A stretch of 58,611 nt of DNA, taken from assembly GCA_043809645.1 (NCBI GenBank), contig JBDROX010000028.1, positions 1 to 58,611 on the forward strand. The letters are read 5' to 3'. Positions within the stretch are counted from its first letter, which is position 1, and each line of letters begins with the position of its first letter. The translations under genes and the position numbers were made by a program. The notes below the pieces were generated by a model, which was not told where the DNA came from, did no database searches, and saw nothing but the letters and a program-made list of their open reading frames with translations. The DNA is from Candidatus Magasanikiibacteriota bacterium (GTDB taxonomy: Bacteria > Patescibacteriota > Patescibacteriia > Magasanikbacterales > UBA922). Below, piece by piece: positions 1 through 58,611 of this stretch.

Positions 1-96
1 GGAAAAGGGTATAAGTATAATCCAAATTTTGATGGTGATGTGGAGCAGGAGTATCTTCCAGAACAACTCAGGGGAAGAAACTACCTTGGAAGGTAG
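1..96 (+). CDS. C-terminal fragment of a RarA/MgsA-like AAA+ ATPase (gene begins upstream of the window)
   Basis: Frame 1 is open from nt 1 to TAG 94-96. GKGYKYNPNFDGDVEQEYLPEQL resembles the conserved RarA C-terminal G.GY.Y...Q.YLP motif. Only 31 codons are visible. Confidence 0.35.
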   Translation, partial: GKGYKYNPNFDGDVEQEYLPEQLRGRNYLGR

Positions 97-97
97 T

Positions 98-796
98 TTA
101 TTTTTTCATTTTTAGTCTTATCATTGTGAGGAAGAAACCAATGATATCTTTTTTTGAAAGTTTCGTTTTACCTTTTTTTCTGTCAATAAAGGTGACTGGA
201 ACTTCTTTTATTTTGCATCCTGCTTTTTGAATTCTGTACAGGAGTTCTTCCTGAAATGCGTAGCCACTACTTTTGATTGTACCCAGGTCAATTTTTTCAA
301 ACACTTCTTTCTTTAAACACCTGAATCCTGCAGTAACATCTCTGGTTTTTAGTCCAAGGAGTGTTCTCGACAGTAACATTGCTCCTCCGCTCATCATTTC
401 TCGAACGGGTCCCCAGCCAATAATTTTTCCTCCTGAAATCTTTCTCGAACCAATGGAAACGTCTGAGTCACAGCAGGTATCTAGAAGTTTCGAAAGATCC
501 TTCGGGTCATGAGAAAAGTCTGCATCCATCTGAAAGATGTGTGAGGCTCCCATCTCGAATGCCTTCTTGAAGCCTACTATGTAGGCACTTCCAATACCAA
601 GCTTCTCTTTCCTTTTTAAAAGTGTGAGTGGAAAAACATCTGAAAGTCTATTAACTACATTAGCTGTACCATCAGGTGAATTATCGTCGACAACAATAAT
701 CTCAAGATTTTGTATACCTTGATCGAAGATTTGTTTTATGAGGTCTTCAATATTCTCTTTCTCATTGTATGTTGGAATAACGATGATCGGGTGCAT
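98..796 (-). CDS. GT2 glycosyltransferase, polyprenol/dolichol-phosphate mannosyltransferase-like
   Basis: 232-aa ORF. Has IVIPTYNE...VVDDNSPDGT and a QMDADFSHDP (DxD) motif typical of Dpm1/Ppm1-like GT2 enzymes. Confidence 0.85.
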   Translation of the reverse strand: MHPIIVIPTYNEKENIEDLIKQIFDQGIQNLEIIVVDDNSPDGTANVVNRLSDVFPLTLLKRKEKLGIGSAYIVGFKKAFEMGASHIFQMDADFSHDPKDLSKLLDTCCDSDVSIGSRKISGGKIIGWGPVREMMSGGAMLLSRTLLGLKTRDVTAGFRCLKKEVFEKIDLGTIKSSGYAFQEELLYRIQKAGCKIKEVPVTFIDRKKGKTKLSKKDIIGFFLTMIRLKMKK

Positions 797-801
797 AGAG
801 C

Positions 802-1932
802 GTGGACAAATTCGCGCACATTGACTATAGTAGATATATGAAAAATCAACAGTATAAAATCTATTCTACAACGAAATCAGCTTGGAACGCAATGTACAGA
901 GCAGTTTCGGATGCAAAAGAATCAATTTACTGGGAGATGTATATTTTTATGGATGATGACGCTGGAAAAAGATTTTATGATAAATTTGAGGAAAAGTCAA
1001 AGAGTGGAGTGGACGTAAAACTTGTTGTTGATGCGCTTGGAAGTTTTTGGGTTTCAAAAAGGAGAATTCAGTCGATGAAGAAAGCAGGGGTAGAACTTAT
1101 TTTTTTCAACGAGAGAAAGAAGAAATATCGAGGGCTTTGGAAGATGTTGTTGTCTAGAACCCACAGAAAGATTCTGATCATTGATGAGAATATAGGTTTC
1201 ATCGGCGGGGTTAATATTAGACAAGATATGCAGGACTGGCCGGACCTCCTTATACGTCTTGATGGGAAGGCGGTACATTCTCTGCTTCGAGCCTTTGCAA
1301 AAAATTATATTATCTCTGGTGGAAGTAAAAAAAAGGTTAAACATCTATTAACATATAAATTTCGTGTTGCACGTGACAAAGAAGATTTTGAATTTATCTA
1401 TGATGATGGTGGTAGTAAGAAATCTAAATCAAGAAAAATTTATACTGAAGCCCTATTCAAAGCACGAGAACGTGTTATTCTTTTTTCTCCATATTATTTT
1501 CCGGATAGAGAATTTCTAAAAGCACTCTGGGCTGCAAAGAAGCGTGGTATTCGCGTTGATCTTCTCATTCCGTATAGAACAGATCTTCGTATTGCGACCT
1601 ATCTCGCGTATGGACTTTTTTCAGTGCTTTACAAGCACGGAGTTAGCATCCATATGTCAAAGAACATGATGCATGGAAAGGGTGTGATAGTTGACGATGA
1701 CTGGGCGATGGTTGGAAGTAGTAATATTGATCAGATCAGTTTTTATGATAATTACGAGGCCAATGTACGGGTACGAAATAAGAAGTTTGTGAGGAATCTA
1801 AAATTCACTGTGCTAGGCTGGATCAAGAAGGCGGAGAAGTTTAATCTTAAACATCATCAGAAAAGGGGAAAAATCTCGAAAATGAAAGAATGGTTTGCGC
1901 TCCGGCTTGCGAGGATTTGGAGTAGGAGGTAA
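802..1932 (+). CDS. Phospholipase D family / cardiolipin-synthase-like protein
   Basis: Two HKD motifs (HRKILIIDENIGFIGGVNI and HGKGVIVDDDWAMVGSSNID). The start may be the ATG at 838 instead of the GTG at 802. Confidence 0.85.
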   Translation: MDKFAHIDYSRYMKNQQYKIYSTTKSAWNAMYRAVSDAKESIYWEMYIFMDDDAGKRFYDKFEEKSKSGVDVKLVVDALGSFWVSKRRIQSMKKAGVELIFFNERKKKYRGLWKMLLSRTHRKILIIDENIGFIGGVNIRQDMQDWPDLLIRLDGKAVHSLLRAFAKNYIISGGSKKKVKHLLTYKFRVARDKEDFEFIYDDGGSKKSKSRKIYTEALFKARERVILFSPYYFPDREFLKALWAAKKRGIRVDLLIPYRTDLRIATYLAYGLFSVLYKHGVSIHMSKNMMHGKGVIVDDDWAMVGSSNIDQISFYDNYEANVRVRNKKFVRNLKFTVLGWIKKAEKFNLKHHQKRGKISKMKEWFALRLARIWSRR

Positions 1933-1936
1933 GTCT

Positions 1937-2368
1937 TTACTTTTTAATAATAATGCTTCTTTTAGATTTGGTGACGTGTTCTATAGACACGTTTTTTGTT
2001 TCCTTATTTTTTATAAGCTTCCCAATTTTTTCTGGCCATTCGATGACAATGACAGTGTTAGAGTTTCCAAGATAATCTTCAATTCCAATTTCAGTAAGAT
2101 CTTTTTCACTTTCTAGTCGATATGTGTCGATATGAACAAGCTTTTGTATGTTTGCTTGCTCTACGTCATATACATTCATGAGAGAGAATGTAGGACTTGT
2201 AATATCGTCGTTAATATTCAGGCCCTGTGCTAGGCCTTTTACAAACGTTGTCTTTCCTGCACCTAGATCTCCGTGCAGTAAAACAATGTCACCGCCACGA
2301 AGTGTGGAAGCAAATTCAGATGCCGCTTGCATTGTTTCCTCTGCAGAGGAAGTTGTTCGTCCTTTCAT
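1937..2368 (-). CDS. tsaE: tRNA t6A37 biosynthesis ATPase TsaE
   Basis: P-loop LHGDLGAGKTTFVKG, with length and layout typical of TsaE. I chose the ATG at 2368 (MKGRTT...), which abuts the glyA stop, not the longer 2479 ORF that overlaps glyA. Confidence 0.85.
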   Translation of the reverse strand: MKGRTTSSAEETMQAASEFASTLRGGDIVLLHGDLGAGKTTFVKGLAQGLNINDDITSPTFSLMNVYDVEQANIQKLVHIDTYRLESEKDLTEIGIEDYLGNSNTVIVIEWPEKIGKLIKNKETKNVSIEHVTKSKRSIIIKK

Positions 2369-2369
2369 A

Positions 2370-3644
2370 CTATGATGGAAGAGGAAACGAGCCGCACATC
2401 TCTTCAACTTCACTTCTAATCTGTTTGAGATGATTCTCATTGTTGTTATGTGATAATGCATTGTGAATAAATTTTGCAATAGTTTTCATTTCTTTTTCTT
2501 TCATACCGCGGGTCGTAAGTGCTGGGGTTCCCATTCTGATGCCAGATGGGTCAAATGGTTTTCTTGTGTCGTGGGGAACAGTATTCTTATTGACTGTAAT
2601 CCCCGCCTTTCCAAGAGCGTCTTCTCCTTGTTTCCCAGACATGTTTTTATTGCCAAGGTTGATGAGGAGAAGATGTGTTTGTGTTCCACCAGTTACTAGG
2701 TCATATCCATGGCTCAGAAATTCATCTGCAAGAACTTTTGCATTTTTCACAATCTGCTCTGCATAGGTTTTGAATTCAGGTTGCATTGCCTCCTTCAGCG
2801 CTACAGCGATGGCTGCTGTCTGATGATTGTGTGGGCCGCCCTGAATTCCAGGGATGATCGCTCTGTCAACAAGTGTTGGAATATTTTCTTTTCTTCGCTC
2901 TACCGCTTTGAGTGGGGTTGATGAATTTCCATTACACAGAATCATGGCACCACGTGGTCCACGGAGTGTTTTGTGTGTTGTAGTCGTCACAACGTCAGCT
3001 ATTCCCACAGGATTTGGGTGTTGATTTCCTGCAACGAGACCTGCGACGTGCGCCATGTCTGCGAGATGAAATGCCCCAACTTCATCAGCAATTTCCTGAT
3101 ACTTTTCCCATTCGTATTGCTGAGGATATGCACTGCCACCAGAGACAATGAGTTTTGGTTTGTGCTCTAGAGCAAGGCGCCTCATTTCATCTACATCAAT
3201 GAAACCATCTTCTCGACAGCCATACTGAATTGAGTTATAGATTTTTCCAGAAAAGTTAAGTTTGAGTCCATGTGTCATGTGTCCGCCGTGAAAGAGTTTG
3301 AGTCCCATGACAGTGTCACCTGGATCAACAAGGGCAAAGTAGATTGCAAAATTTGCAGGGCAGCCAGAGTGAGGCTGGACATTTGCATGGTCGGCGTGGA
3401 AAAGTTCTTTTGCACGATCACGTGCGAGATTTTCTACTGCATCAACATTCCCGCATCCGCCATAGTAGCGCATGCCAGGATACCCTTCGGAATATTTATC
3501 CGTGAGTCTACTGCCAAGCGCTTCAAGGACTGCGGGAGATGTGTGATTCTCTGATGGGATCATCTCGAGTCCTTCTGTTTGTCTTTTAATTTCTTTTTGA
3601 ATAAGGTTATATATTTTGGGGTCTTGTTGCTGTAGGTTTGTCAT
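2370..3644 (-). CDS. glyA: Serine hydroxymethyltransferase
   Basis: 424-aa ORF with canonical SHMT motifs (SENHTSPAVLEA, YYGGC, TTTTHKTLRGPRG). Confidence 0.97.
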   Translation of the reverse strand: MTNLQQQDPKIYNLIQKEIKRQTEGLEMIPSENHTSPAVLEALGSRLTDKYSEGYPGMRYYGGCGNVDAVENLARDRAKELFHADHANVQPHSGCPANFAIYFALVDPGDTVMGLKLFHGGHMTHGLKLNFSGKIYNSIQYGCREDGFIDVDEMRRLALEHKPKLIVSGGSAYPQQYEWEKYQEIADEVGAFHLADMAHVAGLVAGNQHPNPVGIADVVTTTTHKTLRGPRGAMILCNGNSSTPLKAVERRKENIPTLVDRAIIPGIQGGPHNHQTAAIAVALKEAMQPEFKTYAEQIVKNAKVLADEFLSHGYDLVTGGTQTHLLLINLGNKNMSGKQGEDALGKAGITVNKNTVPHDTRKPFDPSGIRMGTPALTTRGMKEKEMKTIAKFIHNALSHNNNENHLKQIRSEVEEMCGSFPLPS

Positions 3645-3656
3645 ATTTTTAAATAA

Positions 3657-3738
3657 AATAGAACACGAATAAAAATAATTAAACGAATAATAACGAATTT
3701 GTTTAAACCCATTTAATCCGTCAGATTCGTGTTCTATT
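3657..3738. repeat. 14-bp perfect inverted repeat (AATAGAACACGAAT / ATTCGTGTTCTATT) with a 54-nt spacer carrying three ACGAAT(A/T) direct repeats
   Basis: Read directly. The arms are at 3657-3670 and 3725-3738. The element lies between the NUDIX stop and the glyA start. Confidence 0.8.
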
Positions 3739-3764
3739 GAAATTCAAGTGTCTCAAAAATCATG

Positions 3765-4175
3765 TTATTCGTTTTCTTTAATATAATCTTCGATTATCTC
3801 TCTGACATTTGGTGCACAGTTTTCTTGCAGGTTGTGTATGTCGTACCAGCCCCATTCGATCACTTCCTCGCCAGGCCGCACTTCTCCAATCCTTTTTGCA
3901 AGATAATGTGCAAGGATTGCGAGTTTGTCTTCTGCTTGTGGCCTTTTGACAGCCAATGTCCGAAGTGGTCTGATTATTTCAAGATAAACCCCCATTTCTT
4001 CCACAACCTCTCTTTTGCATGTTTCCTAAAGTGTCTGCGAAAAATCTTCAATCATACCGCCAGGGAACATGAAGATTGTTTCACCATGAGGTTTCTTTTC
4101 TCTGTTCAACAGAACTTTACAGTCTTCAATGATGACTGGCTCTGATGCAATAATTGTGTTTGGTGGGAGGTACAT
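3765..4175 (-). pseudogene. NUDIX hydrolase interrupted by one in-frame TAG (4026-4028)
   Basis: ATG at 4175, then 49 codons (MYLPPNTIIASEPVIIEDCKVLLNREKKPHGETIFMFPGGMIEDFSQTL), then TAG. The same frame continues as ETCKREVVEEMGV..., so the REvvEEmGv core of the Nudix box sits just after the stop. The listed 79-aa ORF 3765-4004 is the C-terminal part. Confidence 0.6.
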
Positions 4176-4187
4176 GCGTTACTTCTC

Positions 4188-5429
4188 TTATTCTCCTTTT
4201 AGTTTCGCCATTTCCATTTTGCATGCCTGTAGAGCCAGGTCCAATTCTTTATTCCTTAATTTAAGTTTATTTCTTTCACGCATAATACGAATGGTTTCTT
4301 CGTTTCTAGCTTGAAATAATTCTTGAAAATTATCAATTGGATTACTGGATTCTCTCCACCGTTTGTTCTGTTCTTTTTTGTATTTGTACGATCGTATGTC
4401 AGCCTCGCGTCTGAGAGCACCCATCAGTTGCCATGCTGCGACCATTGGGCTTTGTGGTGGTGTGTCAAAGTTTTTGTATAGCTCCTCCGGGTTTGTAGTT
4501 TGTTGGCTATCCGTATCCGTGATCGCCCCAAGTGTGGCACCTCCGGATGCAACGTATGATCTTAGTTCCCATCCCTCAGGGATTTGCTCTTGCTCAGAAT
4601 CTTCAAGATCATTGATATCCTCCGTCAATCTTTTAAAATGACGTTCTAATTCCTCTCTAGATAATAAGTCTTTGTGATCTACCTCTCCAAAAATATCGTT
4701 ATTCAATTCATTGAAAAGTTCAATAAGCCTTGTTCCTTGTTTTTCACTTGCACCATATTTTTCTCGATAAAATGTTATAGTTGCAGCCTCATCTCCAAAA
4801 AGTTGTTCTATTTGGTCGGCATGAATAACTTGCTCGAGGTCCACATCTGAATCTATAAGGATGCTGTATTCATCACCACCATCTCTACTTACTTCTACGA
4901 CTGGTTTCCTTTCTAGGCCCTGCACAGCACTTATCCTTTTTAATACTTCTCGAATTGCCTTGCTTACTTCTGTTTGTGCAATATGGGCGACACGTCGCAG
5001 GTATTCGTCACCTTTGGCGTGGGATTTAGTAGCGTCATTAACAGCTTTGAGACCACGCACATCAAAGGAAAGGAGTGCGAGCTTGCTTGCGTTTTTCTTT
5101 AGCCCACCGTCCCTGTCTCGCATCTTAATTATTCTGCGTACGATTTCTTCATTCATCTTTTCTCTTGTCATTGCTCTAGTGAGATAGTCACGAGAAGAGA
5201 GCCTATGAAGGAGTATCTGATACTCTTGATCAGAGAAGTGTTGACGATTTGGGTCCTGATCACGCAGTGCTTCTACCTTTGCAGCCACTTCTTCAATTGG
5301 AGTAATTTGTGCCTCACCTTCACCTTCAATCGCCTCTATGCATGCTAATGTATATTCTTTTGGCGAAAGAATCTCCTGATTTGTTGACTCAATTTCTCGT
5401 GGAGATCCTCCAAATTCTGATTGTGACAT
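4188..5429 (-). CDS. Divergent GGDEF-like nucleotide cyclase domain protein with acidic N-terminus and coiled-coil C-terminus
   Basis: RDYLTRAMTRE...LALLSFDVRGLKAVNDATKSHAKGDEYLRRVA...VSRDGGDEYSILI matches the D.LT..NR / DiD.FK.iND..GH..GD..L / R.GGDEF pattern. The site reads GGDEY. Confidence 0.55.
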   Translation of the reverse strand: MSQSEFGGSPREIESTNQEILSPKEYTLACIEAIEGEGEAQITPIEEVAAKVEALRDQDPNRQHFSDQEYQILLHRLSSRDYLTRAMTREKMNEEIVRRIIKMRDRDGGLKKNASKLALLSFDVRGLKAVNDATKSHAKGDEYLRRVAHIAQTEVSKAIREVLKRISAVQGLERKPVVEVSRDGGDEYSILIDSDVDLEQVIHADQIEQLFGDEAATITFYREKYGASEKQGTRLIELFNELNNDIFGEVDHKDLLSREELERHFKRLTEDINDLEDSEQEQIPEGWELRSYVASGGATLGAITDTDSQQTTNPEELYKNFDTPPQSPMVAAWQLMGALRREADIRSYKYKKEQNKRWRESSNPIDNFQELFQARNEETIRIMRERNKLKLRNKELDLALQACKMEMAKLKGE

Positions 5430-5469
5430 ATTATTTTTATATAAAATCTAGACTTAGTATACATTGTAT

Positions 5470-5496
5470 AAAAAAAAAGAAAAGCGATATGCTTTC
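5470..5496 (-). terminator. Intrinsic terminator of the GC-rich small-ORF unit
   Basis: On the minus strand, a GAAAGC-loop-GCTTT(T)C hairpin is followed by a T9 run (A9 at 5470-5478 on the plus strand). Confidence 0.55.
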
Positions 5497-5508
5497 TTAT
5501 GAAGGGGT

Positions 5509-5574
5509 GTGCCGTCGCTTCCTCCTCCTGTTGTTGGGGTTAGTGGTTCGGGTGAACCGTGGAAGCGACGGCAC
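5509..5574 (-). repeat. 14-bp perfect inverted repeat (GTGCCGTCGCTTCC / GGAAGCGACGGCAC) with 38-nt loop containing a nested GGTTC-GGGT-GAACC hairpin
   Basis: Read directly. It lies immediately 3' of the small GC-rich ORF on the minus strand. Confidence 0.8.
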
Positions 5575-5601
5575 GTGGTGCCGACAGCGATCTTGATAGG
5601 A

Positions 5602-5766
5602 CTAGCTCTCATGATGCTTGTCCTTGTTGTCGTCGTCGTCCGTGCGGATGCACGGGTTGAAGCAGACCCTACCCTCGGTAGGAATGCGTCTCCTGATCGG
5701 CACGTAGGTGAAGGAATGGTCGTCCTTCGTCTCCTGATCGCCCTTGTCGGGCAGGTACGGAGGCAT
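5602..5766 (-). CDS. Small (54 aa) acidic/basic protein of unknown function encoded in a GC-rich island
   Basis: ATG at 5766 is preceded by AAAGGAGGAAGG at 5-nt spacing. The product is MPPYLPDKGDQETKDDHSFTYVPIRRRIPTEGRVCFNPCIRTDDDDNKDKHHES. Third codon positions are about 80% G/C, as in a high-GC coding frame. The overlapping plus-strand ORF has T-rich third positions. Confidence 0.45.
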   Translation of the reverse strand: MPPYLPDKGDQETKDDHSFTYVPIRRRIPTEGRVCFNPCIRTDDDDNKDKHHES

Positions 5767-5909
5767 AGCCTTCCTCCTTTGCGTGGTGGACACAATTATC
5801 CATAATTAGTAGACCATAGCCAGCAAAATGTGTCAAGCCACTTGTCCCCATTCTGTCTCTATGGAGCAAAAAAGTCGGATTTTTGACAGCTCATATTTTA
5901 TTATATTTT

Positions 5910-7541
5910 TTAAATTGTTTTCACCATGTACGTCCCTTTCTTCCTGTATGCAAGCTTTCGGTAGTATCCTCGTACACCAACGCCAGAAATCACGGCAATA
6001 TGTTTAAAGTCGTGGGTTTTTGCAATTCTCTCAGCTTCTGCGACAAGCTTTTTTCCAAGACCTTTGTGTTGACTTGCCGATGTGTCTTGTTTGCCAATCC
6101 CAACGAGCTGTCCGTAGGTGTGAAGTTCGCGAATGAATGCCAAAGATTGAAGATTAAAGATTAAGGATTGTATTGATGGTAATCGTAAACGAAGAAAACC
6201 GAAGACGGCGTTTCTACCTTCGTCTTCGAAGCTGAGGAAGTATTCTGTTCCGCCGGTTGTTTTGTATTGTTCAGTGAAAAGTTTTAGAGTTTTAGAGTTG
6301 CAGCGTTCTGATTTTACGTGACCTACTTCACGGCAGCGTAGGCACTGGCATTGTTTCCCTTGTTTTTGTAATTCCTTGGCAAGTGCTTCGCGAAGATTCG
6401 TTATTTTATTTCCTGCAGAGATTTCATCTGTTGGGATGTCCCGAATTAGCCTAGATATTCGACAGTAGCGCGGTGTTGCAAGTTTCATTGCAAGGAGTGC
6501 TTTGAAAAGTTCCTTATCTCCGTACGGCTTGTACCTACCATCCTCGAGCCATTCATGAAGCACTGCAGACTTGATGACTGTGTTTGGGTAAATCTTCACC
6601 ATGTCTGGCTTGAAGCCTGGGTCTGCAAAAAGTGATTCATACATTTCTACATCATGCTCTGGAGTCGTGCCGGGGAGGTCTGGCATGAAGTGGAGATCAA
6701 CCTTGAATCCAGCACTTCGCAGGAGGAGCATTGCATCTTTGAACTGTTGAACTGTGTGCCCACGTTTGACTAGATGTAGTATTCGATCATCTGGTGCCTG
6801 CAATCCTAGCTCGATTCGTGTACAACCTTGTTTCCTCATATAAAGAATTGTTTTTTCAGAGACTGCATCCGGTCTTGTTTCGAGCGTGAGACCGATAATC
6901 TTGTATATTGCTTTTTTATCGTTATATTCCTGCTCAATATCAATAAGCTTCTGGAGTTCTTCAATTGTTTTGTTTTTATAGTCATCGAGGCACCCCACTT
7001 GTTTCCTACGAGAGAGGTTATTGCATGCTTTGAAGGATTCGATAATAAACCAGTACTGATATTTGATTGGATATGCATTCCATGTTCCACCTTTGATAAT
7101 ATATTCAATCTTGTCGCATGGGTGTCCATTGCTCTCGAGCATTTTTATTCTTCGCTGCATCATGAAGTATGGATCGAATTTGAGACTCAACGCACGCGCT
7201 GCTGCAGGTTCGCTGGCCAGGTAGCTCTTTGGCATTCTGGCTTCTGTAGGGCAGTAGACACATTGTCCTGGACAGGCATAGGGTTTTGTTAGTGATGTGA
7301 TGACGGCAATCCCAGAGAGGGTTCTGATATCAGCTTTGCGCATGAGAAGGAGGAAGTTTTTGTTTGGTTCAATTCTTTTCTTTTTCACTAAACTCTGGTA
7401 CGCTTTCAGGAGTTCTCTGTTCGAAGGTTGCTGAGTTTTGATCTTCCCACAGACTTTGCGTTTTGCATTATCAAAATCAACCTTCGTTATTGGAGACATT
7501 TCAATAATTTTTTCTATAATTTGTTCTATTTCATTCTCCAC
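5910..7541 (-). CDS. elp3: Elp3-type radical SAM / GNAT tRNA wobble-uridine modification enzyme
   Basis: 543 aa. Has the radical SAM CxxxCxxC motif (CPGQCVYCPTE), the FLSFED...GFLRLRLP...IRELHTYG linker, and a C-terminal GNAT domain (QHKGLGKKLVAEAE). The start is GTG at 7541. Confidence 0.9.
   Translation of the reverse strand: MENEIEQIIEKIIEMSPITKVDFDNAKRKVCGKIKTQQPSNRELLKAYQSLVKKKRIEPNKNFLLLMRKADIRTLSGIAVITSLTKPYACPGQCVYCPTEARMPKSYLASEPAAARALSLKFDPYFMMQRRIKMLESNGHPCDKIEYIIKGGTWNAYPIKYQYWFIIESFKACNNLSRRKQVGCLDDYKNKTIEELQKLIDIEQEYNDKKAIYKIIGLTLETRPDAVSEKTILYMRKQGCTRIELGLQAPDDRILHLVKRGHTVQQFKDAMLLLRSAGFKVDLHFMPDLPGTTPEHDVEMYESLFADPGFKPDMVKIYPNTVIKSAVLHEWLEDGRYKPYGDKELFKALLAMKLATPRYCRISRLIRDIPTDEISAGNKITNLREALAKELQKQGKQCQCLRCREVGHVKSERCNSKTLKLFTEQYKTTGGTEYFLSFEDEGRNAVFGFLRLRLPSIQSLIFNLQSLAFIRELHTYGQLVGIGKQDTSASQHKGLGKKLVAEAERIAKTHDFKHIAVISGVGVRGYYRKLAYRKKGTYMVKTI
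6143..6170 (-). repeat. In-frame 7-nt tandem repeat (AAGATTR x4 on the plus strand) inside elp3
   Basis: AAGATTG AAGATTA AAGATTA AGGATTG. It encodes QSLIFNLQSL in the variable linker before IRELH. Confidence 0.8.
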
Positions 7542-7545
7542 ACGT

Positions 7546-8229
7546 ATGGATTATATTCAGAAAAATAAGGATGCGTATAATAAGATCTCAAAGCCATTTG
7601 CCAGCACTCGGCTCATTCTTTGGGATGATCTGATTCCTCTGAAGCAGTATACCAAAGAAGGGGATAGGGTGCTCGATGTTGGCTGCGGAACTGGTCGATT
7701 GTACCAGCTTTTTGATGGTTTGTCCATCCGTTATACTGGTATTGACCAGAGTGAAGGGCAGCTCAAATTTGCGAAAAAAGACTATTCTAAGGGAGAATTT
7801 TTACCAGCAGAAATGACGAGTGTTCCTTTTGGCGATAGTGAATTTGATGTGGTGTACTGCATTGCGACACTTCACCATCTTCCGGATGAAGAAATGAGGA
7901 AAGCTTCACTAGAAGAAATGAAACGAGTGTTGAAGCCTGGTGGGCGAGTAATTTTGACCAACTGGAATTTAGATTCTGACTGGGTCGCAGGGAAGATGAG
8001 AGATGGAGACTGGAAAAGAGATGGTGATCACTTTGACATTCCATTTCAAACTGGTGATAAGAAGATTCATGGGTGGAGACATTATTGGAGACTTACATTT
8101 GAATATTTAGAAAAACTATTCAGAGAAGTAGGGCTTGAAACCGAACACCAATATTATTCAACTCGTGGGAAGGAAACAGATATTAAAATTGGGGATAATA
8201 TTGTCTCAATTTTGAGGCTTAAAAATTGA
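7546..8229 (+). CDS. Class I SAM-dependent methyltransferase, Trm9-like
   Basis: VLDVGCGTGRL motif I, FDVVYCIATLHHLPDEE, LKPGGRVILTNW and a later RHYWRLTFEYLEKLF resemble Trm9/ALKBH8-type methyltransferases. The ATG at 7546 is 4 nt from the elp3 start on the other strand. Confidence 0.7.
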   Translation: MDYIQKNKDAYNKISKPFASTRLILWDDLIPLKQYTKEGDRVLDVGCGTGRLYQLFDGLSIRYTGIDQSEGQLKFAKKDYSKGEFLPAEMTSVPFGDSEFDVVYCIATLHHLPDEEMRKASLEEMKRVLKPGGRVILTNWNLDSDWVAGKMRDGDWKRDGDHFDIPFQTGDKKIHGWRHYWRLTFEYLEKLFREVGLETEHQYYSTRGKETDIKIGDNIVSILRLKN

Positions 8230-8310
8230 AGATCTGGAGGTACTCAACCCTAGTAGTTTTGTGTTATACTTCTATTGAGTCGTGTTATGTGACTCGTGTC
8301 TTGTAAACTT

Positions 8311-9918
8311 ATGCCTACTCATCATCTCCAAAAAGCAGGACAGAAGGAAGAAGTACAAGAAGATGTATGTCTTTTTGGGCAGACAAATTACCGCAATCAA
8401 ATGCGACGTTTTGGGATCAAGACAGATGATAGGCGTAGGCACATGTATGTAGTTGGGAAGACTGGCATGGGAAAGACCACAATGATGGAAAACATGGTAT
8501 TGCAAGATATTTATAAGGGTCATGGTATTGGAGTTGTAGATCCTCATGGAGACTTCGCAGAAAAGATCATTAACTATATTCCGAGCAATCGTGTGAATGA
8601 TGTCGTCTACTTCAATCCTGCAGATATTAATTTTCCAATTGGATTTAATATTCTCGAAGTTGAGAGCGAAGAACAAAAGCACTTGGTAGCATCTGGGCTG
8701 ATGGCAGTATTTAAAAAGATTTGGCCAGATGTATGGAGTTCTCGAATGGAATATATTCTCAATAATACCATTCTTGCACTACTCGACTATCCCGGTTCAA
8801 CACTACTTGGAATTAATAGACTTCTTGGTGACAAAAAATATCGAAAAAAAGTTGTTAGAAAATTAACAGACCCAGTCATCAAAGCATTTTGGCAGAATGA
8901 ATTTGCGCAATATAACGAGCGCTATGCTACAGAGGCGGTCGCTCCAATTCAAAATAAGATTGGTCAGTTTCTCTCTGCGAGTGTGATCAGGAACATGGTC
9001 GCACAGGTGAAGTCAACGATCAATGTGAGAGAGATTATGGATAGTAAGAAGATTTTGATCATGAATCTTTCCAAGGGGAGAATCGGAGAAGATAATAGTC
9101 GACTCTTGGGTGGAATGCTCATCACAGAGATTCGGCTGGCTGCTATGGCGCGCGTAGATACGCCAGAAGCAGAACGTAAGGATTTTTTCTTGTATGTTGA
9201 TGAGTTTCAGAATTTTGCCACGCCATCCTTTGCAAATATTTTGTCTGAGGCTCGAAAGTACCGACTCAGTCTCATTATGGCACATCAATATGTCGCACAG
9301 ATCGATGAACTGGTTGCTGATGCTGTATTTGGAAACGTTGGCACGATCGTCACATTCCGTGTTGGTGGAGCGGACGCAGAGTTTCTTGTGAAGGAATTTA
9401 CGCCAACATTCTTGGAAGAAGACATTGTTAATCTTCCAAAGTTTCAGGTTTTTCTTAAACTCATGATCAACGGTGTGGCTTCACAGCCTTTTAGTGCTGC
9501 GACTATGCCACCAATTGGAAGCGCAACAGGAAGTTTTGAGAAAGTCGTCCGTGTGTCTCGGGAGCGGTACGCAAAATCGCGAAGTAGCATAGAAGAGAAG
9601 ATTAACAGATGGAGTGGTCTTGATGAGGATCCAGATGAAGATGAAGTGGTTGGTGGTAGAGGCGGGGGTGGGCAGACACAGCAGGAAAAAAGGAAGCCAA
9701 ATTATCAGCCACAGGGACAGAAACCTCAGCAGAAGAAAAAGTTTGAAACAAAAAAGAATGAGAAGAAAGATGTTTCTCTCTCTGATCTAACCCCGACCAA
9801 ACCACAGTCTTCAGGCAGTGGTCAGCCATATATTGGTGGTGATTCTCAAAACAAAAAGAAAAGAAGAAGGAAGAAGAAAAGTGACGGTGGTGGAGATGAT
9901 ATGACAAGAAAGAATTAA
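8311..9918 (+). CDS. VirD4/TraD-like type IV coupling-protein ATPase with low-complexity basic tail
   Basis: Walker A VVGKTGMGKTT, Walker B FFLYVDEFQNF, and the LFGQTNYRN..FGIK..DRRRH N-terminal signature. An alternative GTG start lies at 8296. Confidence 0.8.
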   Translation: MPTHHLQKAGQKEEVQEDVCLFGQTNYRNQMRRFGIKTDDRRRHMYVVGKTGMGKTTMMENMVLQDIYKGHGIGVVDPHGDFAEKIINYIPSNRVNDVVYFNPADINFPIGFNILEVESEEQKHLVASGLMAVFKKIWPDVWSSRMEYILNNTILALLDYPGSTLLGINRLLGDKKYRKKVVRKLTDPVIKAFWQNEFAQYNERYATEAVAPIQNKIGQFLSASVIRNMVAQVKSTINVREIMDSKKILIMNLSKGRIGEDNSRLLGGMLITEIRLAAMARVDTPEAERKDFFLYVDEFQNFATPSFANILSEARKYRLSLIMAHQYVAQIDELVADAVFGNVGTIVTFRVGGADAEFLVKEFTPTFLEEDIVNLPKFQVFLKLMINGVASQPFSAATMPPIGSATGSFEKVVRVSRERYAKSRSSIEEKINRWSGLDEDPDEDEVVGGRGGGGQTQQEKRKPNYQPQGQKPQQKKKFETKKNEKKDVSLSDLTPTKPQSSGSGQPYIGGDSQNKKKRRRKKKSDGGGDDMTRKN

Positions 9919-9948
9919 TAACTATCTAGTCATCTTAATTGAGTTTCT

Positions 9949-10344
9949 ATGAATATAAAAAGAGCAATAGGATTTGGAGTTATGCTTTGGGTCTTAATTT
10001 TTATTGAAGTGTCTGCAGTCATGTTCATCCCATCTTTAGAGAATAAAATCATGACGCAGCATATTATTCATTGGATTATTCTTATTCCAATGGTGCTTCT
10101 GCTGGCAAAGTGGTATTTTAAAGTTGACCCTCCAACACTTAAAAAAGGAGTGTTTTTGGGTCTTATTGGTTTGGTAATTGCAATCATCCTTGATCTCATT
10201 ATTACAGTACCTTTTTTTGTAAAAGATTATGGATTTTTTGGAGATTGGAAATTGTGGGTTGGAATGGTAGAAGCAATTCTACTGACTGCATTTGCCGGAT
10301 TTGAATTCGATGAGACGTACACTGCCAAGGTAGATAAAAAATAG
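9949..10344 (+). CDS. Small integral membrane protein (about 4 TM), function unknown
   Basis: 131-aa ORF with four hydrophobic segments. Confidence 0.55.
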   Translation: MNIKRAIGFGVMLWVLIFIEVSAVMFIPSLENKIMTQHIIHWIILIPMVLLLAKWYFKVDPPTLKKGVFLGLIGLVIAIILDLIITVPFFVKDYGFFGDWKLWVGMVEAILLTAFAGFEFDETYTAKVDKK

Positions 10345-10414
10345 AGAATTGACATAATCAAAGATTGTGCTACAGTGCTGGTAGTACAGTTTTTTTATTT
10401 ACTTACAAACATCT

Positions 10415-11263
10415 ATGCAGATCATCAATCCACAAAAAATTAAAAAGTGGAAGTATGTTGGGATAGCAATTATTGCTCTTTTTGTTGTTCTTCCATTCCT
10501 TTCTAAATTTTGGGTTGTAGTAGAGGCAGGGGAGACAGGTGTGAAATCGTTCTTTGGAAAGGTGAAAGATGAAGAATTTCATTCTGGCTTTCATATCAAG
10601 AACCCTCTTGTGAAGGTGACGAAGATGAATATACGAACACAGGACTATACCATGAGCATTTCGAATGGTGAGGGACAGAAGATAACGCCGGATGCTATCA
10701 CTGCACTGACGAAAGAAGGTCTTTCTGTAGACCTTGATATCACTGTGCTCTATCATATTTCAGAAGAAAGAGCATCAGATATTTATCGTGATGTTGGGCT
10801 TAATTACAATGAGGTAATTATTCGTCCGCAGATACGAAGTGTGATCAGAGAAGTCATTGCAGAGTTCGAAGCAAAGGATATCTATTCAGAAAAAAGACAA
10901 GAAGCAACACTTAAGATCTTGGATAGATTGAAATCAAGTGTTGAGGCTCGTGGTATGGAGGTAGAAGAAGTTCTCCTTCGGCATGTGGAGCTTCCAGAAG
11001 ATCTTGCATACAGTATTGAGCTCAAGCTTCAGGCAGAACAGGAAGCACAACGATATGAGTTTCTTCTCCAGAGAGAAGAAAAGGAAGCTGAGAGAAAAAG
11101 AGTTGAGGCTGCTGGACAGCGAGATGCACAAACTATTATTAGCAAGAGTCTTTCACAAAACTATCTCAATTATCTCTATATCCAGAGTCTTGAAAATCGA
11201 GAAGGGACTATATATGTTCCTGTGAATCCAAGCAACGGAGTCCCACTTTTTAGAGGTTTGTAG
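10415..11263 (+). CDS. SPFH/band-7 (prohibitin/HflC-like) protein
   Basis: N-terminal TM, an SPFH core (VVEAGETGVKSFFGKV...TKEGLSVDLDITVLY...VIREVIAEFEAKDIYS) and a coiled-coil QAEQEAQRYEF. Confidence 0.85.
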   Translation: MQIINPQKIKKWKYVGIAIIALFVVLPFLSKFWVVVEAGETGVKSFFGKVKDEEFHSGFHIKNPLVKVTKMNIRTQDYTMSISNGEGQKITPDAITALTKEGLSVDLDITVLYHISEERASDIYRDVGLNYNEVIIRPQIRSVIREVIAEFEAKDIYSEKRQEATLKILDRLKSSVEARGMEVEEVLLRHVELPEDLAYSIELKLQAEQEAQRYEFLLQREEKEAERKRVEAAGQRDAQTIISKSLSQNYLNYLYIQSLENREGTIYVPVNPSNGVPLFRGL

Positions 11264-11282
11264 AAAGTAGTCAAATACAAAA

Positions 11283-11307
11283 AAACCGTCAACTTGGCGG
11301 TTTTTTT
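11283..11307 (+). terminator. Intrinsic terminator after the SPFH gene
   Basis: AAACCG-loop-CGGTTT followed by a T run. Confidence 0.65.
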
Positions 11308-11318
11308 GTATTCTAACC

Positions 11319-11347
11319 TTGACAAAGATTTCAAAAATATGTATGGT
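11319..11347 (+). promoter_or_regulatory. Sigma70-type promoter (TTGACA-17 nt-TATGGT)
   Basis: The -35 is at 11319-11324 and the -10 at 11342-11347, with exact 17-nt spacing. Confidence 0.5.
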
Positions 11348-11353
11348 AGATTT

Positions 11354-11534
11354 GTTCTTCGCGTACTGGGACACACCACACAGATCGACGCAAGTCGACA
11401 AGTGGCGGTTTCATACGTTATTCCTCCTGATTTGGAGACCTCAGCTCTCCACCGCCTCGATAATTCAAGATCTCAGTAGGGTGCCCTCGGACCCTCTTCA
11501 ATAGATAAACCCATTTACAAAAGGTGTTTTTTTT
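11354..11534 (+). ncRNA. Candidate structured RNA or attenuator-type leader upstream of mnmA (class unknown)
   Basis: About 180 nt between the promoter and a terminator-like hairpin plus T run (11507-11534). It holds several GC-rich stems: CGAC-GCAA-GTCG, GGCGGT...ACCGCC, GGAGA...TCTCC, AGGGT...ACCCT. The composition is GC-richer than the flanks and no convincing ORF is present. Confidence 0.3.
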
Positions 11535-11587
11535 GTTTAATAATCTCATATTGCAATTTACATATTTTCTGCTAGGATAAGGAATAT

Positions 11588-12675
11588 ATGACTGAAGAAG
11601 ACAAAAAAATTTTTGTATGTATGTCAGGTGGTGTTGACTCTTCTGTTGCTGCGGCTCTTTTGGTACACGATGGATATGATGTTACTGGGGCGTTCATGGT
11701 GAACTATGATAATGGTGAATCATGTTGGAGAAACGACTATAGGGATGCACTTCGGGTTGCTGCGAAACTTGGTATTCCTCTTCTTAAGTTAGATTTTACA
11801 AAAGACTATAAAGAACAGGTGCTGGATCACATGTTCGCTGAATATAAAAAGGGAAGAACGCCAAATCCGGATGTACTCTGTAATAAGTTAATAAAGTTTG
11901 GTGCCTGGATAGAGAAGGCGAGAGAGCTTGGTTTTGATGCCATTGCAACAGGGCACTACGCAAGCATTAAAATTTTAAAACATAAAAACATAAAAACATA
12001 TCATCTTATTCAGGCGAAGGATGGAAACAAAGATCAGACATATTTTTTGCATCAGTTAAATCAGGAGCAGCTTGCTCATACTTTATTTCCGCTTGGAGAC
12101 TATACGAAAGATGAAGTGCGGTCACTTGCCCGTGAGTTTGAGCTTCCAACAGCAGAGAAAGAGGAGAGTATGGGGATCTGTTTCGTGGGCGAAGTTCCAA
12201 TGAAGGAATTTCTTCAAGAAAGGATTGAGAAAAAACAAGGAAATATTGTGACCTCTAGTGGAGACGTGGTTGGAAAGCATGATGGACTTGCATTTTATAC
12301 TATTGGACAGCGTCACTTGGGAATTCAAAATTCAAAATTCAAAAAGCAGATGGCAAGCCGCTCTACGTGGTCGGTAAGAATAGTCAGAAGAATGAACTCA
12401 TTGTTGGGTTTGAAGATGGCTCAATGCTTTGGGCCAAGGAAATAGTAGTGGAAAACCCTCATTGGATCAGTGGACAGGCTCCTCAGTATCCTTTACAATG
12501 TAAGGTAAGACTACGTCATAGGCAAAAGCTGCAAGCAGCTGAAATTCGAAATTCGAAATTCGAAATTGGGGAAATTCAGGTTGTCTTTGAATCACCTCAG
12601 AGAGCCGTTACTCCAGGACAGTTTGCAGTGTTTTACAGAGAAAAAGAGTGTCTCGGAGGGGGAGTTATTCATTAA
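11588..12675 (+). CDS. mnmA: tRNA 2-thiouridine(34) synthase MnmA, split into two frames at 12340-12346
   Basis: N-terminal part has the PP-loop CMSGGVDSSV, NPDVLCN, ATGHYA and KDQTYFL. The downstream -1 frame reads ADGKPLYVVGKN...RAVTPGQFAVFYREKECLGGGVI, which is the conserved C-terminus. Frames 11588-12445 and 12346-12675 must be joined. Confidence 0.85.
12320..12347 (+). repeat. 7-nt tandem array GGAATTC AAAATTC AAAATTC AAAAAGC (in mnmA, at the frame break)
   Basis: Read directly; it encodes GIQNSKFKK. Confidence 0.9.
12541..12577 (+). repeat. 7-nt tandem array GAAATTC x3, GAAATTG, GG GAAATTC (in the mnmA C-terminal part)
   Basis: Read directly; it encodes EIRNSKFEIGEI. Confidence 0.9.
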
Positions 12676-12686
12676 CCCAAGATGCT

Positions 12687-14198
12687 ATGACAAATTTTTT
12701 CACACATGGCGTCATCAAAAGAAGTTGGCGGCTGGCATATATTGCCTTTGGACTGGTATCAGCAGTCCTCTATGATGTTTTTTTCTGGGACCTCCAGCGC
12801 GGACTTGGGTTTCTTGTCTTTGTTATTTTGTTTACTCTCGGTTTTGTTACTCTCTCTGCAGCAACGAAACAGATTCGTGAGCAAAAAGCATTTTTTCTCC
12901 TGGTACCTATCTCCATCATGAGTTTTGACGTAATGCTCTATAATAATGATCTGGTAACGCGAGGTATCCCTTGGTTTGTTCTTATCCTTATGATTCTTTT
13001 TTGCATTCTCCTTACCTTGCAGAATCCAAATTCATATGAGTTTTCTTTTTCCCAGATTCCAATTCTTAGAAATATAGAGGCAACGTTCCTGAAGTGGGCA
13101 ACAATGTGGAATGATCTCTTCAGATGGAAGACAGATGGAGGAAAAACAACTATCCGAAAGGTTGTTATTGGAATTATAATTTCCGTTCCACTCCTTATTA
13201 TTTTTACTGGGCTTTTCGCTGGTGCAGATGTAGTCTTTGCAGATTTTATTGCAGATATATTTAATTTCAATTTAGAAGAGTCTACTATTTGGAGAGTTTT
13301 CAGAACTGTCGTCCTTACTTTATTTATCTCCAGTGTGTTCTATGTACTTATTAGTAAGAATAATATTCTCGGACACAAGAAGAATGACGTGAGAAAGCTA
13401 GACGGGACTGTGGTTGGAACTATTTTTGCGCTTCTCAACGTACTTTTCCTTATTTTCGTCATTATTCAATTCACATATCTGTTCGGTGGCGCAGAATATG
13501 TTTTTGAAAGAAATCTGACCTTTGCAGAATATGCACGAAGTGGATTCTTCCAACTCGCATGGGTTATTGGACTCTCTGCATTTATGCTTGTGTTCTTCTA
13601 CAGATCAGCGTCGCACCACGGTAGTCATGCCTTTCTAAAGTTTCTCAAAGTGTTCTTCATTGCTCAGGTTATTGTGATTGCTATTTCGGCTCTCTTTCGC
13701 ATGAATCTGTATCAGGATGAGTTTGGGTATACAGTAAAGAGACTCTATGTAGAATGGTTTATATATTTCGCAGTGTTCATTCTTGCTCTCTCTGTGGTAA
13801 GTATTGTTATCAAGTGGAAGTTTCGAAATTTTCTCTACACAAGCATGATGCTTGGACTTCTTGCTTTGACAATCGTTTCTACAATAAATGTAGATAGAGT
13901 GATTGTAAAAGAGAATGTGGATCGGTATCTTAATGAGAACAAAGAGCTCGATGAGCATTATCTTCTCCATGATCTCTCAATTGATGTTCTCCCAGAATTT
14001 GTAAGGATTCAAGAAAGAGGATTTACACTTTCAAAATCAAAAGAAAATAGTAGCCATACATTCAGTATTTCTGTAAGAGACCTTAGTAATAAGACTTCAA
14101 CTAAAACAAAAATATATCAAGAGAGAGATTCGTGGAGAGAATTTAATGTTGGGGCAGAGAAGGGGCATGATATTATAAACAATTTAAGCACTTTATGA
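12687..14198 (+). CDS. Large polytopic membrane protein (DUF4153/DUF4173-like), function unknown
   Basis: About 500 aa with more than 10 TM segments. I chose the ATG at 12687, just after the mnmA stop. Confidence 0.55.
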   Translation: MTNFFTHGVIKRSWRLAYIAFGLVSAVLYDVFFWDLQRGLGFLVFVILFTLGFVTLSAATKQIREQKAFFLLVPISIMSFDVMLYNNDLVTRGIPWFVLILMILFCILLTLQNPNSYEFSFSQIPILRNIEATFLKWATMWNDLFRWKTDGGKTTIRKVVIGIIISVPLLIIFTGLFAGADVVFADFIADIFNFNLEESTIWRVFRTVVLTLFISSVFYVLISKNNILGHKKNDVRKLDGTVVGTIFALLNVLFLIFVIIQFTYLFGGAEYVFERNLTFAEYARSGFFQLAWVIGLSAFMLVFFYRSASHHGSHAFLKFLKVFFIAQVIVIAISALFRMNLYQDEFGYTVKRLYVEWFIYFAVFILALSVVSIVIKWKFRNFLYTSMMLGLLALTIVSTINVDRVIVKENVDRYLNENKELDEHYLLHDLSIDVLPEFVRIQERGFTLSKSKENSSHTFSISVRDLSNKTSTKTKIYQERDSWREFNVGAEKGHDIINNLSTL

Positions 14199-14209
14199 TT
14201 TGCTAGAGT

Positions 14210-16078
14210 ATGAACACTCAAGAACTCCGAGAAAAATATTTAGATTATTTCAAAAGCAAGGGGCACGCGATTATTTCCAGCGCGTCGCTGATTCCGGAGA
14301 ATGATCCAACAACACTCTTCACCGGATCTGGGATGCAGCCAATGGTTCCATACCTGCTTGGTGAGAAGCATCCAGAAGGATCACGAATAGCCGATTCGCA
14401 AAAGTGTTTTCGTGCAGTTGATATGGACGAGGTTGGTGACAATCGGCACATGACATTTTTTGAAATGCTTGGAAATTGGTCACTTGGGGACTATTTCAAG
14501 AAGGAACAAATTGATTGGATGTTTGATTTTCTGACTAGAGAACTTGGGCTTGATCCAAAGAGAATATACATAACATGTTTTCGTGGCAAGGAAGATGCTG
14601 GTATTCCAAAAGATCAGGAAGCTGCCGATCAGTGGAAAGAAAAATTTGACCACCTTGGTATCGATGCAAAGATTGTTGATAATGCTGAAGTAAGTGGCAT
14701 GCAAGAAGGACGAATCTTTTTTTATGATGAGACGAAGAACTGGTGGAGTAGAGCTGGGGTTACAGAGAATATGCCTGTTGGCGAACCGGGCGGACCAGAT
14801 GCAGAAATATTTTGGGATTTCGGAGAGAAGCTAGGTCTTCACGAAAAGTCTGAGTTGAGAGATAGTGTTTGTCATGTGAACTGTGATTGTGGTCGTTTTG
14901 TCGAAATTGGAAACAATGTGTTCATGCAATACATAAAGACCGATCGCGGATTTGAGGAATTAACACAAAAGAATATTGACTTTGGTGGTGGGCTCGAGCG
15001 CATGGTGCTTGCTATGCTAGATAAGCCAGACGTATTTCTTATTGACATTTTTGATAGTGCTCGGAAGAAGCTCGAAGAGTTGTCAGGGAAAGTATATGGA
15101 GACAATGATGAAGAGACAAAAGCATTCCGTGTCATTCTTGATCATATTCGTGCTGCATCATTCCTTATTGCTGACAGTGCGGTACCGTCGAATAAAGATC
15201 AAGGCTACTTCACCCGTCGCCTTGTCCGAAGGGCAGTGAGATTTGCTCAGCAGATTGGTATTACAGAATCATTTTGTCCAGATATTGCACGTGCCTATAT
15301 AGAAGAGTACAAAGATGCATATCCAGAATTAGAAATAAAGATTGATTTTATTTCCAAAGAGTTTGAGAAGGAAGAAAATAAGTTTCGCGCAACACTTGAG
15401 CAAGGCATCAAAGAATTTGAAAAAGGGACTGATCCATTTATTCTTTTTACAACCTATGGATTTCCGTTCGAATTGACAGAGGAGCTTGCAAAAGAAAAAG
15501 GACAGACTATTGATCGAGATGATTTTGAAAAGAAAATGAAAGCACATCAAGAGCTCTCTCGAAAAGGGGCAGAACAGAAGTTCAAAGGGGGGCTTGCAGA
15601 TTCTGGGGAAGAAACAACCAAACTTCATACTGCAACACATCTTCTCCATGCAGCTCTTCGAAAAGTTCTTGGGGATCATGTAGAGCAAAAGGGGAGTAAT
15701 ATTACAGCAGATAGACTTCGATTTGATTTTTCACACGGAGAAAAAATGACTGATGAGGAAAAGAAACAAGTAGAAGACCTTGTGAATCTGGCGATTCAAA
15801 AAGATTATCCTGTTTCATTTCAAGAAATGTCTGTCGATGAGGCAAAAGAAAAAGGAGCGATCGGGCTCTTTGGTGATAAGTATGGAGAGAGAGTAAAAGT
15901 CTATTCAGTTGGCAATCCAGATGGAGGACCAAACGCAGATCCGTCTTCTGATACGTTTAGTATGGAGATCTGTGGTGGTCCTCACGCTGATCATACTGGT
16001 TCACTTGGAACATTCAAAATAAAGAAAGAAGAGGCAAGTAGCGCGGGAGTAAGAAGAATTAAAGCAACACTTGAGTAA
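14210..16078 (+). CDS. alaS: Alanine--tRNA ligase, short form lacking the C-Ala domain
   Basis: Has FTGSGMQPMVPYL and FFEMLGNWSLGDYFK, and an editing domain with TATHLLHAALR and CGGPH. It is 622 aa, against about 875 aa in E. coli. Confidence 0.95.
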   Translation: MNTQELREKYLDYFKSKGHAIISSASLIPENDPTTLFTGSGMQPMVPYLLGEKHPEGSRIADSQKCFRAVDMDEVGDNRHMTFFEMLGNWSLGDYFKKEQIDWMFDFLTRELGLDPKRIYITCFRGKEDAGIPKDQEAADQWKEKFDHLGIDAKIVDNAEVSGMQEGRIFFYDETKNWWSRAGVTENMPVGEPGGPDAEIFWDFGEKLGLHEKSELRDSVCHVNCDCGRFVEIGNNVFMQYIKTDRGFEELTQKNIDFGGGLERMVLAMLDKPDVFLIDIFDSARKKLEELSGKVYGDNDEETKAFRVILDHIRAASFLIADSAVPSNKDQGYFTRRLVRRAVRFAQQIGITESFCPDIARAYIEEYKDAYPELEIKIDFISKEFEKEENKFRATLEQGIKEFEKGTDPFILFTTYGFPFELTEELAKEKGQTIDRDDFEKKMKAHQELSRKGAEQKFKGGLADSGEETTKLHTATHLLHAALRKVLGDHVEQKGSNITADRLRFDFSHGEKMTDEEKKQVEDLVNLAIQKDYPVSFQEMSVDEAKEKGAIGLFGDKYGERVKVYSVGNPDGGPNADPSSDTFSMEICGGPHADHTGSLGTFKIKKEEASSAGVRRIKATLE

Positions 16079-16102
16079 GGAAACAATCACCACGAAACAA
16101 AT

Positions 16103-16128
16103 AAATCTCAAATTCCAAATTGAGATTT
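16103..16128 (+). terminator. Hairpin after alaS (AAATCTCAA-8 nt-TTGAGATTT)
   Basis: 9-bp stem with only a weak T tract after it. The loop region contains CAAATTC CAAATTG, two units of the heptamer family. Confidence 0.45.
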
Positions 16129-16161
16129 GGTTCTTGTTTGTACTTTGTGATTTGTAATTTT

Positions 16162-16572
16162 ATGATGAAGATTTTTCAAAAGGTAAAGAATTTCCTCTGT
16201 CCACATAGGCGCCAGTTCGCCAAGTACTCCATCGTTGGTGTTTCTGGCTTTGTTATTGATCTCGGACTCCTGATTCTCGTCAAAGAGACGTTTTTATTGA
16301 ATCCAACACTTGCTGTAGTTCTGACACAGATTGTTGTTTTGGTTTATAACTTCGTACTCAATAAATTTTGGACCTTTCGAAATAAGGATATTCCGCATAA
16401 ACAGCTTATTCGATATGCTGTTTTGGCGTCATTCAACTATCTCTTGGGAGTCCTTGTGATGTACATTTTCAATGAAATATTTGATTTTGACTACAGACTT
16501 GTTCGGCTTGGAACTGTCATGGCTATGGTTCTTTGGAATTTCTTGCTCTATAAGTATTGGGTCTATAAATAG
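16162..16572 (+). CDS. GtrA-family membrane protein
   Basis: FAKYSIVGVSGFVIDLGLL...NKFWTFRN are the GtrA signatures. There are 4 TM segments. Confidence 0.75.
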   Translation: MMKIFQKVKNFLCPHRRQFAKYSIVGVSGFVIDLGLLILVKETFLLNPTLAVVLTQIVVLVYNFVLNKFWTFRNKDIPHKQLIRYAVLASFNYLLGVLVMYIFNEIFDFDYRLVRLGTVMAMVLWNFLLYKYWVYK

Positions 16573-16679
16573 TGGTATTTTCTACTTATCCCCATGCCAG
16601 GTCAGTTTCCTTGGTTTTTCTCATATTTTTTGCTATAATTAGCACAAATAATTAATATTCATTCTGGTAGTTCAGATTC

Positions 16680-16708
16680 TTGACAAGAAAAAGAGAATCC
16701 TGTAAAAT
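16680..16708 (+). promoter_or_regulatory. Sigma70-type promoter of the infA-rpmJ-rpsM operon (TTGACA-17 nt-TAAAAT)
   Basis: The -35 is at 16680-16685 and the -10 at 16703-16708. A second extended -10 (TGCTATAAT) lies at 16631-16639. Confidence 0.55.
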
Positions 16709-16735
16709 GACGCCAGGTTAATTTTTGGTTTAGAA

Positions 16736-16954
16736 ATGGCTAAAAACAAAGACGTATTGGAAGTTCGTGGTACTATCGAGGAACTCCTCCCTGGTGCGAC
16801 GTTCCGTGTTATTCTCGAAAACGAGCACGAAGTCATTGCACATTTGTCTGGAAAGATGCGTATGCATCGAATTAGACTAGGTGTTGGTGACGAAGTGAAG
16901 ATCGAGATGACGCCGTACGATTTGACCAAAGGTCGGATCGTATATCGCTTCTAA
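16736..16954 (+). CDS. infA: Translation initiation factor IF-1
   Basis: 72 aa with an S1-like fold sequence ([31 protein letters not shown]...). Confidence 0.97.
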
Positions 16955-16967
16955 CAATAAAAAGAAT

Positions 16968-17052
16968 ATCAACCAGTGCGGTGGAGCATCTTCCTGCGAA
17001 AAGGCTGACATGTCATTAGGAAGAGCATTGATATCGCGGCAGTGGTTGGTAT
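16968..17052 (+). promoter_or_regulatory. Nested long hairpin between infA and rpmJ
   Basis: The outer stem is ATCAACCAGTGC / GCAGTGGTTGGT (one mismatch) and the inner stem is TCTTCCT / AGGAAGA. It is followed by ATTTTTGTTT. Confidence 0.4.
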
Positions 17053-17077
17053 TTTTGTTTACTTGAAGACACGCACT

Positions 17078-17215
17078 ATGAAAGTTCAGGCTTCAGTCAA
17101 AAAAAGATGTGAAAATTGTAAACTTGCTCGCAGACGAGGAGTTCTTTATAACATCTGTGAAAACACTAGACATAAGCAACGACAGGGTACAAAACAAAGA
17201 AAGAGGGCTGCATAA
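17078..17215 (+). CDS. rpmJ: Ribosomal protein bL36 (with short basic C-terminal extension)
   Basis: [37 protein letters not shown]... has the CxxC...C..H zinc ribbon. It is under 60 aa, so it is absent from the ORF track. Confidence 0.85.
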
Positions 17216-17250
17216 GCCTTGCACACCATTTCGAATATAAAAAAGTATAT

Positions 17251-17637
17251 ATGAGAGTATCAGGTATTACCCTCCCAAAAGACAAAAGAATCGTTATTGG
17301 ACTGACATATATTTATGGTGTTGGATCAGTGACTGCAAAGAAGATTCTAGACATTGCTAATGTTGAGGAAAGTGTTCGTGTACATGAACTTACACAGGAA
17401 CAGGAAGACAGAATCAGAAATATTGTAGAAAAGCAGCACAAGACAGAGGGCGACCTGAGACGAGAGGTTGGAAGTAATATCAAACGCCTAAAAGATATTA
17501 AATCTTATCGTGGCATAAGACATTCGCGTAAACTTCCATCTAGAGGACAGAGAACCAAAACAAACTCCCGAACTGTCCGTGGTAATGTTCGAAACAAGGC
17601 AACGAGTGGAAAGAAACTAACCGCCCAGAAAACATAA
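17251..17637 (+). CDS. rpsM: Ribosomal protein uS13
   Basis: [25 protein letters not shown]... and operon position. Confidence 0.97.
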
Positions 17638-17681
17638 GATTTCATGGGATTAGGGATTCTCACTGATAACAATCATTTTGT

Positions 17682-18071
17682 ATGGTAAAAAAAGGAAAAA
17701 GCTCAAAAAAGAAAACAATAAAACCTGTTGGTCATGGGCGTGCTTATATTCAGGCCACCTTCAACAACACGATTGTCACTATTACTGATCAGAACGGAGA
17801 CGTGCTTGGTTGGGCCAGTGCTGGTGTGGTTGGGTTCAAAGGACCAAAGAAAGCAACGCCATATGCTGCAGGACAGGTCGTAAAGAAAGTAGCGGAAGAT
17901 GTTAAGCCATACGCCGTAAAAGAAGTAAGTATTTTCGTCAAAGGTATTGGTGGTGGAAGAGAAGGTGCTATTCGTGCATTCAACAACAATGGAATTCAGG
18001 TTGTTGCTGTCAGAGATGTGACACCAATTCCACACAATGGATGTCGCCCACCAAAGAGACGAAGAGTTTAA
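17682..18071 (+). CDS. rpsK: Ribosomal protein uS11
   Basis: AYIQATFNNTIVTITDQNGDVLGWASAG...DVTPIPHNGCRPPKRRR. Confidence 0.97.
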   Translation: MVKKGKSSKKKTIKPVGHGRAYIQATFNNTIVTITDQNGDVLGWASAGVVGFKGPKKATPYAAGQVVKKVAEDVKPYAVKEVSIFVKGIGGGREGAIRAFNNNGIQVVAVRDVTPIPHNGCRPPKRRRV

Positions 18072-18095
18072 TCATTACGTACGAACGAAATCATT

Positions 18096-18719
18096 ATGGG
18101 AAGATATATTGGTCCGAAAAATAAAATTGCACGACGTTTTGGGGTAAACCTCTGGCTCAAAACAAATCCTACAAAGGTTGCAAGACGTTTGGCTCAAAAG
18201 CCGGGTGTTCATGGAACCAAGAATATGCGAAGGAATGTTTCTACTTATGGAAAGCAGCTTTTGGAAAAACAAAAAGCAAAGTATGTTTATGGCATAAGGG
18301 AGAAGCAGCTTCGAAGATATGTAGATGAGGCAAGTAGACGTGAAGGTGACTCTGGAACCAATCTTCAACAAATTCTCGAGACAAGATTTGATAATGTCAT
18401 CTACCGAATGGGGTATGCTGTGACGCGTGCTCAGGCTAGACAGTTTGTTAGTCATAATATGTTCCTGGTCAATGGAAAAAAGATGAATATTCCATCACAT
18501 CTTGTAAAGATTGGGGATACTGTTGAACTCAAACAAAATAAACAAAGCAAGACAATCTTTCATGATATTTCTGACCGACTTTCAAAGCAGGATCTACCAT
18601 CTTGGCTCCGCGTAGACAGTGCAAAGAAGTCGGGTGAGGTCACAAGTGTCCCACATGAGAAAGATTTTGATAAAATTTTTGATGTTAAGCTCATTATTGA
18701 GTACTATTCTTCTCGTTAA
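18096..18719 (+). CDS. rpsD: Ribosomal protein uS4
   Basis: MGRYIGPKNKIARRFG...LETRFDNVIYRMGYAVTRAQARQFVSH. Confidence 0.97.
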   Translation: MGRYIGPKNKIARRFGVNLWLKTNPTKVARRLAQKPGVHGTKNMRRNVSTYGKQLLEKQKAKYVYGIREKQLRRYVDEASRREGDSGTNLQQILETRFDNVIYRMGYAVTRAQARQFVSHNMFLVNGKKMNIPSHLVKIGDTVELKQNKQSKTIFHDISDRLSKQDLPSWLRVDSAKKSGEVTSVPHEKDFDKIFDVKLIIEYYSSR

Positions 18720-18761
18720 TTCAAAGGAGCCTGTCCCTTTGGGTATCCTCTCTAAACATAC

Positions 18762-19562
18762 ATGTGTATGGAAAATATTATTCTCCCATCAACTATAGAC
18801 TTCCAGGAGACTGACAGCGAGAACGTCGGTCGCATTGAGATCACACCATGTCATCAGGGATATGGGACAACTATTGGCAACGCGCTCAGACGTGTTCTCC
18901 TCTCGTCTCTTCCTGGAGCAGCCGTAGAATCAATCAAGATAGAAGGTGTCCAGCATGAATTTTCTGGTATCGAGGGTGTAGAAGAAGATGTCATTGAGAT
19001 CATTCTAAATCTCAAACAACTTGCAGTCCGATCATATAGTGATGAACCAGTCGTTTTGACACTGACAAAAAAAGGGAAAGGGCCTGTAAAAGCATCTGAC
19101 ATAGAAAAGAATGCAGATGTGGAAGTCATCAATAAAGATCTCGTGATTGCTCATGTATCTGATGATTCCAAAACATTTGAGATGGAACTGACTATTGGAC
19201 AGGGTAGAGGATTTGTTCCAGTGAGCCAGAAAGACACAAAAGGGCTCGATCTTGGAAGAATTGCCATTGATTCTCTTTACACTCCAATCAATGATATTGG
19301 TTACAATGTAGAATCAACTCGTGTTGGTGATGTGACAGACTATGAGAAGCTTGTGCTGACTATTGAAACCAATGGAACACTGACTGCAAAGGAAGCTATT
19401 ATTCAGGCTACACAGATCTTGATGAGTCATTTTTCATTGATTCTCGACTCTGCAGAAGGAAAGAGCCCAGTGTCCACTCTCGATGAAGAGGTGGAAGATA
19501 TAGCTTCTGAGCAAGTTGAAGAAGCAGGAAAAGAACCAAAAGAGGAGAAAGAAGAAGAATAA
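18762..19562 (+). CDS. rpoA: RNA polymerase alpha subunit, N-terminal domain only, with an acidic tail in place of the alpha-CTD
   Basis: GYGTTIGNALRRVLLSSLPGAAV...EDVIEIILNLKQL is the alpha-NTD. The protein ends after about 230 aa with an E/D/K-rich tail, and rplQ follows 25 nt later. The start could be 18762 or 18768. Confidence 0.9.
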   Translation: MCMENIILPSTIDFQETDSENVGRIEITPCHQGYGTTIGNALRRVLLSSLPGAAVESIKIEGVQHEFSGIEGVEEDVIEIILNLKQLAVRSYSDEPVVLTLTKKGKGPVKASDIEKNADVEVINKDLVIAHVSDDSKTFEMELTIGQGRGFVPVSQKDTKGLDLGRIAIDSLYTPINDIGYNVESTRVGDVTDYEKLVLTIETNGTLTAKEAIIQATQILMSHFSLILDSAEGKSPVSTLDEEVEDIASEQVEEAGKEPKEEKEEE

Positions 19563-19587
19563 TTGACTAGCGTTTGATAATACGAAT

Positions 19588-19938
19588 ATGCGTCATAAAC
19601 AAAAGAAAAGCACATTAGGGAGAACCAAGGCTCCGCGCGAGGCTCTTATGAGGAGCCTGGCAGAGAGTTTGATTTTGCATGGAAATATCAAAACTACACT
19701 TGCAAAGGCAAAAGCGCTTAGAACATTCATTGAGCCGCTCGTGACCAAGGCAAGAAAGGGTGATCTCACAGCACAAAGAGCTGTCCGAAAGGTGCTCTAT
19801 ACTGATGACGCAATAAATAAATTGATGAAAGAGGTCGGCCCCCAGTATGTAGGTAGGGATGGTGGATACACACGTATTATCAAAATAGGGGCGCGATCGA
19901 ATGATGCGGCTGAAATGGCCCGTATTGAATTCGTCTAA
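19588..19938 (+). CDS. rplQ: Ribosomal protein bL17
   Basis: MRHKQKKSTLGRTKAPREALMRSLAESLILHGNIKTTLAKAK... Confidence 0.95.
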   Translation: MRHKQKKSTLGRTKAPREALMRSLAESLILHGNIKTTLAKAKALRTFIEPLVTKARKGDLTAQRAVRKVLYTDDAINKLMKEVGPQYVGRDGGYTRIIKIGARSNDAAEMARIEFV

Positions 19939-19950
19939 TTATAGAAGTGT

Positions 19951-20313
19951 ATTACACAAGAAATTAAAAGAGAAAAGCACGAAATTGACGCAACAGATAG
20001 GGCTGTTGGTCGTATTGCAACAGAAGTAGCGCTTCTCCTCCGAGGAAAGAATAAACCAACCTTTGAGCCTCACATCGATGCCGGTGATTTTGTTGCAATC
20101 AAGAATATCACAAAGGTGAAGTTTTCTGGAAAGAAGCTTGAGCAAAAAGATTATTTCCATCATACGATGCACCCAGGAGGACTTAGGAGAACACCAATGA
20201 AGAAAGTGTTTCAAAAAGATCCAGGGGAAGTCCTGAGACGAGCCGTATACGGTATGCTTCCAAAGAATAAGCTTCGAGATGAAATGATGAAGCGTCTCAC
20301 TATTAAAGCATAA
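19951..20313 (+). CDS. rplM: Ribosomal protein uL13 (no canonical start codon; 5' end uncertain)
   Basis: The frame opens after TAG at 19942-19944 and reads ITQEIKREKHEIDATDRAVGRIATEVALLLRGKNKPTFEPHIDAGDFV...HHTMHPGG...MLPKNKL, a clear uL13. No in-frame ATG, GTG or TTG occurs before the conserved core. ATT at 19951 is the best candidate start. Confidence 0.8.
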   Translation: MTQEIKREKHEIDATDRAVGRIATEVALLLRGKNKPTFEPHIDAGDFVAIKNITKVKFSGKKLEQKDYFHHTMHPGGLRRTPMKKVFQKDPGEVLRRAVYGMLPKNKLRDEMMKRLTIKA

Positions 20314-20328
20314 TTTTAGGATAATGAT

Positions 20329-20733
20329 ATGATAGCAAAAAAAGAACAATCTATGGAGCGTGCCGTAGGGAGAAGAAAGACAGCCATTGCACGCACAAGA
20401 ATTATGCCTGGAAAAGGTGAGATTACTGTCAACGGAAAGGGTCTCAAAGAATTTTTTCCACTCTTTCTTCTACAGCAGAAAGTATTATCACCATTAAAGG
20501 TGACTGGAAGAGAGAATGATATGGATGTGAGTGTAAAAGTTCTTGGTGGTGGTGTCCATGGACAGGCTGATGCTGTGAGACATGGTATCGCCAGGGCACT
20601 TGTGAAGTGGAATGAGGATCTCAAACCAATGCTCAAAGCAGAAGGATATCTCACTCGAGATTCTCGAGCAAAGGAGCGAAAGAAATATGGAAGACGAAAA
20701 GCTCGAAGAGGACATCAGTGGAAGAAACGTTAA
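20329..20733 (+). CDS. rpsI: Ribosomal protein uS9
   Basis: VGRRKTAIARTRI...GGGVHGQADAVRHGIARAL...DSRAKERKKYG. Confidence 0.97.
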   Translation: MIAKKEQSMERAVGRRKTAIARTRIMPGKGEITVNGKGLKEFFPLFLLQQKVLSPLKVTGRENDMDVSVKVLGGGVHGQADAVRHGIARALVKWNEDLKPMLKAEGYLTRDSRAKERKKYGRRKARRGHQWKKR

Positions 20734-20744
20734 AAAAGTCCTTC

Positions 20745-20777
20745 AAACAATCCGCCAATGCGGATTGTTTTTTTTCT
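20745..20777 (+). terminator. Intrinsic terminator after rpsI
   Basis: AAACAATCCGC-CAAT-GCGGATTGTTT (11-bp stem) followed by a T run. Confidence 0.85.
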
Positions 20778-20802
20778 ATGTTTAGCGTAAAATAGGATTG
20801 TT

Positions 20803-22233
20803 ATGAGCAGATCGATTGCAAAAAATGCAGCATTTCTTACAGCTGCCTCAGTAGGACAAAAGATAATATCTTTTGTTTATTTTACTGTCATTGCAAGGAA
20901 TATTGGTGTAGAGGGTACTGGAAAGTACTTTTTTGCTCTAAGCTTCACAACTGTCTTCGTCATCTTCATAGATCTAGGATTTAGTCGTGTACTCATCCGT
21001 GAGGCAGCAAAGGCAAGGGATAAACTCCAGCTCTATTTCTCAACAGTCATCAGTGTGAAGATCCTTCTCGGCTTATTGACCTATATTGCTGCAGTAGTGT
21101 CTATTAATTTGCTCGGGTATCCTACAGAGACGAAGCATCTTGTTTACGTTTCTGCTATTACCATGTTGTTCGACTCTCTTCATTTGACTATCTATGCCAC
21201 ACTTCAGGCGATGGGTGACTTGAAGTGGGAGGCAGGAGGTATCATTGGATCACAGCTACTCACACTCATTTTGGGTACAATATTTCTTTTTCTTGGTTTT
21301 CCGCTTATCTTCCTTATTGTTGCATTCACCATACCAAGTTTTTTGAATGCTTCATACGCAGCTATTGTCGTTTGGAAGAAATACGGCATAAAACTCATTC
21401 CAAAATTCCATAAACCAACATTTATGTATGTTGGGAAGATTGCCATTCCTTTTGCTATTGCTGCCGTGTTCGCACGTCTCTACTCATACGCAGATTCACT
21501 TATACTTTCGAAAATTGCAGGAGATGTGGCAGTAGGGCTATACAGTATCCCATACAAGATTACATTTGCATTCCAATTTATCCCACTTGGGCTCCTGGCA
21601 GCGCTCTACCCGAGATTTAGTGAATACTTTGTTCATGACCGGAAGCGTCTTGCTTTTATTTTTGAGCGGGGAATAAAGTATCTCATGATTATCGCATTTC
21701 CGATTGCTATTGGAATTGCAGTCCTGGCAAAGGATATTATCTTTACCATATACACTCCAGAATACGCCAGTTCAGTACTCCCTCTCAGAATTTTAATTGT
21801 GAGTTTGATTTTTTCTTTTGTTGGTTTTCCAATTGGTGGATTTCTTAATGCGTGTAACAAGCAAGTCACACAGACAATTATTGTGGGTATTGTTTTGGTT
21901 GTGAATGTAACACTAAATCTCATCCTTATTCCTAGGATAGATATTGTTGGTGCAGCTATAGCTGCACTGGTTGGGAATTTCCTTTTAACATTCCTTGGAA
22001 TTTTTATCGTACCGAAGGTTACAAAGATATCCTATGAATTTCTTGGAAAAGCACTAATACAAGTAGTCATTTCTGCTGCAGTTATGGGTCTCATGGTTTG
22101 GTTTATCAATGGGCTTGCTCACTTTCTCATCGCTATTCTAGCTGGTGCTGTTGTGTATCCTGTTATGCTATTTGTGACTCGGGCAGTAACAAAAACACAA
22201 CTGCAGGAAGCATATGCTCTAATAAAAAAATAG
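20803..22233 (+). CDS. Wzx-type oligosaccharide/polysaccharide flippase (MOP superfamily)
   Basis: 476 aa with about 12-14 TM segments. Has the N-terminal NAAFLTAASVGQKIISFVYFTVIAR and gene context with glycosyltransferases. Confidence 0.8.
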   Translation: MSRSIAKNAAFLTAASVGQKIISFVYFTVIARNIGVEGTGKYFFALSFTTVFVIFIDLGFSRVLIREAAKARDKLQLYFSTVISVKILLGLLTYIAAVVSINLLGYPTETKHLVYVSAITMLFDSLHLTIYATLQAMGDLKWEAGGIIGSQLLTLILGTIFLFLGFPLIFLIVAFTIPSFLNASYAAIVVWKKYGIKLIPKFHKPTFMYVGKIAIPFAIAAVFARLYSYADSLILSKIAGDVAVGLYSIPYKITFAFQFIPLGLLAALYPRFSEYFVHDRKRLAFIFERGIKYLMIIAFPIAIGIAVLAKDIIFTIYTPEYASSVLPLRILIVSLIFSFVGFPIGGFLNACNKQVTQTIIVGIVLVVNVTLNLILIPRIDIVGAAIAALVGNFLLTFLGIFIVPKVTKISYEFLGKALIQVVISAAVMGLMVWFINGLAHFLIAILAGAVVYPVMLFVTRAVTKTQLQEAYALIKK

Positions 22234-22234
22234 T

Positions 22235-23380
22235 ATGAAAAAAACACTCATTGTCACACTCGAGTTTCCCCCAACTGTTGGGGGAATAGCAACGTATGTC
22301 CATGACATGGCCAATGCTATGGATCCGTCAAAGACCATTGTTTTGACACCAGAACACAAGGAACAAAAGCAGTTTGATGGAAGACAGCGTTACAAAATTT
22401 TGAGAAAAAAATTATTCTCGCCGAAGTTCATTTGGCCACGATGGTGGAAGCTTGTTCGGCACGTCAAGAAAATTGTAAAGCAAGAAGAGATTGAGCTCAT
22501 TATGGTTCATCATGTATTGCCTGCAGGATATGCGGCAATTCTTCGGAAGAAGTTTGGAAAGATTCCTTTCCTTCTCTTCTCACATGGAACAGATCTTGTT
22601 GCTGGTACCGCAACCAAATGGAAGAAGAGAATGGTAACAATGGTTTCTCAGCATGCAGACCAGATTGTATTCAATAGTGAATCCCTCAAGAGAAGATTTC
22701 TCAGAGTGCTTCCTCAGTTTGAGGAGAAATCGCTAGTGCTCTATCCGTGTCCGAATCCATCCTTCCTGCAGTCACCAGACCCAAAAGAGCTTGATGCACT
22801 CAAAGCTCGGTATGCTCTCAAAGGGAAGAATGTTATCCTGTCTGTTTCTAGACTTGCCGAAGGGAAAGGATTTCCACATCTACTGCGTATGATGCCCGAA
22901 GTACTGGAGAAAGCTCCACACACTGTTTGGATGATAGTAGGAGATGGGCCAAAGAAAGATGATCTTATAAAACAAATTCAGGAGATGAATCTTCAGAATG
23001 TCATTCGGTTCATTGGAGAAACACCTCATAAAGATATCAAGAAATATTATTATCTTGCAGACCTCTTCGTTCTCCTCACACATCCTGACGAGGGAAGAGA
23101 AGAAGGTCTTGGTCTTGTCTTCCTCGAAGCAGCGGCCGCAGGTCTTCCTGTAGTTGCTGGGAGAAGTGGTGGTGTGGAAGAGGCTGTGAAAGATAAGGAA
23201 ACAGGACTTGTTGTGGACCTGCGTGCACAAGCAAAAGATATTCCAGCTATGATCTCAGAGCTTCTCAATAACCCAGAAGAGCTTGCAGAAGTGGGAGAGA
23301 GAGCCAAGGATAGAATCAGAAGTGATTTCGTCTGGGAGTATCAGCTCAATAAACTTAAGCCTTGGTTACAGGATGAATAA
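22235..23380 (+). CDS. GT4 (GT-B fold) glycosyltransferase
   Basis: PPTVGGIATYV N-terminus and the C-terminal EGLGLVFLEAAAAGLPVVAGRSGGVEE (E-x7-E). Confidence 0.85.
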   Translation: MKKTLIVTLEFPPTVGGIATYVHDMANAMDPSKTIVLTPEHKEQKQFDGRQRYKILRKKLFSPKFIWPRWWKLVRHVKKIVKQEEIELIMVHHVLPAGYAAILRKKFGKIPFLLFSHGTDLVAGTATKWKKRMVTMVSQHADQIVFNSESLKRRFLRVLPQFEEKSLVLYPCPNPSFLQSPDPKELDALKARYALKGKNVILSVSRLAEGKGFPHLLRMMPEVLEKAPHTVWMIVGDGPKKDDLIKQIQEMNLQNVIRFIGETPHKDIKKYYYLADLFVLLTHPDEGREEGLGLVFLEAAAAGLPVVAGRSGGVEEAVKDKETGLVVDLRAQAKDIPAMISELLNNPEELAEVGERAKDRIRSDFVWEYQLNKLKPWLQDE

Positions 23381-24098
23381 TATGCGACCTCTCATCAGTG
23401 TCATTATTCCGGTCTATAATCAGGTAGACAAGTTTAAGCTTGCTTTGCTATCGATCGAGAATCAGACCTATAAGAATATTGAGATTATTGTAATAGACGA
23501 CGGCAGTGAAGAAGAAATTCAAAATTCAAAATTCAAAATTAGTAAAGATATTCCACTTCATCTTTATAGACAAGAAAATAAAGGAGCCCCAGCTGCGAGG
23601 AACAAGGGATTTGAATTATCAAAAGGGGAATACGTCATATTTTGGGATGCAGATATTATTGCATATCCAGAAATGCTGGAGAAGATGTATCTAGCTCTAC
23701 AGCAAGAAAGCCAGGTGAGCTATGCATATTCAGATTTTTATTTTGGAAAGAAGAAGATGAAAGCAGGGGGGTTTGATGGGGAGAGATTGAAAAAAAATAA
23801 TTATATTACAACAGCAAGTCTTATTCATCGTGAGGATGTTGTTCCGTTTGATGAGAATCTAAAACGTTTTCAGGATTGGGATCTGTGGCTCACAATGCTC
23901 GAGCAGGGGAAGAAGGGTGTCCATGTCCCAGAGTTTCTTTTTACAATTATTCCTGGTGGAACCATGAGTTCCTGGCTTCCATCATTCGCATATAAAAAAC
24001 CCTGGAGATGGATTCCAGGGATTGAGAAGAAAGTGGAAAAATATGAGGAGGCAAAGGGAGTAGTCCAGAAAAAACATCATTTAAAAACATCTGCTTAG
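23373..24098 (+). CDS. GT2 glycosyltransferase
   Basis: ISVIIPVYNQ...VIDDGSEE...NKGAPAARNKG...WDADI (DxD). The start overlaps the GT4 stop. Confidence 0.85.
   Translation: MNNMRPLISVIIPVYNQVDKFKLALLSIENQTYKNIEIIVIDDGSEEEIQNSKFKISKDIPLHLYRQENKGAPAARNKGFELSKGEYVIFWDADIIAYPEMLEKMYLALQQESQVSYAYSDFYFGKKKMKAGGFDGERLKKNNYITTASLIHREDVVPFDENLKRFQDWDLWLTMLEQGKKGVHVPEFLFTIIPGGTMSSWLPSFAYKKPWRWIPGIEKKVEKYEEAKGVVQKKHHLKTSA
23514..23541 (+). repeat. 7-nt tandem array GAAATTC AAAATTC AAAATTC AAAATTA (in GT2 gene)
   Basis: Read directly; it encodes EIQNSKFKI. Confidence 0.9.
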
Positions 24099-25606
24099 GC
24101 GGATGTTTTTTCTTCTCCAAGTTTCTCCTCAAGTCGATGGAATATCCTATATAATGTTGGCAATATCTTTTCAAATATTGTGACAGGCTTCATTGCCAGG
24201 GTCAACGCCATAACAAGATAGAATATCCCGAGCACATGGAAGAGTGCTGGGGATGTAATCGTCATAATGACAAGGGCTACGATACCACCCAAAATACCCA
24301 CATAGAAATCATGGTAGTCGCTCATTGATTCTATCTTCATGACAAGCTCGTACAGGATCAGTCCGAGAATAGAGATGAAAGAGAGGAATCCAAAGAGGCC
24401 AAGTTCTGCGAAGAGTTCAAGGTATCCCCAATCAAATTGTGTTGTTCTCACGTTTTGGAATTTTACTGGATCATAGAAGGTTAGTGATGCCCCGAGTCCA
24501 GAACCGAGCAGTGGGTGGGCTTTTATTGTTTCAAGTATTGGTTCGAGGAGTGTCATGCGTGTGTATGTACTTGTCTCTGTTTCTGGAGCAAGGACACTAC
24601 CAATACGAACACCAAAGAGTTCAAGTCCGAGAGACTTCCCGCTAGATGACGCAATGGAGAAACTCACAAAGATTGCCATAAAGAGGACAAGGGTAGTGGA
24701 TGAAATAATAAGCCATCTGGACCACTTGTGCTTATACTTCAGAAAGATGAGTCCGATGATGAGGGCGAGAAAGTATGTTCTGGAAAGGTCAAGGACCAGA
24801 ATGATGAGAGAGAGGATGAGGAAGAATCTCCAAAGCTTGTGATGACTCTCCTCACGCATGAGGAGGGAGCAGATGAGGAGGACACCTGGGACGATGAGGA
24901 GATGTTCTGGAAGAACAATTCGGAAGAATCCTGTGCTCATGTCTGTTATCTTCCCCATAGCAACATCTCTAAACCAATGGTAGAAGGTGTCCTGGAGAGC
25001 TCCGAATCCACCCGAGTACCAGATGAATGTGAATATTGAAAAGAGAGCACTTCCAATAATGAATACGAGGAGGAGTCGAATCAGATATTCTTGCGTGGTT
25101 GGCTTTTGTAGGTAGTGGTAAAAGGGGAGAATAAGTAGGAGGAAGCTGAACGGAATCAGGTCACGGAATACCACGACAAGTCCGTGATTATTTGTGATAC
25201 CAACAATGACACCAATGATTACAAATACGGCAAGTGGAATAAAGTTATAGAAAATTTTGTGTTTTATCTTTAACATGTGGCGGAGGTTTCTCATGCTGGA
25301 GTGGTGGAGTACCCATAGGATGAGGAAGGTAGCCACAAGCATGGAGCGTAAGGATAGTCCAAAGAATTCAAAAAAGTGGCCTGCACCACCAAGAAAGAGC
25401 TCTCCCAAGACTATCATCCACGCTAGATCGACACTTTTGAAATAAATAACGCCAAAGGCCATGAGTGTGCCAAACATCAGAATTGCCTGAATGAGTGCGT
25501 GATCAAAGAGGAGTAGTGAGAGAAGTCTGATACCAATAAAAATTCCTAGCAGCTGCCAGGTTTGTTTATTTACAAAGATTGATTTTGTTTTGAGGAAGTG
25601 TTGCAT
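24095..25606 (-). CDS. O-antigen ligase/polymerase-like (Wzy_C) membrane protein
   Basis: About 12 TM segments, a large periplasmic-type loop and GYLELFAELGLFGFL. I chose the ATG at 25606, after the upstream stop. Confidence 0.7.
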   Translation of the reverse strand: MQHFLKTKSIFVNKQTWQLLGIFIGIRLLSLLLFDHALIQAILMFGTLMAFGVIYFKSVDLAWMIVLGELFLGGAGHFFEFFGLSLRSMLVATFLILWVLHHSSMRNLRHMLKIKHKIFYNFIPLAVFVIIGVIVGITNNHGLVVVFRDLIPFSFLLLILPFYHYLQKPTTQEYLIRLLLVFIIGSALFSIFTFIWYSGGFGALQDTFYHWFRDVAMGKITDMSTGFFRIVLPEHLLIVPGVLLICSLLMREESHHKLWRFFLILSLIILVLDLSRTYFLALIIGLIFLKYKHKWSRWLIISSTTLVLFMAIFVSFSIASSSGKSLGLELFGVRIGSVLAPETETSTYTRMTLLEPILETIKAHPLLGSGLGASLTFYDPVKFQNVRTTQFDWGYLELFAELGLFGFLSFISILGLILYELVMKIESMSDYHDFYVGILGGIVALVIMTITSPALFHVLGIFYLVMALTLAMKPVTIFEKILPTLYRIFHRLEEKLGEEKTSA

Positions 25607-25613
25607 GTTATCT

Positions 25614-26780
25614 TTATCGCTTATTTTTGTCCTTATTTTTTCCCAGTGGATGATGTTTGGCTCCATACGTGCCTAGACATTCTACAGAATAATCTCTTGT
25701 TTGGTCGACAATATTAATCCCTTGTATTTTTTTGATTTTATTAAGTTTTTGAAAGGCCCGTCTTGTTGCATCGCGTTCTTTAATTTTTAGTGGTAACCGA
25801 GCTACTTCTTTCAGTCCTGTTTCTGTATATTTATTTTGCCTGGTTTGTTTAAGTATTTTTTGTTCGGCCCTGTCTTGTCGCAGTGATTGTGCCACAGCAC
25901 GTATGAGGGAATCTCTGAATTTTTTGTCTCCAGATATTTTTTCCTTATCAATTCCGGGAAAGTATTGTTCTATTAAATCAGCACCCGCTTCAATATCCCC
26001 TTTCATAAGAACAATCATTAACTGCCCTTGTTCCTGACATATCATTTCTTTTGTTCTGAGGTCGTCGTCTAATTTGTCTAATTCTTTGATAGCAGATTCA
26101 TTTAATATTTTTTTTGCTTCTGGGATTGCTTTCACAACACGAGATACATACACTCTTTCATAAGAAGTATCTTCATCGTTTTCCTGAGAAAAATTATCCT
26201 TTGGAATAGTAAAATTTGGATCTTGAATTTGCTCAGCATGTCCAAATTCATGTAAAAGTGATGATATACTTTCAGGTTTTTCAAAATTTGGCACATAGAC
26301 AATTTTTTGTGCATGGTCGATTACCGAGTATCCAGGAGTTAGGTCAGAAATCTCAGGAGAGCTTATAACTTTGTATCCTTTTGGTGCAAATTCTACCACA
26401 TCCACCGATGTTGGTTTACCATCTTTCTCACCCTTGAGTAAAACAGATTTTACAATCGCAGCTCTATTTATTTTATATTCAAAACCATTTATTACCCCAA
26501 GAGCCATGTCAATTTTTTGAGATTCAAATTCTACCTCTGCAGTGCAAATCAAATTTCCCTCAGCATCTCTATACTCATGTGTTTCAGTTAGGCCTTCACG
26601 ATTTTCTTTCCCTTCCTCCTCGAACTCACTCAACGCATCTGCTGCCTCATCTTCGACCTTTTGGAGATTTTGTATGGTCTGATCATCTAATGAAATATCT
26701 CTTTGTTCTGCAATAGCCTCTGCGGCAGGAATACCAGACTCTATAAAATCATCATACTCTTGTCGTGCTTGCGATAGCAT
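25614..26780 (-). CDS. Hypothetical protein with an HExxH motif (HEFGH), acidic N-terminus and basic C-terminus
   Basis: 388-aa ORF. SSLLHEFGHAEQ is the only recognisable motif, and I cannot assign a family. Confidence 0.5.
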   Translation of the reverse strand: MLSQARQEYDDFIESGIPAAEAIAEQRDISLDDQTIQNLQKVEDEAADALSEFEEEGKENREGLTETHEYRDAEGNLICTAEVEFESQKIDMALGVINGFEYKINRAAIVKSVLLKGEKDGKPTSVDVVEFAPKGYKVISSPEISDLTPGYSVIDHAQKIVYVPNFEKPESISSLLHEFGHAEQIQDPNFTIPKDNFSQENDEDTSYERVYVSRVVKAIPEAKKILNESAIKELDKLDDDLRTKEMICQEQGQLMIVLMKGDIEAGADLIEQYFPGIDKEKISGDKKFRDSLIRAVAQSLRQDRAEQKILKQTRQNKYTETGLKEVARLPLKIKERDATRRAFQKLNKIKKIQGINIVDQTRDYSVECLGTYGAKHHPLGKNKDKNKR

Positions 26781-26874
26781 TTCGTTATAACCTAGCTCTT
26801 TTGCCCCTTCTTGGGGTTCGTGGCTTTCAATCTCGCCTGTTGGTTGTAATTCAGGACTCTTAGTTATACATTTA

Positions 26875-27027
26875 TTAACTTTTTAATATTTTTTTTCTTA
26901 AATTTTCTATACTTTTTTTATCAATTTTTGAAATAAAAACCTTGATAATATCTGTTTGTCTTGAGCGCAACTTTTTCATTCTTTTTTTAAAATTTGATTG
27001 TGCTTTGAGGAATTTTTTGTCATCCAT
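26875..27027 (-). CDS. Small (50 aa) highly basic ORF following fmt
   Basis: MDDKKFLKAQSNFKKRMKKLRSRQTDIIKVFISKIDKKSIENLRKKILKS. The ATG is 5 nt after the fmt stop. No SD is seen and the sequence is AT-rich, so it may be spurious. Confidence 0.25.
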   Translation of the reverse strand: MDDKKFLKAQSNFKKRMKKLRSRQTDIIKVFISKIDKKSIENLRKKILKS

Positions 27028-27032
27028 AATAT

Positions 27033-27959
27033 TTATATAAGAATATTTTTGTCTACATGGTGATACCCTTTCACAAATGTTTTTACATCCATTACCTTTT
27101 TTCCTTCGAGTTGCAGTTCTAGCACCTCAATTGAGTCATGAGAACATCCTATATACATTGTACCATCTTCAATCAGAACCTTGCCAGCTTCTATTTGTTT
27201 TTCCGCTGGTTTTATTTTAAGTAATTTTAGACGCCTATCATTCCACATTGTCCAAACTCCCGGCCATGGCGTCATGCCACGATATTGATTATAAATTTTT
27301 TGGGCAGATTGATTCCAATCTATCTTTCCGTCTTCGCGGGAAAGCTGTTTACATGTGGTTGCCTTGGAATCATCTTGATCCGCAGGCTCAAGTTTGCCCG
27401 AGGTATACGTAGGAATAGCCTCCAGGAGCGTCTCAGAGCCGATCTCTGCGAGTTTTCTGTCTAGATCGAGATACGTATCATCCGGCGCTATTTCAATTGA
27501 TTTTTGAAGAAGAATCGATCCTGTGTCGAGTCCTACATCCATCTTCATGATCGTCACGCCTGTCTCGGTTTCTCCATTCATTAAAGCTGACTGAATAGGG
27601 GAGGCACCGCGGTATTTTGGGAGGAGGGAAGTATGGACATTGAGAATACCGTACTTTGGTGTTTCTAGGATGTGTTTTGGAATCAACGCACCATACTGTG
27701 CTGTTATGCCTAGTTGATAGTCGTCAGCATCTAGTTCATGGGTTTTTAGAGAAGCAGGTTGATCGATTGGGAGGTTGTGCTGCTCTGCAAAGATTTTGAC
27801 AGGGGATTTTTGAAGCTTTTTTTTTCTACCAACTGGTTTGTCTGGTCTGGTGATGACAAGTACAACTTCAATAAGAGGACTGTCGATGAGTCCTTGCAAT
27901 ATAGTTACGGCAAAGTCGTGTGTGCCAAAGAAGAAAGTTTTTATTTGCTGATTGCTCAT
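27033..27959 (-). CDS. fmt: Methionyl-tRNA formyltransferase
   Basis: FFGTHDFAV...ILNVHTSLLPKYRGASPIQSALMNGETETGVTIM. Confidence 0.93.
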   Translation of the reverse strand: MSNQQIKTFFFGTHDFAVTILQGLIDSPLIEVVLVITRPDKPVGRKKKLQKSPVKIFAEQHNLPIDQPASLKTHELDADDYQLGITAQYGALIPKHILETPKYGILNVHTSLLPKYRGASPIQSALMNGETETGVTIMKMDVGLDTGSILLQKSIEIAPDDTYLDLDRKLAEIGSETLLEAIPTYTSGKLEPADQDDSKATTCKQLSREDGKIDWNQSAQKIYNQYRGMTPWPGVWTMWNDRRLKLLKIKPAEKQIEAGKVLIEDGTMYIGCSHDSIEVLELQLEGKKVMDVKTFVKGYHHVDKNILI

Positions 27960-28045
27960 GAAAAATCTCAAATTTATTTAGTTTACCCAATTTTCAAACA
28001 AGACTGGGTATCCAGGTATTAAAATTTTAGTAGGTGAATTAGAAA

Positions 28046-28558
28046 TTAAATATTAGAAATTTCCTCTATATCTTTTGCTTTATCGATAAAGAGAATGCCA
28101 TCAAGGTGGTCTACTTCGTGCTGAATCACGCGAGCAAAGTAGTCTGAGGCGCCAAAAGAAAGCATTTTCCCAGTACCACTTAGAGCTTCTACATGAATGT
28201 ATTTATATCGTTTTACTGTTCCGGTCTTTCCTGGGACAGAGAGACAGCCTTCGACATCTGTTGTTTTCTTTCTGCTTGTTCTCTCCCATACTGGATTCAC
28301 AAGACAGATATCTCTTTTTTCTGATTCGATCTGTGTCCAAATTTCATGATCATCTTCTATCGCGTCTTTACCAATGGTACAGATTCTAATATTTTTTTCA
28401 ATCTGTGGTGCTGCCAGGCCGATACCATCTGCGGCATGCATGGTTGGATACATGTCTTTGATAAGTGTTTGTATTTCTTTGGATGACAAAAAACCCTCAT
28501 CAATTTCAGTGGAACGCTGGCGGAGTGATTCTGTTGGTAGGGCAACTATTTTGAACAT
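28046..28558 (-). CDS. def: Peptide deformylase
   Basis: Motifs GIGLAAPQ, EGCLSVPG and HEVDHLDG. Confidence 0.95.
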   Translation of the reverse strand: MFKIVALPTESLRQRSTEIDEGFLSSKEIQTLIKDMYPTMHAADGIGLAAPQIEKNIRICTIGKDAIEDDHEIWTQIESEKRDICLVNPVWERTSRKKTTDVEGCLSVPGKTGTVKRYKYIHVEALSGTGKMLSFGASDYFARVIQHEVDHLDGILFIDKAKDIEEISNI

Positions 28559-28561
28559 ATA

Positions 28562-30451
28562 TTAATGGGAGAGTATTGAAATTGGATTTGGATCAATCTT
28601 CCAGGATCCTGGAACAAATCCATTTATCCATACAAGGTCTTCTTGCCAGGTTTTTTGATCCAGTTTTATGAGAATGCTGTACCAGTATTTTCTTCTATAA
28701 AAGATAGGATGCATTTCTATTGGATCGCCAAGTATAGCGGTTTTTTTCGCTTTTGTCAACTCTCCAGAGAGAAGGAAATAGAGTCGTTTTGCCTGGATTT
28801 CTGCTATATCCTTCTGCATGTGACCAAAGAAATATCTGGTAAGATACACATATGGTGGGTACCCCAGGGAGCGTCTGATGTTGAGATCAGTTCGGTACAT
28901 CCGGTCTGGCTCATTGAGAGACCTGAGTGTGAGCTGCTTTGGGTTGAAGGTCTGGATAAAAAATGTACTCAAATTATTTTTGCGAAACATAACTTCCTGG
29001 ATTCGGTGCCAGACATGTTCTGCAGCTCGAAATTCTGGGAGGATGAGTTGCTTATCAATATCAATAAAAATAATGAGCTTTGTTTTATTCCACCTAATCT
29101 GAGAAAATGCCATTTCTGTTCCAATAATAATCCTTGGCTTATCGCTGTCTGGAAGCACATGATTTGAATTGCTGTCAATTCGAATGATCTCATGACTATT
29201 TTGGCCAATAGTTTTTCTGAGTATTGTCTCAACCTGCTCTGTGCCCATACCACGAAGTTCTACTATGGTAGATTTGCATGCTGGACACTGTGTAGTCATC
29301 GGTTTGTTACTTTTACAATAATGACAGTGGAGTGTTCTGGTCTCGCTATGGAAGATTAACGGCAGTGTACACGTTGGACACACTTCCTTGAATCCACAGT
29401 CATTGCATCCCACAGAGGTAGCATATCCTTTTCTATTTATAAATATGAAGACATCCTCCTTCGCCTCCAGGAGCGCATTTTGTACTCGATCACCAAAGAC
29501 ATCGTAGTTTCTTGCTTTTCTTTCTTCTGACATGTCGATGAGTGCGTAGTTCTTTGTTCTTAGTTCATAGTTTTTTGCTGAGTATTGTTTTTTGTGTATG
29601 TGAAAGTAACTTTCGACACTTGGAGAGAAACTTGCGTAGGTGAGAGTTGCTCCTGTCTGCCACGAAAGAAGTTCCGCCACGTCTTTTGCATGAAATCGAG
29701 GATTCTGATCCCAGTGCTTATGGTTTTCTGCATGTTCATAGTCGAGCACGATGTTTTTTAGATTAAAAAAAGAAAGGAAAACAGAACTTCTGGTTCCAAT
29801 AATAATGTCTTTTTTCCCATTTCGAATATCAAGCCATCGTGAAAATTTTTCTTTTGTTGATAATGTGCTGTGCCAAGAAACTACCCGATCTTTTTTTTCG
29901 TCTGGAAGGGAATCATATACTTCATCAATCAGGTAGACTTCTGGAACAAGAATCAGCGTTTGGGCTTGGAGCTTCTCAAAAAGTCTCGTATGTTCATTTT
30001 GGCTCGAGTAGAGTCTATACTCTGGTTTTTTCTTTTTTACTGGCCGCTGTTTTTTTATTTTCTTTAGTTCAATTTTTTTGATCTTTCTTTTTTGTATTGG
30101 GAGTACTGACATCTTTGCCATCTGTGCAATAGAAACGCCATACCAGGAACTTGTGGTAGACAGTAATTCGAGATATTGCTCTGAAACAAGAGGTACTTCG
30201 TGAACAATATTGACGAGTAGTTTTAGATCTTCACTGCTATCTTTCTTTTTAATAGAAAAAACAAGTCCAAATTCTTCGGACTTTTGAAATGGAATTGTAA
30301 CAAGTTGGCCTAGCTTAATGTTTTTTTCAAATTCTTTTGGAACGCTGTAGCTAAAAAGGCCGAGGTGCCTTGGGAGACGCCTAAGTGGAATGATGTGTGC
30401 GTACACAGTTTTTTTAGAATTCAAAATGGCCTGTAAGATATCCGACACCAA
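28562..30451 (-). CDS. priA: Primosomal protein N' (PriA) homologue with degenerate helicase motifs
   Basis: The Cys-rich zinc region CNDCGFKEVCPTCTLPLIFH...CHYCKS...CPACKS and LILVPEV / GTRSSVF / DYEH align to PriA. No GxGKT Walker A is visible: YSSQNEHT sits where GVTGSGKT is expected. Confidence 0.8.
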   Translation of the reverse strand: MVSDILQAILNSKKTVYAHIIPLRRLPRHLGLFSYSVPKEFEKNIKLGQLVTIPFQKSEEFGLVFSIKKKDSSEDLKLLVNIVHEVPLVSEQYLELLSTTSSWYGVSIAQMAKMSVLPIQKRKIKKIELKKIKKQRPVKKKKPEYRLYSSQNEHTRLFEKLQAQTLILVPEVYLIDEVYDSLPDEKKDRVVSWHSTLSTKEKFSRWLDIRNGKKDIIIGTRSSVFLSFFNLKNIVLDYEHAENHKHWDQNPRFHAKDVAELLSWQTGATLTYASFSPSVESYFHIHKKQYSAKNYELRTKNYALIDMSEERKARNYDVFGDRVQNALLEAKEDVFIFINRKGYATSVGCNDCGFKEVCPTCTLPLIFHSETRTLHCHYCKSNKPMTTQCPACKSTIVELRGMGTEQVETILRKTIGQNSHEIIRIDSNSNHVLPDSDKPRIIIGTEMAFSQIRWNKTKLIIFIDIDKQLILPEFRAAEHVWHRIQEVMFRKNNLSTFFIQTFNPKQLTLRSLNEPDRMYRTDLNIRRSLGYPPYVYLTRYFFGHMQKDIAEIQAKRLYFLLSGELTKAKKTAILGDPIEMHPIFYRRKYWYSILIKLDQKTWQEDLVWINGFVPGSWKIDPNPISILSH

Positions 30452-31205
30452 ATGGTGCTTCGTATGCCATGTTTTTGAATGAATAGTTCATGTTCTTGAG
30501 AACACCAAGGGTGAGAAGAATTGCCCTGTACCCACAGCACGCTGAATTTTTCACAAGCTCGGGATCCATTTCTGCGAAGCCAAGAGTATTGCGTGTTTCA
30601 AGAAGTGTTATGGCCTGTTCATCAAAAATTTTTCCATCTATGTGAAATCCCGCAGGAGATTCATCTGTGAGTGCGTGGGAGAGATCTGCAGAGGCGATGA
30701 GTGCGACACGCTTGTCAGACTCCATAATGACGTCCTTGAGGAGTTCTCCAAAGTCTAGATGCTTCTTTGGGTCAAGTCCACTAAAGCCGACTGGAAGCAC
30801 TTTCACCTCTGGAAGATGGCGTGTGAGATAGTGGAGCGGGATGCTTGTTCCGTGATCGATTCGTGATTCACTGACGAGCTGAACTGGAATATCTTTTGGA
30901 TTACTCTTGTGAGAAATAATAGCCGCCATATCTGGGATGCCTCTCCATTCATCCTTGGTTGCAAGGTCACCAAATTCTTCGTATGAAGAAGTGAGTTTCG
31001 TGTCTGCATTTACAGAAAAAGCATCCTCAAAGATGCTCCCGTGTGGCGAAATTACCATGATAACATTTGGTTTTGCAAGATAGAGCTCTTGCTCCATGGC
31101 ATCCATGGCTGATTTGGTTTTTTCGATTTTTTCGAGCTTGTCTTTCCCAATATTTTCTATGAGAAGGGGTGGGTGTGGTGTGATGGCTGCGAAGACGAGT
31201 GACAT
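30414..31205 (-). CDS. LigB/MEMO-like class III extradiol-dioxygenase-fold protein
   Basis: AAITPHPPLLI, VISPHG, RIDHGTSIPL and SADLSHAL are the conserved metal-site motifs of this fold. Confidence 0.65.
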   Translation of the reverse strand: MSLVFAAITPHPPLLIENIGKDKLEKIEKTKSAMDAMEQELYLAKPNVIMVISPHGSIFEDAFSVNADTKLTSSYEEFGDLATKDEWRGIPDMAAIISHKSNPKDIPVQLVSESRIDHGTSIPLHYLTRHLPEVKVLPVGFSGLDPKKHLDFGELLKDVIMESDKRVALIASADLSHALTDESPAGFHIDGKIFDEQAITLLETRNTLGFAEMDPELVKNSACCGYRAILLTLGVLKNMNYSFKNMAYEAPFGVGYLTGHFEF

Positions 31206-31235
31206 ATGCTTATAGTCAAGAACGAAGTGCTAATA

Positions 31236-33518
31236 TCAAAAAGTTTGTATGGTCCAGGCTGCGAGCTTTTCTGGTTCATTGAATTGACCTGAGTAGTCTG
31301 AATTTCCCATAGTTATCGTAACAAATTTTTTCCCATCTGTCTTCCTTTCTATTAACATTGCCAGATTTGCACCCGCTTCGTCAATATAGCCAGTCTTGCT
31401 CGCAATAATATTGAACGAGAGGTCTGCTTCTCGGACCAGATTATTTGTGTGTCTCTTGTAGTGGTATGGTTGGTCATCAGTATCCTTCACTTCTGTATAT
31501 TCATAATCAACCGTACCTAGAAGAGTTTTAATTTCTTGATTTTTGAGTGCATTCACGAAGAGTGTGTTGTATTCCCTGATTGTAGATTGATTGTCCACAC
31601 CTCCACCATACGGATCCACAAATGATGTCTTTGAAAGACCCCATGCATTAGCCTGCTCATTCATATTTTTTACAAATATTGTTGGAGATAAACCAATAGA
31701 ATCAACCAACATGTATGATGGGGTGTTATACGAACGAATCATCATGTCTTTGATAAGGTCTCTGTTTCTGACCATATCACCGTTTGCAAGTTTGATATAG
31801 TGATATTGTGCTCGATGTTTGTTCTCGTCATAAGTAGAGATATATTGCAGATTGAGTCCTTTATCAAAGAGAACATATCCACCCATAACTTTAGTAAGAG
31901 AAGCAAGTGGTCGGACAGTATCAAGGTTCTTGCCAGCTAGAATTTCACCAGTTTCATAATCTGCAACAATGTATCCGTCGACCGGCGTGTTGAATTGTTT
32001 TCCAAGAAAAGAGATTTCTGATTCTGGCGTAGTTACCATGACAGCTACTTCTTTCTCAATTTTTATTCCGGCGACCTGTTCTGGAGTGCTTGTTTCGGCT
32101 ATAACAGGAGGAGTAACTGGCTTTGGGGGATTAACAATGTCTGTTACCTCTGACTTGAGATAGATTGGTTCACCGGTCTGGTGCGCCATACCAGCAAAGT
32201 CATTCATCCAGACAATATTTCCCCAGCTGTACCCGAGACCGTCAAATATTTTTTCTGAGACAATATGTCTTTTCTTGCTATGCTCTACAGCATAGATTTT
32301 GTTCGATCCAGTAATTCCAAAAAGTGTTCCATTTTTAATGAGAATATTTGACCCGCGCTCTAGCCCAGAGAGTTCAGAAGCTCGAATTGTTTCGAGTGTT
32401 AGGTGTGGAAAGTTGATATTAGCGATTGCTTTGTCAAGGACTGGGTGGTATATGCCGTTAGAAATATAATAGATGGATCCATTTTCTTTTACCATGGCGA
32501 GTTTTCCAAGTGGATTTTCTTCCCCACTCTTTATAGTGGAGCCTATTCGGTATTCGTCAATATCAGTTTCTGTTACAGGAATGATTTCATCCGGGTGGTA
32601 GCCAAGTTGTTTGACTGTCTCATAGCTTTCGAAAGGTCTGAGGGTGTCGAAATCAAGGAGGTAATATGATCCGCCTTTCTGAAGTATTGCATAGTTCGGA
32701 AGCGCAATAGAATTGCCTGTGGTATACCGCGCAAGCTCAGAAGGTGGAACTGTGATGATCATTTTTGGGTCAAATCTGGAGATGAGTGCGGTCATGCTGT
32801 CGAAAGATCTCTTTGTTCCGTCCTGAATGACGTAAACCGTTGGGCTATCTGTTGTTTTTACGAGCGTACTATCTGGATATACTTGCTCGAACCATTTTTG
32901 CCAGAGCTTCCAAAAGTTTTCATTGCCCTGAATATGCGGTGTGTATGTATAGAGAAAACCTGTTGCATCACTCTGTGGAGTGATGATCTGTCCATCAATA
33001 TTGTATGACTTATGTGCTGTCTTAATCCAGGTTTCGTTCACCATGTGATCATAATACCAGCGCATGATTCCAGCAGCACTGTCTACTTGTTTTCCAAAGC
33101 CTTTATTCTTCGTATACATATCACAGTCCCATCCACAGCCATCTGAAATTCCATAGCCGGTCGCACCATCGAGTGCCTTCTGTGTTGGATCTGGGTCTGT
33201 GATTAGACTCTGTTCCTTCTGGAGTTTGACGAGGAGATATTTTGGATTGATGGTGTGTTCTTGGGCTGCTCTAGAGATAATGTCTGCAGCAAGTCTTGGT
33301 ATACCATCCACATCCTCTGCTTTGAAGCTCTTCAGAAAACTACTCTTTTCATTCAAGAATGCTTGTATGTCAGCACGAGACATGGTGTCGGCATCCTGGA
33401 GCTCTTCATCGCTAATGATAAAATTTGGATTGAATTCTGATGCAAAAAGGGCTATGCTTGGCATAAAAAGAGCAAGAACTGCAAAAATTGCGACTAGACT
33501 GAAAGTTGATTGTTTCAT
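31236..33518 (-). CDS. Secreted cell-wall protein with C-terminal D-alanyl-D-alanine carboxypeptidase (S11/PBP5-like) domain
   Basis: Signal peptide MKQSTFSLVAIFAVLALF, and SxxK (ASLTK), SxN (SYN) and KTG (SKTGY) motifs in the last 250 aa. I chose the ATG at 33518. Confidence 0.8.
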   Translation of the reverse strand: MKQSTFSLVAIFAVLALFMPSIALFASEFNPNFIISDEELQDADTMSRADIQAFLNEKSSFLKSFKAEDVDGIPRLAADIISRAAQEHTINPKYLLVKLQKEQSLITDPDPTQKALDGATGYGISDGCGWDCDMYTKNKGFGKQVDSAAGIMRWYYDHMVNETWIKTAHKSYNIDGQIITPQSDATGFLYTYTPHIQGNENFWKLWQKWFEQVYPDSTLVKTTDSPTVYVIQDGTKRSFDSMTALISRFDPKMIITVPPSELARYTTGNSIALPNYAILQKGGSYYLLDFDTLRPFESYETVKQLGYHPDEIIPVTETDIDEYRIGSTIKSGEENPLGKLAMVKENGSIYYISNGIYHPVLDKAIANINFPHLTLETIRASELSGLERGSNILIKNGTLFGITGSNKIYAVEHSKKRHIVSEKIFDGLGYSWGNIVWMNDFAGMAHQTGEPIYLKSEVTDIVNPPKPVTPPVIAETSTPEQVAGIKIEKEVAVMVTTPESEISFLGKQFNTPVDGYIVADYETGEILAGKNLDTVRPLASLTKVMGGYVLFDKGLNLQYISTYDENKHRAQYHYIKLANGDMVRNRDLIKDMMIRSYNTPSYMLVDSIGLSPTIFVKNMNEQANAWGLSKTSFVDPYGGGVDNQSTIREYNTLFVNALKNQEIKTLLGTVDYEYTEVKDTDDQPYHYKRHTNNLVREADLSFNIIASKTGYIDEAGANLAMLIERKTDGKKFVTITMGNSDYSGQFNEPEKLAAWTIQTF

Positions 33519-33601
33519 AGTGAGTTTAGTATAGCATAGGCCTGAAATGAGGAAAAGAGAACAGTTGCATTTTTGTCTTAGTTTAGATAAACTGTGGGTA
33601 T

Positions 33602-34273
33602 ATGAACACTGGAGTACTCTACATTGTTGCAACACCAATTGGAAATCTCAAAGATATTACTTTTCGGGCAGTTGAGACTTTGAAAAAAGTTGATTTAGTT
33701 TTGTGTGAAGACACACGAGTTACAAAGAAACTTTTGTCGCATTATCAGATTGACACACGGACAATGAGCTACCATCAGCATTCGGATGACAAGAAAGTGA
33801 AAGAAATTATTGAACTGCTTCAAGACGGAAAAGATCTTGCGCTGGTGACTGATGCCGGTACGCCGGGAATTTCGGATCCAGGTGGCCACCTTGTGGCTGA
33901 AATTCGAAATTCGAAATTCGAAATTCGGGCAGTTCCTATTCCAGGTCCTTCCGCGGTTACTGCGGCTTTGTCGATTTCTGGATTTCCAACTGACAAGTTT
34001 TTCTTTATGGGCTTTCCTCCACATAAGAACAAAAGAAAGAAATTTTTTACTGAAGTTGCTGATGCCAAGTATACGGTTGCGTTTTATGAATCAAGTCATA
34101 GAATACAGAAAGCACTGAAAGAGCTCGAAGAAGTGCTAAAGAAAGATAGAGAGATGTGTGTTTGCCGGGAATTAACAAAGAAATTCGAGAGTATCTATTG
34201 TGGAACGGTTGAAGAGATTCTAGAAATGGAAATCCCGGAGAAAGGGGAGTTTGTTGTTTTAGTAAGAAAATAG
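33602..34273 (+). CDS. rsmI: 16S rRNA (cytidine1402-2'-O)-methyltransferase
   Basis: LYIVATPIGNLKDITFRA...LCEDTR...DAGTPGISDPG...PGPSAVTAAL. Confidence 0.93.
   Translation: MNTGVLYIVATPIGNLKDITFRAVETLKKVDLVLCEDTRVTKKLLSHYQIDTRTMSYHQHSDDKKVKEIIELLQDGKDLALVTDAGTPGISDPGGHLVAEIRNSKFEIRAVPIPGPSAVTAALSISGFPTDKFFFMGFPPHKNKRKKFFTEVADAKYTVAFYESSHRIQKALKELEEVLKKDREMCVCRELTKKFESIYCGTVEEILEMEIPEKGEFVVLVRK
33899..33929 (+). repeat. 7-nt tandem array GAAATTC x4 followed by GGG (in rsmI)
   Basis: Read directly; it encodes EIRNSKFEIR. Confidence 0.95.
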
Positions 34274-34277
34274 AAGT

Positions 34278-35027
34278 ATGAGTATATTGTTTTTACTGGA
34301 GTCACCAGCTTTTTGGATAAAAGATGCATCTCCTATAGCAATACTTATTTTTGTAATACTGTTTTCCTTTCTCATCGCCTATAGTAAAAAAAGAAATGAA
34401 TTACAATTTATTCTGCTAGGCTTTCCTCTTACGTTAGGCAGTTCATTCTTTTTTCTCGTTGCATGGGGTAGTGCAACAGAGGCTGGAAATGTATTTATTC
34501 CTCTTTTGCTTTCTTTGGCGTGTTTGGTAGGCCTACTCTTATATTACGTACGAACTGTCCTTGGGAAAACTGACAAGAACAAAAGTTATTTGCTTCGAAT
34601 ACTCTATCTACCGCTTATGTATGTGTTTTTTATTGCTAGTATGGGTTCAATGATGTGGATGGCAGACAGTTCTGAAAGAGTCATACAAATTGACGTTGGA
34701 GAGAATCCTTATATTCCTGGAGAAATGCACAATCCACCGGTCCGAATGCATGTATGGAACATTGGATTTTGGACCGGATCAATTTCAGAAGAGAAAGAAA
34801 TGCAGTTAGTCGAAGAACATAAATACGCAAGGCTCATTAAACATATTGGTGATGAAAAAGCTATCGGCTGGGACGAAACAATGGTAAAGGGGGCTTTTAA
34901 TGAACCAGATCGTATTATAAAAACTGAAGGTGGGGAAACATGGCTGTATCGTGCATGGCAAAATCATCCTGATTGGGAATTGCCAGTATATATGAAAGAT
35001 GGATTACTTCTTAAGATAGGAGATTAA
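34278..35027 (+). CDS. Membrane-anchored hypothetical protein
   Basis: 249 aa, with 4-5 N-terminal TM segments and a soluble C-terminal domain. Confidence 0.5.
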   Translation: MSILFLLESPAFWIKDASPIAILIFVILFSFLIAYSKKRNELQFILLGFPLTLGSSFFFLVAWGSATEAGNVFIPLLLSLACLVGLLLYYVRTVLGKTDKNKSYLLRILYLPLMYVFFIASMGSMMWMADSSERVIQIDVGENPYIPGEMHNPPVRMHVWNIGFWTGSISEEKEMQLVEEHKYARLIKHIGDEKAIGWDETMVKGAFNEPDRIIKTEGGETWLYRAWQNHPDWELPVYMKDGLLLKIGD

Positions 35028-35034
35028 TAAACAT

Positions 35035-36549
35035 ATGAAAAAACAATTTTACATTTCAACTGCCATTCCATATGTGAATGCGAGGCCTCATATTGGGCAT
35101 GCTTTGGAATACATACAAACTGATGCTGTTGCTCGGTATCAGCGGCTCGTCGGCAAGGATGTATTCTTTTTGTCTGGCACCGATGAGAATTCACTCAAAA
35201 ATGTTCAGGCTGCAGAAAAGGCTGGGAAGAGTGTTCAGGAATTTGTTGATGAACATTACACCTATTTTTATAATTTTAAAGACGCACTGAACATTTCTTT
35301 TGACGACTTCATTCGTACGACAGAGGGAATACATTTCAAAGGTGCCCAGAAGCTATGGTCGAATTTCAAGCCAGAAGATTTGGAAAAGAGATTATACAAA
35401 GGACTCTATTGCATTGGGTGTGAAGCATTTTATAAAGAAGAAGAACTCGTTGATGGAAAATGTCCAGAGCATAAAGTAGAACCAGAGACGGTAGAGGAAG
35501 AGAATTGGTTTTTTAAACTCAGCAATTATCAAGAGAAGATCAAGGAGCTCATAGAAAAAGATGAAATCAAGATTCTACCAGAATCAAAAAAGAACGAATG
35601 GCTGGCGTTCATTGATCGAGGACTTGAAGATTTTAGTATTTCGAGATCGCATGAGCGTGCACATGGTTGGGGAGTTCCAGTTCCTGGAGACGAGGGGCAG
35701 ATCATGTATGTCTGGGTGGATGCACTGTCGAACTATATCACTGCGCTTGACTATGCAGAGGATGGAGAGAGATTCAAAAAATACTGGCAAGAGTGTGAAG
35801 ACAGAGTTCATGTTATTGGAAAGGGGATTGGGAAGTTTCATGTACTTTATTGGCCAGCAATGTTGCTTTCTGCGGGTGTTGCACTTCCTACAGAAGAATT
35901 CATACATGGATATGTGACAGTAGAGGGAGAGAAGATTAGTAAGTCACTTGGAAATACTATTGATCCATACGAGGTTACAGAGAAGTACGGAATTGACCCT
36001 GTTCGGTTTTACCTCCTTGGAGCTATCTCTTCTGCTCAGGATGGAGATTTTTCAATAGAGCGATTTGAAGAATTCTATACAGCCCATCTTGCGAACGGCA
36101 TCGGAAACCTTACTTCTAGAATTCTAACAATGCTTGAAAAATATTCTGAATCAAAGGTGCCGGCCATTTCAGAAGATATATTTGACACACCAACATTTTG
36201 GGATAATTACGAAGTTTCTTTTGAGAACTATAAGTTTGAGGATGTTGTTGGATACATAAATAAACTTGTTGCACTCTGTGACGGAGTCATCTCAGAGCAA
36301 AAGCCATGGGAAAAAGAAAAGGCTGGAGAAAATATTGATGAACTTCTATATCAGCTTGCTGAGTGCCTCAGACATATTGGATTGGCTTTGCTTCCAATTA
36401 TTCCACAAAGTGCTGGAAAGATTCTCTTCGGGCTTGGAATTGAGGCGGGGAGCTTGGAAGATTTAAAGATTGAGAAAAAATGGGGAAAATTACAAAGTGG
36501 TCAAAAAGTTGAAAAAGGTGATGCATTATTTCCTAGGCTTGTGCAATAA
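35035..36549 (+). CDS. metG: Methionine--tRNA ligase
   Basis: HIGH-type PHIGHALEY, KMSKS-type KISKSLGN, and the zinc knuckle CIGCEAF...CPEH. Confidence 0.95.
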   Translation: MKKQFYISTAIPYVNARPHIGHALEYIQTDAVARYQRLVGKDVFFLSGTDENSLKNVQAAEKAGKSVQEFVDEHYTYFYNFKDALNISFDDFIRTTEGIHFKGAQKLWSNFKPEDLEKRLYKGLYCIGCEAFYKEEELVDGKCPEHKVEPETVEEENWFFKLSNYQEKIKELIEKDEIKILPESKKNEWLAFIDRGLEDFSISRSHERAHGWGVPVPGDEGQIMYVWVDALSNYITALDYAEDGERFKKYWQECEDRVHVIGKGIGKFHVLYWPAMLLSAGVALPTEEFIHGYVTVEGEKISKSLGNTIDPYEVTEKYGIDPVRFYLLGAISSAQDGDFSIERFEEFYTAHLANGIGNLTSRILTMLEKYSESKVPAISEDIFDTPTFWDNYEVSFENYKFEDVVGYINKLVALCDGVISEQKPWEKEKAGENIDELLYQLAECLRHIGLALLPIIPQSAGKILFGLGIEAGSLEDLKIEKKWGKLQSGQKVEKGDALFPRLVQ

Positions 36550-36577
36550 CATTTATTGATACACGTCTTGTAATATT

Positions 36578-37531
36578 ATGGATTATAAAAAACTAAAAGA
36601 ATTTGGCAAAGTGAAGCTCAATGAGCCACTTGCCAAGTACACAACATTCAAGATCGGTGGACCAGCTGATTGCTTTGTGATAGTGGACACATCAGAAAAT
36701 TTTGCAGAAGTTCTGAAGTATTTAGATGGTGTTGGGCAAGATTACATCATCCTAGCCGGAGGAAGCAATGTGCTTGTCGGTGATGCTGGATACAAAGGTG
36801 TGGTGATTCATCCGAGAAACTCGAAACTTGAAATTCGAAATTCGGGAATTCTTGTTGAAGCAGGATGTCCTACAGCAAGAGCTGCACAGGAATCTATCAA
36901 AGCAGGTTTTGTCGATTTTGCATGGGGAGTTGGGATTCCCGGAACTATTGGTGGTGCGATCCGTGGGAATGCAGGGGCTATGGGAAGTGAGATGAAAGAT
37001 CATGTAGAGAAGCTCGAAGTATACCGAGATGGAGAAGTCATCGAGCTTTCAAATGAAGAATGTGAATTTGGATATCGAGAAAGCATTTTCAAACATGGTG
37101 GGGGAATTATTCTACGTGCTTGGCTCAAGCTCGAAAAAGGTGATGCAGGGAAGGCTATGAAAGAGGCCATGGAGCACTTATCATATCGTGCGTGTAATCA
37201 GCCACAGGGTTTTGGAAGCGCTGGATGCACTTTCAAGAATCTTCCTATCTCAAAAGAGGAACAAGAAATTATTAAATCTAAAACAGATGACCCAAAAGTT
37301 CTTGAAACTATGGAAAAGTATAATAAAGTCCCGATTGGTCGACTTATTGAGCTATGTGGTTTGAGAGGTTTTCGGATTGGCAACGCAGGCGTGAGTGAAA
37401 AACATGGTAATTTTATTGTAAATCTTGGAGAAGCGACAGCAGAGGATGTACACACTGTAATTGAAAAAGTAAAAGAAAAAGTGTATACTACTTTTGGTAT
37501 TTCTATTCAAGAAGAAATCTATTTTATGTAA
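36578..37531 (+). CDS. murB: UDP-N-acetylmuramate dehydrogenase
   Basis: TFKIGGPADCF...GGGSNVLV...GIPGTIGGAIRGNAGA...AGCTFKN. Confidence 0.93.
   Translation: MDYKKLKEFGKVKLNEPLAKYTTFKIGGPADCFVIVDTSENFAEVLKYLDGVGQDYIILAGGSNVLVGDAGYKGVVIHPRNSKLEIRNSGILVEAGCPTARAAQESIKAGFVDFAWGVGIPGTIGGAIRGNAGAMGSEMKDHVEKLEVYRDGEVIELSNEECEFGYRESIFKHGGGIILRAWLKLEKGDAGKAMKEAMEHLSYRACNQPQGFGSAGCTFKNLPISKEEQEIIKSKTDDPKVLETMEKYNKVPIGRLIELCGLRGFRIGNAGVSEKHGNFIVNLGEATAEDVHTVIEKVKEKVYTTFGISIQEEIYFM
36816..36851 (+). repeat. 7-nt tandem array GAAACTC GAAACTT GAAATTC GAAATTC GGGAATTC (in murB)
   Basis: Read directly; it encodes RNSKLEIRNSGI. Confidence 0.9.
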
Positions 37532-37546
37532 TAAACATATATCAGT

Positions 37547-39109
37547 ATGTCAACATTAAAACCCCAAGTAAGGAGTTTTTTTTATAGCCTTTGTGCTGTC
37601 TTCATGTTTGTAGGCTCATTTCTTGTATCTATTCCTCAGGCACATGCAGAGTCAAAAGAGTTCGTTGGCTCTTTTTCTCCAATCACAACAGTACCGTTTA
37701 TGGATACGAATGGATCTGGGGTTATCTGGTTTGATGCTGGAGCAAACACAATAAAGTATAAAAATGTTACGCTGGGTACAACAGCCGAAATAAAAGATAT
37801 TACTCAATTTAAAGGATTGTCTTTACTTTGGGATGGTATTTATTGGGTTGATGGTTCTGTGTTGTATGAATACAAAATTAGTACAAAGGTGAAGAAACAG
37901 ATGCTTGATCTTTCCACGATAGAGGATATTGAAAAAGATGCAAAGGAATTTTGGCTCAGGACAATGGTTTCTCCGCTCTTTTTTGAATATTCAGTCAGAG
38001 ATAATAGTGGAACCACACACAGAAAACAGTATGATTTCAACACACAGCAAGCATTCGGAGTTACTGGAAGATCTGGAAGTACTCTCTTTGGAGATTCAAA
38101 TGAGTTTTTTAAGAAGAGTGGAGATGCCGCCTCTGATTCGTTTTATGAACTTGCCTATTTGGGTCAACATATTGTTCTTATAGGACATCCTACACAGTTT
38201 GGTGATTCGTACGACGAACTGAGAACAAAGATCGTTCCACTTGGAATTCCTACAACAGTAAAAAGCGGTATACAATTTACAGGTATGTTTCGAGATGGAA
38301 AGTCAGAAAAGGATAGGGCTGTATTTTGGAGATCAACTGGTTTGTATGTACTCAATACAAATACAGGAAATGAGACAAAACAAATTGAGGATTTTTCTCA
38401 ATCAACAAATATAACATGGACAGGATCGGATGCGCTCTGGTCAGTAAAAAAAGCAGATAGTAATTATTACTATTGGTATAACGCAACAATGGATGCTACC
38501 TGCTACTTGGATCAAGATGATTCAATATTGTCATCTAATCCAAATTATAGTCTTACGAATGGATTTCTTTTTTGGTCAACAAATGAAGGAAAAGTATATT
38601 CAAAGAGGCTGGTCTGTACAGATGAACCAGTAGGAAGCACTACGAGTCCAACACCAACGATTACAGCTTCATCAGGTGACTTGATAAAGATGGTTGGAAA
38701 TCCTTCCGTATATTATCTTGGGGCAGACGGGAAACGGTATGTGTTTTACAATGAAAACATTTTTTTGAGCTGGTATACTAGTTTTTCTGGTGTTAAGGAG
38801 TTGTCAAAAAAACAGATGGAAGATATTCTTATTGGTGGAAATGTTACCTATCGACCGGGCAAATTGATCAAGATTACGACAGATCCAAAAGTATATGCAG
38901 TGGATAAAGGGGGAGCATTGCGATGGATAAAGACTGAAGAAGTTGCTGCAGCCCTTTTTGGGAAGTCTTGGGCAGGTCAAATTATTGATGTCCCAGACTT
39001 TCTTTTTGTGAATTATAAGATTGGGAACTCAGTCAATGCTGCTTCAGATTTTAGCCCATATAATGCCAAAATAAATAATTCAACAATCAATATTGACAAA
39101 AGTCTTTAG
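37547..39109 (+). CDS. Secreted hypothetical protein with C-terminal repeats shared with the 31236-33518 protein
   Basis: Signal peptide, then two C-terminal motifs (PSVYYLGADGKRYVF, PKVYAVDKGGALRWI) resembling PTVYVIQDGTKRSF in the carboxypeptidase protein. Confidence 0.55.
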   Translation: MSTLKPQVRSFFYSLCAVFMFVGSFLVSIPQAHAESKEFVGSFSPITTVPFMDTNGSGVIWFDAGANTIKYKNVTLGTTAEIKDITQFKGLSLLWDGIYWVDGSVLYEYKISTKVKKQMLDLSTIEDIEKDAKEFWLRTMVSPLFFEYSVRDNSGTTHRKQYDFNTQQAFGVTGRSGSTLFGDSNEFFKKSGDAASDSFYELAYLGQHIVLIGHPTQFGDSYDELRTKIVPLGIPTTVKSGIQFTGMFRDGKSEKDRAVFWRSTGLYVLNTNTGNETKQIEDFSQSTNITWTGSDALWSVKKADSNYYYWYNATMDATCYLDQDDSILSSNPNYSLTNGFLFWSTNEGKVYSKRLVCTDEPVGSTTSPTPTITASSGDLIKMVGNPSVYYLGADGKRYVFYNENIFLSWYTSFSGVKELSKKQMEDILIGGNVTYRPGKLIKITTDPKVYAVDKGGALRWIKTEEVAAALFGKSWAGQIIDVPDFLFVNYKIGNSVNAASDFSPYNAKINNSTINIDKSL

Positions 39110-39127
39110 TTCTGAAGTAAAAAGAAT

Positions 39128-39156
39128 AAACCTGTGTCTTATGCACAGGTTTTTCT
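39128..39156 (+). terminator. Intrinsic terminator
   Basis: AAACCTGTG-7 nt-CACAGGTTT followed by a T tract. Confidence 0.8.
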
Positions 39157-39233
39157 GATCTACAATTGATGCCGCCATAGAAACAGTGTACTATAGTTAT
39201 AGAGAGGTGAATAAGAAAATAATCACATAGTAT

Positions 39234-39596
39234 ATGAATATCAACATCAAGTCGACAAATATCGAACTCACTGATGCAGTGAAAGAATATGCACTTGAGA
39301 AAATTGGGAGCTTAGAAAAATATTTCGATAATATCCAAGGGGCTGATATCGATCTTGGAATGCACAGTACGCATCATCAGAAAGGAAAGGTGTTTTATGC
39401 AGAAGTGAATATGCTTGTTCCTGGAAAGAAGCTTCGTGTCGTAAAGGACTCAGAGGATCAATACAAAGCCATAGACAAAGTAAAGGATCATCTCAAGGCT
39501 GAATTGGAAAAAATGAAAGGGAAGATGAGGTCATTTGACCAAGAGGAATTGAGGGGGGTGAAAGAATATCAGGAAGAAGATGAAATAGGAAATTAG
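39234..39596 (+). CDS. hpf: Ribosome hibernation promoting factor (HPF/RaiA family)
   Basis: MNINIKSTNIELTDAVKEYALEKIGSLEKYF... is the short-HPF fold sequence. Confidence 0.88.
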   Translation: MNINIKSTNIELTDAVKEYALEKIGSLEKYFDNIQGADIDLGMHSTHHQKGKVFYAEVNMLVPGKKLRVVKDSEDQYKAIDKVKDHLKAELEKMKGKMRSFDQEELRGVKEYQEEDEIGN

Positions 39597-39605
39597 AAAT
39601 TCGGG
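39582..39605 (+). repeat. 7-nt tandem array GAAATAG GAAATTA GAAATTC GGG spanning the hpf stop codon
   Basis: Read directly. Confidence 0.8.
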
Positions 39606-39634
39606 AAAAGAAAAAACCGCCAGTTGGCAGTTTT

Positions 39635-40042
39635 TTACATATGTTTGTCTAGCACTTTGTTCACTTCTGCATCAGCTTCTTTGTTTCCTTCACGCATAGT
39701 ATGCTTGATTGTGACTTTATTAAATTCTTGCATAGCATTCCATGACTGTACAAACAGTTTTTGCATTGACGGATGCTTTACCTTCCATTGTTTATTTAGC
39801 TGTCTTTCTACAAGCATGCTGTCGACGTAGCAGACAACTTCATTAGCACCAAGTGCATGTGCCTTTTTAAATCCAGAGATAACTGCAGAATATTCTGCAA
39901 AATTATTTGTTTGTTTTCCCAGAAATTCTCCGTATGCTTCCAGCACGTTTCCTTTTTCATCTTTTATAACAATACCAGTAGCAGACGGACCAGGGTTACC
40001 GCGTGATCCACCATCACAGTAGATGATTACTTTTTTTGGCAT
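39635..40042 (-). CDS. rnhA: Ribonuclease HI
   Basis: IYCDGGSRGNPGPSATG...TNNFAEYSAVI...VDSMLV catalytic DEDD pattern. Confidence 0.9.
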   Translation of the reverse strand: MPKKVIIYCDGGSRGNPGPSATGIVIKDEKGNVLEAYGEFLGKQTNNFAEYSAVISGFKKAHALGANEVVCYVDSMLVERQLNKQWKVKHPSMQKLFVQSWNAMQEFNKVTIKHTMREGNKEADAEVNKVLDKHM

Positions 40043-40043
40043 A

Positions 40044-41720
40044 CTATTTTTTCTTTAAATCAACAATGAGGAGTTGAAGTTCTCGATTTCCATTCCATTC
40101 ATTCACACCAACTTCAAATACCATATCAATCGTATCTCCTTTTTTGAGTATTCTGCACCAGTCAGGGTCTCCACTATTGCAGAGGCTCCAACCAATAGTC
40201 TTTCGAATTTTTCCACTATCACTGGCAATCATGATCTTGAGATGTGTCTTGTCTTTTCCGACGGGCTGTATATCTCTCACAGTCAGATGTTTAGCGAGGT
40301 ATTTTGGTTTTGGGTTTGCTTGTCCAAATGGGGCGAATTTTTCGAGCGAGTCATAAAGTTCCCAGGTAATATCATCGAGATGTATTTTTGCGTCAATCGC
40401 AAGTTTTGGTGACATATCGAGCCCTTTTGTTTTCTCATGATATTTCGCCATAAGTTTTTCTTTGAATTCTTCCATTAGATCTGTGGATTTCAGTGTAAAA
40501 CCAAACGCCATAGGGTGTCCACCAAATTTTTCAAAAAGGTCAGAAAGCTCGCCAATTGCCTCTATGACATTGAATCCTTCCACACTTCTTCCAGACCCCA
40601 TGAACTGTCCATCATTTTCTGTCATCACAATACATGGTTTGTTATATTTCTCTTTCAGTTTGCTTGACACCAGACCAACGAGGCCAGGTGACCAGTCTTT
40701 GTCAAAAGCAAATAGAATTGGATTGTTCATTTGATGGGCTTCAATACGTTCTATTGCTTTTTTCACATACTGCTCTGTCAGTTTTCTCCTTTCGTCATTT
40801 TCTCTGTTTAGCTCGAATGCAAGATCGGTTGCCTCGATCGGATCATGAGTAACCATGAGTTTGTACGCAACATTTGCATGGTTCAGTCTTCCTGCTGCAT
40901 TGATCTGTGGTGCGATGCGGAATCCAATAGTGTCTGCATCGATCTCACGTTTCATCGAACCATCTTCTTCCTTGATTCCAATTTCAAGAAACATTTTTTG
41001 AAGTCCAATTCGTTTCGTTTTATTGAGCACAATCAGACCATACTTTGTCAGTGTTCTAGATTCCCCAATGAGTGGGACCATATCAGCAACACTGGAGATT
41101 GCGACCATGTCGAGGAGCCATTTTTCATGCACATCGTGTGCTGCTCCGTTTGGAAGTGCAACATTGTTTTCTTTATGTTTTTTGAGTATTCCCTGCGCGA
41201 GTTTGAACGCAACCGCACCGCCTGCGAGACCTTTGTCTGGGTATGTCTCACCTTCAATTTTTGGGTGAATAATCGCAAAAGCATTTGGAACAGTTTCTGG
41301 GATGGAGTGGTGATCTGTAATGATAACGTCTATACCTCCTTCATTTGCTTTTTCAATTTCTGCGAAGTTGCTAATACCACAGTCACATGTAATGAGAATG
41401 TTGGCTTTTTCGTCAATAAAGGTCTGAATATTTTTTTCATTGAGCCCATAGCCATCAGTTTCACGGTGAGGAAGAAACACATCAAAGTTTGTGAAATGGA
41501 GTGCTTCAAAAAGTGTGGCAAGAACTGTGCATCCAGACACACCATCTGCATCATAGTCACCATGGATGATTATTTTTTCATTTTTTTCAATTGCATCAAG
41601 AAGTCTATTTACAGTTTTTTCCATATCTCGAAAAAGAAATGGATCGTGAATATCCTGACTGTAGTCTGGGTTCAGAAATTCATCTATTTGCTTTTGTGTC
41701 CGTATGTCTCTGTGATACAA
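40044..41720 (-). CDS. recJ: Single-stranded-DNA-specific exonuclease RecJ
   Basis: DHH motifs HGDYDADGV, CDCG and TDHH, plus the DHHA1 motif GGHPMAFG. The start is TTG at 41720. Confidence 0.93.
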   Translation of the reverse strand: MYHRDIRTQKQIDEFLNPDYSQDIHDPFLFRDMEKTVNRLLDAIEKNEKIIIHGDYDADGVSGCTVLATLFEALHFTNFDVFLPHRETDGYGLNEKNIQTFIDEKANILITCDCGISNFAEIEKANEGGIDVIITDHHSIPETVPNAFAIIHPKIEGETYPDKGLAGGAVAFKLAQGILKKHKENNVALPNGAAHDVHEKWLLDMVAISSVADMVPLIGESRTLTKYGLIVLNKTKRIGLQKMFLEIGIKEEDGSMKREIDADTIGFRIAPQINAAGRLNHANVAYKLMVTHDPIEATDLAFELNRENDERRKLTEQYVKKAIERIEAHQMNNPILFAFDKDWSPGLVGLVSSKLKEKYNKPCIVMTENDGQFMGSGRSVEGFNVIEAIGELSDLFEKFGGHPMAFGFTLKSTDLMEEFKEKLMAKYHEKTKGLDMSPKLAIDAKIHLDDITWELYDSLEKFAPFGQANPKPKYLAKHLTVRDIQPVGKDKTHLKIMIASDSGKIRKTIGWSLCNSGDPDWCRILKKGDTIDMVFEVGVNEWNGNRELQLLIVDLKKK

Positions 41721-41812
41721 TAAATTTGCTACCGTTTTTGGTAGCTCTGGATGCTCTTCGAAAAATGACAGTGGTGCATCAGTGAGGACTTCCCATTTTT
41801 TTTTGCATAGTC

Positions 41813-41908
41813 TTAATAGAATGCTGGTGCCATGGAGAAAAAGATCATACCAACAATGCCTACAACGCTAATAGCAATCCATAATTTATCTTTGTGTTTT
41901 TGTTTCAT
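41813..41908 (-). CDS. Possible 31-aa single-TM micro-protein
   Basis: MKQKHKDKLWIAISVVGIVGMIFFSMAPAFY. It has a weak SD and is too short to verify. Confidence 0.2.
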   Translation of the reverse strand: MKQKHKDKLWIAISVVGIVGMIFFSMAPAFY

Positions 41909-42059
41909 AGATTAGTTATTCCTATCATTCCGAGGCCTTCTTAGGCTGTAGGAATCTCAGTGTTAATTTTGTGCTGCTTGTTCGAAGGGATTGCGACGTC
42001 GTTCTCCTTCGACTCCGCTTCGCTTTGCTCAGGATCACTCCTCGCAATGACAGGAGAAT

Positions 42060-43859
42060 TTATCTCTTCAAAACTGCCAAGTACGCTTCTGTGGGTATAT
42101 CGACTTTCCCTTTTCCTCTTGCCATCATCTTCTTTTTTCCTTTTTTCTGTTTCTCAAGGAGTTTTCTTTTTCTGGTTACATCTCCACCATAGAGGCCTGC
42201 TGTCACATCTTTTCGAAGGGCGCTCAGACGTTCTCCGGCAATAACTTTTCCTCCAATTGCTGCTTGGATTTTAATGACGAATTGTTGCTTTGGGAGTGTG
42301 TCTCGTAGAGACTTTACAATTTTTTTGCCTGTACGAAATGCTTCTTCTCGCCATACGAGAGAAGAGAGCGCTTCAACTGCTTCCTCTGCAATCAGAATAT
42401 CCATCTTTACTACATCACTCTTCCGATAATCTTTCATTTCATAATTGAGGGATGCATAGCCACTAGTAACGGTCTTTAGTTTATCATAAAAGTCTGTGAT
42501 GAGTGAAGCCAGAGGCATCTCGTAGTGGAGCATGGCTCTTTGGCTGTTTCCAGAACTGAGATATTCTGTGTTTGTGTAAATTCCTTTTCTTTCTGACACC
42601 AGACCCATCACATTACCAATATAGTCTTCTGGTGTAATAATGTCGACATTCATCCATGGTTCCTCTACATGGTTCACGTGCTGTGGTTCCGGAAGGTCTT
42701 GTGGGCTTTTTGCAATGATATCCTCTCCATTTGTTTTGAACACATGATATGCCACACTTGGGACAGTCGCAATAATATGTAAACCGAATTCACGCTTCAG
42801 TCTTTCCTGAAAAATTTCTAGATGCAGCATGCCAAGGAATCCACAACGAAAGCCGAAGCCGAGTGCCTGAGATTGTTCTGGTTCATAAAAAAGTGCAGAG
42901 TCACTGAGCTTCAGTCTGTCCATAGCCTCGCGTAGGCCAGAGTAGCCATCGCCTTCTTTTGGAAAAATGCCTGCGAAGACCATTGGTTTTACTTCCTTAT
43001 ATCCAGGAAGCGCTTTTGTTGCCTGATTTTTTTCAATCGTAATAGTGTCACCAACGCGGACGTCACCGAGTTCTTTGAGTCCTGTGACCACGAAGCCAAT
43101 CTGGCCATTATCAAGGAGTGGGTCTGAAATAAGGGAAGGGGAGTGGTGCCCGATGTCGAGTACTTCTGACGTGCCTTTTGTCTGCATCATGATGATTTTG
43201 TCACCTTTTCTCAGACTTCCGTCCACCATGCGGACAGATGCAATCACGCCGCGATAGTCATCATAAAGAGAATCAAAAATCATGGCGCGTGTTGGAAGAT
43301 CAACTTGCTCAGCAGGAGGTGGAATTCGTTTGATAACTTCTTCTAAAAGTATTTCGACACCCTCTCCAGTTTTTCCAGAACAGGTGAGAATATCTTCTTC
43401 TTTGCATCCGAGCAGATGAATGATTTCCGCACTCGCTTTTTTTACGTCAGCATTTGGAAGATCAATTTTATTCAGCACTGGAATAATGGTGAGGTCTTGC
43501 TCGAGTGCGAGGTAGAGGTTTCCTATCGTCTGTGCTTGCACACCTTGGCTGGCATCAACGAGGAGAATGGCACCTTCGACCGCAGCAAGGGAGCGTGAGA
43601 CTTCATATGTGAAGTCGACGTGACCTGGTGTGTCGATAAGGTTGAGTTCATAGTTGCCAGTTGATAGTTGATAGTTCATGCGAACCGGTTGGAGTTTTAT
43701 GGTAATGCCACGTTCTTGCTCCAATTCCATAGTATCTAGCAGCTGTGCTTTCATGTTTCTCTTTTCTACTGTTCCTGTGAGTTCCAAAAATCGGTCGGCA
43801 AGAGTCGATTTTCCATGGTCAATGTGTGCAATAATACAAAAGTTTCGAATATTCTCCAT
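42060..43859 (-). CDS. lepA: Translation elongation factor 4
   Basis: IAHIDHGKSTLADR, DTPGHVDF, NKIDL and the LepA C-terminal domain. Confidence 0.97.
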   Translation of the reverse strand: MENIRNFCIIAHIDHGKSTLADRFLELTGTVEKRNMKAQLLDTMELEQERGITIKLQPVRMNYQLSTGNYELNLIDTPGHVDFTYEVSRSLAAVEGAILLVDASQGVQAQTIGNLYLALEQDLTIIPVLNKIDLPNADVKKASAEIIHLLGCKEEDILTCSGKTGEGVEILLEEVIKRIPPPAEQVDLPTRAMIFDSLYDDYRGVIASVRMVDGSLRKGDKIIMMQTKGTSEVLDIGHHSPSLISDPLLDNGQIGFVVTGLKELGDVRVGDTITIEKNQATKALPGYKEVKPMVFAGIFPKEGDGYSGLREAMDRLKLSDSALFYEPEQSQALGFGFRCGFLGMLHLEIFQERLKREFGLHIIATVPSVAYHVFKTNGEDIIAKSPQDLPEPQHVNHVEEPWMNVDIITPEDYIGNVMGLVSERKGIYTNTEYLSSGNSQRAMLHYEMPLASLITDFYDKLKTVTSGYASLNYEMKDYRKSDVVKMDILIAEEAVEALSSLVWREEAFRTGKKIVKSLRDTLPKQQFVIKIQAAIGGKVIAGERLSALRKDVTAGLYGGDVTRKRKLLEKQKKGKKKMMARGKGKVDIPTEAYLAVLKR

Positions 43860-43920
43860 GTATATAGTTATTTGATGTATGGATTTTATCTCAATCTAGC
43901 GAAATATGCAAGCCTGAGTC

Positions 43921-43949
43921 TTGACAAAATTGATACATTCTGATATAGT
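43921..43949 (+). promoter_or_regulatory. Near-consensus sigma70 promoter (TTGACA-17 nt-TATAGT) facing the DGR locus
   Basis: The -35 is at 43921-43926 and the -10 at 43944-43949, with a 17-nt spacer. Confidence 0.6.
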
Positions 43950-44115
43950 ACTCAGTCATATTTCAGCTTTCTTTTTGTCTTGTTTTAGCGAAAAAGATAG
44001 AAAGAAGGCTGGGAATATCTCCTGGCTAATGTTGCTCGCGAAGTTAAATCTCTTGTCGGTGTCTACAGGGTGCAGATGCTCATAGAGTGTGCTCGCGGGT
44101 GAAGGAGGACTTGCA

Positions 44116-44718
44116 GTGAGCAAGCCAACATCAAGACAGATGAAGGAGTTCTGGAGCCAGGTCGACGCAGGCCGGATAACTTCGGCCAACTTTCAGGCTT
44201 TCCTGGACAACCCCAACGTGGAAGTCGCCAAGCTGGCCGAATCAACGGTCTGGAAGACCATCGCGCTCGGCACTGGCCCGAAGAGCGGCAAGGCTTACGC
44301 CAAGGCGCTCAAGAAGGCTGGTTGTCGCGTCAGCGACTGGGCTCTCGACATGCTCAATCATGACGAGTTCAAGGTCTCTGAGGGAATGGAGATCGATCTC
44401 GTTTTCCTCTCCGGCTACGACCTCGGCTTCGCTGTGAGTGCTACGCGAGTTCAGATCTACGAGGCCGGTTTGGCTCAGGGCTACGAGCTTTGTCCGCCCG
44501 AGGTCGGTCCAGCGCTGCGACTGCAGTACAAGGATCAGTCAGCCGGCGAGTGGCTGTTCGTGGCGATGGAGTCGATCTCCGACTCGGAGGGCTACCCGGC
44601 CGTGTTCCACGTTGGGTACTATGGCAGTGAGTTGTGGCTGAACAGCAACTACGGCAATCCTGACAATGTCTGGAATTCGAACAACCGTTGGGTCTTCGTC
44701 CGTCCTCGCAAATCTCTT
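44116..44718 (+). CDS. GC-rich ORF encoding a about 200-aa protein whose C-terminus resembles a DGR (C-type-lectin-fold) variable region; no in-frame stop codon
   Basis: GTG at 44116 lies 7 nt after GAAGGAGG. G/C-rich third codon positions contrast with the AT-rich host. The C-terminus reads GYYGSELWLNSNYGNPDNVWNSNNRWVFVRPRK. The frame then runs on through AT-rich DNA to 46095, so the given end coordinate is where the GC-rich part stops. Confidence 0.6.
44600..44709 (+). other. DGR template-repeat-like or naive variable-repeat-like tract (AAY-codon rich)
   Basis: AAC AGC AAC TAC GGC AAT CCT GAC AAT GTC TGG AAT TCG AAC AAC has 7 AAY codons in 15, followed by the invariant-looking CGT TGG GTC TTC GTC CGT. 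Confidence 0.5.
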
Positions 44719-44722
44719 CATT

Positions 44723-44752
44723 CCCCGATTTTTTTGTCGGGGTTTTCTTTCT
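44723..44752 (+). terminator. GC hairpin CCCCGA-8 nt-TCGGGG followed by a T-rich tract (terminator and/or DGR target-site hairpin)
   Basis: Read directly. It sits 13 nt after the end of the GC-rich tract, between the convergent GC-rich ORF and avd. Confidence 0.5.
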
Positions 44753-45104
44753 ACCTTCTTATCCATCCCCCAAGCATTCGTCCGACCTCTTGTAATTTTT
44801 TTGAGATTTCCATATATTTTTTATTTCCTATCATGTCTATTTCCCACAAGAGTTGTACAAAGAATTTTAGAGAGTCAAACTTCGTATTTAGCACTTTCAG
44901 TTTTTCGGGTGTTTTATCTTTTGGTGCGTACTGTGCTTCAAGTGCACAGGCGAGACAGTCGGTAAATAATGCATCAATTTTTGCACCAAGGGTGTGGCGA
45001 GAGAATTTTGGAAGGTTGATCGTATATCCATGCCACACTTTATACACTTCTTTTAATGCAATAATGAGAGGTGTGCCAAAACTCCGTCGGGGGGGGGCTT
45101 TCAT
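44751..45104 (-). CDS. avd: DGR accessory variability determinant (Avd), four-helix-bundle protein
   Basis: 117 aa. The helix pattern and C-terminal ISKKLQEVGRMLGGWIRR closely resemble Bordetella bAvd (...IAEVGRILGSWIAR). It is adjacent to the DGR RT. Confidence 0.75.
   Translation of the reverse strand: MKAPPRRSFGTPLIIALKEVYKVWHGYTINLPKFSRHTLGAKIDALFTDCLACALEAQYAPKDKTPEKLKVLNTKFDSLKFFVQLLWEIDMIGNKKYMEISKKLQEVGRMLGGWIRR
45089..45097. repeat. G9/C9 homopolymer in codons 3-5 of avd, 12 nt upstream of the RT ATG
   Basis: Read directly (cgtcGGGGGGGGGcttt). It is the longest G/C homopolymer I noticed in this AT-rich window. Confidence 0.95.
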
Positions 45105-45108
45105 TGGT

Positions 45109-46095
45109 ATGAAGATTCAATTGCCGCATACGCGCAAAGATATTATCTGCCTAGAAAACTTACTTAGCGCCTGGCAGGAATTTATTATTGGAAAAAGAAA
45201 AAAGCGTGATGTGCAAGAATTTAGTTTCAACCTTATGGATAACATTGTATCACTTCATGAGGATCTAAAAAATAATACATACAGACATGGTGTCTATCAT
45301 AGTTTTTTCATCAATGATCCTAAGAGACGTCATATTCACAAAGCGCGTGTCCGCGACAGGCTTCTTCATCATGCAATTCATAGACTACTCTATCCATTCT
45401 TCGACAAAACATTTATTTCAGACTCATACTCTTGCAGAAAAAATAAAGGAACACATAAGGCTATGAATCGTTTCAGATCACTTACGTACAAAGCTAGTCA
45501 AAATCACACACGGACGTGCTGGGTGCTAAAATGTGACATTAAGAAATTTTTTGCCAGTGTTGATCAGAGTATTCTCCTTGCTATTTTAAAAAACTATATT
45601 CCTGACAAAAACATTATTTCACTTCTACAAGATATTATTACAAGTTTCAGTACTCAAGACAAACCAAACTCGGGCCTTCCTCTCGGTAATCTTACTTCAC
45701 AGCTTTTCGTCAATATGTACATGAATGAGTTTGATCAATTTATCAAACACAAATTAAAAATAAAACATTACATCAGATATGCAGATGATTTTGTTATTTT
45801 GTCAAACAGCAAGCAGTATCTTGAACATCTCATTCCACAAATTATCGACACACTCATGAAAAAACTCAAACTTACTCTTCATCCAAATAAACTATTCTTC
45901 AAAACAATTTCATTCGGAGTAGATTTTCTTGGGTGGATACAGTTTGTAGATCATAGAGTACTGCGAAAGGTAACAAAGAGAAGAATGTTTGCGAACCTTA
46001 AAAAGGACATCAGAAAAGAGGTCTTGCAATCGTATCGTGGTCTATTGGGGCATGGGAATGGATATAAACTTGAGAAGATAATTCTTGATTTGTGA
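45109..46095 (+). CDS. Diversity-generating retroelement reverse transcriptase
   Basis: RHIHKARVRDRLLHHAI, SDSYSCRKNKGTHKA, WVLKCDIKKFFASVD, GLPLGNLTSQLFVNMYMNEFD, YIRYADDFVIL and GVDFLGW. The LGNLTSQ motif and the about 330-aa size are DGR-clade hallmarks. An alternative in-frame ATG lies at 45064. Confidence 0.92.
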   Translation: MKIQLPHTRKDIICLENLLSAWQEFIIGKRKKRDVQEFSFNLMDNIVSLHEDLKNNTYRHGVYHSFFINDPKRRHIHKARVRDRLLHHAIHRLLYPFFDKTFISDSYSCRKNKGTHKAMNRFRSLTYKASQNHTRTCWVLKCDIKKFFASVDQSILLAILKNYIPDKNIISLLQDIITSFSTQDKPNSGLPLGNLTSQLFVNMYMNEFDQFIKHKLKIKHYIRYADDFVILSNSKQYLEHLIPQIIDTLMKKLKLTLHPNKLFFKTISFGVDFLGWIQFVDHRVLRKVTKRRMFANLKKDIRKEVLQSYRGLLGHGNGYKLEKIILDL

Positions 46096-46117
46096 TACAT
46101 GACTCGTGTCTTGTGAT

Positions 46118-47731
46118 CTAGATTTTATCAGCATCCCCAACTTCTCCTTGATAATCTTTCAATTTTAGAAAACGCTTCTTGAAACTTCTGCCAAACTCAA
46201 TCATTTCCTGTACTTTGAAAATATAACATAATCCAGCGTAGACAATAAGCCCTGCAAGCCCACTGAGTGTCCCTTGAAGGGCAACACCCCAGAATTTTTC
46301 CATATTTACAAAGCTTGCAAGTGGTTCTTTCAGAAGCTGTACAGTCAGTGCCATGATAAGTGCTGCACCGGATATTTTTAATAGGGTATTCACAATTTTG
46401 GCCTCTCCAAGTGTCCCTAATTTACTTCTGAGGATAATCCAGAGGAGACAGAGTTGGAGAATAACACCAATAGAGAATCCAAGGGCTATTCCTGCAATAC
46501 CATATAGATCTTTGAGCTGAAGTGCAGCTATTACAGTTACGAGCATCCCAACCAGGCTTGCAAGGAATGGTGTCCAGGTGTCTTCTACGGCATAGAATCC
46601 TCTGGCAAGGAGTGGAATGAGGCACTGGGCGAAGAGTGAGAGAGAGAAGAAGGCGAGTGTATCAGCAGTCAGAATCGTTGCTTCCCAGTCGAACATGCCG
46701 GTCCCAAGGACAACACGGACTATTTGAGCTCGGAGGAGGAGGAAGAGGATCGTAAGTGGAACGATAAAGAAAAGAATTTGTCTCATGGTATGAGAGAGGT
46801 GGTCAATCATCTCATCTTGTTTTTTTTCTGCAATGAGTCCACTGAGTGTTGGGAATGCTGCCACTGCGAAGGAGATGCCGATAATGCCAATAGGGAAGTA
46901 TTGGAGATTGCTAGCAAAATTAAAAACTGCAACACTACCAACGGCAAGTGTAGAGGCAATGGCTGTTATTGCGACAAGATTGAGCTGGCTCGTAGCTAAT
47001 CCAAGAGTCCTCGGAATCATAAGTTTTCCAATTTGTCGAACATGCTTGTTCTGAAAAGCCATGAGAGGTTTATATTTAAATCCGTATTTGAAAAAAGTTG
47101 GGAGTTGGATGAGGAGATGGAGGAGTGCACCGAGGAGAACGCCATAGGCAAGTCCCTTCACATTCCAGATAGGGACGAAGAAGACTGCACCAATAATAAT
47201 GCCCAAATTGTACATGATGGGTGTCAGGGAATAGATGGCAAAGGACTTGAATGATTGGAGAACACCACTCACCACGCTACTGATTCCCAGAAGAATGGGG
47301 GAGAGAAACATAATGCGAGTGAGCATAACCGTCATCTCCATCTTCTCTCCACTGAATCCTGGAACAATGAGCTGCATGACCTGTGGCGTAAAGATGAAAA
47401 GAATTCCGCATACTATGAGGAGACCAATGCCGAGAATATTGAGAATGCTATTTGTCACTTTCCATGCTTCCTCCTTATTTTTCGCTACCACCTTCATGAA
47501 GACTGGGATGAAGCCAGCTGACAATGCTCCGACGATGAGGAGGTTGTAGACCATGTCAGGTATTCTAAATGCTGCATAGTATGCGTCGAGCACATCTCCG
47601 GCACCAAAGTAATGCGCGAAGATACGGTCTCGGACGATTCCCATCAGGCGACTCAAAAAAGATGCTGCCCCAAGGATGATGGCAGCGCCAGTAATAGATT
47701 TTGTTGTGCCGTTTAGTGCCTGTTTTATCAT
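46118..47731 (-). CDS. murJ: Lipid II flippase MurJ
   Basis: 537 aa, 14 TM segments. Has the N-terminal SRLMGIVRDRIFAHYFGAGDVLDAYYAAFRIPD signature. Confidence 0.93.
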   Translation of the reverse strand: MIKQALNGTTKSITGAAIILGAASFLSRLMGIVRDRIFAHYFGAGDVLDAYYAAFRIPDMVYNLLIVGALSAGFIPVFMKVVAKNKEEAWKVTNSILNILGIGLLIVCGILFIFTPQVMQLIVPGFSGEKMEMTVMLTRIMFLSPILLGISSVVSGVLQSFKSFAIYSLTPIMYNLGIIIGAVFFVPIWNVKGLAYGVLLGALLHLLIQLPTFFKYGFKYKPLMAFQNKHVRQIGKLMIPRTLGLATSQLNLVAITAIASTLAVGSVAVFNFASNLQYFPIGIIGISFAVAAFPTLSGLIAEKKQDEMIDHLSHTMRQILFFIVPLTILFLLLRAQIVRVVLGTGMFDWEATILTADTLAFFSLSLFAQCLIPLLARGFYAVEDTWTPFLASLVGMLVTVIAALQLKDLYGIAGIALGFSIGVILQLCLLWIILRSKLGTLGEAKIVNTLLKISGAALIMALTVQLLKEPLASFVNMEKFWGVALQGTLSGLAGLIVYAGLCYIFKVQEMIEFGRSFKKRFLKLKDYQGEVGDADKI

Positions 47732-47740
47732 CTTACAGAA

Positions 47741-47775
47741 GAAATAATGAAATAGAGAAATAAGAAATAAGGGGA
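47741..47775. repeat. Left arm of inverted repeat flanking the four-helix-bundle gene (GAAATAATGAAATA[GAGAAATA]AGAAATAAGGGGA)
   Basis: It is the reverse complement of 48139-48165, except for an 8-nt internal duplication. Confidence 0.85.
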
Positions 47776-47776
47776 T

Positions 47777-48135
47777 TTAGTCCTTACTTTTTCTTGCTAA
47801 TTGAGATTTTATAAGTTTGTTCAATCTGATCTCAATTTCCTTTGCTAGGGTTTTTAGCATAGTAAATTCTTCTTTGCTTATTTGTTTTCTTTCAAACATG
47901 AGACTATGCCAGTGTCTTGATTCCAGAAGCGAAGCTCGTGCATTGTAATAGAATTTGTTCTTAATCCTTCGGCGATATTTACCACAACTGAATCTACACT
48001 CCGAATCATCTGATCTCCAATAATTTTTTGTTCTTTCCAATTAAGTCTTGAATAAATTTCCCAAGATTTTTTCGAATATTCTCTTGAATTCTTGTATACA
48101 TCTAACTTCGGCAGTTCAATATAGCTGGAGTTCAT
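47777..48135 (-). pseudogene. Four-helix-bundle protein (23S rRNA intervening-sequence / Avd superfamily) with a 1-nt frameshift
   Basis: The N-terminal frame (from 48135) reads ...IGDQMIRSVDSVVVNIAEG. The C-terminal frame (to 47777) reads KNKFYYNARASLLESRHW...LNKLIKS. Together they give the family pattern Q..RA..SI..NIAEG...F...A.GS..E. The break is near 47955-47965. GGGGA lies 4 nt before the ATG. Confidence 0.7.
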
Positions 48136-48138
48136 AAT

Positions 48139-48165
48139 TCCCCTTATTTCTTATTTCATTATTTC
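48139..48165. repeat. Right arm of inverted repeat flanking the four-helix-bundle gene (TCCCCTTATTTCTTATTTCATTATTTC)
   Basis: Read directly. It contains the complement of the gene's SD. Confidence 0.85.
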
Positions 48166-48169
48166 TTTA

Positions 48170-49087
48170 CTATATCCATTTCCTATTCTTCATCATAGCA
48201 ATGACCAGGAGAATGAAGACCGCGAGACCAAGGAACATGACCCAAACAAGATGTGGTTTTTCCGCAAATGGGAGGCCAATATTCATACCATAAATACCAG
48301 AAAAAAGTGTAAGAGGCAAGAGGGCAACAGAAATAACGGTGAGTGCACCAATAACTTTGTTCGTTCTCTGATTGATGAGGGACTCTACTGTGACATGGAG
48401 ACCATCTACTGTGTCCTTGTATGTGTCAGAGACTGCCCAGAGTTTATTGAGGTAATCCACGACATTATCGAAGTATAGACTAAGGTCTTCGTGTATAAAC
48501 TCATTTCTAGTGTGAGAAAGATTTGCAATCAAATATCTCTGTGGGTCAATAATTCGTCTAAAGCTCAGAATATTTCTCCTGTGCACGGCGAGTTCACGAA
48601 TAATCTTCGTGTCTTGTTCTCCTGCAAATACTTCATCCTCTGCGCGTGAAATATGTTTTCCAACATTATTGAGAATTGGATGTGAATTATTAAATAATGA
48701 TTCAACGAGCCTATACAGAAGATATCCAGATGTTCCACTCATCCAATCCTTCTTTGTTTTTTTATTCTTCATACATCTGTAGAAGAAGTTCTTCATTTCT
48801 TTACTCTTCGTGTGTTGGACCGTAATGAGGTAAGTTTCACCAATAAAGATATCAACTTCGTGAGAGATGACTGTCTTCGTAGTGCTATTCCAGTGTGGAA
48901 AGTGGAGTACCAGAAACAGATACTTTTTGTATGTATCGATCTTCGGTGTCTGGCTCTCACTCTGGATATCCTCGAGGTCGAGATGATGAAAGTTATGATT
49001 TTCTTTCAGGTAGGCGAGTGACTCCTCATTGATTTGGTCGATGTTAATCCAAGAGAGACCGCCTTCCTTAATTATTTTGATAGCCAT
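48170..49087 (-). CDS. corA: Magnesium/cobalt transporter CorA
   Basis: C-terminal YGMNIG (GMN motif) between two TM helices, with a cytoplasmic N-domain. Confidence 0.92.
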   Translation of the reverse strand: MAIKIIKEGGLSWINIDQINEESLAYLKENHNFHHLDLEDIQSESQTPKIDTYKKYLFLVLHFPHWNSTTKTVISHEVDIFIGETYLITVQHTKSKEMKNFFYRCMKNKKTKKDWMSGTSGYLLYRLVESLFNNSHPILNNVGKHISRAEDEVFAGEQDTKIIRELAVHRRNILSFRRIIDPQRYLIANLSHTRNEFIHEDLSLYFDNVVDYLNKLWAVSDTYKDTVDGLHVTVESLINQRTNKVIGALTVISVALLPLTLFSGIYGMNIGLPFAEKPHLVWVMFLGLAVFILLVIAMMKNRKWI

Positions 49088-49126
49088 AGAATCTGAAATA
49101 AAAAATAGGGAAATATAAAATTTGGG

Positions 49127-49804
49127 TTACTTCTTTGTCGGGATATTTATGGTGAGGACAAAGATATCTGTTCCCGGACTTTTTGGATTATCTTCGAGGA
49201 AGAATGTTCCATCAATGCTGTCTCTATGAAAAATGTATTCTTTTGACTTTGTCGAATCTTTCACCTCTCGATATGTGAAATCTTTGCTGTACAGTTCTTT
49301 TTTATAAAAATCTTCTACAAATGTTGGTTCGGCAGAAAGCTGTGACCAACGGATAGTGAGAACATCCCGAGTGTCGATCTCGATGTCTTCAACGCGCTCT
49401 AAAGCGTCTGCCCAGAAGTCACCAGTTTCTTTTATCTTTTGTTTTTCAAAATCCTTTTCTGGGAGCTCAACATTCAGGAACGAAACGATAGGGCCAAGGA
49501 GAGCCTTCGGTACATGGGTCAGAAGCTCGAGGGTCTGACCTCTTCGTTTTCCAGAAATGTAGGTAACCTGATCTATACTGTCTTCATCATATACCTCTAT
49601 AGTTGCAAAGAGACTTGGTGGGACCTGTGCGAGTTCGCGTGGTCGTGGGGTTGCAACAAACTTGAGGAGCAAAATTAGTCCTATGATAAAAAAGACCAAG
49701 CAGCCGCAGCCGGTAGAACAAGTCTGGAGAAAGCAAGATCGTTTTTTTTGTATTTCCTGGATTGGCGGCTCTTGGATTTCTATCTTGTCGAGGTTTGGTT
49801 GCAT
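49127..49804 (-). CDS. Membrane-anchored hypothetical protein
   Basis: 225 aa with a single N-terminal TM (CGCLVFFIIGLILLLKFV). Confidence 0.5.
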   Translation of the reverse strand: MQPNLDKIEIQEPPIQEIQKKRSCFLQTCSTGCGCLVFFIIGLILLLKFVATPRPRELAQVPPSLFATIEVYDEDSIDQVTYISGKRRGQTLELLTHVPKALLGPIVSFLNVELPEKDFEKQKIKETGDFWADALERVEDIEIDTRDVLTIRWSQLSAEPTFVEDFYKKELYSKDFTYREVKDSTKSKEYIFHRDSIDGTFFLEDNPKSPGTDIFVLTINIPTKK

Positions 49805-49860
49805 AGATTCTCAGGTATTGTAGCAGAATTTTCTTTAAAAATCCATATTCTCTCAATAAC

Positions 49861-50073
49861 AAAAAATCGCCCCATAGGTAGCGATTGTTTGTTCTGCTCT
49901 GAAGGCCTTTTCAAGAAAGGAAGGCAGAGTTGATAGTGTCCATGGAAACATTCTACCTCCAATGGCTCAGGTTACCCGTGCTAAGTAGTAAATATTGCTA
50001 GACAGCACGGGTGATCTGAGACAAGTCTCTTTTCACCCTAAAAGTAAGGAACGTCTGATTATTTCTAACCAGA
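49861..50073 (-). ncRNA. Candidate about 210-nt structured RNA or cis-regulatory leader (class unknown)
   Basis: On the minus strand a perfect TTGACA-17 nt-(TG)TATAGT promoter (50108-50080) is followed by several stems. These are UCUGGUUA-GAAA-UAAUCAGA and a 9+5-bp stem (50020-50004 / 49982-49966). A terminator AATCGC-10 nt-GCGATT plus T run (49886-49861) comes last. No ORF is present. Confidence 0.45.
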
Positions 50074-50079
50074 TCAAAC

Positions 50080-50108
50080 ACTATATCACAATTTTGGACT
50101 TTTGTCAA
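50080..50108 (-). promoter_or_regulatory. Consensus sigma70 promoter on the minus strand (TTGACA-17 nt-TG-n-TATAGT)
   Basis: The -35 is the reverse complement of 50103-50108 and the -10 the reverse complement of 50080-50085. Confidence 0.6.
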
Positions 50109-50122
50109 GTCTGTGGTACAAT
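50094..50122 (+). promoter_or_regulatory. Divergent, overlapping promoter for the beta-CASP gene (TTGGAC-17 nt-TACAAT)
   Basis: The -35 is at 50094-50099 and the -10 at 50117-50122. Confidence 0.5.
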
Positions 50123-50184
50123 TTCAAAAGAGTTGGTTTTAAAATTTGGCTTAATTTAGCTAAATTTCAACTTAGGAATATGCG

Positions 50185-50242
50185 GATAACGCTGATTTAC
50201 TGATTTCTTGTTTAGAAAGCCAATCTGTAAATCAGCATTATC
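50185..50242 (+). promoter_or_regulatory. 16-bp (one mismatch) hairpin in the 5' leader, ending 17 nt before the ATG
   Basis: GATAACGCTGATTTAC ... GTAAATCAGCATTATC with a 26-nt loop. No SD is visible before the ATG at 50260. Confidence 0.45.
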
Positions 50243-50259
50243 AGTAATCCGTAATCTTT

Positions 50260-51612
50260 ATGCAACTCTCTTTCTACGGTGCAGCCCATGAAGTCACAGG
50301 CTCTTGTCATCTCCTTGATACTGGAAAAAAGAAGATCCTTGTTGACTGCGGGATGTTTCAGGGCGGAAATTTTAACGAAGGAAAGAATGGTAGTGATTTT
50401 CTATTCAATCCTGCAGAAGTAGATATTCTCCTTCTTACCCATGCACATCTCGACCACACTGGTCGTGTGCCAAAGCTTATTAAGGATGGGTTCAAGGGGC
50501 GCATCATCACTACCAAGGCGACAATTGAACTGGCTCGTCTGGTCTGGGTGGATGCATACCACATCATGAAATATAATAACAAGAAGTACCAGACACCGAT
50601 CCTATTTGGTGAGGCAGATATTGCAGAAGCATTTGGTGCATGTGAGCCAGTGGACTACCATGAGCGAGTTGATCTCGGTGATGGAGAGTCTGTGGTATTC
50701 AAAGATGCCGGGCATATTTTCGGTGCGGCATTTATTGAGCTGGCTGCAGGTGGAAAAAATATTGCTTTTTCTGGTGATGTAGGAAATAAGAATGTTCCGA
50801 TCCTCCGAGAGACAGAAGAGCTCGGGGATATTGATGTGCTAATCTGCGAGTCTACATATGGTGACAGGATTCATGAGTCAGAAACAGATAGAAAGAAGAT
50901 TCTTCTCGATCTCATCAAAAAGGGTGCAGAGCGTGGTGGCACTATTATGATGCCAGCGTTCTCCCTGGAAAGAACACAGGAAATTCTCTACCATCTCCAT
51001 GATATTAGTGAGCACGATAAAGAGCTTCCAAAGATTCCAATCTATCTCGATAGTCCGATGGCGATCGACGCTATCCCAATTTACAAGAAGTATCCAGAAT
51101 ATTATGATAAGGAAGCCTGGGATGAATATTCCAAAGGAGCTGACTTTCTTGATTTTCCTGAACTGCACATAACACACACAACAGAAGAATCAAAAAAGAT
51201 AAACAATATTCGAGGGGCCAAGATGGTCATAGCTGGAGCCGGAATGATGAACGGTGGTCGTATTATTCATCATGCATTTCGTTATCTTTCTGATCCAGCA
51301 TCTACACTCATTATTGTTGGGTACCAAGCACACGGGACTCTTGGTCGCAGGCTCTATGAAGGTGCAGAGAAAGCAAACATATTTGGAGAAGAAATTCCTG
51401 TCCGATGTGAGATCAAGGCTATTGGTGCTCTTTCTGCACATGCAGATCAGACCAAGCTTGTGGAGTGGATTGGTGGTGCAGCAAAGAAACCTAAGAAGAT
51501 ATATCTCATACATGGGGAGTCACATGCGTCTGCTTCTTTGGGACACAAAGTTAAGGAAGTGATCGGCATTGAATGCTTTGTACCAGAAGAAGGGGAGACT
51601 GTTGAGATTTAA
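50260..51612 (+). CDS. Metallo-beta-lactamase / beta-CASP family RNA-metabolising nuclease
   Basis: HxHxDH (THAHLDHTG), ESTYG, and the C-terminal SAHAD and IHGE motifs of beta-CASP enzymes. It is 450 aa. Confidence 0.85.
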   Translation: MQLSFYGAAHEVTGSCHLLDTGKKKILVDCGMFQGGNFNEGKNGSDFLFNPAEVDILLLTHAHLDHTGRVPKLIKDGFKGRIITTKATIELARLVWVDAYHIMKYNNKKYQTPILFGEADIAEAFGACEPVDYHERVDLGDGESVVFKDAGHIFGAAFIELAAGGKNIAFSGDVGNKNVPILRETEELGDIDVLICESTYGDRIHESETDRKKILLDLIKKGAERGGTIMMPAFSLERTQEILYHLHDISEHDKELPKIPIYLDSPMAIDAIPIYKKYPEYYDKEAWDEYSKGADFLDFPELHITHTTEESKKINNIRGAKMVIAGAGMMNGGRIIHHAFRYLSDPASTLIIVGYQAHGTLGRRLYEGAEKANIFGEEIPVRCEIKAIGALSAHADQTKLVEWIGGAAKKPKKIYLIHGESHASASLGHKVKEVIGIECFVPEEGETVEI

Positions 51613-51622
51613 ATAACTAACA

Positions 51623-51647
51623 AAAGACCTCATTTGGGTCTTTTTTT
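51623..51647 (+). terminator. Intrinsic terminator
   Basis: AAAGACC-7 nt-GGTCTTT followed by a T run. Confidence 0.8.
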
Positions 51648-51650
51648 ATC

Positions 51651-51679
51651 TTGCATAGAAACAATTCTTGTGCTATTGT
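51651..51679 (+). promoter_or_regulatory. Promoter of the GC-rich MCD-like gene (TTGCAT-17 nt-TATTGT)
   Basis: Exact 17-nt spacing, 45 nt upstream of the ATG. Confidence 0.45.
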
Positions 51680-51692
51680 CTGGGAAATTGAT

Positions 51693-51706
51693 GGTTGATA
51701 TCAACC
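51693..51706. promoter_or_regulatory. Perfect 14-bp palindrome GGTTGATATCAACC (operator-like); a third GGTTGAT half-site overlaps the SD/ATG
   Basis: Read directly. It lies between the -10 and the SD (AAAGGGGG). Confidence 0.5.
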
Positions 51707-51723
51707 ACTGAAAGGGGGTTGAT

Positions 51724-52527
51724 ATGGCACGGGAGGAGTACTCACTTCCCCGATCTGGGGATGTGGACAAGATTTATGATATTCACAACACGCGGTGGGA
51801 GGGCGCGGAGCTTCGTCTGTCAGACAGTCAGGTTTCCCATCTTTATGATGATGGGCTCATACGGGTCATGCGCGTGAATGGTACAGTGACAGGTGTTCTG
51901 TTTATACATCGTATGTTCACTGGTGGAGCGGTCCCAGATCCGTACCAATTTCGCCTGTGGGAGCGCCTGGTACATGCAACTGCACCAGGCATTGCTCCTG
52001 ATACAATCATCATGTGGTCTATTGATGTGCCGGCTGGAAGTCCAAAGGGACTTGGAACTCGACTGATCGCAGCAGCGAAGGAAGAGTTTCGGGCGACGCC
52101 CTACCTGGCGACGTTCAGTCCAGTCAAGGGATATAAGTCATTTTGCCAAGAGATCATATCTCGCGGCGCTATTCCGAAGCGCAGGGTAGAGGAGTCTGGC
52201 ATCTACCTTTTTCTGGCTACCTCGATGAAGCGCGGGTACGAGGCCTACCTGAGATATCTCCAGGATGTTCCTGATACACACTTCATGATGCCAGAAGATT
52301 GGTATCGTGGGCGTGGTTGGGGATCGCTGTGTCCTGTGAATCGCTTCCATGCGGTTCGCAATGGTGCATCGCTTGTCGGTGTGTGGCCGGCAGGTCCTGG
52401 TGCCCGGCCATGTTCTCCATTCACGGTGATGTACTCCTACAAGGGATTCGAGACCACTGTCGCAGAGAGCTTTCGTAAGCTTCCGGATCAAGTCTTAGGA
52501 CGGAGAGCGGTTTTCAATCTCGTGTGA
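51724..52527 (+). CDS. Malonyl-CoA decarboxylase (MCD) catalytic-domain-like protein, GC-rich
   Basis: MWSIDVPAGSPKGLGTRLIAAAKEEF...ATFSPVKGYKSF aligns by eye to MCD FYSIS..GLQG.ELG..LIK.V...L......F.SLSPIPGF. CPVNRFHAVRNGASL...TVMYSY aligns to NPVA.FHL.NGA......MANYRY. The N-terminal helical domain is absent. Confidence 0.5.
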   Translation: MAREEYSLPRSGDVDKIYDIHNTRWEGAELRLSDSQVSHLYDDGLIRVMRVNGTVTGVLFIHRMFTGGAVPDPYQFRLWERLVHATAPGIAPDTIIMWSIDVPAGSPKGLGTRLIAAAKEEFRATPYLATFSPVKGYKSFCQEIISRGAIPKRRVEESGIYLFLATSMKRGYEAYLRYLQDVPDTHFMMPEDWYRGRGWGSLCPVNRFHAVRNGASLVGVWPAGPGARPCSPFTVMYSYKGFETTVAESFRKLPDQVLGRRAVFNLV

Positions 52528-52530
52528 CGA

Positions 52531-52586
52531 GATGGCTCGCGCACAACATACCAAATATCTCTGGTTGTTGCTATGCGCGAGCCATC
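52531..52586 (+). repeat. 13-bp perfect inverted repeat GATGGCTCGCGCA / TGCGCGAGCCATC with a partly self-complementary 30-nt spacer
   Basis: Read directly. It starts 4 nt after the TGA of the MCD-like gene. Confidence 0.85.
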
Positions 52587-52595
52587 AACAAAAAA

Positions 52596-52622
52596 CACCC
52601 AACTGGGTGATTTTATTTTTTT
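52596..52622 (+). terminator. Intrinsic terminator (CACCC-AACT-GGGTG followed by a T-rich run)
   Basis: Read directly. Confidence 0.7.
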
Positions 52623-52631
52623 AAGATATGT

Positions 52632-52686
52632 GTGGCCGAGGAGGGTGCGACCTTCTTCTTAAAGGAAGCAGTGACCTCCCGGCCAC
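52632..52686 (+). other. 55-nt GC-rich hairpin opening a about 280-nt GC-rich non-coding tail (52632-52915)
   Basis: GTGGCCG-A-GGAGG ... CCTCC-CGGCCAC. Further stems lie at 52822-52853 (CAGGTG...CACCTG) and 52855-52870 (ATCTCG-CAAG-CGAGAT). No convincing ORF appears on either strand. Confidence 0.4.
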
Positions 52687-52975
52687 TAGTGTAGGTGCGC
52701 TCGTCAAGCATTGTGATGGCGTTTTAGGCTGCTTTCACGACAGCTTGAGTCTAACATAATCCGCGAATATTGATTGTGAGTAGCCAATACCCATGAGGAA
52801 ATGCGGCGTGCATGTAGGAGCGCAGGTGGTCTGCAATGAGTCTGCGGTCACCTGGATCTCGCAAGCGAGATTCGGTAGTTTACAGTATCAGCATTGCACG
52901 ATCCTTTCTCTAGAAAAAAATATTTTCAAGAGAAAGCATCATGAAATATTCAGGATTTATAATTATATACTACTC

Positions 52976-53004
52976 TTGCATTCTTGTCAACCTTATGATA
53001 TCAT
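52976..53004 (+). promoter_or_regulatory. Promoter of uvrB (TTGCAT-17 nt-TATCAT)
   Basis: Exact 17-nt spacing, 44 nt upstream of the ATG. Confidence 0.45.
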
Positions 53005-53047
53005 TGTTCTGTAAAAAGTGCTAAAATAAGCGAAAAAAGGTAGTTTT

Positions 53048-55090
53048 ATGAGCTTTAAACTTCATTCATCTTATAAACCAGCAGGAGATCAACCTCAGGC
53101 AATAAAGGGGCTTGTTTCTGGTCTTATAAAAGGAGAGAAAAAGCAAACCCTCCTTGGTGTGACAGGTTCTGGAAAGACATTTACTATTGCAAATGTGATA
53201 GAGCAGTCCCAGCTTCCAACTCTTGTGATTGCACATAATAAAACGCTTGCAGCCCAATTGTGTAACGAGTTTCGTGAATTTTTTCCTGACAATGCAGTTG
53301 AGTATTTTGTCAGTTATTATGACTATTACCAACCAGAAGCGTATATTCCAGGAAGTGATACATATATTGAAAAAGAGGCACAAATTAATCAAGAGATAGA
53401 CAGGCTCAGACATGCTTGTACTCAAGCACTGATTTCTCGAAAAGATGTTATTATTGTTGCGTCTGTGTCTGCCATCTATAGTCTTGGAAATCCACTTGAG
53501 TATGAGAGGATTGTTCTTCATCTCGAAGCCGGGCAGCAGCTCGATAGGCGTGGAATGATGGAGCACCTCGTCAAAATGCAGTTCGAACGAACAAATATGG
53601 TTCCTCAGAGGGGGCAGTTTAGGATGCGTGGACAGGTATTTGAAATCATGCCGATTAACGAGGAGGTTATCTACAGATTTGAGATTAGCAAACAGATTGA
53701 TCTGATTGAGCGAGTGAATGCAGTATCTCGAAAGGTTGAGAGAGGACAAGAAGGTGTCTGGTTTTTTCCGGCAAAGCATTATGTGCTGGCGGACGAAGCG
53801 CGTGAGGCCGGCTTTGGAATAATAAAAGAAGAACTCAAGATTCGCCTCGCCGAACTAAAAAAAGAAAAGAAAGTACTCGAGTACGAAAGACTCAAGAGGC
53901 GAACTCGATATGATCTCGAGATGATCAAGAATATTGGGTATTGCACAGGTATTGAGAATTATTCACGACATTTTGATGGCCGTCAGCCAGGTGAGCCACC
54001 ATTCACACTGCTTGATTACTTTTCTCACAACAACGAGAAATTTCTAACTGTGATTGATGAATCTCATGTAACCATTCCACAGGTTAGGGCAATGTTCAAT
54101 GGTGACAGAGCACGGAAGGAGACGCTTGTTGATCATGGATTTCGACTTCCAAGTGCAAAGGACAATAGACCACTCACATTCGATGAGTTCGAAGAGAGGG
54201 CGGGGCAGACTATCTATGTTTCTGCCACACCATCAGAATATGAGTATAAGGAGAGCGGGCGGATTGTAGAGCAAATTGTTCGTCCGACTGGGCTTATTGA
54301 TCCAGAAGTTATTATTCAGCCATTAACATCAAAAGGTGGTTGTAAAAGCCAAGTTGAGGATGTTATTGAAAGGATACAGGATCGTATGTCAAAAGGTGAA
54401 CGAACACTCGTAACTACACTTACAAAGCGTATGGCAGAAGATCTTACTGATTATCTTGAAAAGAAGAAGATACGGGTGAGGTATCTCCACAGTGATGTGA
54501 AAACAATAGAACGTATTGAAGTTATTACTGACTTACGAAAAGGTGTTATCGACGTCATTGTAGGTGTGAATCTGCTTCGCGAGGGGTTGGATATTCCTGA
54601 GGTATCTCTCGTTGCAATTCTCGATGCTGACAAAGAAGGATTTTTACGTAGTGAAACAAGTCTCGTCCAGACGATTGGTCGAGCGGCTCGAAATGTGAAT
54701 GGTCAGGTAATTCTCTATGCAGACGAAATGACCGGTTCTATTGAGCGGGCGATTGGAGAGACAGATAGGCGTCGAGAAATCCAACTTGCATACAATAAGA
54801 AGCATAAGATTACACCGAAGACAATTGAAAAGAGTATTCGAAATATTTTGGAGGAGTTCGGTATTTCTTCGAAGCATGGGAAGAAGAAAGAAGTAAGGCA
54901 GAGAAATCAGAAGATACTTGATCTTGATTTGAAGGGTGATGGAAGAAGCCTGCCTGTCATCATAAAAGAGAAAGAAAAGAAAATGCGAGAGGCAGCGAAA
55001 GACCTTCATTTCGAACTCGCTGCCATTCTCCGTGATGAAATTGCTGTTCTCCAGAAAGTAGAGGAGATAAAGGTAAAAGAGAAGAAATAA
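53048..55090 (+). CDS. uvrB: Excinuclease ABC subunit B
   Basis: LLGVTGSGKTFT, YYDYYQPEAY, DESH and the C-terminal UVR motif (FELAAILRDEI). Confidence 0.97.
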   Translation: MSFKLHSSYKPAGDQPQAIKGLVSGLIKGEKKQTLLGVTGSGKTFTIANVIEQSQLPTLVIAHNKTLAAQLCNEFREFFPDNAVEYFVSYYDYYQPEAYIPGSDTYIEKEAQINQEIDRLRHACTQALISRKDVIIVASVSAIYSLGNPLEYERIVLHLEAGQQLDRRGMMEHLVKMQFERTNMVPQRGQFRMRGQVFEIMPINEEVIYRFEISKQIDLIERVNAVSRKVERGQEGVWFFPAKHYVLADEAREAGFGIIKEELKIRLAELKKEKKVLEYERLKRRTRYDLEMIKNIGYCTGIENYSRHFDGRQPGEPPFTLLDYFSHNNEKFLTVIDESHVTIPQVRAMFNGDRARKETLVDHGFRLPSAKDNRPLTFDEFEERAGQTIYVSATPSEYEYKESGRIVEQIVRPTGLIDPEVIIQPLTSKGGCKSQVEDVIERIQDRMSKGERTLVTTLTKRMAEDLTDYLEKKKIRVRYLHSDVKTIERIEVITDLRKGVIDVIVGVNLLREGLDIPEVSLVAILDADKEGFLRSETSLVQTIGRAARNVNGQVILYADEMTGSIERAIGETDRRREIQLAYNKKHKITPKTIEKSIRNILEEFGISSKHGKKKEVRQRNQKILDLDLKGDGRSLPVIIKEKEKKMREAAKDLHFELAAILRDEIAVLQKVEEIKVKEKK

Positions 55091-55140
55091 AAGAAAAACA
55101 TAAAACCCCCAAAAGGGGATTTTATGAATCTTGATGAATG

Positions 55141-55638
55141 TTAGTTTACGTTGACCATTACATCATTACTATACACAGTACAAGCATCATCCTTTACAAC
55201 ACAAACTCGAAAATGTGCTTCGCCCTCTGGAAGGTCTTTCCAGTCGAGCGCTCTGTACGCCGAACCTCGTTCCCACCACCAGTTGGCAGGGTCAGTTGGA
55301 TCCTTATCTTCTCCTCTGACAAATCTATATCCTTCTGCCTCTCCAGCAAGGTCTTTTGGTACGTTCCACTCAAAGTGGACTATTTTTTCCCCAGTAGCCT
55401 CTGCAGTGAGTATAAATTCCTTAACTTCCATATGTGTGAGCTCTTCTTTTGTTGGTTCCTTCCCATCGATATCAGCGCTAGTATTTACTGATTCCTTATC
55501 TGTCATATCTCCTGTAGTCTCAGTTTTTGTTGAAGTGCCTGAGGTAGTGGAGTCTGAAGGTGTTTTTTCCTTGCAGCCGGCACCAGTGAGGGCGAAAGCA
55601 ATTGCAATGCATGCACACACGAGTGAGGTCTTTCTCAT
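55141..55638 (-). CDS. Lipoprotein, function unknown
   Basis: MRKTSLVCACIAIAFALTGAGC has a lipobox. I chose the ATG at 55638. Confidence 0.6.
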   Translation of the reverse strand: MRKTSLVCACIAIAFALTGAGCKEKTPSDSTTSGTSTKTETTGDMTDKESVNTSADIDGKEPTKEELTHMEVKEFILTAEATGEKIVHFEWNVPKDLAGEAEGYRFVRGEDKDPTDPANWWWERGSAYRALDWKDLPEGEAHFRVCVVKDDACTVYSNDVMVNVN

Positions 55639-55693
55639 ACAATGTGTTTGTAAAGATAAATAATGAGATCTACATTGGAAATTCAACTATTTT

Positions 55694-56036
55694 TCATAGT
55701 TCACTTTCCTTGGTTATGAGGATAGGGTCAGTGTCTGTATCGATTTTTCCATCAGTTTTTACTATAAGTATAACATCTTTGTTGTTACATTGGAGGGTTG
55801 TGTAGAATGCTTTACAGTGTCTTTTGCAGAGTTTGCCATCATTCACCCTCTTCCACGGCAATATCTACGGTGGCTGAGACTGTATTAATATCTTCCTCTT
55901 CCATAGAGCCTTCTATTACTGTGTCAGCCTTTGTAGGGAGTGGTTCTGGTGAGGGTGTTATTGGTTGGGTGGCTGTGCTGCATCCAGCACCGAGTAGGAG
56001 GAGAAGTCCTCCAATTGCCAAGAGATTCTTTCTCAT
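55694..56036 (-). CDS. Small lipoprotein, either 65 aa (55839-56036) plus a separate 50-aa ORF, or one frameshifted about 115-aa gene
   Basis: MRKNLLAIGGLLLLLGAGC has a lipobox and the ORF stops at TGA 55839-55841. A second frame starting at GTG 55846 reads VNDGKLCKRHCKAFYTTLQCNNKDVILIVKTDGKIDTDTDPILITKESEL up to 55694. Confidence 0.45.
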
Positions 56037-56047
56037 ATAGTCAATAA

Positions 56048-57226
56048 TTATGTATGATTAAATGTGTCTGTATTATGGTGATCTGGGTCTGTATTGTCAA
56101 GTTTTTGATGTTCTGTACCTATGGCATCTGAAATGCTTTTATAACCATCTTCTTCTAGAAGATTTACTAAATCTTGATTTATTTCACTAATAATCTGAGG
56201 ACCTTCATAGATCATGCCAGTGATCATCTGCACGAGTGAGGCGCCAGCTTTTATTTTCTTATATGCATCTTCTGCAGAAAATATTCCTCCACAACCGATG
56301 ATAATGAATCTTTCTTTATAATTTTTGTATGCAAAGCGGATAAGTTTGAGAGACTGTTCGGATGTTGGTTTTCCAGAAAAATTGCCTTTTCCAGCTTTTT
56401 CAATTTCTTCCTTATCAAAATGAGGATTTGATCTATCTTTGCAGAGGTTGGAAAAAATAAAACCTTTTATGAAGTTATGTTCCTTTGCAATTTCCATAAG
56501 TCTTCTCGTTCCCTCAATAGATTTTTCCAAATGCATCTTGACAAAAATTGGTTTGTTGAACTGAAGTGAACTGAGGAGTTCGAGGAGCATCTTGAATCCA
56601 CTCTCACTTGAGAATGAGTCTGCATCAGAGCCAACATGAGAAAGGTTAGGGCAGCTAATGTTCAATTCATAATATGACCCGAGCCTTGAGTTGATAGCTT
56701 TTCGAAATCCCTCGACAACATCCTTAGCCTGGTCTTCTAGCGAATTGTATTTTTTATTCGTTGATCCAATACTAATTCCAAGTGGTATTGTTTCAATCGT
56801 ATATTTCATGTGCCTAAGATTTTTATCCATGCCTGCACTCTTGAATCCTTTGTTCACGAGGAGGGATTTTGATTTTGGAAGTCTCCCAAGTCTTGGTTTT
56901 TCATTCCCTTCATAGGGTTCATTTGTGATGGTTCCGACTGTGTGGAAGCCAAATCCTAGGTGAGGAAGTACTCCAATCCATTTCGCATCGTAGTCAAATC
57001 CTGCTGCCAGGCCAATTGGATTATCAAATTTGAGTCCGGAAATATGCTGTTTTAGTGCAAGGTGTTTGAAACTGAAGAAAAAGTCAAATGTTTTTTGAAA
57101 CACTTTGTTCTTTCCAAAGTGTTTCATCGCGCCAGTCATATGGTTGTGTACTTTTTCTGGATCAATTCGAAAATAGATCGGTTTCATGATCTTTTGGTAG
57201 AGAAATTTTATTGCTTTGATTTTCAT
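56048..57226 (-). CDS. pyrD: Dihydroorotate dehydrogenase-like flavoprotein (PyrD family, class 2-like)
   Basis: GLKFDNPIGLAAGFD, TVGTIT, LLVNKGF, SCPN and GCGGIFSAEDAY. Confidence 0.75.
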   Translation of the reverse strand: MKIKAIKFLYQKIMKPIYFRIDPEKVHNHMTGAMKHFGKNKVFQKTFDFFFSFKHLALKQHISGLKFDNPIGLAAGFDYDAKWIGVLPHLGFGFHTVGTITNEPYEGNEKPRLGRLPKSKSLLVNKGFKSAGMDKNLRHMKYTIETIPLGISIGSTNKKYNSLEDQAKDVVEGFRKAINSRLGSYYELNISCPNLSHVGSDADSFSSESGFKMLLELLSSLQFNKPIFVKMHLEKSIEGTRRLMEIAKEHNFIKGFIFSNLCKDRSNPHFDKEEIEKAGKGNFSGKPTSEQSLKLIRFAYKNYKERFIIIGCGGIFSAEDAYKKIKAGASLVQMITGMIYEGPQIISEINQDLVNLLEEDGYKSISDAIGTEHQKLDNTDPDHHNTDTFNHT

Positions 57227-57297
57227 ACCAGGCTATTGTAGCAGACTGCTCAATTTTGTCGAGGGATCAAAAAAGAGGGTAGACCCTCTTTTTTCTA

Positions 57298-58425
57298 TTA
57301 TTTTGTACGCAGTGTGAATGTAAAGGTCGTTCCTTTTCCTTCTCCTCCGCTTGTGGATTCGAGTTTTCCTTTCATTTTTTCTATCATTTTCTTTGTTATA
57401 TAGAGGCCAAGACCGGTTCCTTCCTTGTCCTGAACAGCTTTTCTCTCCGAACGAAAGAATTTATCGAAGATTTTTTTTTGATCTTCTGGAGTGAGACCAA
57501 GACCAGTATCTGCAATGGTCACGAGGACCTGCCCTTTTTCTTTTTGTGTTGAAATAGTAACGAACCCTTTTTCGGTGTTATATTTGATAGCGTTGGAGAG
57601 GAGGTTTATAAGCACCTGTTTTACTTTGCGTTCATCAGCAAGTACTTGGGGCAGTATTAATTTTTTATATCGAATGGTAACACCGGACATCTTTGCCATT
57701 GGTCTTATCTCACGCATTGCGTCCCCAATAGTATTTGGAAGTGAGACTTTCTTTATATCCATTTTGAATGTGCCGTGTTCTATGCGGGCAACATCGAGAA
57801 GGTCATTGACGAGGTCTATAAGACGTTTGTTTGCATGTTCAGCATCCTCAAACATTTCTCTTCCATCTTTTGGCATTTTTTTATAGCACGACAGGTCCTT
57901 GAGACTCTCGAGGTTCCATCGAATTGCACTTACTGGACTTCTCAGTTCGTGTGCCGCAATGAAGACGAATTGATCTTTCAGCTTCTTTATTTCTTTTTGT
58001 TTTTTTATGGCTTTCTTAAAGGCATTTTCAAGATCTTTTGTTCTTTCTTTCACTTTTCTTTCAAGATTTCTATTCTGGTTGCGAATCTCTTTTTGTGCAA
58101 TGATTAGATCCTTATTTTTCTTTATTAGTTCTTTCACCGTAATATTAAATAGATAGGTCGTTATAAAAACGAAAATTGCCCCAAATGCAAAAATAAGACC
58201 TACCAGTAGTTCATGTGAAATATATTCTTTTTTTGCTATGAAGGAATACCCTGCAAAAAAATATCCTCCGAGAAAAAAAATGGTAAGAAGGAGAAGGCAA
58301 ACCCACCAGCATTTGAATTTAAATTCACCAAGAAGAAGATATGTTTTCCTAAAGTACCACATCGAAAATATAAAGTAGATGATACCAAGAAAAATTAAGT
58401 AGATTGCAACTGACTCGCTAACCAT
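57298..58425 (-). CDS. Membrane-bound sensor histidine kinase
   Basis: H box AAHELRSPVSAI, N box LLSNAIKYN, and G boxes DTGLGL / GTGLGLYI, with 3-4 N-terminal TM segments. I chose the ATG at 58425. Confidence 0.9.
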   Translation of the reverse strand: MVSESVAIYLIFLGIIYFIFSMWYFRKTYLLLGEFKFKCWWVCLLLLTIFFLGGYFFAGYSFIAKKEYISHELLVGLIFAFGAIFVFITTYLFNITVKELIKKNKDLIIAQKEIRNQNRNLERKVKERTKDLENAFKKAIKKQKEIKKLKDQFVFIAAHELRSPVSAIRWNLESLKDLSCYKKMPKDGREMFEDAEHANKRLIDLVNDLLDVARIEHGTFKMDIKKVSLPNTIGDAMREIRPMAKMSGVTIRYKKLILPQVLADERKVKQVLINLLSNAIKYNTEKGFVTISTQKEKGQVLVTIADTGLGLTPEDQKKIFDKFFRSERKAVQDKEGTGLGLYITKKMIEKMKGKLESTSGGEGKGTTFTFTLRTK

Positions 58426-58576
58426 ATTTTTTTTGAGTATATCATAGGAAAAAATAAAAATAAACGCTTTGCTTAGTATTTTCCACAATTGACATGGGCT
58501 GTGAAGTCGGTATACTAGAAGTAGCTCTTTTTTGTTATTCAGTAATAACCCCTCAGTCGGGGCTTTTTGTCGTGAT

Positions 58577-58611
58577 ATGCAAAACAAAATTATTATAAAA
58601 GGTGCGAGAGA
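58577..58611 (+). CDS. uvrA: Start of excinuclease ABC subunit A (runs off window)
   Basis: MQNKIIIKGARE matches the conserved UvrA N-terminus I.I.GAR.HNLK. Only 11 codons are visible. Confidence 0.45.
   Translation, partial: MQNKIIIKGAR

Follow-up and report, generated by a model that had tools for sequence, protein, structure and literature searches.

Tandem repeats with a seven-nucleotide unit occur in excess in many bacteria, and polymerase slippage has been proposed as their cause (PMC4692102, PMC4679880). The described heptanucleotide SSRs include the STRR of heterocystous cyanobacteria, the GGGNATC repeats of Xanthomonas and Nostoc, and the TAACTGA repeats of Beggiatoaceae, Cyanobacteria and Bacteroidetes (PMC4692102, PMC4679880); as these two papers cite it, the excess was noticed by Mrazek et al. 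in 2007. The RAAATTC arrays described here, which come from a Magasanikbacteria-like member of the Patescibacteria, resemble these families in being tandem 7-nt units, three or more and few in number, at many dispersed loci, in having unit families that are lineage-specific yet scattered across phyla, and in a preference for about four units; in both, stop codons set the tolerated orientation and no mechanism is accepted. The main departure is the coding location. The described families are mainly intergenic and under-represented in coding sequence, whereas the arrays of our window (the whole stretch of 58.6 kb that was analysed) lie in conserved housekeeping genes, where they stand in for native segments of the same length, recur at orthologous positions in relatives, and show concerted turnover of their units, stops being avoided in phase.

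Rickettsia palindromic elements (RPEs), reportedly described by Ogata et al. in 2000, are said to be palindromic insertions of 100-150 bp that lengthen the protein. Like RPEs, the window arrays are repeats that unrelated housekeeping genes accept in frame, at surface-exposed and permissive parts of the protein and at sites shared between related species; unlike them, they are tandem, only 24-37 nt long, mostly without gain in length and mostly not palindromic. Uptake sequences (Haemophilus USS, Neisseria DUS) are single motifs of 9-12 bp that occur about once per kb in both orientations and are identical genome-wide. They share with the present arrays a position inside genes at poorly constrained protein positions with protein length unchanged, but the window's motif is a heptamer in tandem, and its sequence changes from site to site and from lineage to lineage. 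In contingency loci the units are numerous, the repeat is found at the promoter or 5' end of a surface or restriction-modification gene, and close strains vary. Here too the units are short and tandem, their gain or loss alters expression, and one window array coincides with a frameshift; however, an array of the window consists of about four units in the middle of a core gene, and this number is maintained over long evolutionary distances. The 7-bp repeats upstream of hmw1A of Haemophilus influenzae, a contingency locus with the same period, undergo slipped-strand mispairing (PMC8262952).

The six RAAATTC arrays are all on the plus strand, at the positions and in the hosts given by an earlier note made from the sequence alone; they are listed here with their host genes and with three further heptamer arrays that have other units:

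6141..6171, read on the plus strand: heptamer array AAAGATT GAAGATT AAAGATT AAGGATT, inside a minus-strand radical-SAM gene (5910-7541)
11588..12675, plus strand: mnmA, broken into two ORFs (11588-12445, 12367-12675), carries arrays 1 and 2
12320..12347, plus strand: array 1, A-type (GGAATTC AAAATTC AAAATTC AAAAAGC), in the mnmA loop after YTIGQRHLG (site 1)
12541..12577, plus strand: array 2, G-type ((GAAATTC)3 GAAATTG GGG GAAATTC), in the mnmA C-terminal domain (site 2), peptide AEIRNSKFEIGEIQ
23373..24098, plus strand: GT2 glycosyltransferase gene, host of array 3, start taken at MNNMRPL
23514..23541, plus strand: array 3 (GAAATTC AAAATTC AAAATTC AAAATTA), GT2 gene, between DDGS and RQENKG
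29545..29572, minus strand: heptamer array in priA, sense AACTATG AACTAAG AACAAAG AACTACG, peptide KNYELRTKNY
33602..34273, plus strand: rsmI, host of array 4
33899..33929, plus strand: array 4, perfect (GAAATTC)4 followed by GGG, in rsmI, encoding E100-R109 of RsmI (helix end, loop, strand start)
36578..37531, plus strand: murB, host of array 5
36816..36851, plus strand: array 5 (GAAACTC GAAACTT GAAATTC GAAATTC GGGAATTC), in a variable segment of fixed length in murB
39234..39596, plus strand: hpf, with array 6 at its 3' end
39582..39605, plus strand: array 6, degenerate (GAAATAG GAAATTA GAAATTC GGG), at the hpf 3' end
43651..43680, minus strand: heptamer array in the GTPase domain of lepA, sense ATGAACT ATCAACT ATCAACT GGCAACT, peptide MNYQLSTGNYEL

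Five of the six RAAATTC arrays thus lie inside coding sequence and one across a stop codon, and in their hosts (mnmA, rsmI, murB, hpf and the GT2 gene) they are placed mid-gene or at the 3' end. Array 6, which encodes a 6-aa C-terminal extension of HPF and runs on through the stop codon into the start of the 3' UTR, is weaker than the other five (18/21 positions match (RAAATTC)3). What looks by eye like a terminator hairpin, with a run of T, comes 3' of it. The GAAATT(C/G)GGG end of four arrays and the translations in the earlier note were both confirmed. We considered whether the 3' GGG could be the end of a mobile unit, an idea weakened by the relatives, where GG likewise belongs to Arg/Gly codons (rsmI, murB, mnmA site 2); G-type arrays among the matches of a GTDB genome scan are not followed by GGG. 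The window also encodes a reverse transcriptase with an LGNLTSQ motif (~45111-46095). A link to diversity-generating retroelements was rejected, as no template/variable repeat pair was found around this gene, no heptamer template was found, and the arrays are mid-gene tandem heptamers.

A search for (RAAATTC)3 with at most 2 mismatches gave 9 overlapping matches at five loci, all on the plus strand, against 0 in 100 dinucleotide-preserving shuffles of the window, so that none of the six arrays found within 27 kb is expected by chance. Tandem Repeats Finder (TRF) combined with lag analysis gave 3.3-4.1 copies per array, with 100% identity in four arrays. Period 7 is the sole enriched tandem period in the window: at a threshold of 18/21 there are 7 arrays at lag 7 versus 0-1 at lags 4-12, and at 15/21 there are 9 versus 0-4 at the other lags from 4 to 13. 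Over all loci collected, 370 lag-7 arrays compare with at most 20 at other lags, and among the 122 collected loci there are 232 perfect arrays with three or more copies at period 7 versus 0-10 at other periods; (RAAATTC)3 itself was found at more than 120 loci in many phyla. Because selection on proteins cannot give perfect 7-nt periodicity, and several unrelated genes show it, the arrays point, as the earlier note had supposed, to a process at the DNA level and not to convergence of proteins. Only the two perfect G-type arrays fold as hairpins in single-strand folding against shuffles (z = -3.2 and -1.7), while the other four and the arrays of relatives have no hairpin potential above shuffles; a reading of the arrays as palindromic elements was therefore dropped. 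Rfam and tRNA scans of the window gave no matches.

The nine lag-7 arrays of the window comprise the six RAAATTC arrays and three with other units in minus-strand genes. The earlier statement that no array occurs in the opposite orientation or in minus-strand genes accordingly stands for RAAATTC, of which the window contains no independent minus-orientation array, but not for heptamer arrays of other units (6141-6171, 29545-29572, 43651-43680). Minus-strand matches at 17-18/21 mirror the quasi-palindromic plus-strand arrays, with the exception of 26209-26232 (17/21), which lies inside the shuffle range. Since all RAAATTC arrays of the window are in plus-strand genes, gene strand and replichore are confounded, and the common orientation is largely explained by coding: AAAATTC read antisense has TGA in every frame and GAAATTC read antisense encodes the more hydrophobic EFRISNF. 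In sense, RAAATTC is stop-free in all frames and encodes the polar, turn-compatible (E/K)I(R/Q)NSKF, so that perfect periodicity can be reached in this orientation; in units that contain TAA or TAG, the copy that would read as a stop in frame is altered. We asked whether the demand for a stop-free, AT-rich and hydrophilic heptamer could account for the single unit, but it leaves too many candidates (222 stop-free AT-rich classes, 41 of them hydrophilic), and one shared unit at all six arrays of plus-strand genes is only partly explained.

Six of six arrays on the plus strand, in a window where GC skew is positive over most of the length, would also fit a genomic signal tied to one strand, be it an uptake sequence or a motif of the Chi or KOPS kind, which had been one of the earlier suggestions. 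Yet the unit at each site varies between relatives and, in other genomes, between sites; the density is ~0.1 per kb and the motif would have to be 21-28 nt long; all six arrays are also sense in plus-strand genes, which confounds any strand effect; and other units are arrayed in minus-strand genes. MnmA of P0139 has FPISNFQFP, which on back-translation would be the antisense reading of a GGAAATT-type array, and among the metagenome matches several arrays are antisense to the longest ORF. We regard such a signal as extremely unlikely.

The claim that five arrays are embedded in frame holds except at array 1, where mnmA is split exactly, so that this array is not in frame. The mnmA frame changes at the 3' end of the array (TTC AAA AAG C); adding a single A or a further 7-nt unit, or shifting by -1, would restore it. 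The conserved GGA-to-CCG codon gap measures 35 nt in the window versus 39 nt in L158, and the defect is compatible with the loss of one heptamer unit. No further broken gene was found among those checked. Because each 7-nt unit gained or lost shifts the frame, such arrays could act as contingency loci in which one-unit slippage toggles the host gene (phase variation), and unit number does vary elsewhere: contigs L123, L138 and L150, from another phylum, have 3, 3 and 4 units with identical flanks, in steps of 7 nt such as are known between strains for heptanucleotide families. The hosts, however, are housekeeping genes (murB, rsmI, mnmA, lepA, priA) and not surface or restriction-modification genes, the arrays are mid-gene with only 3-5 units whose number is conserved between distant relatives, and the gene is intact at five of the six RAAATTC arrays. 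Phase variation is for these reasons a very improbable role.

In relatives, heptamer arrays occupy the same protein sites in the same nucleotide register, though mostly with other units. At the rsmI site, where the window has GAAATTC x4, four-unit arrays in the window's register but with other units are found in L154 (GACTTAA GACTTAA GATTGAA GACTTAA), L155 (GATTTAA GATTTAA...), L157 (CAGATAG CAAATAG CAATGAG CAAATAG) and L121. At the murB site, read in the window as CTCGAAA CTTGAAA TTCGAAA TTCGGGA, relatives have either GCAGTTC (L121, TTCGCAG x3 in this register) or TTCGAAA as in the window (L160, TTCGAAA TTCGAAA TCCGAAA TCCGAAA). The GT2 site of L155 has GAATTAA GAATTAA GAATTAT GAATTAA at the same offset from the DDGS codons as array 3. 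Both mnmA sites have CAGAATG or AAAATTC units in relatives: site 1 of L158 reads GAATTCA GAATGCA GAATTTA GAATGCA in register with array 1, and at site 2 the array of L159 (CAAATTC AAAATTC AAAATTC) begins at array 2's nucleotide after the GCT codon. The lag-7 arrays of some relatives are confined to these sites, being solely the murB site in L121 (20.7 kb), the rsmI site in L157 and MnmA sites 1 and 2 in L158, while L154 and L155 have one at the rsmI site and L155 another at the GT2 site. Differences in unit between relatives fall at the same unit positions in every copy, and units of one related set (RTKCRVA in one rotation) are met at various sites and in various lineages. The relatives that share array sites are distant, with 56-63% identity in MurB and protein identities of 56-78%, and the best RsmI identity to the window's protein is 78%. 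With these shared sites the arrays look like old residents that evolve in concert, and less like recent insertions or a genomic signal.

A genome is not restricted to one unit. Both MnmA sites share one unit per genome in the window, in L158 and in P0176, whereas the units of L159 differ by site (TTACTGC, CTTTATA, AAAATTC), as do those of the same-contig protein pairs P0148/P0286 and P0163/P0272. A rule of one array unit per genome was therefore rejected: it fits the window, L155 and the MnmA sites of L158, but fails in L159, in L154 and in the same-contig pairs.

The periodicity has left a footprint in the proteins. At the MurB site, identity across orthologues at a lag of 7 aa is 15.9% versus 2.5-7.8% at other lags, and at least 3 matches at lag 7 were found in 28 of 119 orthologues at MnmA site 1 (versus 0-7 at other lags) and in 21 of 119 at site 2 (versus 2-11), with no lag-7 excess in a control region. 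In many orthologues the periodicity is lost without change in length. Nearly all of 119 orthologues have a MurB segment of 26 aa, and the RsmI segment is as long as in most orthologues, neither protein differing in length with and without arrays. The loop at MnmA site 1 is bimodal (12 and ~19 aa, a gap of three units), array-bearing orthologues being ~7 aa longer than array-free ones. The segments in which the arrays lie are structurally tolerant parts of housekeeping proteins; wherever a structure or model could be checked, the segment is a beta-hairpin, a loop or a helix-loop-strand. The expectation that orthologues have an unrelated hairpin of similar length at these positions is borne out for distant homologues (solved MnmA and MurB structures) but not for closer relatives, which have heptamer arrays there.

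These lengths bear on the suggestion that the arrays derive from an RPE-like selfish repeat, copied and pasted, tolerated in frame, and now fixed and diverging. Related RTKCRVA-type units do recur in different sites and lineages, MnmA site 1 is longer with an array, and the 6-aa tail of HPF is missing in L121 and L160. But the insertion relative to orthologues that an RPE-like element would make is absent at murB and rsmI, where lengths are equal with and without arrays, whereas the MnmA site 1 loop gains ~7 aa and the C-terminus of HPF 6 aa; the arrays are short and without terminal structure, hairpins being limited to the perfect G-type; and neither a transposase nor any other mobility function is associated with them. 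In addition, periodicity in deep lineages needs ongoing homogenisation, which decay after insertion would not give. With native or near-native lengths and positional homologues in relatives at 56-63% MurB identity, we set the selfish insertion aside as decidedly improbable.

On balance, we favour the view that the RAAATTC arrays are microsatellites of a 7-nt unit that reside in coding sequence and belong to a clade-wide set in Magasanikbacteria-like Patescibacteria. The arrays would be old and vertically inherited, and their periodicity may be held by slippage-type processes, which would comprise transient out-of-register pairing followed by templated correction as well as in-frame gain or loss of three units (21 nt). 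Slippage by one unit shifts the frame, and in an essential gene such as murB this should be very harmful; homogenisation would therefore proceed by length-neutral or 21-nt events. Purifying selection on the host protein would filter the outcome, keeping the frame and a length near the native one and altering the unit copy that would put TAA or TAG in frame, while a single-unit change would result in a frameshift, of which the broken mnmA is a likely example. Slippage alone does not explain why one unit family is present at all six arrays of plus-strand genes, and the proposed explanation gives no reason for the period being 7. Selection for function could account equally well for near-perfect arrays persisting so long, and recurrent formation at the same permissive sites is not fully separable from common descent. 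The third suggestion of the earlier note, a hypermutable microsatellite, comes closest: the arrays are microsatellites and one of them lies at a frameshift, but their place is in the middle of housekeeping genes, and unlike contingency loci they have held to about four units through deep divergence.

A function in cis would mean that a DNA- or RNA-binding protein binds the tandem heptads cooperatively, the unit co-evolving with the factor; such elements would sit inside genes because a compact genome has little intergenic DNA. Heptads of 7 bp are bound by the omega repressor, and UAG triplets at 7-nt spacing by HutP. About four units kept across deep divergence, the unit common to the six arrays of the window, and the single unit per genome at both MnmA sites (window, L158, P0176) are consistent with such elements. 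So are the four-unit preference reported for other bacterial heptamer families (PMC4692102) and the binding-site role proposed for TAACTGA repeats (PMC4679880). Against this, other genomes have unrelated units at different sites (L159 and the same-contig pairs), many orthologues keep their length without periodicity, no candidate binding factor was identified, and there is no match to an Rfam family. We consider cis-elements unlikely. Quite unlikely, in our judgement, is also that arrays in essential genes are actively rewritten and homogenised, inside one locus and from one locus to another, by a dedicated process that copies a template or by a factor that reads heptads. Candidates would be short pieces of single-stranded DNA or RNA that are copied into sites of partial match, or a polymerase or reverse transcriptase whose register is 7 nt. 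If true, such rewriting would let one unit sweep many genes, as RAAATTC appears to have done here; it would amount to genome-wide concerted evolution of coding microsatellites and point to the cause of the period-7 excess.

Our searches of the literature on the unit sequence and on repeats of the Candidate Phyla Radiation returned no description of such coding arrays. The bacterial heptanucleotide excess itself is known, unexplained and treated as an intergenic curiosity, and it is the coding-sequence form that is new. Because arrays inside essential, well-understood enzymes come with an orthologous residue and codon phase, they can be compared nucleotide by nucleotide across the clade, and this comparison finds the register conserved, the units replaced in concert, and stops avoided in phase. 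Existing genomes can thus be used to test what keeps the periodicity, why it is 7, and whether the arrays are neutral or functional. Such arrays can mislead gene callers and alignments, and in reduced genomes they are sites of frameshift and of rapid multi-residue change in proteins.

Heptamer arrays occur in relatives of this organism at the same sites and in the same register as in the window, built mostly of other units. The six RAAATTC arrays that the earlier note had placed on the plus strand of the window do lie there, in the host genes it had named:

12320-12347, plus strand, array 1, mnmA site 1 (loop after YTIGQRHLG)
12541-12577, plus strand, array 2, mnmA site 2 (C-terminal domain)
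23514-23541, plus strand, array 3, GT2 glycosyltransferase gene
33899-33929, plus strand, array 4, rsmI
36816-36851, plus strand, array 5, murB
39582-39605, plus strand, array 6, at the hpf (HPF) stop

With at most two mismatches, (RAAATTC)3 gave nine overlapping matches in the window, at five loci and every one on the plus strand, versus 0 across 100 dinucleotide-preserving shuffles of it. The sixth array matches at 18 of 21 positions, and four arrays contain perfect stretches of 23-29 nt. The translations, of the form (E/I)I(R/Q)NSKF(E/K)I, and the GAAATT(C/G)GGG ends of four arrays agree with the earlier description, as does the lack of an independent RAAATTC array in the opposite orientation in the window: minus-strand matches at 17-18 of 21 positions are mirror images of the quasi-palindromic plus-strand arrays, except one at 26209-26232 (17/21), which is inside the shuffle range. 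An AT-rich tandem repeat (26871-26929; 23-nt unit, 2.6 copies) also flanks ORF 25614-26780 of the minus strand, just past its 5' end at 26780.

The best protein matches belong to Candidatus Magasanikbacteria and other Patescibacteria, and their top identities (RsmI 78%, MnmA 68%, MurB 63%) mean that no close relative is among them. The clade is represented by contigs as long as 1.1-1.2 Mb. A self-similarity scan of the window at every lag, the offset at which a sequence matches itself, found period 7 alone enriched, with seven arrays versus 0-1 at lags 4-12 under an 18/21 threshold, and nine versus 0-4 at other lags under a laxer 15/21 threshold. RAAATTC makes up six of these nine; the remaining three, found in minus-strand genes, are built of different units:

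6141-6171, heptamer array of another unit, in a minus-strand radical-SAM gene
29545-29572, heptamer array of another unit, in minus-strand priA
43651-43680, heptamer array of another unit, in minus-strand lepA

The earlier remark that no array was seen in minus-strand genes holds for the RAAATTC unit and not for heptamers overall. By comparison with E. coli LepA, the lepA array falls in the GTPase domain, between its G2 and G3 motifs, and is nearly as long as the E. coli segment.

The same heptamers are found far outside this lineage. More than 120 loci carry (RAAATTC)3, in Nostocales, Bacteroidota, Acidobacteriota, Verrucomicrobiota, Planctomycetota and several candidate phyla, with AAAATTC units in the majority, and (GAAATTC)3 followed by GGG occurs in 31 metagenome contigs, many of 55-65% G+C. 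Some metagenome GAAATTC arrays continue into GGGACTC or GGGATTC arrays; such composites were seen in L123, L133, L138, L144 and L150 (metagenome contigs of 41-65% G+C), from phyla distant from that of the window, and L123, L138 and L150 have identical flanks with 3, 3 and 4 GAAATTC units. Over all collected loci there are 370 arrays at lag 7 and at most 20 at any other lag, which matches a published excess of heptameric repeats in bacteria, as yet unexplained (PMC4692102; PMC4679880). Our literature search found no report of heptamer arrays either within conserved genes or from the Candidate Phyla Radiation.

At the murB site the window reads A GAAACTC GAAACTT GAAATTC GAAATTC GGGAATT and the syntenic relative L121 reads C GCAGTTC GCAGTTC GCAGTTC AGGGAGA, and the two MurB proteins align there without a gap. 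DNA-level arrays in further relatives were predicted from the 7-residue periodicity of orthologue peptides, and were borne out in every case open to checking. The units differ in concert from genome to genome, at fixed positions and in a common register:

Heptamer arrays at the rsmI and murB sites of the window and of related loci (L-numbers), in common register
rsmI, window: GAAATTC x4
rsmI, L154: GACTTAA GACTTAA GATTGAA GACTTAA
rsmI, L155: GATTTAA GATTTAA GATTGAT GATTTGG
rsmI, L157: CAGATAG CAAATAG CAATGAG CAAATAG
rsmI, L121: decayed array
rsmI, L156 and L122: periodicity absent
murB, window: CTCGAAA CTTGAAA TTCGAAA TTCGGGA
murB, L160: TTCGAAA TTCGAAA TCCGAAA TCCGAAA
murB, L121: TTCGCAG x3

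At the GT2 site L155 carries GAATTAA GAATTAA GAATTAT GAATTAA, which begins as far from the DDGS codons as the window array does; L158 has CAGAATG arrays at both MnmA sites; and at MnmA site 2 the array of L159 (CAAATTC AAAATTC AAAATTC) starts at the same nucleotide as the G-type (GAAATTC) array of the window. Because the only lag-7 arrays in several of these loci fall on these sites, coincidence is out of question. L159 (GCA_035092285.1) also has two long intergenic arrays: about 11 copies of TTACTGC at 6236-6319, immediately upstream of a gene for a TrwB/TraG-like ATPase, and about 4.5 copies of CTTTATA at 19478-19516. These indicate that intergenic arrays grow much longer than coding ones. 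L159 has a TrwB/TraG-like gene upstream of mnmA, and the window likewise has a TrwB/TraG-like coupling-protein ATPase (8296-9918) upstream of the mnmA region.

The proteins bear the same footprint, lag-7-residue identity being enriched at array sites and at no other site tested. It reaches 15.9% at the MurB site versus 2.5-7.8% at other lags, and at least three lag-7 matches are present in 28 of 119 orthologues at MnmA site 1 (0-7 at other lags) and in 21 of 119 at site 2 (2-11 at other lags); the MnmA N-terminal control region has no such excess. Translation of related units yields the recurring peptide types MQNAECR, IQNSEFR, IRNSKFE, IQNSKFK, VRSSQFA and ELRIKNY.

The arrays are not insertions, and the suggestion of a selfish, in-frame element like the Rickettsia palindromic elements fails on both length and structure. 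In RsmI the array fills a hypervariable segment whose length in the window is that of most orthologues, and which is modelled as a helix end, loop and strand start (mean pLDDT 90). Periodic or not, the MurB segment keeps a length of 26 residues in almost every one of 119 orthologues. Relative to solved structures, the two MnmA sites have 2 and 3 residues more, and MurB has 1-2 fewer. Loop length at MnmA site 1 has two modes, 12 and about 19 residues, which differ by three units, and periodicity goes with the longer loops. At three of the four GGG ends, relatives with other units also have the corresponding Arg or Gly codons, so a conserved protein boundary is a better reading of the GGG than part of a mobile unit.

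In units containing TAA or TAG, the copy that would read a stop in frame is changed (GACTTAA to GATTGAA, GAATTAA to GAATTAT, CAAATAG to CAATGAG). RAAATTC is stop-free in every sense frame, which fits its perfect periodicity. Coding largely accounts for the orientation that the RAAATTC arrays of the window share: read antisense, AAAATTC has TGA in each frame, and the peptide from GAAATTC is more hydrophobic. Outside the window the evidence is mixed: all 53 arrays in long ORFs among the GTDB genome-scan matches are in sense orientation, eleven of them G-type, with antisense frames that are stop-free where the unit is GAAATTC, and antisense cases are present among high-GC metagenome matches. The FPISNFQFP of an MnmA orthologue (P0139) would be an antisense reading, by back-translation from the protein. 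An uptake, Chi or KOPS signal, the strand-specific reading proposed earlier, is not supported, since the motif is not constant.

Array 1 had been listed among those embedded in frame, but mnmA (11588-12675) is split there into ORFs 11588-12445 and 12367-12675, the frame changing at the decayed 3' unit (TTC AAA AAG C). A full MnmA, aligning end to end with solved structures, is restorable by one extra A, one extra 7-nt unit or a -1 shift; the conserved GGA to CCG codon spacing is 35 nt, and one added unit makes it 42 nt. No other broken gene was seen among the window genes checked. The break may reflect a pseudogene, an assembly error in the A run, loss of one unit or a read-through frameshift. 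TTC AAA AAG C resembles a lysine-codon slippery sequence, and MnmA itself affects frame maintenance by thiolating U34 of tRNA-Lys. The frameshift fits a contingency locus, a reading with which neither the kind of host genes nor the conserved unit number agrees. mnmA holds a second kind of coding repeat at 11977-12000, three perfect tandem copies of an 8-nt unit (AAAACATA), in a KILKHKNIKTY stretch that exceeds its counterpart in solved MnmA structures by 3 residues.

Two other regions of the window deserve mention. Within 44089-46095, a reverse transcriptase (RVT_1) occupies residues from about 350 of a long ORF, with a likely start near 45111 and a LGNLTSQ motif of the kind typical of diversity-generating retroelements. 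It is preceded by an open frame of unusually high GC content with an Asn-rich end (44089-44700), and a search for a template/variable repeat pair nearby found none. The stretch 39635-41720, which follows the hpf array directly, has an RNase H-like gene (RVT_3/RNase_H) next to recJ.

All six arrays in plus-strand genes belong to a single unit family, though 41-222 unit classes meet the obvious constraints, whereas in other genomes units are mixed between sites. A functional heptad-binding site is possible, but fits such mixing poorly. The shared unit may in part be retention of an old unit, which is also found in L160 at murB and L159 at MnmA site 2, and in part reflect the low G+C content of the genome; a process acting between loci is conceivable and would be a novel case. 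The best-supported reading is that the arrays are old microsatellites resident in coding sequence, a reading in which the period of 7 itself is without explanation. On this view the arrays would descend vertically, each at its fixed position, and be kept periodic by slippage-type events, either length-neutral or in 21-nt steps, through a homogenising mechanism that we infer; the outcome would be filtered by selection acting on stop codons, frame and length, the stop-copy changes being signs of selection on a DNA-level repeat.

What the first reader, a model, noticed from the sequence alone, without database searches (positions are those of the whole stretch)
12320..12370. mnmA is split exactly at a heptamer array that ends in a dnaX-like slippery motif (C AAA AAG)
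The zero frame reads ...GGA ATT CAA AAT TCA AAA TTC AAA AAG CAG ATG... and dies at 12445. The conserved MnmA C-terminus (ADGKPLYVVGKN...VTPGQ...CLGGG) is in the -1 frame starting at GCA 12346. Three events would each restore a full-length protein. The first is a -1 ribosomal slip on AAA AAG (12341-12346), giving ...SKFKK-ADGKPLY. The second is one extra A in the A5 run. The third is one extra 7-nt repeat unit (+7 is equivalent to +1), giving ...IQNSKFKIQKADGK, which matches the IQNSKFKI peptide of the GT2 array. MnmA thiolates U34 of tRNA-Lys, the tRNA that decodes the slippery codons, so a frameshift-based feedback loop is conceivable. A homopolymer sequencing error is the dull alternative.
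Basis: partly seen in the sequence, partly recalled or inferred. Interest (0 to 1): 0.6.

Follow-up and report, generated by a model that had tools for sequence, protein, structure and literature searches.

The report
mnmA broken by a heptamer repeat miscount
A conserved tRNA-modification gene in a tiny groundwater bacterium is thrown out of frame inside a 7-base tandem repeat that looks one unit short, one of dozens of such repeats in this genome, and nothing supports programmed ribosomal frameshifting.

Summary
mnmA reads in frame 0 from 11588, enters a perfect AATTCAA x3.3 array (12322-12344), and stops at 12445. The conserved C-terminal domain follows in the -1 frame (12346-12675).

The programmed-frameshift reading is not supported:
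- C AAA AAG allows only the A-site tRNA to re-pair.
- No stimulatory structure or Rfam element was found.
- The genome has a cognate tRNA-Lys(CUU).
- All 29 relatives' loci examined encode MnmA in one frame.

The array is one of 42 perfect period-7 arrays in this 0.95 Mb genome (0.1 expected from shuffles). Most sit in frame inside intact housekeeping genes. The only glutamyl-tRNA synthetase gene, on another contig, is split in the same -1 direction inside another array (GTCCGTC x3.4) that has no slippery site and no homopolymer. A scan with 481 conserved ORFs found no break at a homopolymer.

The orthologous mnmA loop in two related genera carries a decayed period-7 array. The window is exactly 7 nt shorter than one of them.

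Best reading: a DNA-level change in repeat-unit count, by slipped-strand loss or an assembly miscount, that is very recent or absent from the functional allele. No reads bridging the array could be obtained, so real variant and miscount cannot be told apart.

The parts
11588..12343 (+). mnmA N-terminal part in frame 0: HUP catalytic domain and the start of the PRC-barrel domain, up to the array
   Evidence: ORF 11588..12445. PF03054 1.3e-73 and PF20259 positions 1-45 of 66. 57-73% identity to relatives.
12322..12344 (+). Perfect heptanucleotide array AATTCAA x3.3 (23 nt), the site of the frame break
   Evidence: TRF period 7, 3.3 copies, 100% matches. Exact-array scan. It lies in the variable loop between the conserved TIGQR and PLYVV motifs.
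12340..12346 (+). C AAA AAG motif, formed by the 3' end of the array plus native sequence. It is not a full X XXY YYZ slippery heptamer.
   Evidence: Sequence. No structure downstream. No Rfam hit. tRNA-Lys CUU is present.
12347..12445 (+). Out-of-frame tail of the frame-0 ORF (33 codons), ending at TAG 12443-12445
   Evidence: This stretch has no Pfam match of its own; the PF20259 match stops at residue 248.
12346..12675 (+). mnmA C-terminal part in the -1 frame: the rest of the PRC barrel and the C-terminal beta-barrel. It is open for 109 codons and keeps the conserved motifs.
   Evidence: Translation. PF20258 3e-24. 40-57% identity to the C-termini of 29 relatives.
12541..12567 (+). Second heptamer array inside mnmA (GAAATTC x3.9), in frame with the C-terminal part. 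It encodes EIRNSKFEI in a variable loop.
11977..12000 (+). Octamer array AAAACATA x3.0 inside mnmA, in frame (24 nt). It encodes the KILKHKNIKT loop, which is shared at peptide level with several relatives.

Best explanation
The break is a DNA-level change in the number of units of a heptanucleotide simple-sequence repeat, not a decoding signal.

mnmA carries a 7-nt tandem array in a surface loop that tolerates variable length. Seven is not a multiple of three, so only some unit counts keep the frame: 1.3 or 4.3 units here. The assembled sequence has 3.3 units. That throws the C-terminal domain into the -1 frame.

The most likely history is loss of one unit from a four-unit in-frame array. This could be slipped-strand mispairing in the organism or a one-unit miscount when the metagenome was assembled.

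The downstream domain is still open and conserved. The genome's only GluRS gene shows the same defect. The out-of-frame count is therefore either very recent or not the allele most cells depend on.

Shown here: the anatomy, the genome-wide class of arrays, the second broken gene, the 7-nt length difference from an ortholog, and the lack of frameshift signals. Inferred: the direction of the change (loss of one unit), and that a functional in-frame allele exists.
For: 1. The genome holds 42 perfect period-7 arrays of at least 19 nt, against 0.1 in triplet-block shuffles and 0-8 for the other periods from 4 to 12. They lie in frame inside intact GT2, RsmI-like, MurB, LeuRS, IleRS-like, PolA and RecG genes.
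2. Only two arrays separate a long upstream ORF from a long downstream ORF in another frame: mnmA and gltX.
3. gltX is the only PF00749 gene in the genome. Its catalytic domain (PF00749) and anticodon-binding domain (PF19269) are in different frames across GTCCGTC x3.4. That array has no X XXY YYZ motif and no homopolymer. The relatives' copies were single-frame in 29 of 29 loci.
4. A tblastn scan with ORFs of relative G012 (811 ORFs, of which 481 hit G000) gave 5 frame-switch candidates: mnmA, gltX, two decayed small PF05635-type genes, and one weak pair (second piece 22 bits, taken as spurious). None was at a homopolymer. The reverse scan of 792 kb of G012 gave only one weak candidate.
5. 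The orthologous mnmA loop still has period-7 self-similarity in G024 (0.61) and G012 (0.56), against 0.14-0.28 at periods 6, 8 and 9. The span from TAT to the GTx codon is 84 nt in G024, 81 nt in G012 and 77 nt in the window, so the window is exactly one unit shorter than G024.
6. Several homologs have 21-22-residue loops with a 7-residue period here, for example P0003, P0016 and P0022.
7. The -1-frame part is open for 109 codons and keeps its Pfam domain, so the break is young or not real.
8. No MutS or MutL domain was found in the 94.7%-complete genome. That fits unstable repeats.
9. Intragenic heptanucleotide repeats that are ON only at certain counts are a known mechanism: neuO (PMC13001214, passages read).
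Against: - No read or independent contig bridges the array. Three public runs hold only low-depth fragments of the organism, and two flank-pattern scans of JGI metagenome contigs found nothing. The unit count was therefore never observed to vary.
- Arrays of 3-4 units are short for high-rate slippage.
- An out-of-frame majority allele of an essential GluRS gene is hard to reconcile with a living cell. That pushes towards an assembly artefact or towards some form of recoding.
- A simple de Bruijn collapse is not systematic here. 15 arrays of at least 28 nt were assembled at full length, one of them (33899-33927) on the same contig.
- A single extra A would also restore the frame, and a 20-residue loop exists in one homolog (P0004).
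Confidence: 0.72

Rival explanations
1. Fixed loss of function: the 3.3-unit allele is the true and dominant genotype, and mnmA is a young pseudogene in this lineage, or is held in a phase-OFF state.
For: The break is present in the only available assembly. The genome also carries decayed genes, the PF05635 pseudogenes. Reduced genomes of this group lose genes. mnmA was not found in 15 of 240 genomes of the order, though many of those are incomplete.
Against: mnmA is present in 225 of 240 genomes of the order and single-frame in 29 of 29 loci read. The downstream 109 codons carry no stop and keep PF20258. The same lesion in the sole GluRS gene cannot be a tolerated loss, so a common non-lethal explanation is preferred. 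Housekeeping genes are not typical contingency loci.
Confidence: 0.12
2. Homopolymer sequencing or consensus error: the A5 run (12341-12345) is really A6.
For: One extra A restores the frame. The resulting loop length of 20 residues occurs in at least one homolog (P0004). In relative G010 a split mnmA has an A8 run beside its heptamer array.
Against: No other frame break at a homopolymer appeared among 481 conserved ORFs. The parallel gltX break has no homopolymer. The window differs from the G024 ortholog by exactly 7 nt, not 1. A5 is short for systematic error.
Confidence: 0.07
3. Programmed -1 ribosomal frameshifting on C AAA AAG makes full-length MnmA, possibly tuned by the modification state of tRNA-Lys.
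For: A_AAG is the most shift-prone tetramer in E. coli (PMC4066793, passages read). The -1 frame is open and conserved from exactly this point. MnmA modifies tRNA-Lys(UUU) (established knowledge).
Against: - The P-site codon AAA would re-pair with CAA, so this is not an X XXY YYZ heptamer.
- Tetramers without a stimulator are at background (0.147% against 0.112%) and reach 5.6% only with a strong pseudoknot (PMC4066793, passages read).
- There is no downstream structure (z -0.86; z +1.54), no SD-like GGAGG in the 20 nt upstream, and no Rfam family.
- tRNA-Lys(CUU) is encoded. It should reduce slippage on AAG, although the same paper notes it does not preclude it.
- The split is not conserved in relatives.
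- It cannot explain gltX.
Confidence: 0.04
4. Repeat-enabled recoding: the ribosome (peptidyl-tRNA re-pairing on the identical codon 7 nt upstream) or RNA polymerase re-registers by one repeat unit. Out-of-frame unit counts in mnmA and gltX would then still yield some full-length protein.
For: Both broken genes need the same -1 (equivalent to -7 nt) correction. In a period-7 array every codon recurs 7 nt away and all three frames encode the same peptide. Many essential genes carry four-unit arrays, and their stepwise origin would pass through out-of-frame counts.
Against: There is no direct evidence. Known backward hops are rare events (recalled, not read here). Only 2 of the 42 arrays are out of frame, and only G000 and G010 among the genomes followed up showed a within-contig frame split of mnmA. 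An assembly miscount explains the same data.
Confidence: 0.05

Closest known systems
neuO heptanucleotide VNTR of E. coli K1 prophage CUS-3 (translational phase variation by slipped-strand mispairing)
   Same: A perfect 7-nt tandem repeat inside a coding sequence. Full-length translation happens only at certain unit counts. The repeat is translated into a heptad-like peptide (PMC13001214, passages read).
   Different: neuO has 3-53 units and sits at the 5' end of an accessory surface-modification gene. Its unit-count variation has been measured. Here there are only 3.3 units, in an internal loop of a housekeeping tRNA-modification gene, and no variation has been observed.
dnaX-type -1 programmed ribosomal frameshift (A AAA AAG with an upstream SD and a downstream stem-loop)
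   Same: AAA AAG codons at the point where the -1 frame becomes the conserved one.
   Different: The first base is C, so the P-site tRNA cannot re-pair. No SD-like element, stem-loop or conservation was found. A cognate tRNA-Lys(CUU) is present. In dnaX both products are functional. Here the frame-0 product is a truncated enzyme.
Genome-wide over-representation of heptameric simple-sequence repeats in bacteria (Mrazek et al. 2007, as summarised in PMC4679880 and PMC4692102; GGGAATC in Xanthomonas, GGGGAYT in Nostoc, TAACTGA in Beggiatoaceae)
   Same: Period 7 is strongly favoured over neighbouring periods. Arrays of about four units are preferred. Each genome has its own preferred units. Polymerase slippage is the proposed cause (passages read).
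   Different: Those arrays are mostly intergenic and under-represented in coding regions. Here most lie in frame inside housekeeping genes, and two break genes.
Rickettsia palindromic elements (in-frame repeat insertions in housekeeping genes). Recalled, not read here.
   Same: Repetitive DNA tolerated inside surface loops of essential proteins.
   Different: RPEs are mobile palindromes of 100-150 bp with conserved sequence. The arrays here are 19-36 nt, have no shared flanks, and in mnmA and gltX the unit overlaps sequence coding residues that match relatives' native loops.

Membership tests
MnmA / tRNA 2-thiouridine(34) synthase | HUP (PP-loop) catalytic domain, PRC-barrel domain and C-terminal beta-barrel, in that order | tested here: met
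   PF03054 and PF20259 in frame 0, PF20258 in the -1 frame. 7922 homologs with E<=1e-40, named MnmA where a name is given.
dnaX-type -1 PRF cassette | X XXY YYZ heptamer that lets both the P-site and A-site tRNAs re-pair in the -1 frame | tested here: not met
   The sequence is C AAA AAG. The P-site codon AAA would face CAA.
dnaX-type -1 PRF cassette | Stimulatory stem-loop or pseudoknot a few nt downstream | tested here: not met
   12347-12440: z -0.86, and 41 of 200 shuffles fold as well. 12300-12400: z +1.54. No Rfam family with E<=1 in 11300-12900.
dnaX-type -1 PRF cassette | Internal Shine-Dalgarno-like element about 10 nt upstream | tested here: not met
   The 20 nt upstream are the A/T-rich array. 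The nearest G-rich stretch is GGG at 12319-12321. Judged by eye only.
dnaX-type -1 PRF cassette | Frameshift site and two-frame layout conserved in relatives | tested here: not met
   29 of 29 relatives' loci are in a single frame. Of 15 suspicious genomes followed up in the order, none had a frame split. Only G010 is split, at a different loop.
SSR contingency locus (slipped-strand phase variation) | Perfect tandem repeat, with a unit not divisible by 3, inside the coding sequence, so that the frame depends on unit count | tested here: met
   AATTCAA x3.3 at 100%. By arithmetic, 1.3 or 4.3 units are in frame and 3.3 is out.
SSR contingency locus (slipped-strand phase variation) | Unit count seen to vary among reads, clones or strains | not testable with these tools
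   No contig bridges the array in 3 runs. 0 hits in two metagenome scans. The closest homolog is only 74% identical.
SSR contingency locus (slipped-strand phase variation) | Long array (usually more than 6 units) in an accessory, surface or restriction-modification gene (recalled criterion) | tested here: not met
   3.3 units in a conserved housekeeping gene.
Genome-wide heptameric SSR class | Excess of period-7 arrays over neighbouring periods and over shuffled sequence | tested here: met
   42 arrays at period 7, against 0-8 at the other periods from 4 to 12. Shuffles give 0.1.

The most novel reading that the evidence does not exclude
Period-7 arrays in this lineage may be 'frame-blind' inserts, since all three frames give the same peptide. 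The cell may tolerate them even at out-of-frame counts because translation or transcription can re-register by one 7-nt unit. Under that reading, the 3.3-unit arrays in mnmA and in the sole GluRS gene are real, and both genes still yield full-length protein. It would also explain how four-unit heptamer arrays can arise step by step inside essential genes such as LeuRS, IleRS, PolA, RecG and MurB.
Probability: 0.05. Interest if true: 0.85.

Novelty: new member of a known kind. Interest (0 to 1): 0.33.

Why it matters
For the finding itself, it removes an attractive but unsupported claim: a tRNA-Lys-modifying enzyme autoregulated by a tRNA-Lys slippery site. It replaces that claim with an ordinary cause that can be checked with reads.

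More broadly, this Magasanikbacteria-like genome (named from its homologs) carries dozens of perfect heptanucleotide arrays inside essential genes. Related genera carry arrays of their own preferred unit at orthologous loops. Two single-copy housekeeping genes appear broken only at such arrays.

If these are assembly miscounts, annotation pipelines will call false pseudogenes in such genomes. If they are real, the repeats are a strong mutational load, or a source of loop evolution, in very small genomes in which no MutS or MutL domain was found. The question of how essential genes survive out-of-frame intermediates would then become testable.

Tried and rejected
Reads. One search for sequencing runs found three runs with small word shares of 0.13, 0.07 and 0.06. 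Laying their Logan contigs showed exact 151-193-nt fragments of the organism at depth about 2. None bridged 12322-12344. The only record touching the array (X2 record 12, 477 nt) matched the repeat units alone and belongs to something else. This gives no verdict on unit count.

Independent contigs. Flank patterns with a variable gap, for mnmA and for gltX, found nothing in JGI metagenome contigs. The protein search found nothing closer than 74% identity. No sister strain is available.

Assembly collapse. A k=21 de Bruijn collapse would turn 30/31-nt arrays into the observed 23/24 nt. But 15 arrays of at least 28 nt are intact in the same assembly. Collapse is possible but not systematic, and this stays undecided.

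Mobile-element origin. Arrays with the same unit share no flanking sequence, so this was rejected as a simple explanation.

Re-initiation of the C-terminal piece. The first start codon in the -1 frame is GTG 12367, with no SD-like sequence upstream. For gltX I saw no ATG, GTG or TTG near the junction in the downstream frame (by eye). A split two-polypeptide enzyme is unlikely.

Order-wide survey for split mnmA. The match list was cut (106 matches not shown). I followed up 15 of the genomes with low best E-values or short frames:
- 9 had same-frame loop insertions.
- 5 had contig breaks inside mnmA.
- 1 (G174) had a run of N at this very loop.
About 14 other genomes with two matches were not examined.

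Literature. Searches of 'heptanucleotide repeat' with Patescibacteria and of candidate phyla radiation with tandem repeats and frameshift found no description of intragenic heptamer arrays in this group. Searching mnmA with 'programmed frameshift' listed two papers on frameshift suppression by tRNA-modification mutants. I saw the listing only, and neither reports a frameshifted mnmA. Supplements of papers were not opened.

Full report
**What is there.** The window is contig C28 of a 953,884-bp, 44-contig, 41% GC genome. Its MnmA homologs are named Candidatus Magasanikbacteria or Patescibacteria where a name is given.

mnmA starts at 11588 and reads in one frame through a perfect AATTCAA x3.3 array (12322-12344). 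It then runs 33 out-of-frame codons to TAG at 12443-12445. From GCA 12346 the -1 frame encodes the rest of the protein down to 12675. Frame 0 carries PF03054 and the first two thirds of PF20259. The -1 piece carries PF20258. It is the only mnmA in the genome.

**Relatives.**
- 40 of 41 genomes searched, G000 included, have mnmA.
- In all 29 relatives' loci fetched, the N- and C-terminal parts lie in one open frame of 345-458 aa.
- Across the order, 225 of 240 genomes have a match.
- The closest protein in the large protein collection is only 74% identical, so no sister strain exists to compare.

The break falls in the loop between the conserved TIGQR and PLYVV motifs. The stretch from the residue after TIGQR to the end of the PLYVV motif is 14-15 residues in the shortest relatives and up to about 60 in the longest, and often 20-23.

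**The programmed-frameshift idea.**
- C AAA AAG is not an X XXY YYZ heptamer. The P-site tRNA on AAA would face CAA, which leaves only the A_AAG tetramer.
- In E. coli such tetramers alone are at background (0.147% against 0.112%) and reach 5.6% only with a strong pseudoknot (PMC4066793, passages read).
- The 94 nt downstream fold no better than shuffles (z -0.86). The 101 nt around the site fold worse than shuffles (z +1.54). No Rfam family matches 11300-12900 at E<=1.
- The genome encodes both tRNA-Lys(UUU) and tRNA-Lys(CUU), so AAG has a cognate reader, unlike in E. coli. The same paper notes this reduces frameshifting but does not preclude it.
- The two-frame layout is not conserved.

I put this reading at about 4%.

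**The wider context changes the question.**
- The genome has 32 perfect period-7 arrays of at least 3 copies. Periods 5, 6, 8 and 9 have 2-4 each.
- It has 42 period-7 arrays of at least 19 nt, against 0.1 in triplet-block shuffles.
- A preferred unit family has an AAATTC core. Other arrays have unrelated units.
- Most arrays lie in frame inside long intact genes. In the window these are GT2 (23515-23540), an RsmI-like methylase (33899-33927) and MurB (36816-36844). Elsewhere they are LeuRS, an IleRS-like synthetase with three arrays, PolA and RecG.
- mnmA itself holds a second, in-frame heptamer array (12541-12567) and an in-frame octamer array (11977-12000).
- Because 7 and 3 are coprime, such arrays encode the same cyclic peptide in every frame. 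Only the total length matters for what follows.

**A second broken gene.** Scanning every array for a long upstream ORF that switches to a long downstream ORF found only two genes: mnmA and gltX.

gltX (G000:C36:59157-60610) is the only PF00749 gene in the genome. Its catalytic domain and its anticodon-binding domain (PF19269) are in different frames across a perfect GTCCGTC x3.4 array. The shift is in the same -1 direction. That array has no slippery motif and no homopolymer. In the 29 relatives' loci aligned, GluRS is single-frame, and the array sits in a variable linker. The residues flanking the array match the relatives' native sequence. The array therefore appears to have grown from a local 7-mer.

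**Is the assembly generally error-prone?** I fetched 792 kb of relative G012 and ran its 811 ORFs of at least 120 aa against G000. Of these, 481 had hits and 5 gave frame-switch candidates:
- mnmA and gltX;
- two small PF05635-type genes with stops or an out-of-frame deletion;
- one weak pair, whose second piece scores only 22 bits and which I take as spurious.

None is at a homopolymer. The reverse scan of G012 gave one weak candidate. Both housekeeping breaks lie in arrays that together cover about 0.1% of the genome. The arrays are the cause. A homopolymer error is not favoured.

**Which repair is right.** The orthologous loop DNA of G024 and G012 still shows a decayed period-7 pattern. Self-match is 0.61 and 0.56 at period 7, against 0.14-0.28 at periods 6, 8 and 9. 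Their units resemble the window's.

Over the same span (TAT of YTIGQR to the GTx after PLYV) G024 has 84 nt, G012 has 81 nt and the window has 77 nt. The window is exactly one unit shorter than G024. One more unit would give the same 15 codons between the conserved flanks. Homologs P0003, P0016 and P0022 have 22-residue loops with a 7-residue period. One extra A remains formally possible, since a 20-residue loop exists in P0004.

**Real or artefact?** This could not be settled. The runs found hold the organism only at depth about 2, and no contig bridges the array. Two metagenome scans with flank patterns were empty.

Arguments for 'not the functional allele':
- The downstream parts of both genes are open and conserved.
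- A cell cannot live on a GluRS without its anticodon-binding domain (inference from established knowledge).

Hints that the arrays trouble assemblers:
- 5 of 15 genomes followed up have contig breaks inside mnmA.
- One (G174) has a run of N at this very loop.

Argument against a systematic collapse: 15 arrays of at least 28 nt are assembled intact, one of them on this contig.

No MutS or MutL domain was found, so real instability is plausible. Relative G010 has mnmA split in another loop, at a TATCATC x3.4 array beside an A8 run.

**Comparison with what is known.** The mechanism class is that of intragenic heptanucleotide repeats such as neuO, where full-length translation needs a suitable unit count (PMC13001214, passages read). 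Genome-wide excess of heptameric repeats, a preference for about four units, and a polymerase-slippage explanation have been described. Those arrays are mostly intergenic (PMC4692102 and PMC4679880, passages read). My searches found no description of dense in-frame heptamer arrays inside housekeeping genes of this group.

**Verdict.** The slippery-site and feedback interpretation is not supported. The best explanation is a one-unit count change in a heptanucleotide repeat (confidence 0.72). The choice between a real variant and an assembly miscount is left to the reads. Interest is modest for the finding as posed. The genome-wide arrays, and the second broken essential gene, are the more notable result.

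Noticed in passing
G000:C36:60227-60250 (locus L073 2571-2594): The genome's only glutamyl-tRNA synthetase gene is split (-1 direction) inside a perfect GTCCGTC x3.4 array, between the catalytic domain (PF00749) and the anticodon-binding domain (PF19269). All 29 relatives' loci aligned are single-frame.
   Followed up: yes
whole genome G000; in the window 12322, 12541, 23515, 33899, 36816: There are 42 perfect period-7 tandem arrays of at least 19 nt, against 0.1 expected and 0-8 for the other periods from 4 to 12. Many share an AAATTC core. Most are in frame inside intact housekeeping genes: GT2, RsmI-like, MurB, LeuRS, IleRS-like (three arrays), PolA and RecG.
   Followed up: partly
G000:C34:19454-19482 (LeuRS), window 33899-33927 (RsmI-like), G000:C33:14811-14842, G000:C39:29063-29094: In several genes the array takes the place of native sequence with no length change relative to the G012 ortholog. 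It is therefore not a simple insertion, and how this arises without lethal out-of-frame intermediates is unexplained.
   Followed up: partly
G012 loci L033-L072 (e.g. G012:C1:347879-347900), compared with window 23515-23540 and G000:C3:15450, C33:15307: Relative G012 has fewer arrays (14 of at least 19 nt in 792 kb). At loops orthologous to G000 arrays it carries repeats encoding ERGMRNE- or RGMGNE-like peptides, of which only the mnmA one (G012:C1:347879-347900, CATTCCT as listed) was read as DNA. The preferred units seem genome-specific at shared sites.
   Followed up: partly
window 11977-12000: An octamer array AAAACATA x3.0 in mnmA is perfect at the DNA level. Its peptide (KILKHKNIKT here, KTLKHKNIKT in relatives) also occurs at this loop in several proteins that are 67-74% identical (P0003, P0008, P0056, L007).
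   Followed up: no
L103 (G010:C16:19500-21300), about 740-780: mnmA of relative G010 is split between two frames in a different loop, at a TATCATC x3.4 array (94% matches) directly after an A8 run. Either could be the cause.
   Followed up: partly
L125 (G174:C1:33878-37537): G174 has a run of N exactly at the loop where the window has its array, and the frame differs on the two sides. This may be an assembly gap or a withheld stretch.
   Followed up: no
window 47780-48135 (- strand); G000:C18:1600-1960: Two small PF05635 (23S rRNA intervening-sequence protein) type genes are decayed. The window copy has its two halves in different frames after an internal deletion. The C18 copy has several stops (family assigned by similarity to a G012 ORF only).
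   Followed up: partly
whole genome G000: No MutS_V (PF00488) or MutL (PF01119) domain was found in a genome estimated 94.7% complete. The control genomes rang in 11 of 14.
   Followed up: partly
window 12512-12595 in run X1: Summed contig depth of 684 over the GAAATTC array in a groundwater run, coming from contigs that match only the repeat. Other organisms in such samples appear to carry the same heptamer arrays.
   Followed up: no
G000:C31:13998-14026; G000:C18:10076-10095; G000:C2:23600-23664; G000:C7:7408-7434: Some heptamer arrays are intergenic: upstream of rpoB, between the L14 and L24 genes, paired arrays before an ORF, and one spanning a stop/start junction. Gene names come from recognisable N-terminal sequences only.
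   Followed up: no
relatives' MnmA around residue 128 of the window protein (L011, L028, L030, P0027): Several relatives have long in-frame inserts in this loop. Their peptides (for example NWKLET... followed by ...NSFQFPISNF) suggest a heptamer array followed by its reverse complement, that is, a hairpin-like inverted pair of arrays inside the gene.
   Followed up: no

Follow-up and report, generated by a model that had tools for sequence, protein, structure and literature searches.

The 58.6-kb stretch of DNA analysed here (the window) very likely carries a chromosomal diversity-generating retroelement (DGR) of B3 architecture, the standard type in Patescibacteria (CPR), in which the variable repeat (VR) and the template repeat (TR) have merged into one copy, with ∼380-560 nt missing. 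That the copy present in the window is a VR/TR hybrid is nearly certain; as the place of the crossover, the organism (where it would have deleted the DNA between two direct repeats) and the assembler are judged roughly equally likely. The features of the locus are as follows.

43921-43949, plus strand: sigma-70-like promoter of the target gene, TTGACA-17-TATAGT, TG-extended, 11/12 matches
44101-44109 and 44116, plus strand: Shine-Dalgarno sequence GAAGGAGGA and likely GTG start of the target gene, as predicted from sequence
44116-44574, plus strand: body of the target (variable-protein) gene, 59% GC, GC3 75%, with homologues
44575-44631, plus strand: 5' half of the repeat, VR-like (diversified), departing from the TR consensus at 8/8 hot columns
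44632-44640, plus strand: probable crossover zone, A-poor core TTG TGG CTG, common to VR and TR in relatives
44641-44712, plus strand: 3' half of the repeat, TR-like, with pristine AAC/AAT/GAC codons, GC-rich end ...GTCCGTCCTCGCAAA and no stop
44713-44752, plus strand: TR-downstream element, TCTCTTCATT, hairpin CCCCGA-TTTTTTTG-TCGGGG (44723-44742), TTTTCTTTCT
44751-45104, minus strand: avd, 117 aa read from the ATG at 45104, Pfam bAvd match
45089-45097, no strand assigned: G9 (C9 on the avd strand) simple-sequence repeat within avd codons 3-6
45109-46095, plus strand: DGR reverse transcriptase (RT), 328 aa, YADD and LGNLTSQ motif intact
45127-45129, minus strand: clade-conserved avd start ATG, antisense to RT codon 7 (CAT)

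Reverse transcriptase and Avd

The RT reading frame and its motifs (RDRLLHHAI, SDSYSCRKNKGTHKA, LPLGNLTSQLFVNMYMNEFD, YIRYADDFVIL and GVDFLGW), listed in the initial annotation of this DNA, were confirmed in the sequence, with LPLGNLTSQ and YADD corresponding to the (I/L)GxxxSQ and YxDD signatures of the DGR clade. The protein matched Pfam RVT_1, and a search of solved-structure sequences placed first the 328-aa 'Reverse transcriptase' chain 8ub7_A, which we take to be the Bordetella phage DGR RT (bRT), at E=1e-40; the top group II intron RT (1e-17) lay 23 orders of magnitude behind. Assignment to the group II intron, retron or Abi-type enzymes was rejected, since the NCBIfam model group_II_RT_mat scored 148 bits against a cut-off of 300, the retron and Drt models scored far under their cut-offs, and 8ub7_A was the top PDB match. 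The comparison with other RT families that had been suggested as a check was thus decided in favour of the DGR type, and by its motifs and matches 45109-46095(+) is a DGR-clade reverse transcriptase. Its nearest relative (P0062) shares 76% identity, and TR/VR pairs with adenine bias flank RT relatives of 59-67% identity. Exact-protein look-ups returned no record for the RT, Avd or LepA of the window, nor for P0062.

The 117-aa minus-strand frame, which ends in EVGRMLGGWIRR and had been described as an Avd look-alike, matched Pfam bAvd at 46.8 bits, above the cut-off of 40, and NCBIfam DivGenRetAVD at 71.3 bits, under the cut-off of 80; a solved-structure sequence search with Avd returned no match. 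Judged by the bAvd profile, 44751-45104(-) is Avd, and together the RT and Avd bear out the original identification of the locus as a DGR.

The avd ATG at 45104 and the RT ATG at 45109 are 4 nt apart, and avd lies on the minus strand directly 5' of RT in every relative with an avd match, comprising 74 genome loci and 68/68 metagenome loci. The placing of an inverted avd between a template-like tract and RT, with the tract at the TR position, was therefore correctly recognised at the outset; the accompanying suggestion that this layout was undescribed does not stand, since it has been published as B3, or TR-(avd)-RT, an architecture to which 90% of the CPR set was assigned (Wu et al. 2018, Nucleic Acids Res, PMC5758913), and ∼140 relatives with an avd match share it. 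The window has the elements by which B3 is defined, namely a TR-like tract upstream, avd on the reverse strand and RT on the TR strand.

A 668-aa open reading frame (44089-46095) runs from the target gene, past RPRK and through antisense avd, to the RT stop. Its interpretation as a real fusion or overlapping gene was rejected, the RT frame being open across avd in 2/75 loci (the window and L011) and any plus-strand frame in 3/75, as attributable to chance.

The target gene

The promoter annotated at 43921-43949 was verified, and a comparable site (TTGACA-17-TATTAT) is present upstream of the homologous target gene in L002. The AAY-rich tract forms the 3' end of the full-length target gene (44116-44712), the GC content of which is 58-63% versus about 40%; depletion of adenine by the DGR was rejected as the source of this GC-richness, because A and T are equally low. 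Homologues (n=61, E down to 2e-45) constitute a family of ∼200-aa Patescibacteria proteins with no Pfam domain, and their variable columns coincide with the Asn codons of the window target. Of 16 aligned homologues, 13 stop 0-4 residues from the (R/K)PRK end, whereas the window gene has no stop there. An AlphaFold model of the target (pLDDT 90) was compared with the PDB using Foldseek, which returned weak top matches (E 0.1-1, TM 0.3-0.46) that were nearly all C-type lectin domains, and the C-terminal domain of the target may well be C-type-lectin-like. No match was obtained in a solved-structure sequence search with the target protein.

Organisation of the intact cassette in related loci

In relatives, the order of elements is a target gene with VR, about 330 nt containing a promoter and a leader RNA, TR, a terminator-like hairpin, avd on the minus strand and RT on the plus strand. 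TR/VR pairs, scored by an adenine-aware ungapped score, are present at 59 loci, the pair in L020 being missed by the ungapped search only. Among the RT relatives on genome contigs, 58/59 are flanked by pairs in which at least 80% of mismatches fall at TR adenines, with L027 at 13/19. The 15 relatives with the same target family have VR/TR pairs of 129-145 nt with 12-25 mismatches, of which all, or all but 1-3, are at TR adenines. The two repeats are spaced by 242-430 nt in these relatives. From the end of TR to the avd match the distance is 47-140 nt in 14 of them and 379 nt in L050. TR ends in CGCAAAT where VR ends in CGCAAGT in several relatives, and all VRs compared meet a stop codon a few bases past the VR end.

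Relatives have a separate promoter-like site for TR, together with a structured leader. Compensatory changes are evident in 20/22 base pairs of the leader RNA 5' of TR (model R1, about 140 nt modelled), and R1 matched 70 genome loci at 64-138 bits, including 11 outside the set used to build the model, and 56 metagenome loci at 42-133 bits. Searching the whole window with R1, with filters off, yielded noise only (best 12.9 bits, E=0.63). A search of Rfam gave no match at E<=1 on the DGR tract, the antisense avd or the avd-RT junction of the window, with four noise matches in the flanks, and identified no family in the VR-TR spacers of the relatives.

The element at 44713-44752 looks like a plus-strand intrinsic terminator. 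In the window the hairpin and T-run (44723-44752) begin 10 nt past the tract; in relatives a hairpin and T-run lie 2-15 nt past the TR end in 53/59 cases, compared with 14/59 past VRs. The ...SLHFS... sequence that follows the repeat in the window also follows TR in L170 and L020. The intervening terminator-like hairpin, together with the separate promoter-like site and leader of TR in relatives, argues against the earlier proposal that the tract, antisense avd and RT are transcribed as one RNA.

The window holds one repeat copy of composite type

An adenine-tolerant scan of the 58.6-kb window identified no repeat partner for 44400-44760, and a second scan with the 360 nt adjoining avd found no partner within 6 kb on either side of avd. 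A generic repeat finder run on the window reported nothing at the tract. Target homology continues with no break until no more than 36 nt separate it from the avd match, and the repeat is present in one copy. A TR and VR differing almost only at template adenines are found in 59 relatives and not within the window, and the adenine-biased partner asked for in the initial annotation is missing from it.

The single copy was compared, column by column, with the TR/VR pairs of the 15 relatives with the same target family, the resulting VR-like and TR-like labels resting on relatives whose target proteins share only 40-50% identity with that of the window. At the hot columns of the 5' half, 14-15 of the 15 relatives' TRs have A in codon positions 1-2, the codons being mostly those for Asn, Asp, Glu or Lys. 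The window has a different codon at 8/8 of these columns; seven of the differences are of the A-to-N kind (TAC, GCC, CAC, GGG, TAT, GGC and AGT) and the eighth is GAG for Asp. Conversely, the 3' half agrees with the TR consensus at 9/9 hot columns (Fisher P=4e-5 versus the 5' half), with seven AAY codons within 44641-44685. The VRs of relatives depart from their own TR in 8-13 of 15 cases at the 3'-half hot columns, and the chance of the six strongest columns all being unmutated in a VR is 6e-5. The 3' context is also of the TR type, with AAA-TCT where VRs would have the stop, and with the conserved hairpin and T-run. Since the pattern changes between columns 21 and 26, the switch would be located somewhere within 44629-44640. 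The reading of the tract as TR is consequently sustained for its 3' half and fails for its 5' half, which is VR-like, the whole being the end of the target gene.

Origin of the hybrid repeat

In the intact form, a promoter would drive a ∼200-aa, cytoplasmic-looking target gene ending in VR, and a second promoter-like site about 330 nt downstream would give rise to a non-coding RNA comprising the leader, the 130-nt TR and the terminator-like hairpin. By analogy with the Bordetella phage model, RT and Avd would copy the TR RNA into cDNA with misincorporation opposite adenines, and the mutagenised cDNA would replace VR. In the window, one crossover in the A-poor core (44629-44640) has very likely linked the VR 5' half with the TR 3' half. 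Gone with it are the 3' half of VR, the stop codon of the target and the hairpin past VR, the promoter of TR, the leader RNA and the 5' half of TR, leaving a target::TR fusion gene without a stop codon. As written, the cassette probably cannot diversify anything, because it has no separate template, separate target or leader; the leader RNA is presumably needed for function. The same collapse is seen in a second, independent locus, L170 from a metagenome, where a target-like ORF has an Asn-rich end that reads into the TR hairpin and there is no leader. RT, avd and the target body in the window are all intact, and such a lack of decay would be expected of an artefact as well as of a deletion that is very recent.

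The artefact in question is a sub-case of the hybrid reading from which it differs only in the place of the crossover. The genome could feasibly have the normal order, the assembler having jumped from VR to TR at shared k-mers because the VR 3' half is heterogeneous in the population and its coverage hence thin; this account is a serious one, falling somewhat short of an even chance. At least 10 relatives' contigs (L012, L016, L021, L025, L045, L048, L052, L057, L062 and L080) start no more than about 260 nt upstream of the leader, indicating that assemblies often fail around VR and the VR-TR spacer. In Bordetella, markers near the TR 3' end transfer most often, so the VR 3' half should be the most heterogeneous part, and it is this part that is replaced in the window. 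An assembler error is also compatible with every gene being intact and with recurrence of the pattern in another assembly, that of L170. However, at about 115 other loci the assembly runs across both repeats and the leader, the junction core is short (about 12-30 nt) and under the k-mer sizes that usually resolve such graphs, and for 130-nt direct repeats spaced by about 460 nt to delete the DNA between them is nothing unusual in biology.

Less probable by far is that the locus is an intact, working DGR, with 44600-44709 as TR, a VR elsewhere in the genome and one transcript starting from 43921. The intact RT and avd, the TR-like 3' half of the tract and the strong promoter upstream would all suit such an arrangement, and remote targets are known for some DGRs (Wu et al. 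2018, PMC5758913). Nevertheless, in addition to the want of a partner in the scans described above, the window has none of the leader RNA that 126 relatives possess, template positions in the 5' half of the tract are not rich in adenine, and a terminator-like hairpin stands between the tract and avd. The earlier view of the nested layout as a new working design gives way, with neither a separate VR nor a leader RNA in place, to that of a collapsed cassette.

It is also most improbable that the locus is a self-templating, single-repeat DGR in which cDNA made on the target mRNA goes back into the very copy that encoded it, despite the one repeat copy, the strong promoter and the TR-type 3' element. 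Adenines would be expected to be lost over time in the absence of a protected master copy, yet none of the expected adenines is lacking from the 3' half and those of the 5' half are gone, as befits two different histories, and the leader is again absent. The only other such locus found, L170, has a different target and belongs to an unrelated lineage. No clade sharing the single-repeat layout was found, and the layout looks sporadic rather than inherited. Finally, that the tract is an ordinary VR, by chance undiversified, with its TR outside the window, is scarcely credible: a full-length target gene does end, in frame, in the tract, but there is no stop codon, a TR-type hairpin takes the place of the short GC hairpin seen past VRs, the tract occupies the TR position adjoining avd, and all six of the strongest Asn columns would be kept by chance with a probability of only ∼6e-5.

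The hybrid reading is therefore preferred, and the window adds a further CPR DGR to those of the published B3 type, in a collapsed state that is probably non-functional or mis-assembled.

A conserved avd start and a simple-sequence repeat

The G9 run within avd is the sole run of seven or more G or C in the 58.6 kb. Poly-G of 7-14 occupies the equivalent place in 65/78 genome loci, and is replaced by (GA)n, (CT)n or (GT)n in six other genome loci and by (AGCC)8 in L170. RT codon 7 is CAT in all 134 loci with His at this position (66/66 genome and 68/68 metagenome), compared with about 60% CAT for other His codons in the same RTs. The frame from the antisense ATG so conserved to the repeat is open in 110/113 loci. 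In the window, G9 leaves the conserved ATG one base off the avd frame (phase = 1), whereas the ATG at 45104, which is lineage-specific, is in that frame. Over the clade, the conserved ATG is in frame with avd in 22/110 loci with the repeat versus 7/7 without it; the in-frame state, at about 20%, is not enriched, with P=0.0015 for depletion in the genome set and P=0.15 in the metagenome set. As a general avd start, ATGs located shortly upstream of the C-run were considered and rejected, their in-frame rate in a hand tally being no better than chance.

The G-run in avd looks like a frame-scrambling switch. It is possible, if rather tentative, that in this large CPR DGR clade a simple-sequence repeat gates the production of Avd and, through it, mutagenic retrohoming. 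Translation of avd would start at the ATG hidden antisense in RT codon 7 and read through poly-C, which some lineages replace by (CA)n, (CT)n, (GA)n or (AGCC)n, such that in about 80% of genomes the Avd frame would be reached only via slippage of the DNA, of RNA polymerase or of the ribosome. At the consensus level the repeat showed no length polymorphism in either of two lineages, represented by 5 and 6 near-identical contigs that all have G10, and avd is out of frame in all five samples of one lineage. These observations suggest that transcriptional or ribosomal slippage on the C-run, or low expression, may be the mechanism. The exact 22-mer adjoining the G-run had no match in metagenome contigs.

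Comparison with known systems

The order in which the TR-like tract, inverted avd and RT lie and their orientation, the CPR host, the single adjacent upstream target and the VR class with no known Pfam domain are all shared with the B3 DGRs of CPR (Wu et al. 2018, PMC5758913). The window differs from these in having no separate VR and TR, the hybrid copy ending a target gene that has no stop. In the searchable text of that paper no mention was found of a leader RNA, a post-TR hairpin or a repeat in avd, and an antisense avd start combined with a frame-scrambling repeat was not found in the searchable literature.

With the BPP-1 DGR (mtd-avd-TR-brt) the window shares an RT homologous over its full length to 8ub7_A, an Avd partner of the four-helix-bundle type and a repeat with a GC-rich 3' end, and its relatives show the adenine-specific TR-to-VR differences. 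In contrast to BPP-1, avd in the window is on the other strand, and its clade-conserved start overlaps the start of RT. The BPP-1 priming RNA reportedly lies 3' of TR, in the TR-brt spacer, whereas the conserved structured RNA in the clade of the window is 5' of TR and a terminator-like hairpin would close the RNA 10-15 nt past TR.

Contingency loci are exemplified by poly-C in Bordetella fim promoters, poly-G in Campylobacter genes and tetranucleotide repeats in Haemophilus influenzae genes. The avd genes of the clade resemble these in having a mono-, di- or tetranucleotide repeat a few codons past the conserved start, in the variation of repeat unit and length between lineages and in a frame that is scrambled in most genomes. 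Unlike these loci, avd encodes an accessory factor of mutagenesis as opposed to a surface antigen, and the near-identical contigs of the two lineages compared show no change in repeat length.

Implications

Finders that need a TR/VR pair will miss collapsed DGR loci, and in gene calls a target::TR fusion can pass for a fusion protein of target and RT, 668 aa in length. Should the deletion be real, it would illustrate a simple way for DGRs to die, by recombination between their own repeats, and L170 suggests that this recurs. The larger value lies in the features of the relatives, i.e. the covarying leader, the post-TR terminator, the antisense avd start and the frame-scrambling repeat, which make it testable how avd-inverted DGRs build their template RNA and whether cells throttle a self-mutagenic system. 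Were the gating of Avd true, diversification would itself be stochastic or attenuated and, together with a leader RNA that is absent from Rfam, this would define the organisation and control of B3 DGRs.

The retroelement and its layout

The three genes proposed in the initial annotation, and their assignment to a diversity-generating retroelement (DGR), are borne out by profile and structure searches. The following features are concerned.

43921-43949, plus strand: promoter-like site, matching the consensus at 11 of 12 positions
44751-45104, minus strand: avd (accessory variability determinant) ORF, with a Pfam bAvd score of 46.8 bits against a threshold of 40
45109-46095, plus strand: reverse transcriptase (RT) ORF of 328 aa, with a Pfam RVT_1 match and all of the motifs initially listed

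Among solved structures the RT is matched best, over nearly its full length, by 8ub7_A (E=1e-40), a 328-aa 'Reverse transcriptase' chain, presumably the RT of the Bordetella phage DGR, far ahead of the group II intron RTs that rank next (1e-17). The Avd protein also scores 71 bits on the NCBIfam DGR Avd model, slightly below its cut-off of 80. The Asn-codon-rich tract upstream of avd is the end of a gene of a DGR target family (see below). The ATG codons of avd (45104) and the RT (45109) are indeed 4 nt apart. Separately, an Avd-related gene, its four-helix-bundle product being a '23S rRNA intervening sequence protein', lies 1.7 kb from the RT (47777-48135, minus strand); a frameshift divides it into ORFs of 85 and 87 aa that overlap, and it has short inverted repeats on the flanks.

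The inverted avd had been thought undescribed. This is wrong, since Wu et al. 2018 (PMC5758913) give the layout as architecture B3, "TR-(avd)-RT", where TR is the template repeat. An RT scan of one genome per species yielded 560 relatives, from which 80 loci were kept, nearly all of them in CPR MAGs and with an RT identity of 59-67%. All 74 of these with an avd match have avd immediately 5' of the RT and on the minus strand, and a further sample of 80 metagenome loci agrees in 68/68 cases. One clade RT, at L155 (contig Ga0182027_10254129), lacks avd, TR and leader upstream and adjoins unrelated GC-rich sequence; either the locus has degenerated or the contig is chimeric.

The intact cassette in relatives

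In the 15 relatives that carry the window's target family, the target gene ends in the variable repeat (VR), with the TR 242-430 nt downstream. The paired repeats span 129-145 nt and differ at 12-25 positions, all or all but 1-3 of which are TR adenines. The distance from the TR end to the avd match downstream is 47-140 nt in 14 of these relatives and 379 nt in L050. Across all target types, adenine-biased VR/TR pairs were found at 59 loci; locus L020 is missing from this count solely because of indels in its VR. In L067 (Zambryskibacteria) both repeats (VR and TR at 2997-3138 and 3455-3596) have an in-frame TGA in the same column, which may reflect a decayed target or raise a recoding question.

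The VR-TR spacer of the relatives contains an extended -10-like site followed by a conserved segment of ~140 nt that immediately precedes the TR (L002:6913-7053, for instance). When 59 of these segments were aligned, they gave a three-helix fold with compensatory changes at 20 of 22 predicted pairs, and the derived covariance model finds matches in 70 genome loci, 11 of them outside the training set, and in 56 metagenome loci (126 in total). An Rfam search of the relatives' leader region returned no family matches. In B3 elements, this leader RNA probably forms the 5' portion of the template RNA of the DGR. Within 2-15 nt past the TR, 53 of 59 relatives have a hairpin and T-run (consensus CTCTCCC...GGGAGAG TTTTGTTTT), preceded on the TR strand by a conserved TC(A/T)CTTCATT motif; the hairpins past the VRs, in contrast, are short GC hairpins that lack a T-run. 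The template RNA of the clade thus looks like a discrete unit of promoter, leader, TR and terminator, and the terminator-like hairpin suggests that it ends before the antisense avd. Such a unit argues against the single RNA over tract, antisense avd and RT that had been envisaged for the window.

The target gene upstream of avd

44101-44109, plus strand: good ribosome-binding site, GAAGGAGGA, upstream of a GTG at 44116
44089-46095, plus strand: 668-aa ORF running from the target gene through antisense avd into the RT

The protein encoded at 44116-44712 has 61 homologues (E down to 2e-45) of ~200 aa, which have no Pfam domain and come from Patescibacteria wherever the source gives a name. Their variable columns in the alignment are exactly those with Asn codons in the window, which places the tract gene in the DGR target family. 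When the PDB was searched by fold with an AlphaFold model (pLDDT 90), the top-ranked matches were all C-type lectin domains; the scores are weak (E 0.1-1), so a lectin fold is no more than suggested.

Most homologues finish ...WVFVRPRK and stop directly or after a few extra residues. The window gene has no stop after RPRK and, because the RT frame also happens to be open across avd, the 668-codon frame results, which gene callers may report as a fusion protein. A genuine target-RT fusion was rejected for lack of conservation, since just 2 of 75 loci have the RT frame open across avd, and the 668-codon frame is probably a product of chance.

The gene lies in a GC-rich island (44050-44720; 58-63% against ~40% around it), and GC3 is 75% in the target gene and 34% in the RT. 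In most relatives (L002, L011, L013, L019, L040, L067 and others) target genes are 10-23 GC points above avd, RT and locus over their full length and not just in the VR. Adenine mutagenesis was discarded as the explanation because A and T are depleted equally.

The hybrid repeat of the window

44723-44752, plus (TR) strand: terminator-like hairpin CCCCGA-TTTTTTTG-TCGGGG followed by TTTTCTTTCT, 10 nt past the tract

Target homology in the window is unbroken to 44718 and the avd match begins at 44754, with a single repeat copy. The tract was compared codon by codon with the TR/VR pairs of the 15 relatives. In its 5' half (44587-44628), all 8 hot columns, defined by A in codon positions 1-2 in 14-15 of the 15 relatives' TRs, depart from those TRs as a VR would: TAC, GCC, CAC, GGG, TAT, GGC and AGT are A-to-N changes, and GAG stands where TRs encode Asp. 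The 3' half (44641-44685), in contrast, matches the TR consensus at 9 of 9 hot columns (AAC, AAC, TAC, AAT, GAC, AAT, AAT, AAC, AAC), columns at which real VRs depart from their own TR in 8-13 of 15 cases. The contrast between halves has P=4e-5, and the chance that the six strongest columns would all be unmutated in a VR is ~6e-5. The tract's end, CGC AAA TCT, is also of TR type, several relatives having CGCAAAT in TRs and CGCAAGT, then a stop, in VRs. A search of the whole window with the leader model, filters off, returned only noise (best 12.9 bits, E=0.63).

The repeat is thus very probably a VR/TR hybrid, and the earlier description of the tract as template-like holds for its 3' half and fails for its 5' half. 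On the simplest reading, one VR x TR crossover would have occurred inside the A-poor core GAG TTG TGG CTG (44629-44640), deleting about 380-560 nt, the VR-to-TR start spacing of the relatives. What the sequence shows is a B3 cassette in collapsed form.

Deletion or assembly collapse

Whether the collapse took place in the organism or during assembly is roughly an even question. Direct repeats of 130 nt placed ~460 nt apart are typical substrates for deletion, both repeats were assembled correctly in about 115 other loci, and the common core is short for a k-mer jump, all of which favour a real deletion. Equally, every gene of the window locus is intact, the replaced half of the VR is the one in which a population should vary most, and many relatives' contigs break near the VR and VR-TR spacer, all of which favour an assembly artefact. 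Contigs of L012, L016, L021, L025, L045, L048, L052, L057, L062 and L080 start in the VR or just 3' of it, at most ~260 nt 5' of the leader RNA; breaks at the hypervariable repeat are common in assemblies.

A second collapsed cassette, with 60% RT identity and a different target, was found at L170:755-1818 (metagenome contig Ga0187893_10011855). Its 222-aa target-like ORF has an Asn-rich end, ...NVNRNDNDWNDLWWFAGVRNSLHFSP, with no stop before the TR hairpin and the 3' end of avd, and the leader RNA was not found there. The shared anatomy indicates that collapse recurs, whether by deletion or as an artefact. If the deletion is real, the window has no protected template, separate recipient or leader RNA, and its target gene has lost its stop codon.

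A repeat and a hidden start codon in avd

45089-45097, avd/RT head-to-head junction: G9 simple-sequence repeat, avd codons 3-6
45127-45129, minus strand: conserved avd ATG, in the window one base out of frame with avd

The G9 repeat is the sole G or C run of at least 7 in the 58.6-kb window. Of 78 genome loci, 65 have a poly-G of 7-14 at the same site and six others a (GA)n, (CT)n or (GT)n repeat; L170 has (AGCC)8 there, inside avd. RT residue 7 is His in 66 genome and 68 metagenome loci and is encoded by CAT in 134/134, whereas the remaining His codons of the same RTs are CAT in only ~60% of cases (chance of an all-CAT residue 7, 1e-14 and 1e-16). The frame of the ATG antisense to this codon is open as far as the repeat in 110 of 113 loci. 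Given the invariant CAT and the open frame, this ATG is the conserved avd start, which gives a head-to-head overlap of 21 nt between avd and RT.

The conserved ATG is in frame past the repeat at just 22 of 110 loci (9/59 genome, 13/51 metagenome), against 7 of 7 loci without the repeat (Fisher P=3e-5). The 117-aa ORF initially annotated in the window starts from another ATG, at 45104, which is in frame. Repeat length did not differ among five near-identical contigs of one lineage (all G10, out of frame) or among six of another, including closed genome CP066687 (all G10, in frame), which argues against fast switching at the DNA level. Polymerase or ribosome slippage at the C-run, or true phase variation visible in reads only, are possible bases for the effect, and a full-text literature search for DGRs with homopolymers, phase variation, slippage or frameshifts found nothing relevant. 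The putatively repeat-gated avd, together with the leader RNA, represents a lead worth following.

What the first reader, a model, noticed from the sequence alone, without database searches (positions are those of the whole stretch)
44600..44743. AAY-rich tract looks like a DGR template repeat or a never-mutated variable repeat, but no partner copy is visible
Codons 44638-44709 read LNSNYGNPDNVWNSNNRWVFVRPR. Seven of 15 consecutive codons are AAC/AAT, and the tract ends in an invariant-looking RWVFVR. Together these are the classic look of a DGR TR and of C-type-lectin-fold variable regions. A diversified VR would normally have lost most of these AAY codons, so this is either the TR or a naive VR. 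A GC hairpin (44723-44742) follows, where DGR targets carry their recognition hairpin, although it could simply be a terminator. I scanned both strands of the window by eye, including the other two GC-rich islands, and found no second copy. The cognate repeat may lie outside the window or be lost.
Basis: partly seen in the sequence, partly recalled or inferred. Interest (0 to 1): 0.65.

Follow-up and report, generated by a model that had tools for sequence, protein, structure and literature searches.

The report
Collapsed DGR with fused VR–TR repeat
The Asn-codon-rich tract is the only repeat left of a protein-diversifying retroelement (DGR) in a Patescibacteria genome: its front half comes from the gene's variable region and its back half from the template, because the ~350 bases that normally separate them were deleted, which most likely switched the system off.

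Summary
In detail: 7 of 15 codons are AAY, RWVFVR is family-invariant, a hairpin sits at 44723-44742, and the window holds no second copy. Relatives (about 45 cassettes) share one layout: target-VR, stop codon, ~350 nt, TR, hairpin, avd(-), RT. This is the published CPR "B3" architecture. In 33 VR/TR pairs, 550 of 571 mismatches fall at TR adenines. The window has one repeat. Its 5' half (44575-~44630) scores as a diversified VR. Its 3' half (~44636-44712) scores as a pristine TR, and its 3' flank is the TR type: no stop codon, TCTCTTCAT motif, hairpin plus T-run abutting avd. The VR flank, the TR promoter-like motif and a conserved ~100-nt structured RNA 5' of the TR are absent. So the tract is a VR::TR recombinant left by deletion between the two direct repeats. 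A 131-bp sequenced fragment spans the junction. Two other MAGs (L040, L043) show the same fusion at later decay stages. It is probably an inactivated DGR. It is neither a naive VR nor a TR with a distant partner.

The parts
43921..43949 (+). Near-consensus sigma-70-like promoter (TTGACA-17-TGnTATAGT) upstream of the target gene
   Evidence: 11 of 12 matches. Function is inferred.
44116..44574 (+). Body of the DGR target gene (GTG start giving MSKPTS...). About 200-aa Patescibacteria family with no Pfam domain. GC 0.58 against 0.41 for the surroundings.
   Evidence: 38 homologues at about 50% identity; P0035 has the same N-terminus; GC
44575..44630 (+). VR-derived 5' part of the single repeat (SDSEGYPAVFHVGYYGSEL), already diversified
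   Evidence: At sites where at least 70% of family TRs have A, the window keeps A at 5 of 11. log10 LR(TR/VR) = -4.5, against a real-VR median of -4.6. 8 adenines at codon positions 1-2, equal to the VR median (TR median 14). A close relative in run X6 differs at 11 of 25 bases here, against 6% upstream.
44628..44640 (.). Crossover interval between VR-type and TR-type sequence (around TTGTGGCTG)
   Evidence: The change-point analysis places it between sites 44627 and 44630. It cannot be resolved further because the interval has no informative sites.
44636..44712 (+). TR-derived 3' part of the repeat (WLNSNYGNPDNVWNSNNRWVFVRPRK) with all template adenines intact
   Evidence: 16 of 16 family TR-A sites are A; log10 LR = +6.2, equal to the maximum for real TRs; none of 33 paired VRs is TR-like here. 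7 AAY, against 0-5 (median 0) in 92 VRs and a mode of 6 in 52 TRs.
44707..44722 (+). TR-type end and flank motif CGCAAA TCTCTTCATTC (IMH*-like; family consensus CGCAAC TCTCTTCATTTC). No stop codon.
   Evidence: VR ends in the family read CGCAAG TAG/TAA.
44723..44752 (+). TR-flank stem-loop CCCCGAt/GTCGGGG plus T-run. Terminator-like on the + strand, and positionally equivalent to the stem-loop just downstream of TR described for DGR RNAs.
   Evidence: Present at the same place with different stem sequences in 27 relatives and in L040. Literature: bioRxiv 10.1101/2023.10.23.563531.
44751..45104 (-). avd (accessory variability determinant), 117 aa, intact
   Evidence: PF22296 bAvd 4.8e-12, above cutoff. 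NF033474 DivGenRetAVD 7.2e-20, 71.3 bits, below the 80-bit cutoff.
45088..45096 (.). G9 homopolymer at the avd N-terminus, 12 nt before the RT start. This is a family trait.
   Evidence: G7-G13 in 81 of 100 cassettes
45109..46095 (+). DGR-type reverse transcriptase, 328 aa, intact (LGNLTSQ, YADD)
   Evidence: RVT_1 2.2e-24. 56-66% identical to RTs of cassettes with proven A-specific VR/TR pairs, and all 129 invariant columns are kept.
44089..46095 (+). 668-codon read-through ORF created by the fusion: target, then TR flank, then antisense avd, then the RT frame. A consequence of the deletion, probably not a real protein.
   Evidence: The open stretch upstream of the RT is the longest of 37 cassettes.

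Best explanation
The locus is a diversity-generating retroelement of the Patescibacteria-specific type (architecture B3: target-VR ... TR-(avd)-RT) whose variable repeat and template repeat have fused. In intact relatives the ~135-nt VR ends the target gene. It is followed by a stop codon, a CTTGG-rich flank and a terminator. About 350 nt downstream lie a promoter-like motif, a ~100-nt structured RNA domain, the TR, a short conserved motif and a stem-loop with a T-run. Then come avd on the opposite strand and the RT. In the window a deletion between the two direct repeats removed everything from the middle of the VR to the middle of the TR. What remains is one hybrid repeat: the 5' part is VR (already diversified) and the 3' part is TR (all adenines intact), followed by the TR flank, avd and RT.

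Shown: the anatomy, the hybrid composition, the missing elements, and that the junction exists in a sequenced DNA fragment.

Inferred: the deletion arose by recombination, single-strand annealing or slippage between the repeats. Possibly it started from a break at the VR 3' end, because the crossover is central and not in the longest identical stretch. The DGR can no longer diversify this gene, because it has no separate template, no VR-type end or flank, and no 5' RNA domain or TR promoter. The target ORF has lost its stop codon, so its mRNA probably ends at the hairpin as a non-stop message. The event is recent, because avd and RT are intact.
For: Avd and RT lie next to the tract. The architecture is conserved in about 36 genome loci and 9 of 9 informative RT-anchored metagenome loci. 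550 of 571 VR/TR mismatches fall at TR adenines in 33 relatives (20 of 20 in each of L003 and L002). The hybrid model beats all-TR by 4.8 and all-VR by 6.5 log10 units, with the change point at 44627|44630. The null from 92 VRs and 52 TRs agrees. The 3' flank is TR-type with no stop codon. The tract ends 36 nt from the avd stop, like TRs in relatives (median 55 nt to the avd hit). The covariance model of the 5' TR-RNA domain hits 43 of 44 independent cassettes (E 1e-10 to 1e-27) but nothing in the window with filters off (best 8.7 bits); the sequence motif is also absent. In run X2 an adapter-flanked 131-bp insert is 100% identical to 44606-44736 and spans the junction. The central VR/TR identity run in relatives is about 11 nt, too short for an assembler to jump across. 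A close relative in run X6 diverges exactly at the repeat's variable codons, and not at window adenines. There are independent fused cases. L040 has the same split, the TR flank abutting avd, and no 5' domain. L043 has a TR-type flank, no stop codon, and has lost avd and RT.
Against: No intact allele of the same species was found for comparison: the best RT relative is 67% identical, and the A-wildcard DNA scan of metagenome contigs found nothing. The window's own TR is therefore inferred from family A-site conservation, not observed. No public read covers 44573-44605. The X2 fragment may represent a single molecule, and it is unknown whether X2 is independent of the assembly. Simple homologous recombination would favour the 25-nt identical run at the 3' end (30 of 33 pairs), not the centre. 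Intact avd and RT could also mean the system still has a function.
Confidence: 0.78

Rival explanations
1. Assembly artefact. The organism has an intact VR, spacer and TR, and the assembler (or a chimeric read) joined the VR's 5' half to the TR's 3' half.
For: The window is a metagenome-type contig. VR/TR repeats and population-level VR heterogeneity are known to trouble assemblers. No public read covers 44573-44605. An X1 contig ends at 44572, right at the repeat boundary.
Against: An adapter-flanked 131-bp insert in X2 carries the junction with 100% identity. The identity run through the centre is only about 11 nt in relatives, shorter than any usual k-mer. Two other assemblies show the same fusion with later changes that an artefact would not produce: a new stop codon in L040, and loss of avd and RT in L043.
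Confidence: 0.1
2. The whole tract 44575-44712 is the genuine TR, with an unusually A-poor 5' half, joined to the target body at the repeat's 5' boundary by deletion or misassembly.
For: The window's own TR is not observed independently. A few family TRs lack A at some of the sites used. The junction at about 44575 would lie in the stretch no read covers.
Against: The all-TR model is 4.8 log10 units worse than the hybrid. The 5' half has 8 position-1/2 adenines, against a TR median of 14 and only two of 49 TRs at 8 or fewer (5 and 6). The X6 relative differs at 11 of 25 bases there, but a template should be conserved like the gene body (94%), and only 2 of those mismatches are at window adenines. 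L040 shows the same split even more sharply (-10.2 / +4.4).
Confidence: 0.06
3. Naive, never-diversified VR of a target whose TR lies outside the window.
For: 16 of 16 template adenines are intact in the 3' half. Orphan targets far from any RT are common in this family.
Against: The flank is TR-type, not VR-type: no stop codon, TCTCTTCAT plus stem-loop plus T-run, directly abutting avd(-)/RT. The 5' half is diversified. Partial homing would diversify the 3' half first, not last (established DGR mechanism: cDNA integration starts at the VR 3' end, PMC3240598 abstract). No VR among 92 looks like this except the other fused loci.
Confidence: 0.02
4. The fused cassette is still functional. Intact RT-Avd uses the target mRNA (hybrid repeat plus downstream stem-loop) as template to diversify remote paralogous targets, or the collapse is a selected way of fixing a variant.
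For: RT and Avd are full length with all invariant residues in both the window and L040. L040 has acquired a stop codon exactly at the repeat end, which suggests the fused gene is kept. Many genomes carry orphan targets of this family. The 3' half keeps every template adenine.
Against: The 5' RNA domain is present in 43 of 44 cassettes and is missing here. In the prototype DGR, RNA both upstream and downstream of TR is required for cDNA synthesis. No other family member lies in the 58.6-kb window. L043 shows that the endpoint is loss of avd and RT.
Confidence: 0.08

Closest known systems
Patescibacteria/CPR diversity-generating retroelements, architecture B3 = TR-(avd)-RT (Wu et al. 2018, PMC5758913; DGR clade 2 of Roux et al. 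2021, PMC8144416)
   Same: Same gene order and strands: avd on the reverse strand directly upstream of the RT, and the TR directly upstream of avd. The RT is 56-67% identical to RTs of such cassettes. Same target family, TR flank motif and stem-loop.
   Different: There is only one repeat. The VR 3' half, target stop codon, VR flank, target terminator, TR promoter-like motif, 5' RNA domain and TR 5' half are missing. Published surveys catalogue cassettes with TR/VR pairs. I found no description of VR::TR fusions ('recombination' and 'deletion' each occur 0 times in PMC5758913).
Bordetella phage BPP-1 DGR (mtd-VR, avd, TR, brt)
   Same: RT plus Avd plus an A-rich template whose adenines map to codon positions 1-2 of AAY codons. 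The VR lies at the C-terminus of the target. The repeat ends differ between VR and TR (IMH versus IMH*). A stem-loop lies just downstream of TR.
   Different: avd is on the opposite strand. The TR RNA appears to be a discrete unit with its own 5' structured domain and a terminator-like 3' end. The target is a small cellular protein with no detectable sequence similarity to Mtd. In the window the template/target pair is collapsed.
Deletion between closely spaced direct repeats (RecA-mediated crossover, single-strand annealing or replication slippage)
   Same: Two ~135-nt direct repeats, about 84% identical and about 490 nt apart start to start in relatives. One hybrid repeat remains and the intervening DNA is lost.
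   Different: The crossover is not in the longest identical run, which is 25 nt at the 3' end in 30 of 33 pairs. It is central in both the window and L040. That may point to a break at the VR 3' end, the site where DGR homing initiates, as the trigger. This is inference only (n = 2).

Membership tests
Diversity-generating retroelement (DGR) | Reverse transcriptase of the DGR clade (RVT_1 domain; [LIV]GxxxSQ in motif 4 and YxDD) | tested here: met
   RVT_1 2.2e-24. LGNLTSQ and YADD are invariant in the alignment with RTs of cassettes that have A-specific VR/TR pairs. That the SQ motif is DGR-specific is from my own knowledge; I did not find it stated in the papers read.
Diversity-generating retroelement (DGR) | Accessory protein Avd | tested here: met
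   PF22296 bAvd 46.8 bits, above the 40-bit cutoff. NF033474 71.3 bits, below the 80-bit cutoff.
Diversity-generating retroelement (DGR) | A TR/VR pair whose differences lie at TR adenines | tested here: not met
   There is only one repeat in 58.6 kb. The A-wildcard scan of metagenome contigs found nothing. The feature is met in 33 relatives (550 of 571 mismatches). The rest of the source genome could not be searched.
Diversity-generating retroelement (DGR) | VR-type 3' end (IMH) and target-side flank distinct from the TR end (IMH*) | tested here: not met
   The window has only the TR-type end, CGCAAA TCTCTTCAT plus stem-loop. Family VRs end CGCAAG TAG/TAA plus a CTTGG-rich flank. A conserved VR-flank hairpin in the family could not be confirmed.
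Diversity-generating retroelement (DGR) | Template RNA with required flanking RNA elements upstream and downstream of TR | tested here: not met
   The downstream stem-loop is present. The upstream structured domain is absent, although it is present in 43 of 44 independent cassettes.
Diversity-generating retroelement (DGR) | Ongoing A-specific diversification of the VR in the population | not testable with these tools
   Public runs hold this organism only at about 2-4x as Logan contigs. The source reads are not available.
CPR DGR architecture B3 (TR-(avd)-RT) | TR immediately upstream of a reverse-strand avd, followed by a forward-strand RT | tested here: met
   The TR-type sequence ends at 44712; avd(-) is 44751-45104; RT(+) starts at 45109. 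The definition is in PMC5758913, Figure 5 legend.
C-type-lectin-fold DGR variable proteins | VR displayed on a C-type lectin (CLec) fold | tested here: inconclusive
   The AlphaFold2 model is confident (pLDDT 88.7, pTM 0.78). 23 of the top 24 PDB matches are C-type lectin domains, but all are weak (E 0.12-1.2, TM about 0.45 by target length, rmsd 5-10 A), and no known DGR target is among them. There is no sequence-level hit to Pfam or PDB.

The most novel reading that the evidence does not exclude
VR::TR collapse is not just decay. Either it is triggered by the DGR's own initiation step (a break at the VR 3' end repaired by annealing to the nearby TR, which would explain central crossovers in two independent cases). 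Or the fused repeat, now transcribed from the strong target promoter and still followed by the TR stem-loop, continues to serve intact RT-Avd as a template for remote paralogous targets without the 5' RNA domain.
Probability: 0.1. Interest if true: 0.6.

Novelty: new variant of a known kind. Interest (0 to 1): 0.4.

Why it matters
It documents a natural failure mode of DGRs: the template and its target, being direct repeats a few hundred bases apart, can recombine and destroy the system. Three independent genomes appear to capture successive stages: a fresh fusion, a regained stop codon, and loss of avd and RT. DGR finders that require a TR/VR pair will miss such loci. Gene callers will also report a spurious 668-aa "target-RT fusion" protein. 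The comparison also shows which elements are always present in working cassettes of this clade: a 5' structured RNA domain, a TR-flank stem-loop and a VR-type flank. These give concrete, testable requirements for a DGR family that has never been studied experimentally.

Tried and rejected
1. A second copy inside the window: the repeat finder and an A-tolerant gapless scan of both strands found none.
2. A copy in public data: the tract with all adenines wildcarded found 0 hits in metagenome contigs.
3. The source contig: exact-protein look-ups of the RT and of LepA are not on record. No near-identical genome exists among 185k species representatives (best 50% identity for the target). The best RT in metagenomes is 67% identical, so no intact same-species allele was available.
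4. Naive VR: rejected on the flank and on the absence of a stop codon.
5. The other GC-rich island (51724-52527): an unrelated 267-aa ORF with no Pfam hit and no similarity to the tract.
6. GC island as contamination or horizontal transfer: rejected, because GC enrichment of about 15 points is a trait of the whole target family.
7. Sequence-level fold assignment: Pfam, NCBIfam and PDB profile searches found nothing.
8. A conserved VR-flank hairpin: RNAalifold gave no consensus. The small GGGTC/GACCC-type inverted repeats were seen only by eye.
9. Covariation of the TR-flank hairpin on a MAFFT alignment was weak because of register shifts. The claim rests on every sequence having its own stem at the same position.
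10. L043 was first taken as a possible naive VR and turned out to be another fusion.
11. Rfam: no family matches the 5' TR domain, and nothing in the window reaches gathering score.

Full report
**What is in the sequence.** Codons 44638-44709 read LNSNYGNPDNVWNSNNRWVFVRPR, and seven of the fifteen codons from 44641 are AAC/AAT. Elsewhere in the same ORF AAY codons are 4 of 185, so the enrichment is far beyond chance within the gene (P about 1e-8). Comparable AAY densities do occur elsewhere in this AT-rich window. A 7-bp hairpin at 44723-44742 followed by a T-run is real (-12.3 kcal/mol, z = -3.2). No second copy of the tract exists in the window, by repeat search or by a scan of both strands that forgives mismatches at adenines of either copy.

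The tract ends a ~200-codon GC-rich gene (44116-44715). Immediately downstream lie a bAvd-family gene on the minus strand (44751-45104; PF22296; NF033474 just below cutoff) and a reverse transcriptase (45109-46095; RVT_1) with LGNLTSQ and YADD. There is no stop codon after RPRK. The frame stays open for 668 codons, through the antisense of avd and into the RT frame.

**The family and its normal layout.** The 200-aa protein has no Pfam or PDB relative. It belongs to a Patescibacteria family: 38 database homologues and 293 loci in species-representative genomes. In the family alignment the C-terminus is hypervariable exactly where the window has Asn or other A-containing codons. RWVF is nearly invariant and all homologues stop right after RPRK/RRK. 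About 36 genome loci and 9 RT-anchored metagenome loci share one architecture:
- target(+) ending in a ~135-nt VR;
- about 350 nt of spacer (263-406);
- a TR;
- about 55 nt;
- avd(-), then RT(+).

This is the published B3 architecture, TR-(avd)-RT, which accounts for 90% of CPR DGRs (PMC5758913). A Patescibacteria-restricted DGR clade is also described (PMC8144416). These relatives are genuine DGRs. In L003 and L002 all 20 of 20 VR/TR mismatches are at TR adenines, and over 33 pairs the figure is 550 of 571.

**Two kinds of flank.**
- VRs end CGCAAG TAG/TAA, followed by a CTTGG-rich stretch and a GC-rich terminator.
- TRs end CGCAAC TCTCTTCATTTC, followed at once by a stem-loop and TTTTGTTTT, then the antisense end of avd.

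The stem sequence differs between loci (TCTCCC/GGGAGA, ACCCGTC/GACGGGT, CCACCC/GGGTGG and others) but its position is constant. The window reads CGCAAA TCTCTTCATTC CCCCGAtttttttgTCGGGG TTTTCTTTCT and then avd. That is the TR flank. So the hairpin is the TR-side stem-loop, which corresponds in position to the stem-loop just downstream of TR reported for many DGR RNAs. It is not a target-recognition hairpin.

**The tract is a chimera.** At alignment columns where at least 70% of 33 family TRs carry A, the window has A at 16 of 16 sites from 44630 onward but at only 5 of 11 sites before that.
- A position-specific likelihood model gives log10 LR(TR versus VR) of -4.5 for the 5' half (real VRs: median -4.6) and +6.2 for the 3' half (real TRs: maximum 6.2).
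- A VR-to-TR change point between 44627 and 44630 beats an all-TR model by 4.8 and an all-VR model by 6.5 log10 units.
- None of the 33 paired VRs has a TR-like 3' half.
- A broader count agrees. In the 3' half, 92 VRs have 0-5 AAY (median 0), 52 TRs have a mode of 6, and the window has 7. In the 5' half the window has 8 first/second-position adenines, equal to the VR median, against a TR median of 14.

Independent support comes from a read in run X6 from a close relative. It is 94% identical over 44467-44592 and then has 11 mismatches in 25 bases at the family's variable codons. Only two of those fall at window adenines. That is expected for two VRs and not for a template.

**What is missing.** In all 33 canonical loci a conserved ~100-nt element lies immediately 5' of the TR, preceded by AAAAAATGAAGATACTTGG. 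RNAalifold predicts 23 pairs, 18 of them with compensatory changes, and Rfam has no such family. A covariance model built from it finds the element in 43 of 44 RT-anchored metagenome cassettes that were not used to build it (E 1e-10 to 1e-27, rough calibration). These include cassettes whose TRs serve other target families. With filters off it finds nothing in the window (best 8.7 bits), and a motif search is also negative. The window therefore lacks the VR 3' half, the stop codon, the VR flank, the target terminator, the TR promoter-like motif, the 5' RNA domain and the TR 5' half. That is exactly the interval between the middle of a VR and the middle of a TR.

**Real or artefact.** Public runs hold this organism only thinly. 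In run X2 one Logan contig consists of an Illumina adapter, 131 bases identical to window 44606-44736, and another adapter. That is a fully read short insert (identifying the adapters is my own knowledge). It contains four VR-type non-A sites (44608, 44615, 24, 27), the junction, the whole TR-type half and the TR flank. In relatives the identical run through the centre of the repeat is about 11 nt (6-25), too short for a k-mer assembler to cross. Two other assemblies show the same kind of fusion:
- **L040** (a WWE3 MAG) has a strongly diversified 5' half, a TR-like 3' half (LR -10.2 / +4.4), a TR flank abutting avd, no 5' RNA domain, and intact avd and RT. It has a TAG exactly where TR flanks read AAC.
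- **L043** has a repeat running without a stop codon into a TR-type flank, stem-loop and T-run. It has no avd or RT within 5 kb, and its gene GC has drifted to the host level.

I read these as successive decay stages. No read covers 44573-44605, and I found no same-species intact allele. An assembly artefact or a minority allele therefore remains possible, at about 10%.

**Mechanism and consequence (inferred).** A deletion between the two direct repeats fits the anatomy. In relatives the longest perfectly identical VR/TR run is the 25-nt 3' end (30 of 33 pairs). Yet the window and L040 both crossed over centrally. This may hint at repair of a break at the VR 3' end, where homing starts, by annealing to the nearby TR. 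With n = 2 this is speculation. After the fusion there is no separate template, no VR-type end, and no TR promoter or 5' RNA domain. In the prototype DGR, RNA on both sides of the TR is required for cDNA synthesis. I therefore consider the element inactive for this gene. The near-consensus promoter at 43921-43949 would now drive a transcript that lacks a stop codon and probably ends at the stem-loop. The intact avd and RT argue that the event is recent. The alternative, that they still act on remote targets, cannot be excluded without the rest of the genome.

**Fold.** An AlphaFold2 model built from the family alignment is confident (pLDDT 88.7, pTM 0.78). 23 of its top 24 PDB matches are C-type lectin domains. 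All are weak (E at least 0.12, TM about 0.45 by target length), and none is a known DGR target. The viral library gives nothing better. The lectin-fold idea is plausible but not established.

**Verdict.** The tract is a genuine DGR feature in a known clade and architecture, caught in a collapsed state: a VR::TR recombinant repeat. It is a new variant of a known kind and of moderate interest. The family-wide by-products are listed under noticed in passing: the structured 5' TR-RNA domain, the poly-G tract and the GC-rich targets.

Noticed in passing
Relatives, e.g. L003:3061-3166, L010:5756-5861; absent from the window: A conserved ~100-nt structured RNA domain lies immediately 5' of the TR in this DGR clade. 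It has 23 predicted pairs, 18 with compensatory changes, and is preceded by AAAAAATGAAGATACTTGG. There is no Rfam family. A covariance model finds it in 43 of 44 independent cassettes, including those with other target families. Together with the stem-loop plus T-run 3' of the TR, it suggests a discrete ~280-nt template RNA.
   Followed up: yes
window 45088-45096; L040 ~4750; 81 of 100 related cassettes: A G7-G13 homopolymer (mode G10) sits 2-40 nt upstream of the RT start, at or inside the avd N-terminal codons (PPP/PPR in the window). Its length varies between loci. It could be a slipped-strand on/off switch for avd or a regulatory element. My check of whether it is always coding was inconclusive.
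   Followed up: partly
window 44116-44715 and 80 related loci: Target genes of this family are about 15 GC points richer than their host genomes (median +0.151, n = 80), while the RT is at or below host GC. So the window's 'GC island' is a family trait, and it is unexplained.
   Followed up: partly
L040:3735-5906 (JAAZNV010000011.1, WWE3 MAG) and L043:5001-5520 (CAIJZI010000005.1): Two further independent VR::TR fusions. L040 has intact avd and RT and a TAG created at the repeat end. L043 has lost avd and RT and its GC has ameliorated.
   Followed up: yes
L002:7100-7470 (OBEQ011270214.1): A different decay form. The VR/TR pair is intact (20 of 20 A mismatches), but the TR flank CGCTTGCTTCACC runs straight into RT codon ~81 (LLHHA...), avd is gone, and the RT is truncated at about residue 203.
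   Followed up: partly
window 47745-48169: A frameshifted 23S_rRNA_IVP (four-helix-bundle, Avd-superfamily) gene, split into two ORFs at 47777-48040 and 47878-48135 on the minus strand. It is bracketed by a 35-nt, 89% inverted repeat (47745-47779 / 48135-48169) between murJ and corA. It is possibly a small mobile or intervening element.
   Followed up: partly
window 44089-46095: The fusion creates a 668-codon ORF because the 131 codons across antisense avd are stop-free and in frame with the RT. It is the longest such open stretch among 37 cassettes. It is probably coincidental, but a gene caller would annotate a false target-RT fusion protein.
   Followed up: partly
Relatives, VR 3' flanks (e.g. 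L010:5517-5575, L025:5625-5685): After the target stop codon the VR flank is rich in CTTGG/CCTTGGAAC motifs and often holds a small inverted repeat (GGGTC..GACCC; GGGAC..GTCCC in L025). This may be the target-recognition element. RNAalifold found no consensus.
   Followed up: partly
L068:1355-1459 and 1878-1982: Two identical-scoring copies of the 5' TR-RNA domain lie 523 nt apart upstream of one avd. This may be a cassette with two TRs.
   Followed up: no
window 12538-12577, 23511-23550, 33896-33935, 36813-36852, 39579-39618: A dispersed 40-nt repeat built on (GAAATTC)n, GCTGAAATTCGAAATTCGAAATTCGAAATT, occurs in five copies at 68-100% identity to the reference copy.
   Followed up: no
window 51724-52527: The second GC-rich island (GC 0.54) is a 267-aa ORF with no Pfam match. 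It is unrelated to the DGR target.
   Followed up: partly
L165, L166 (IMG/VR contigs): Only two distant relatives of the target family (35-38% identity) occur on viral contigs. L166 also carries the 5' TR-RNA domain. The family is essentially cellular.
   Followed up: no
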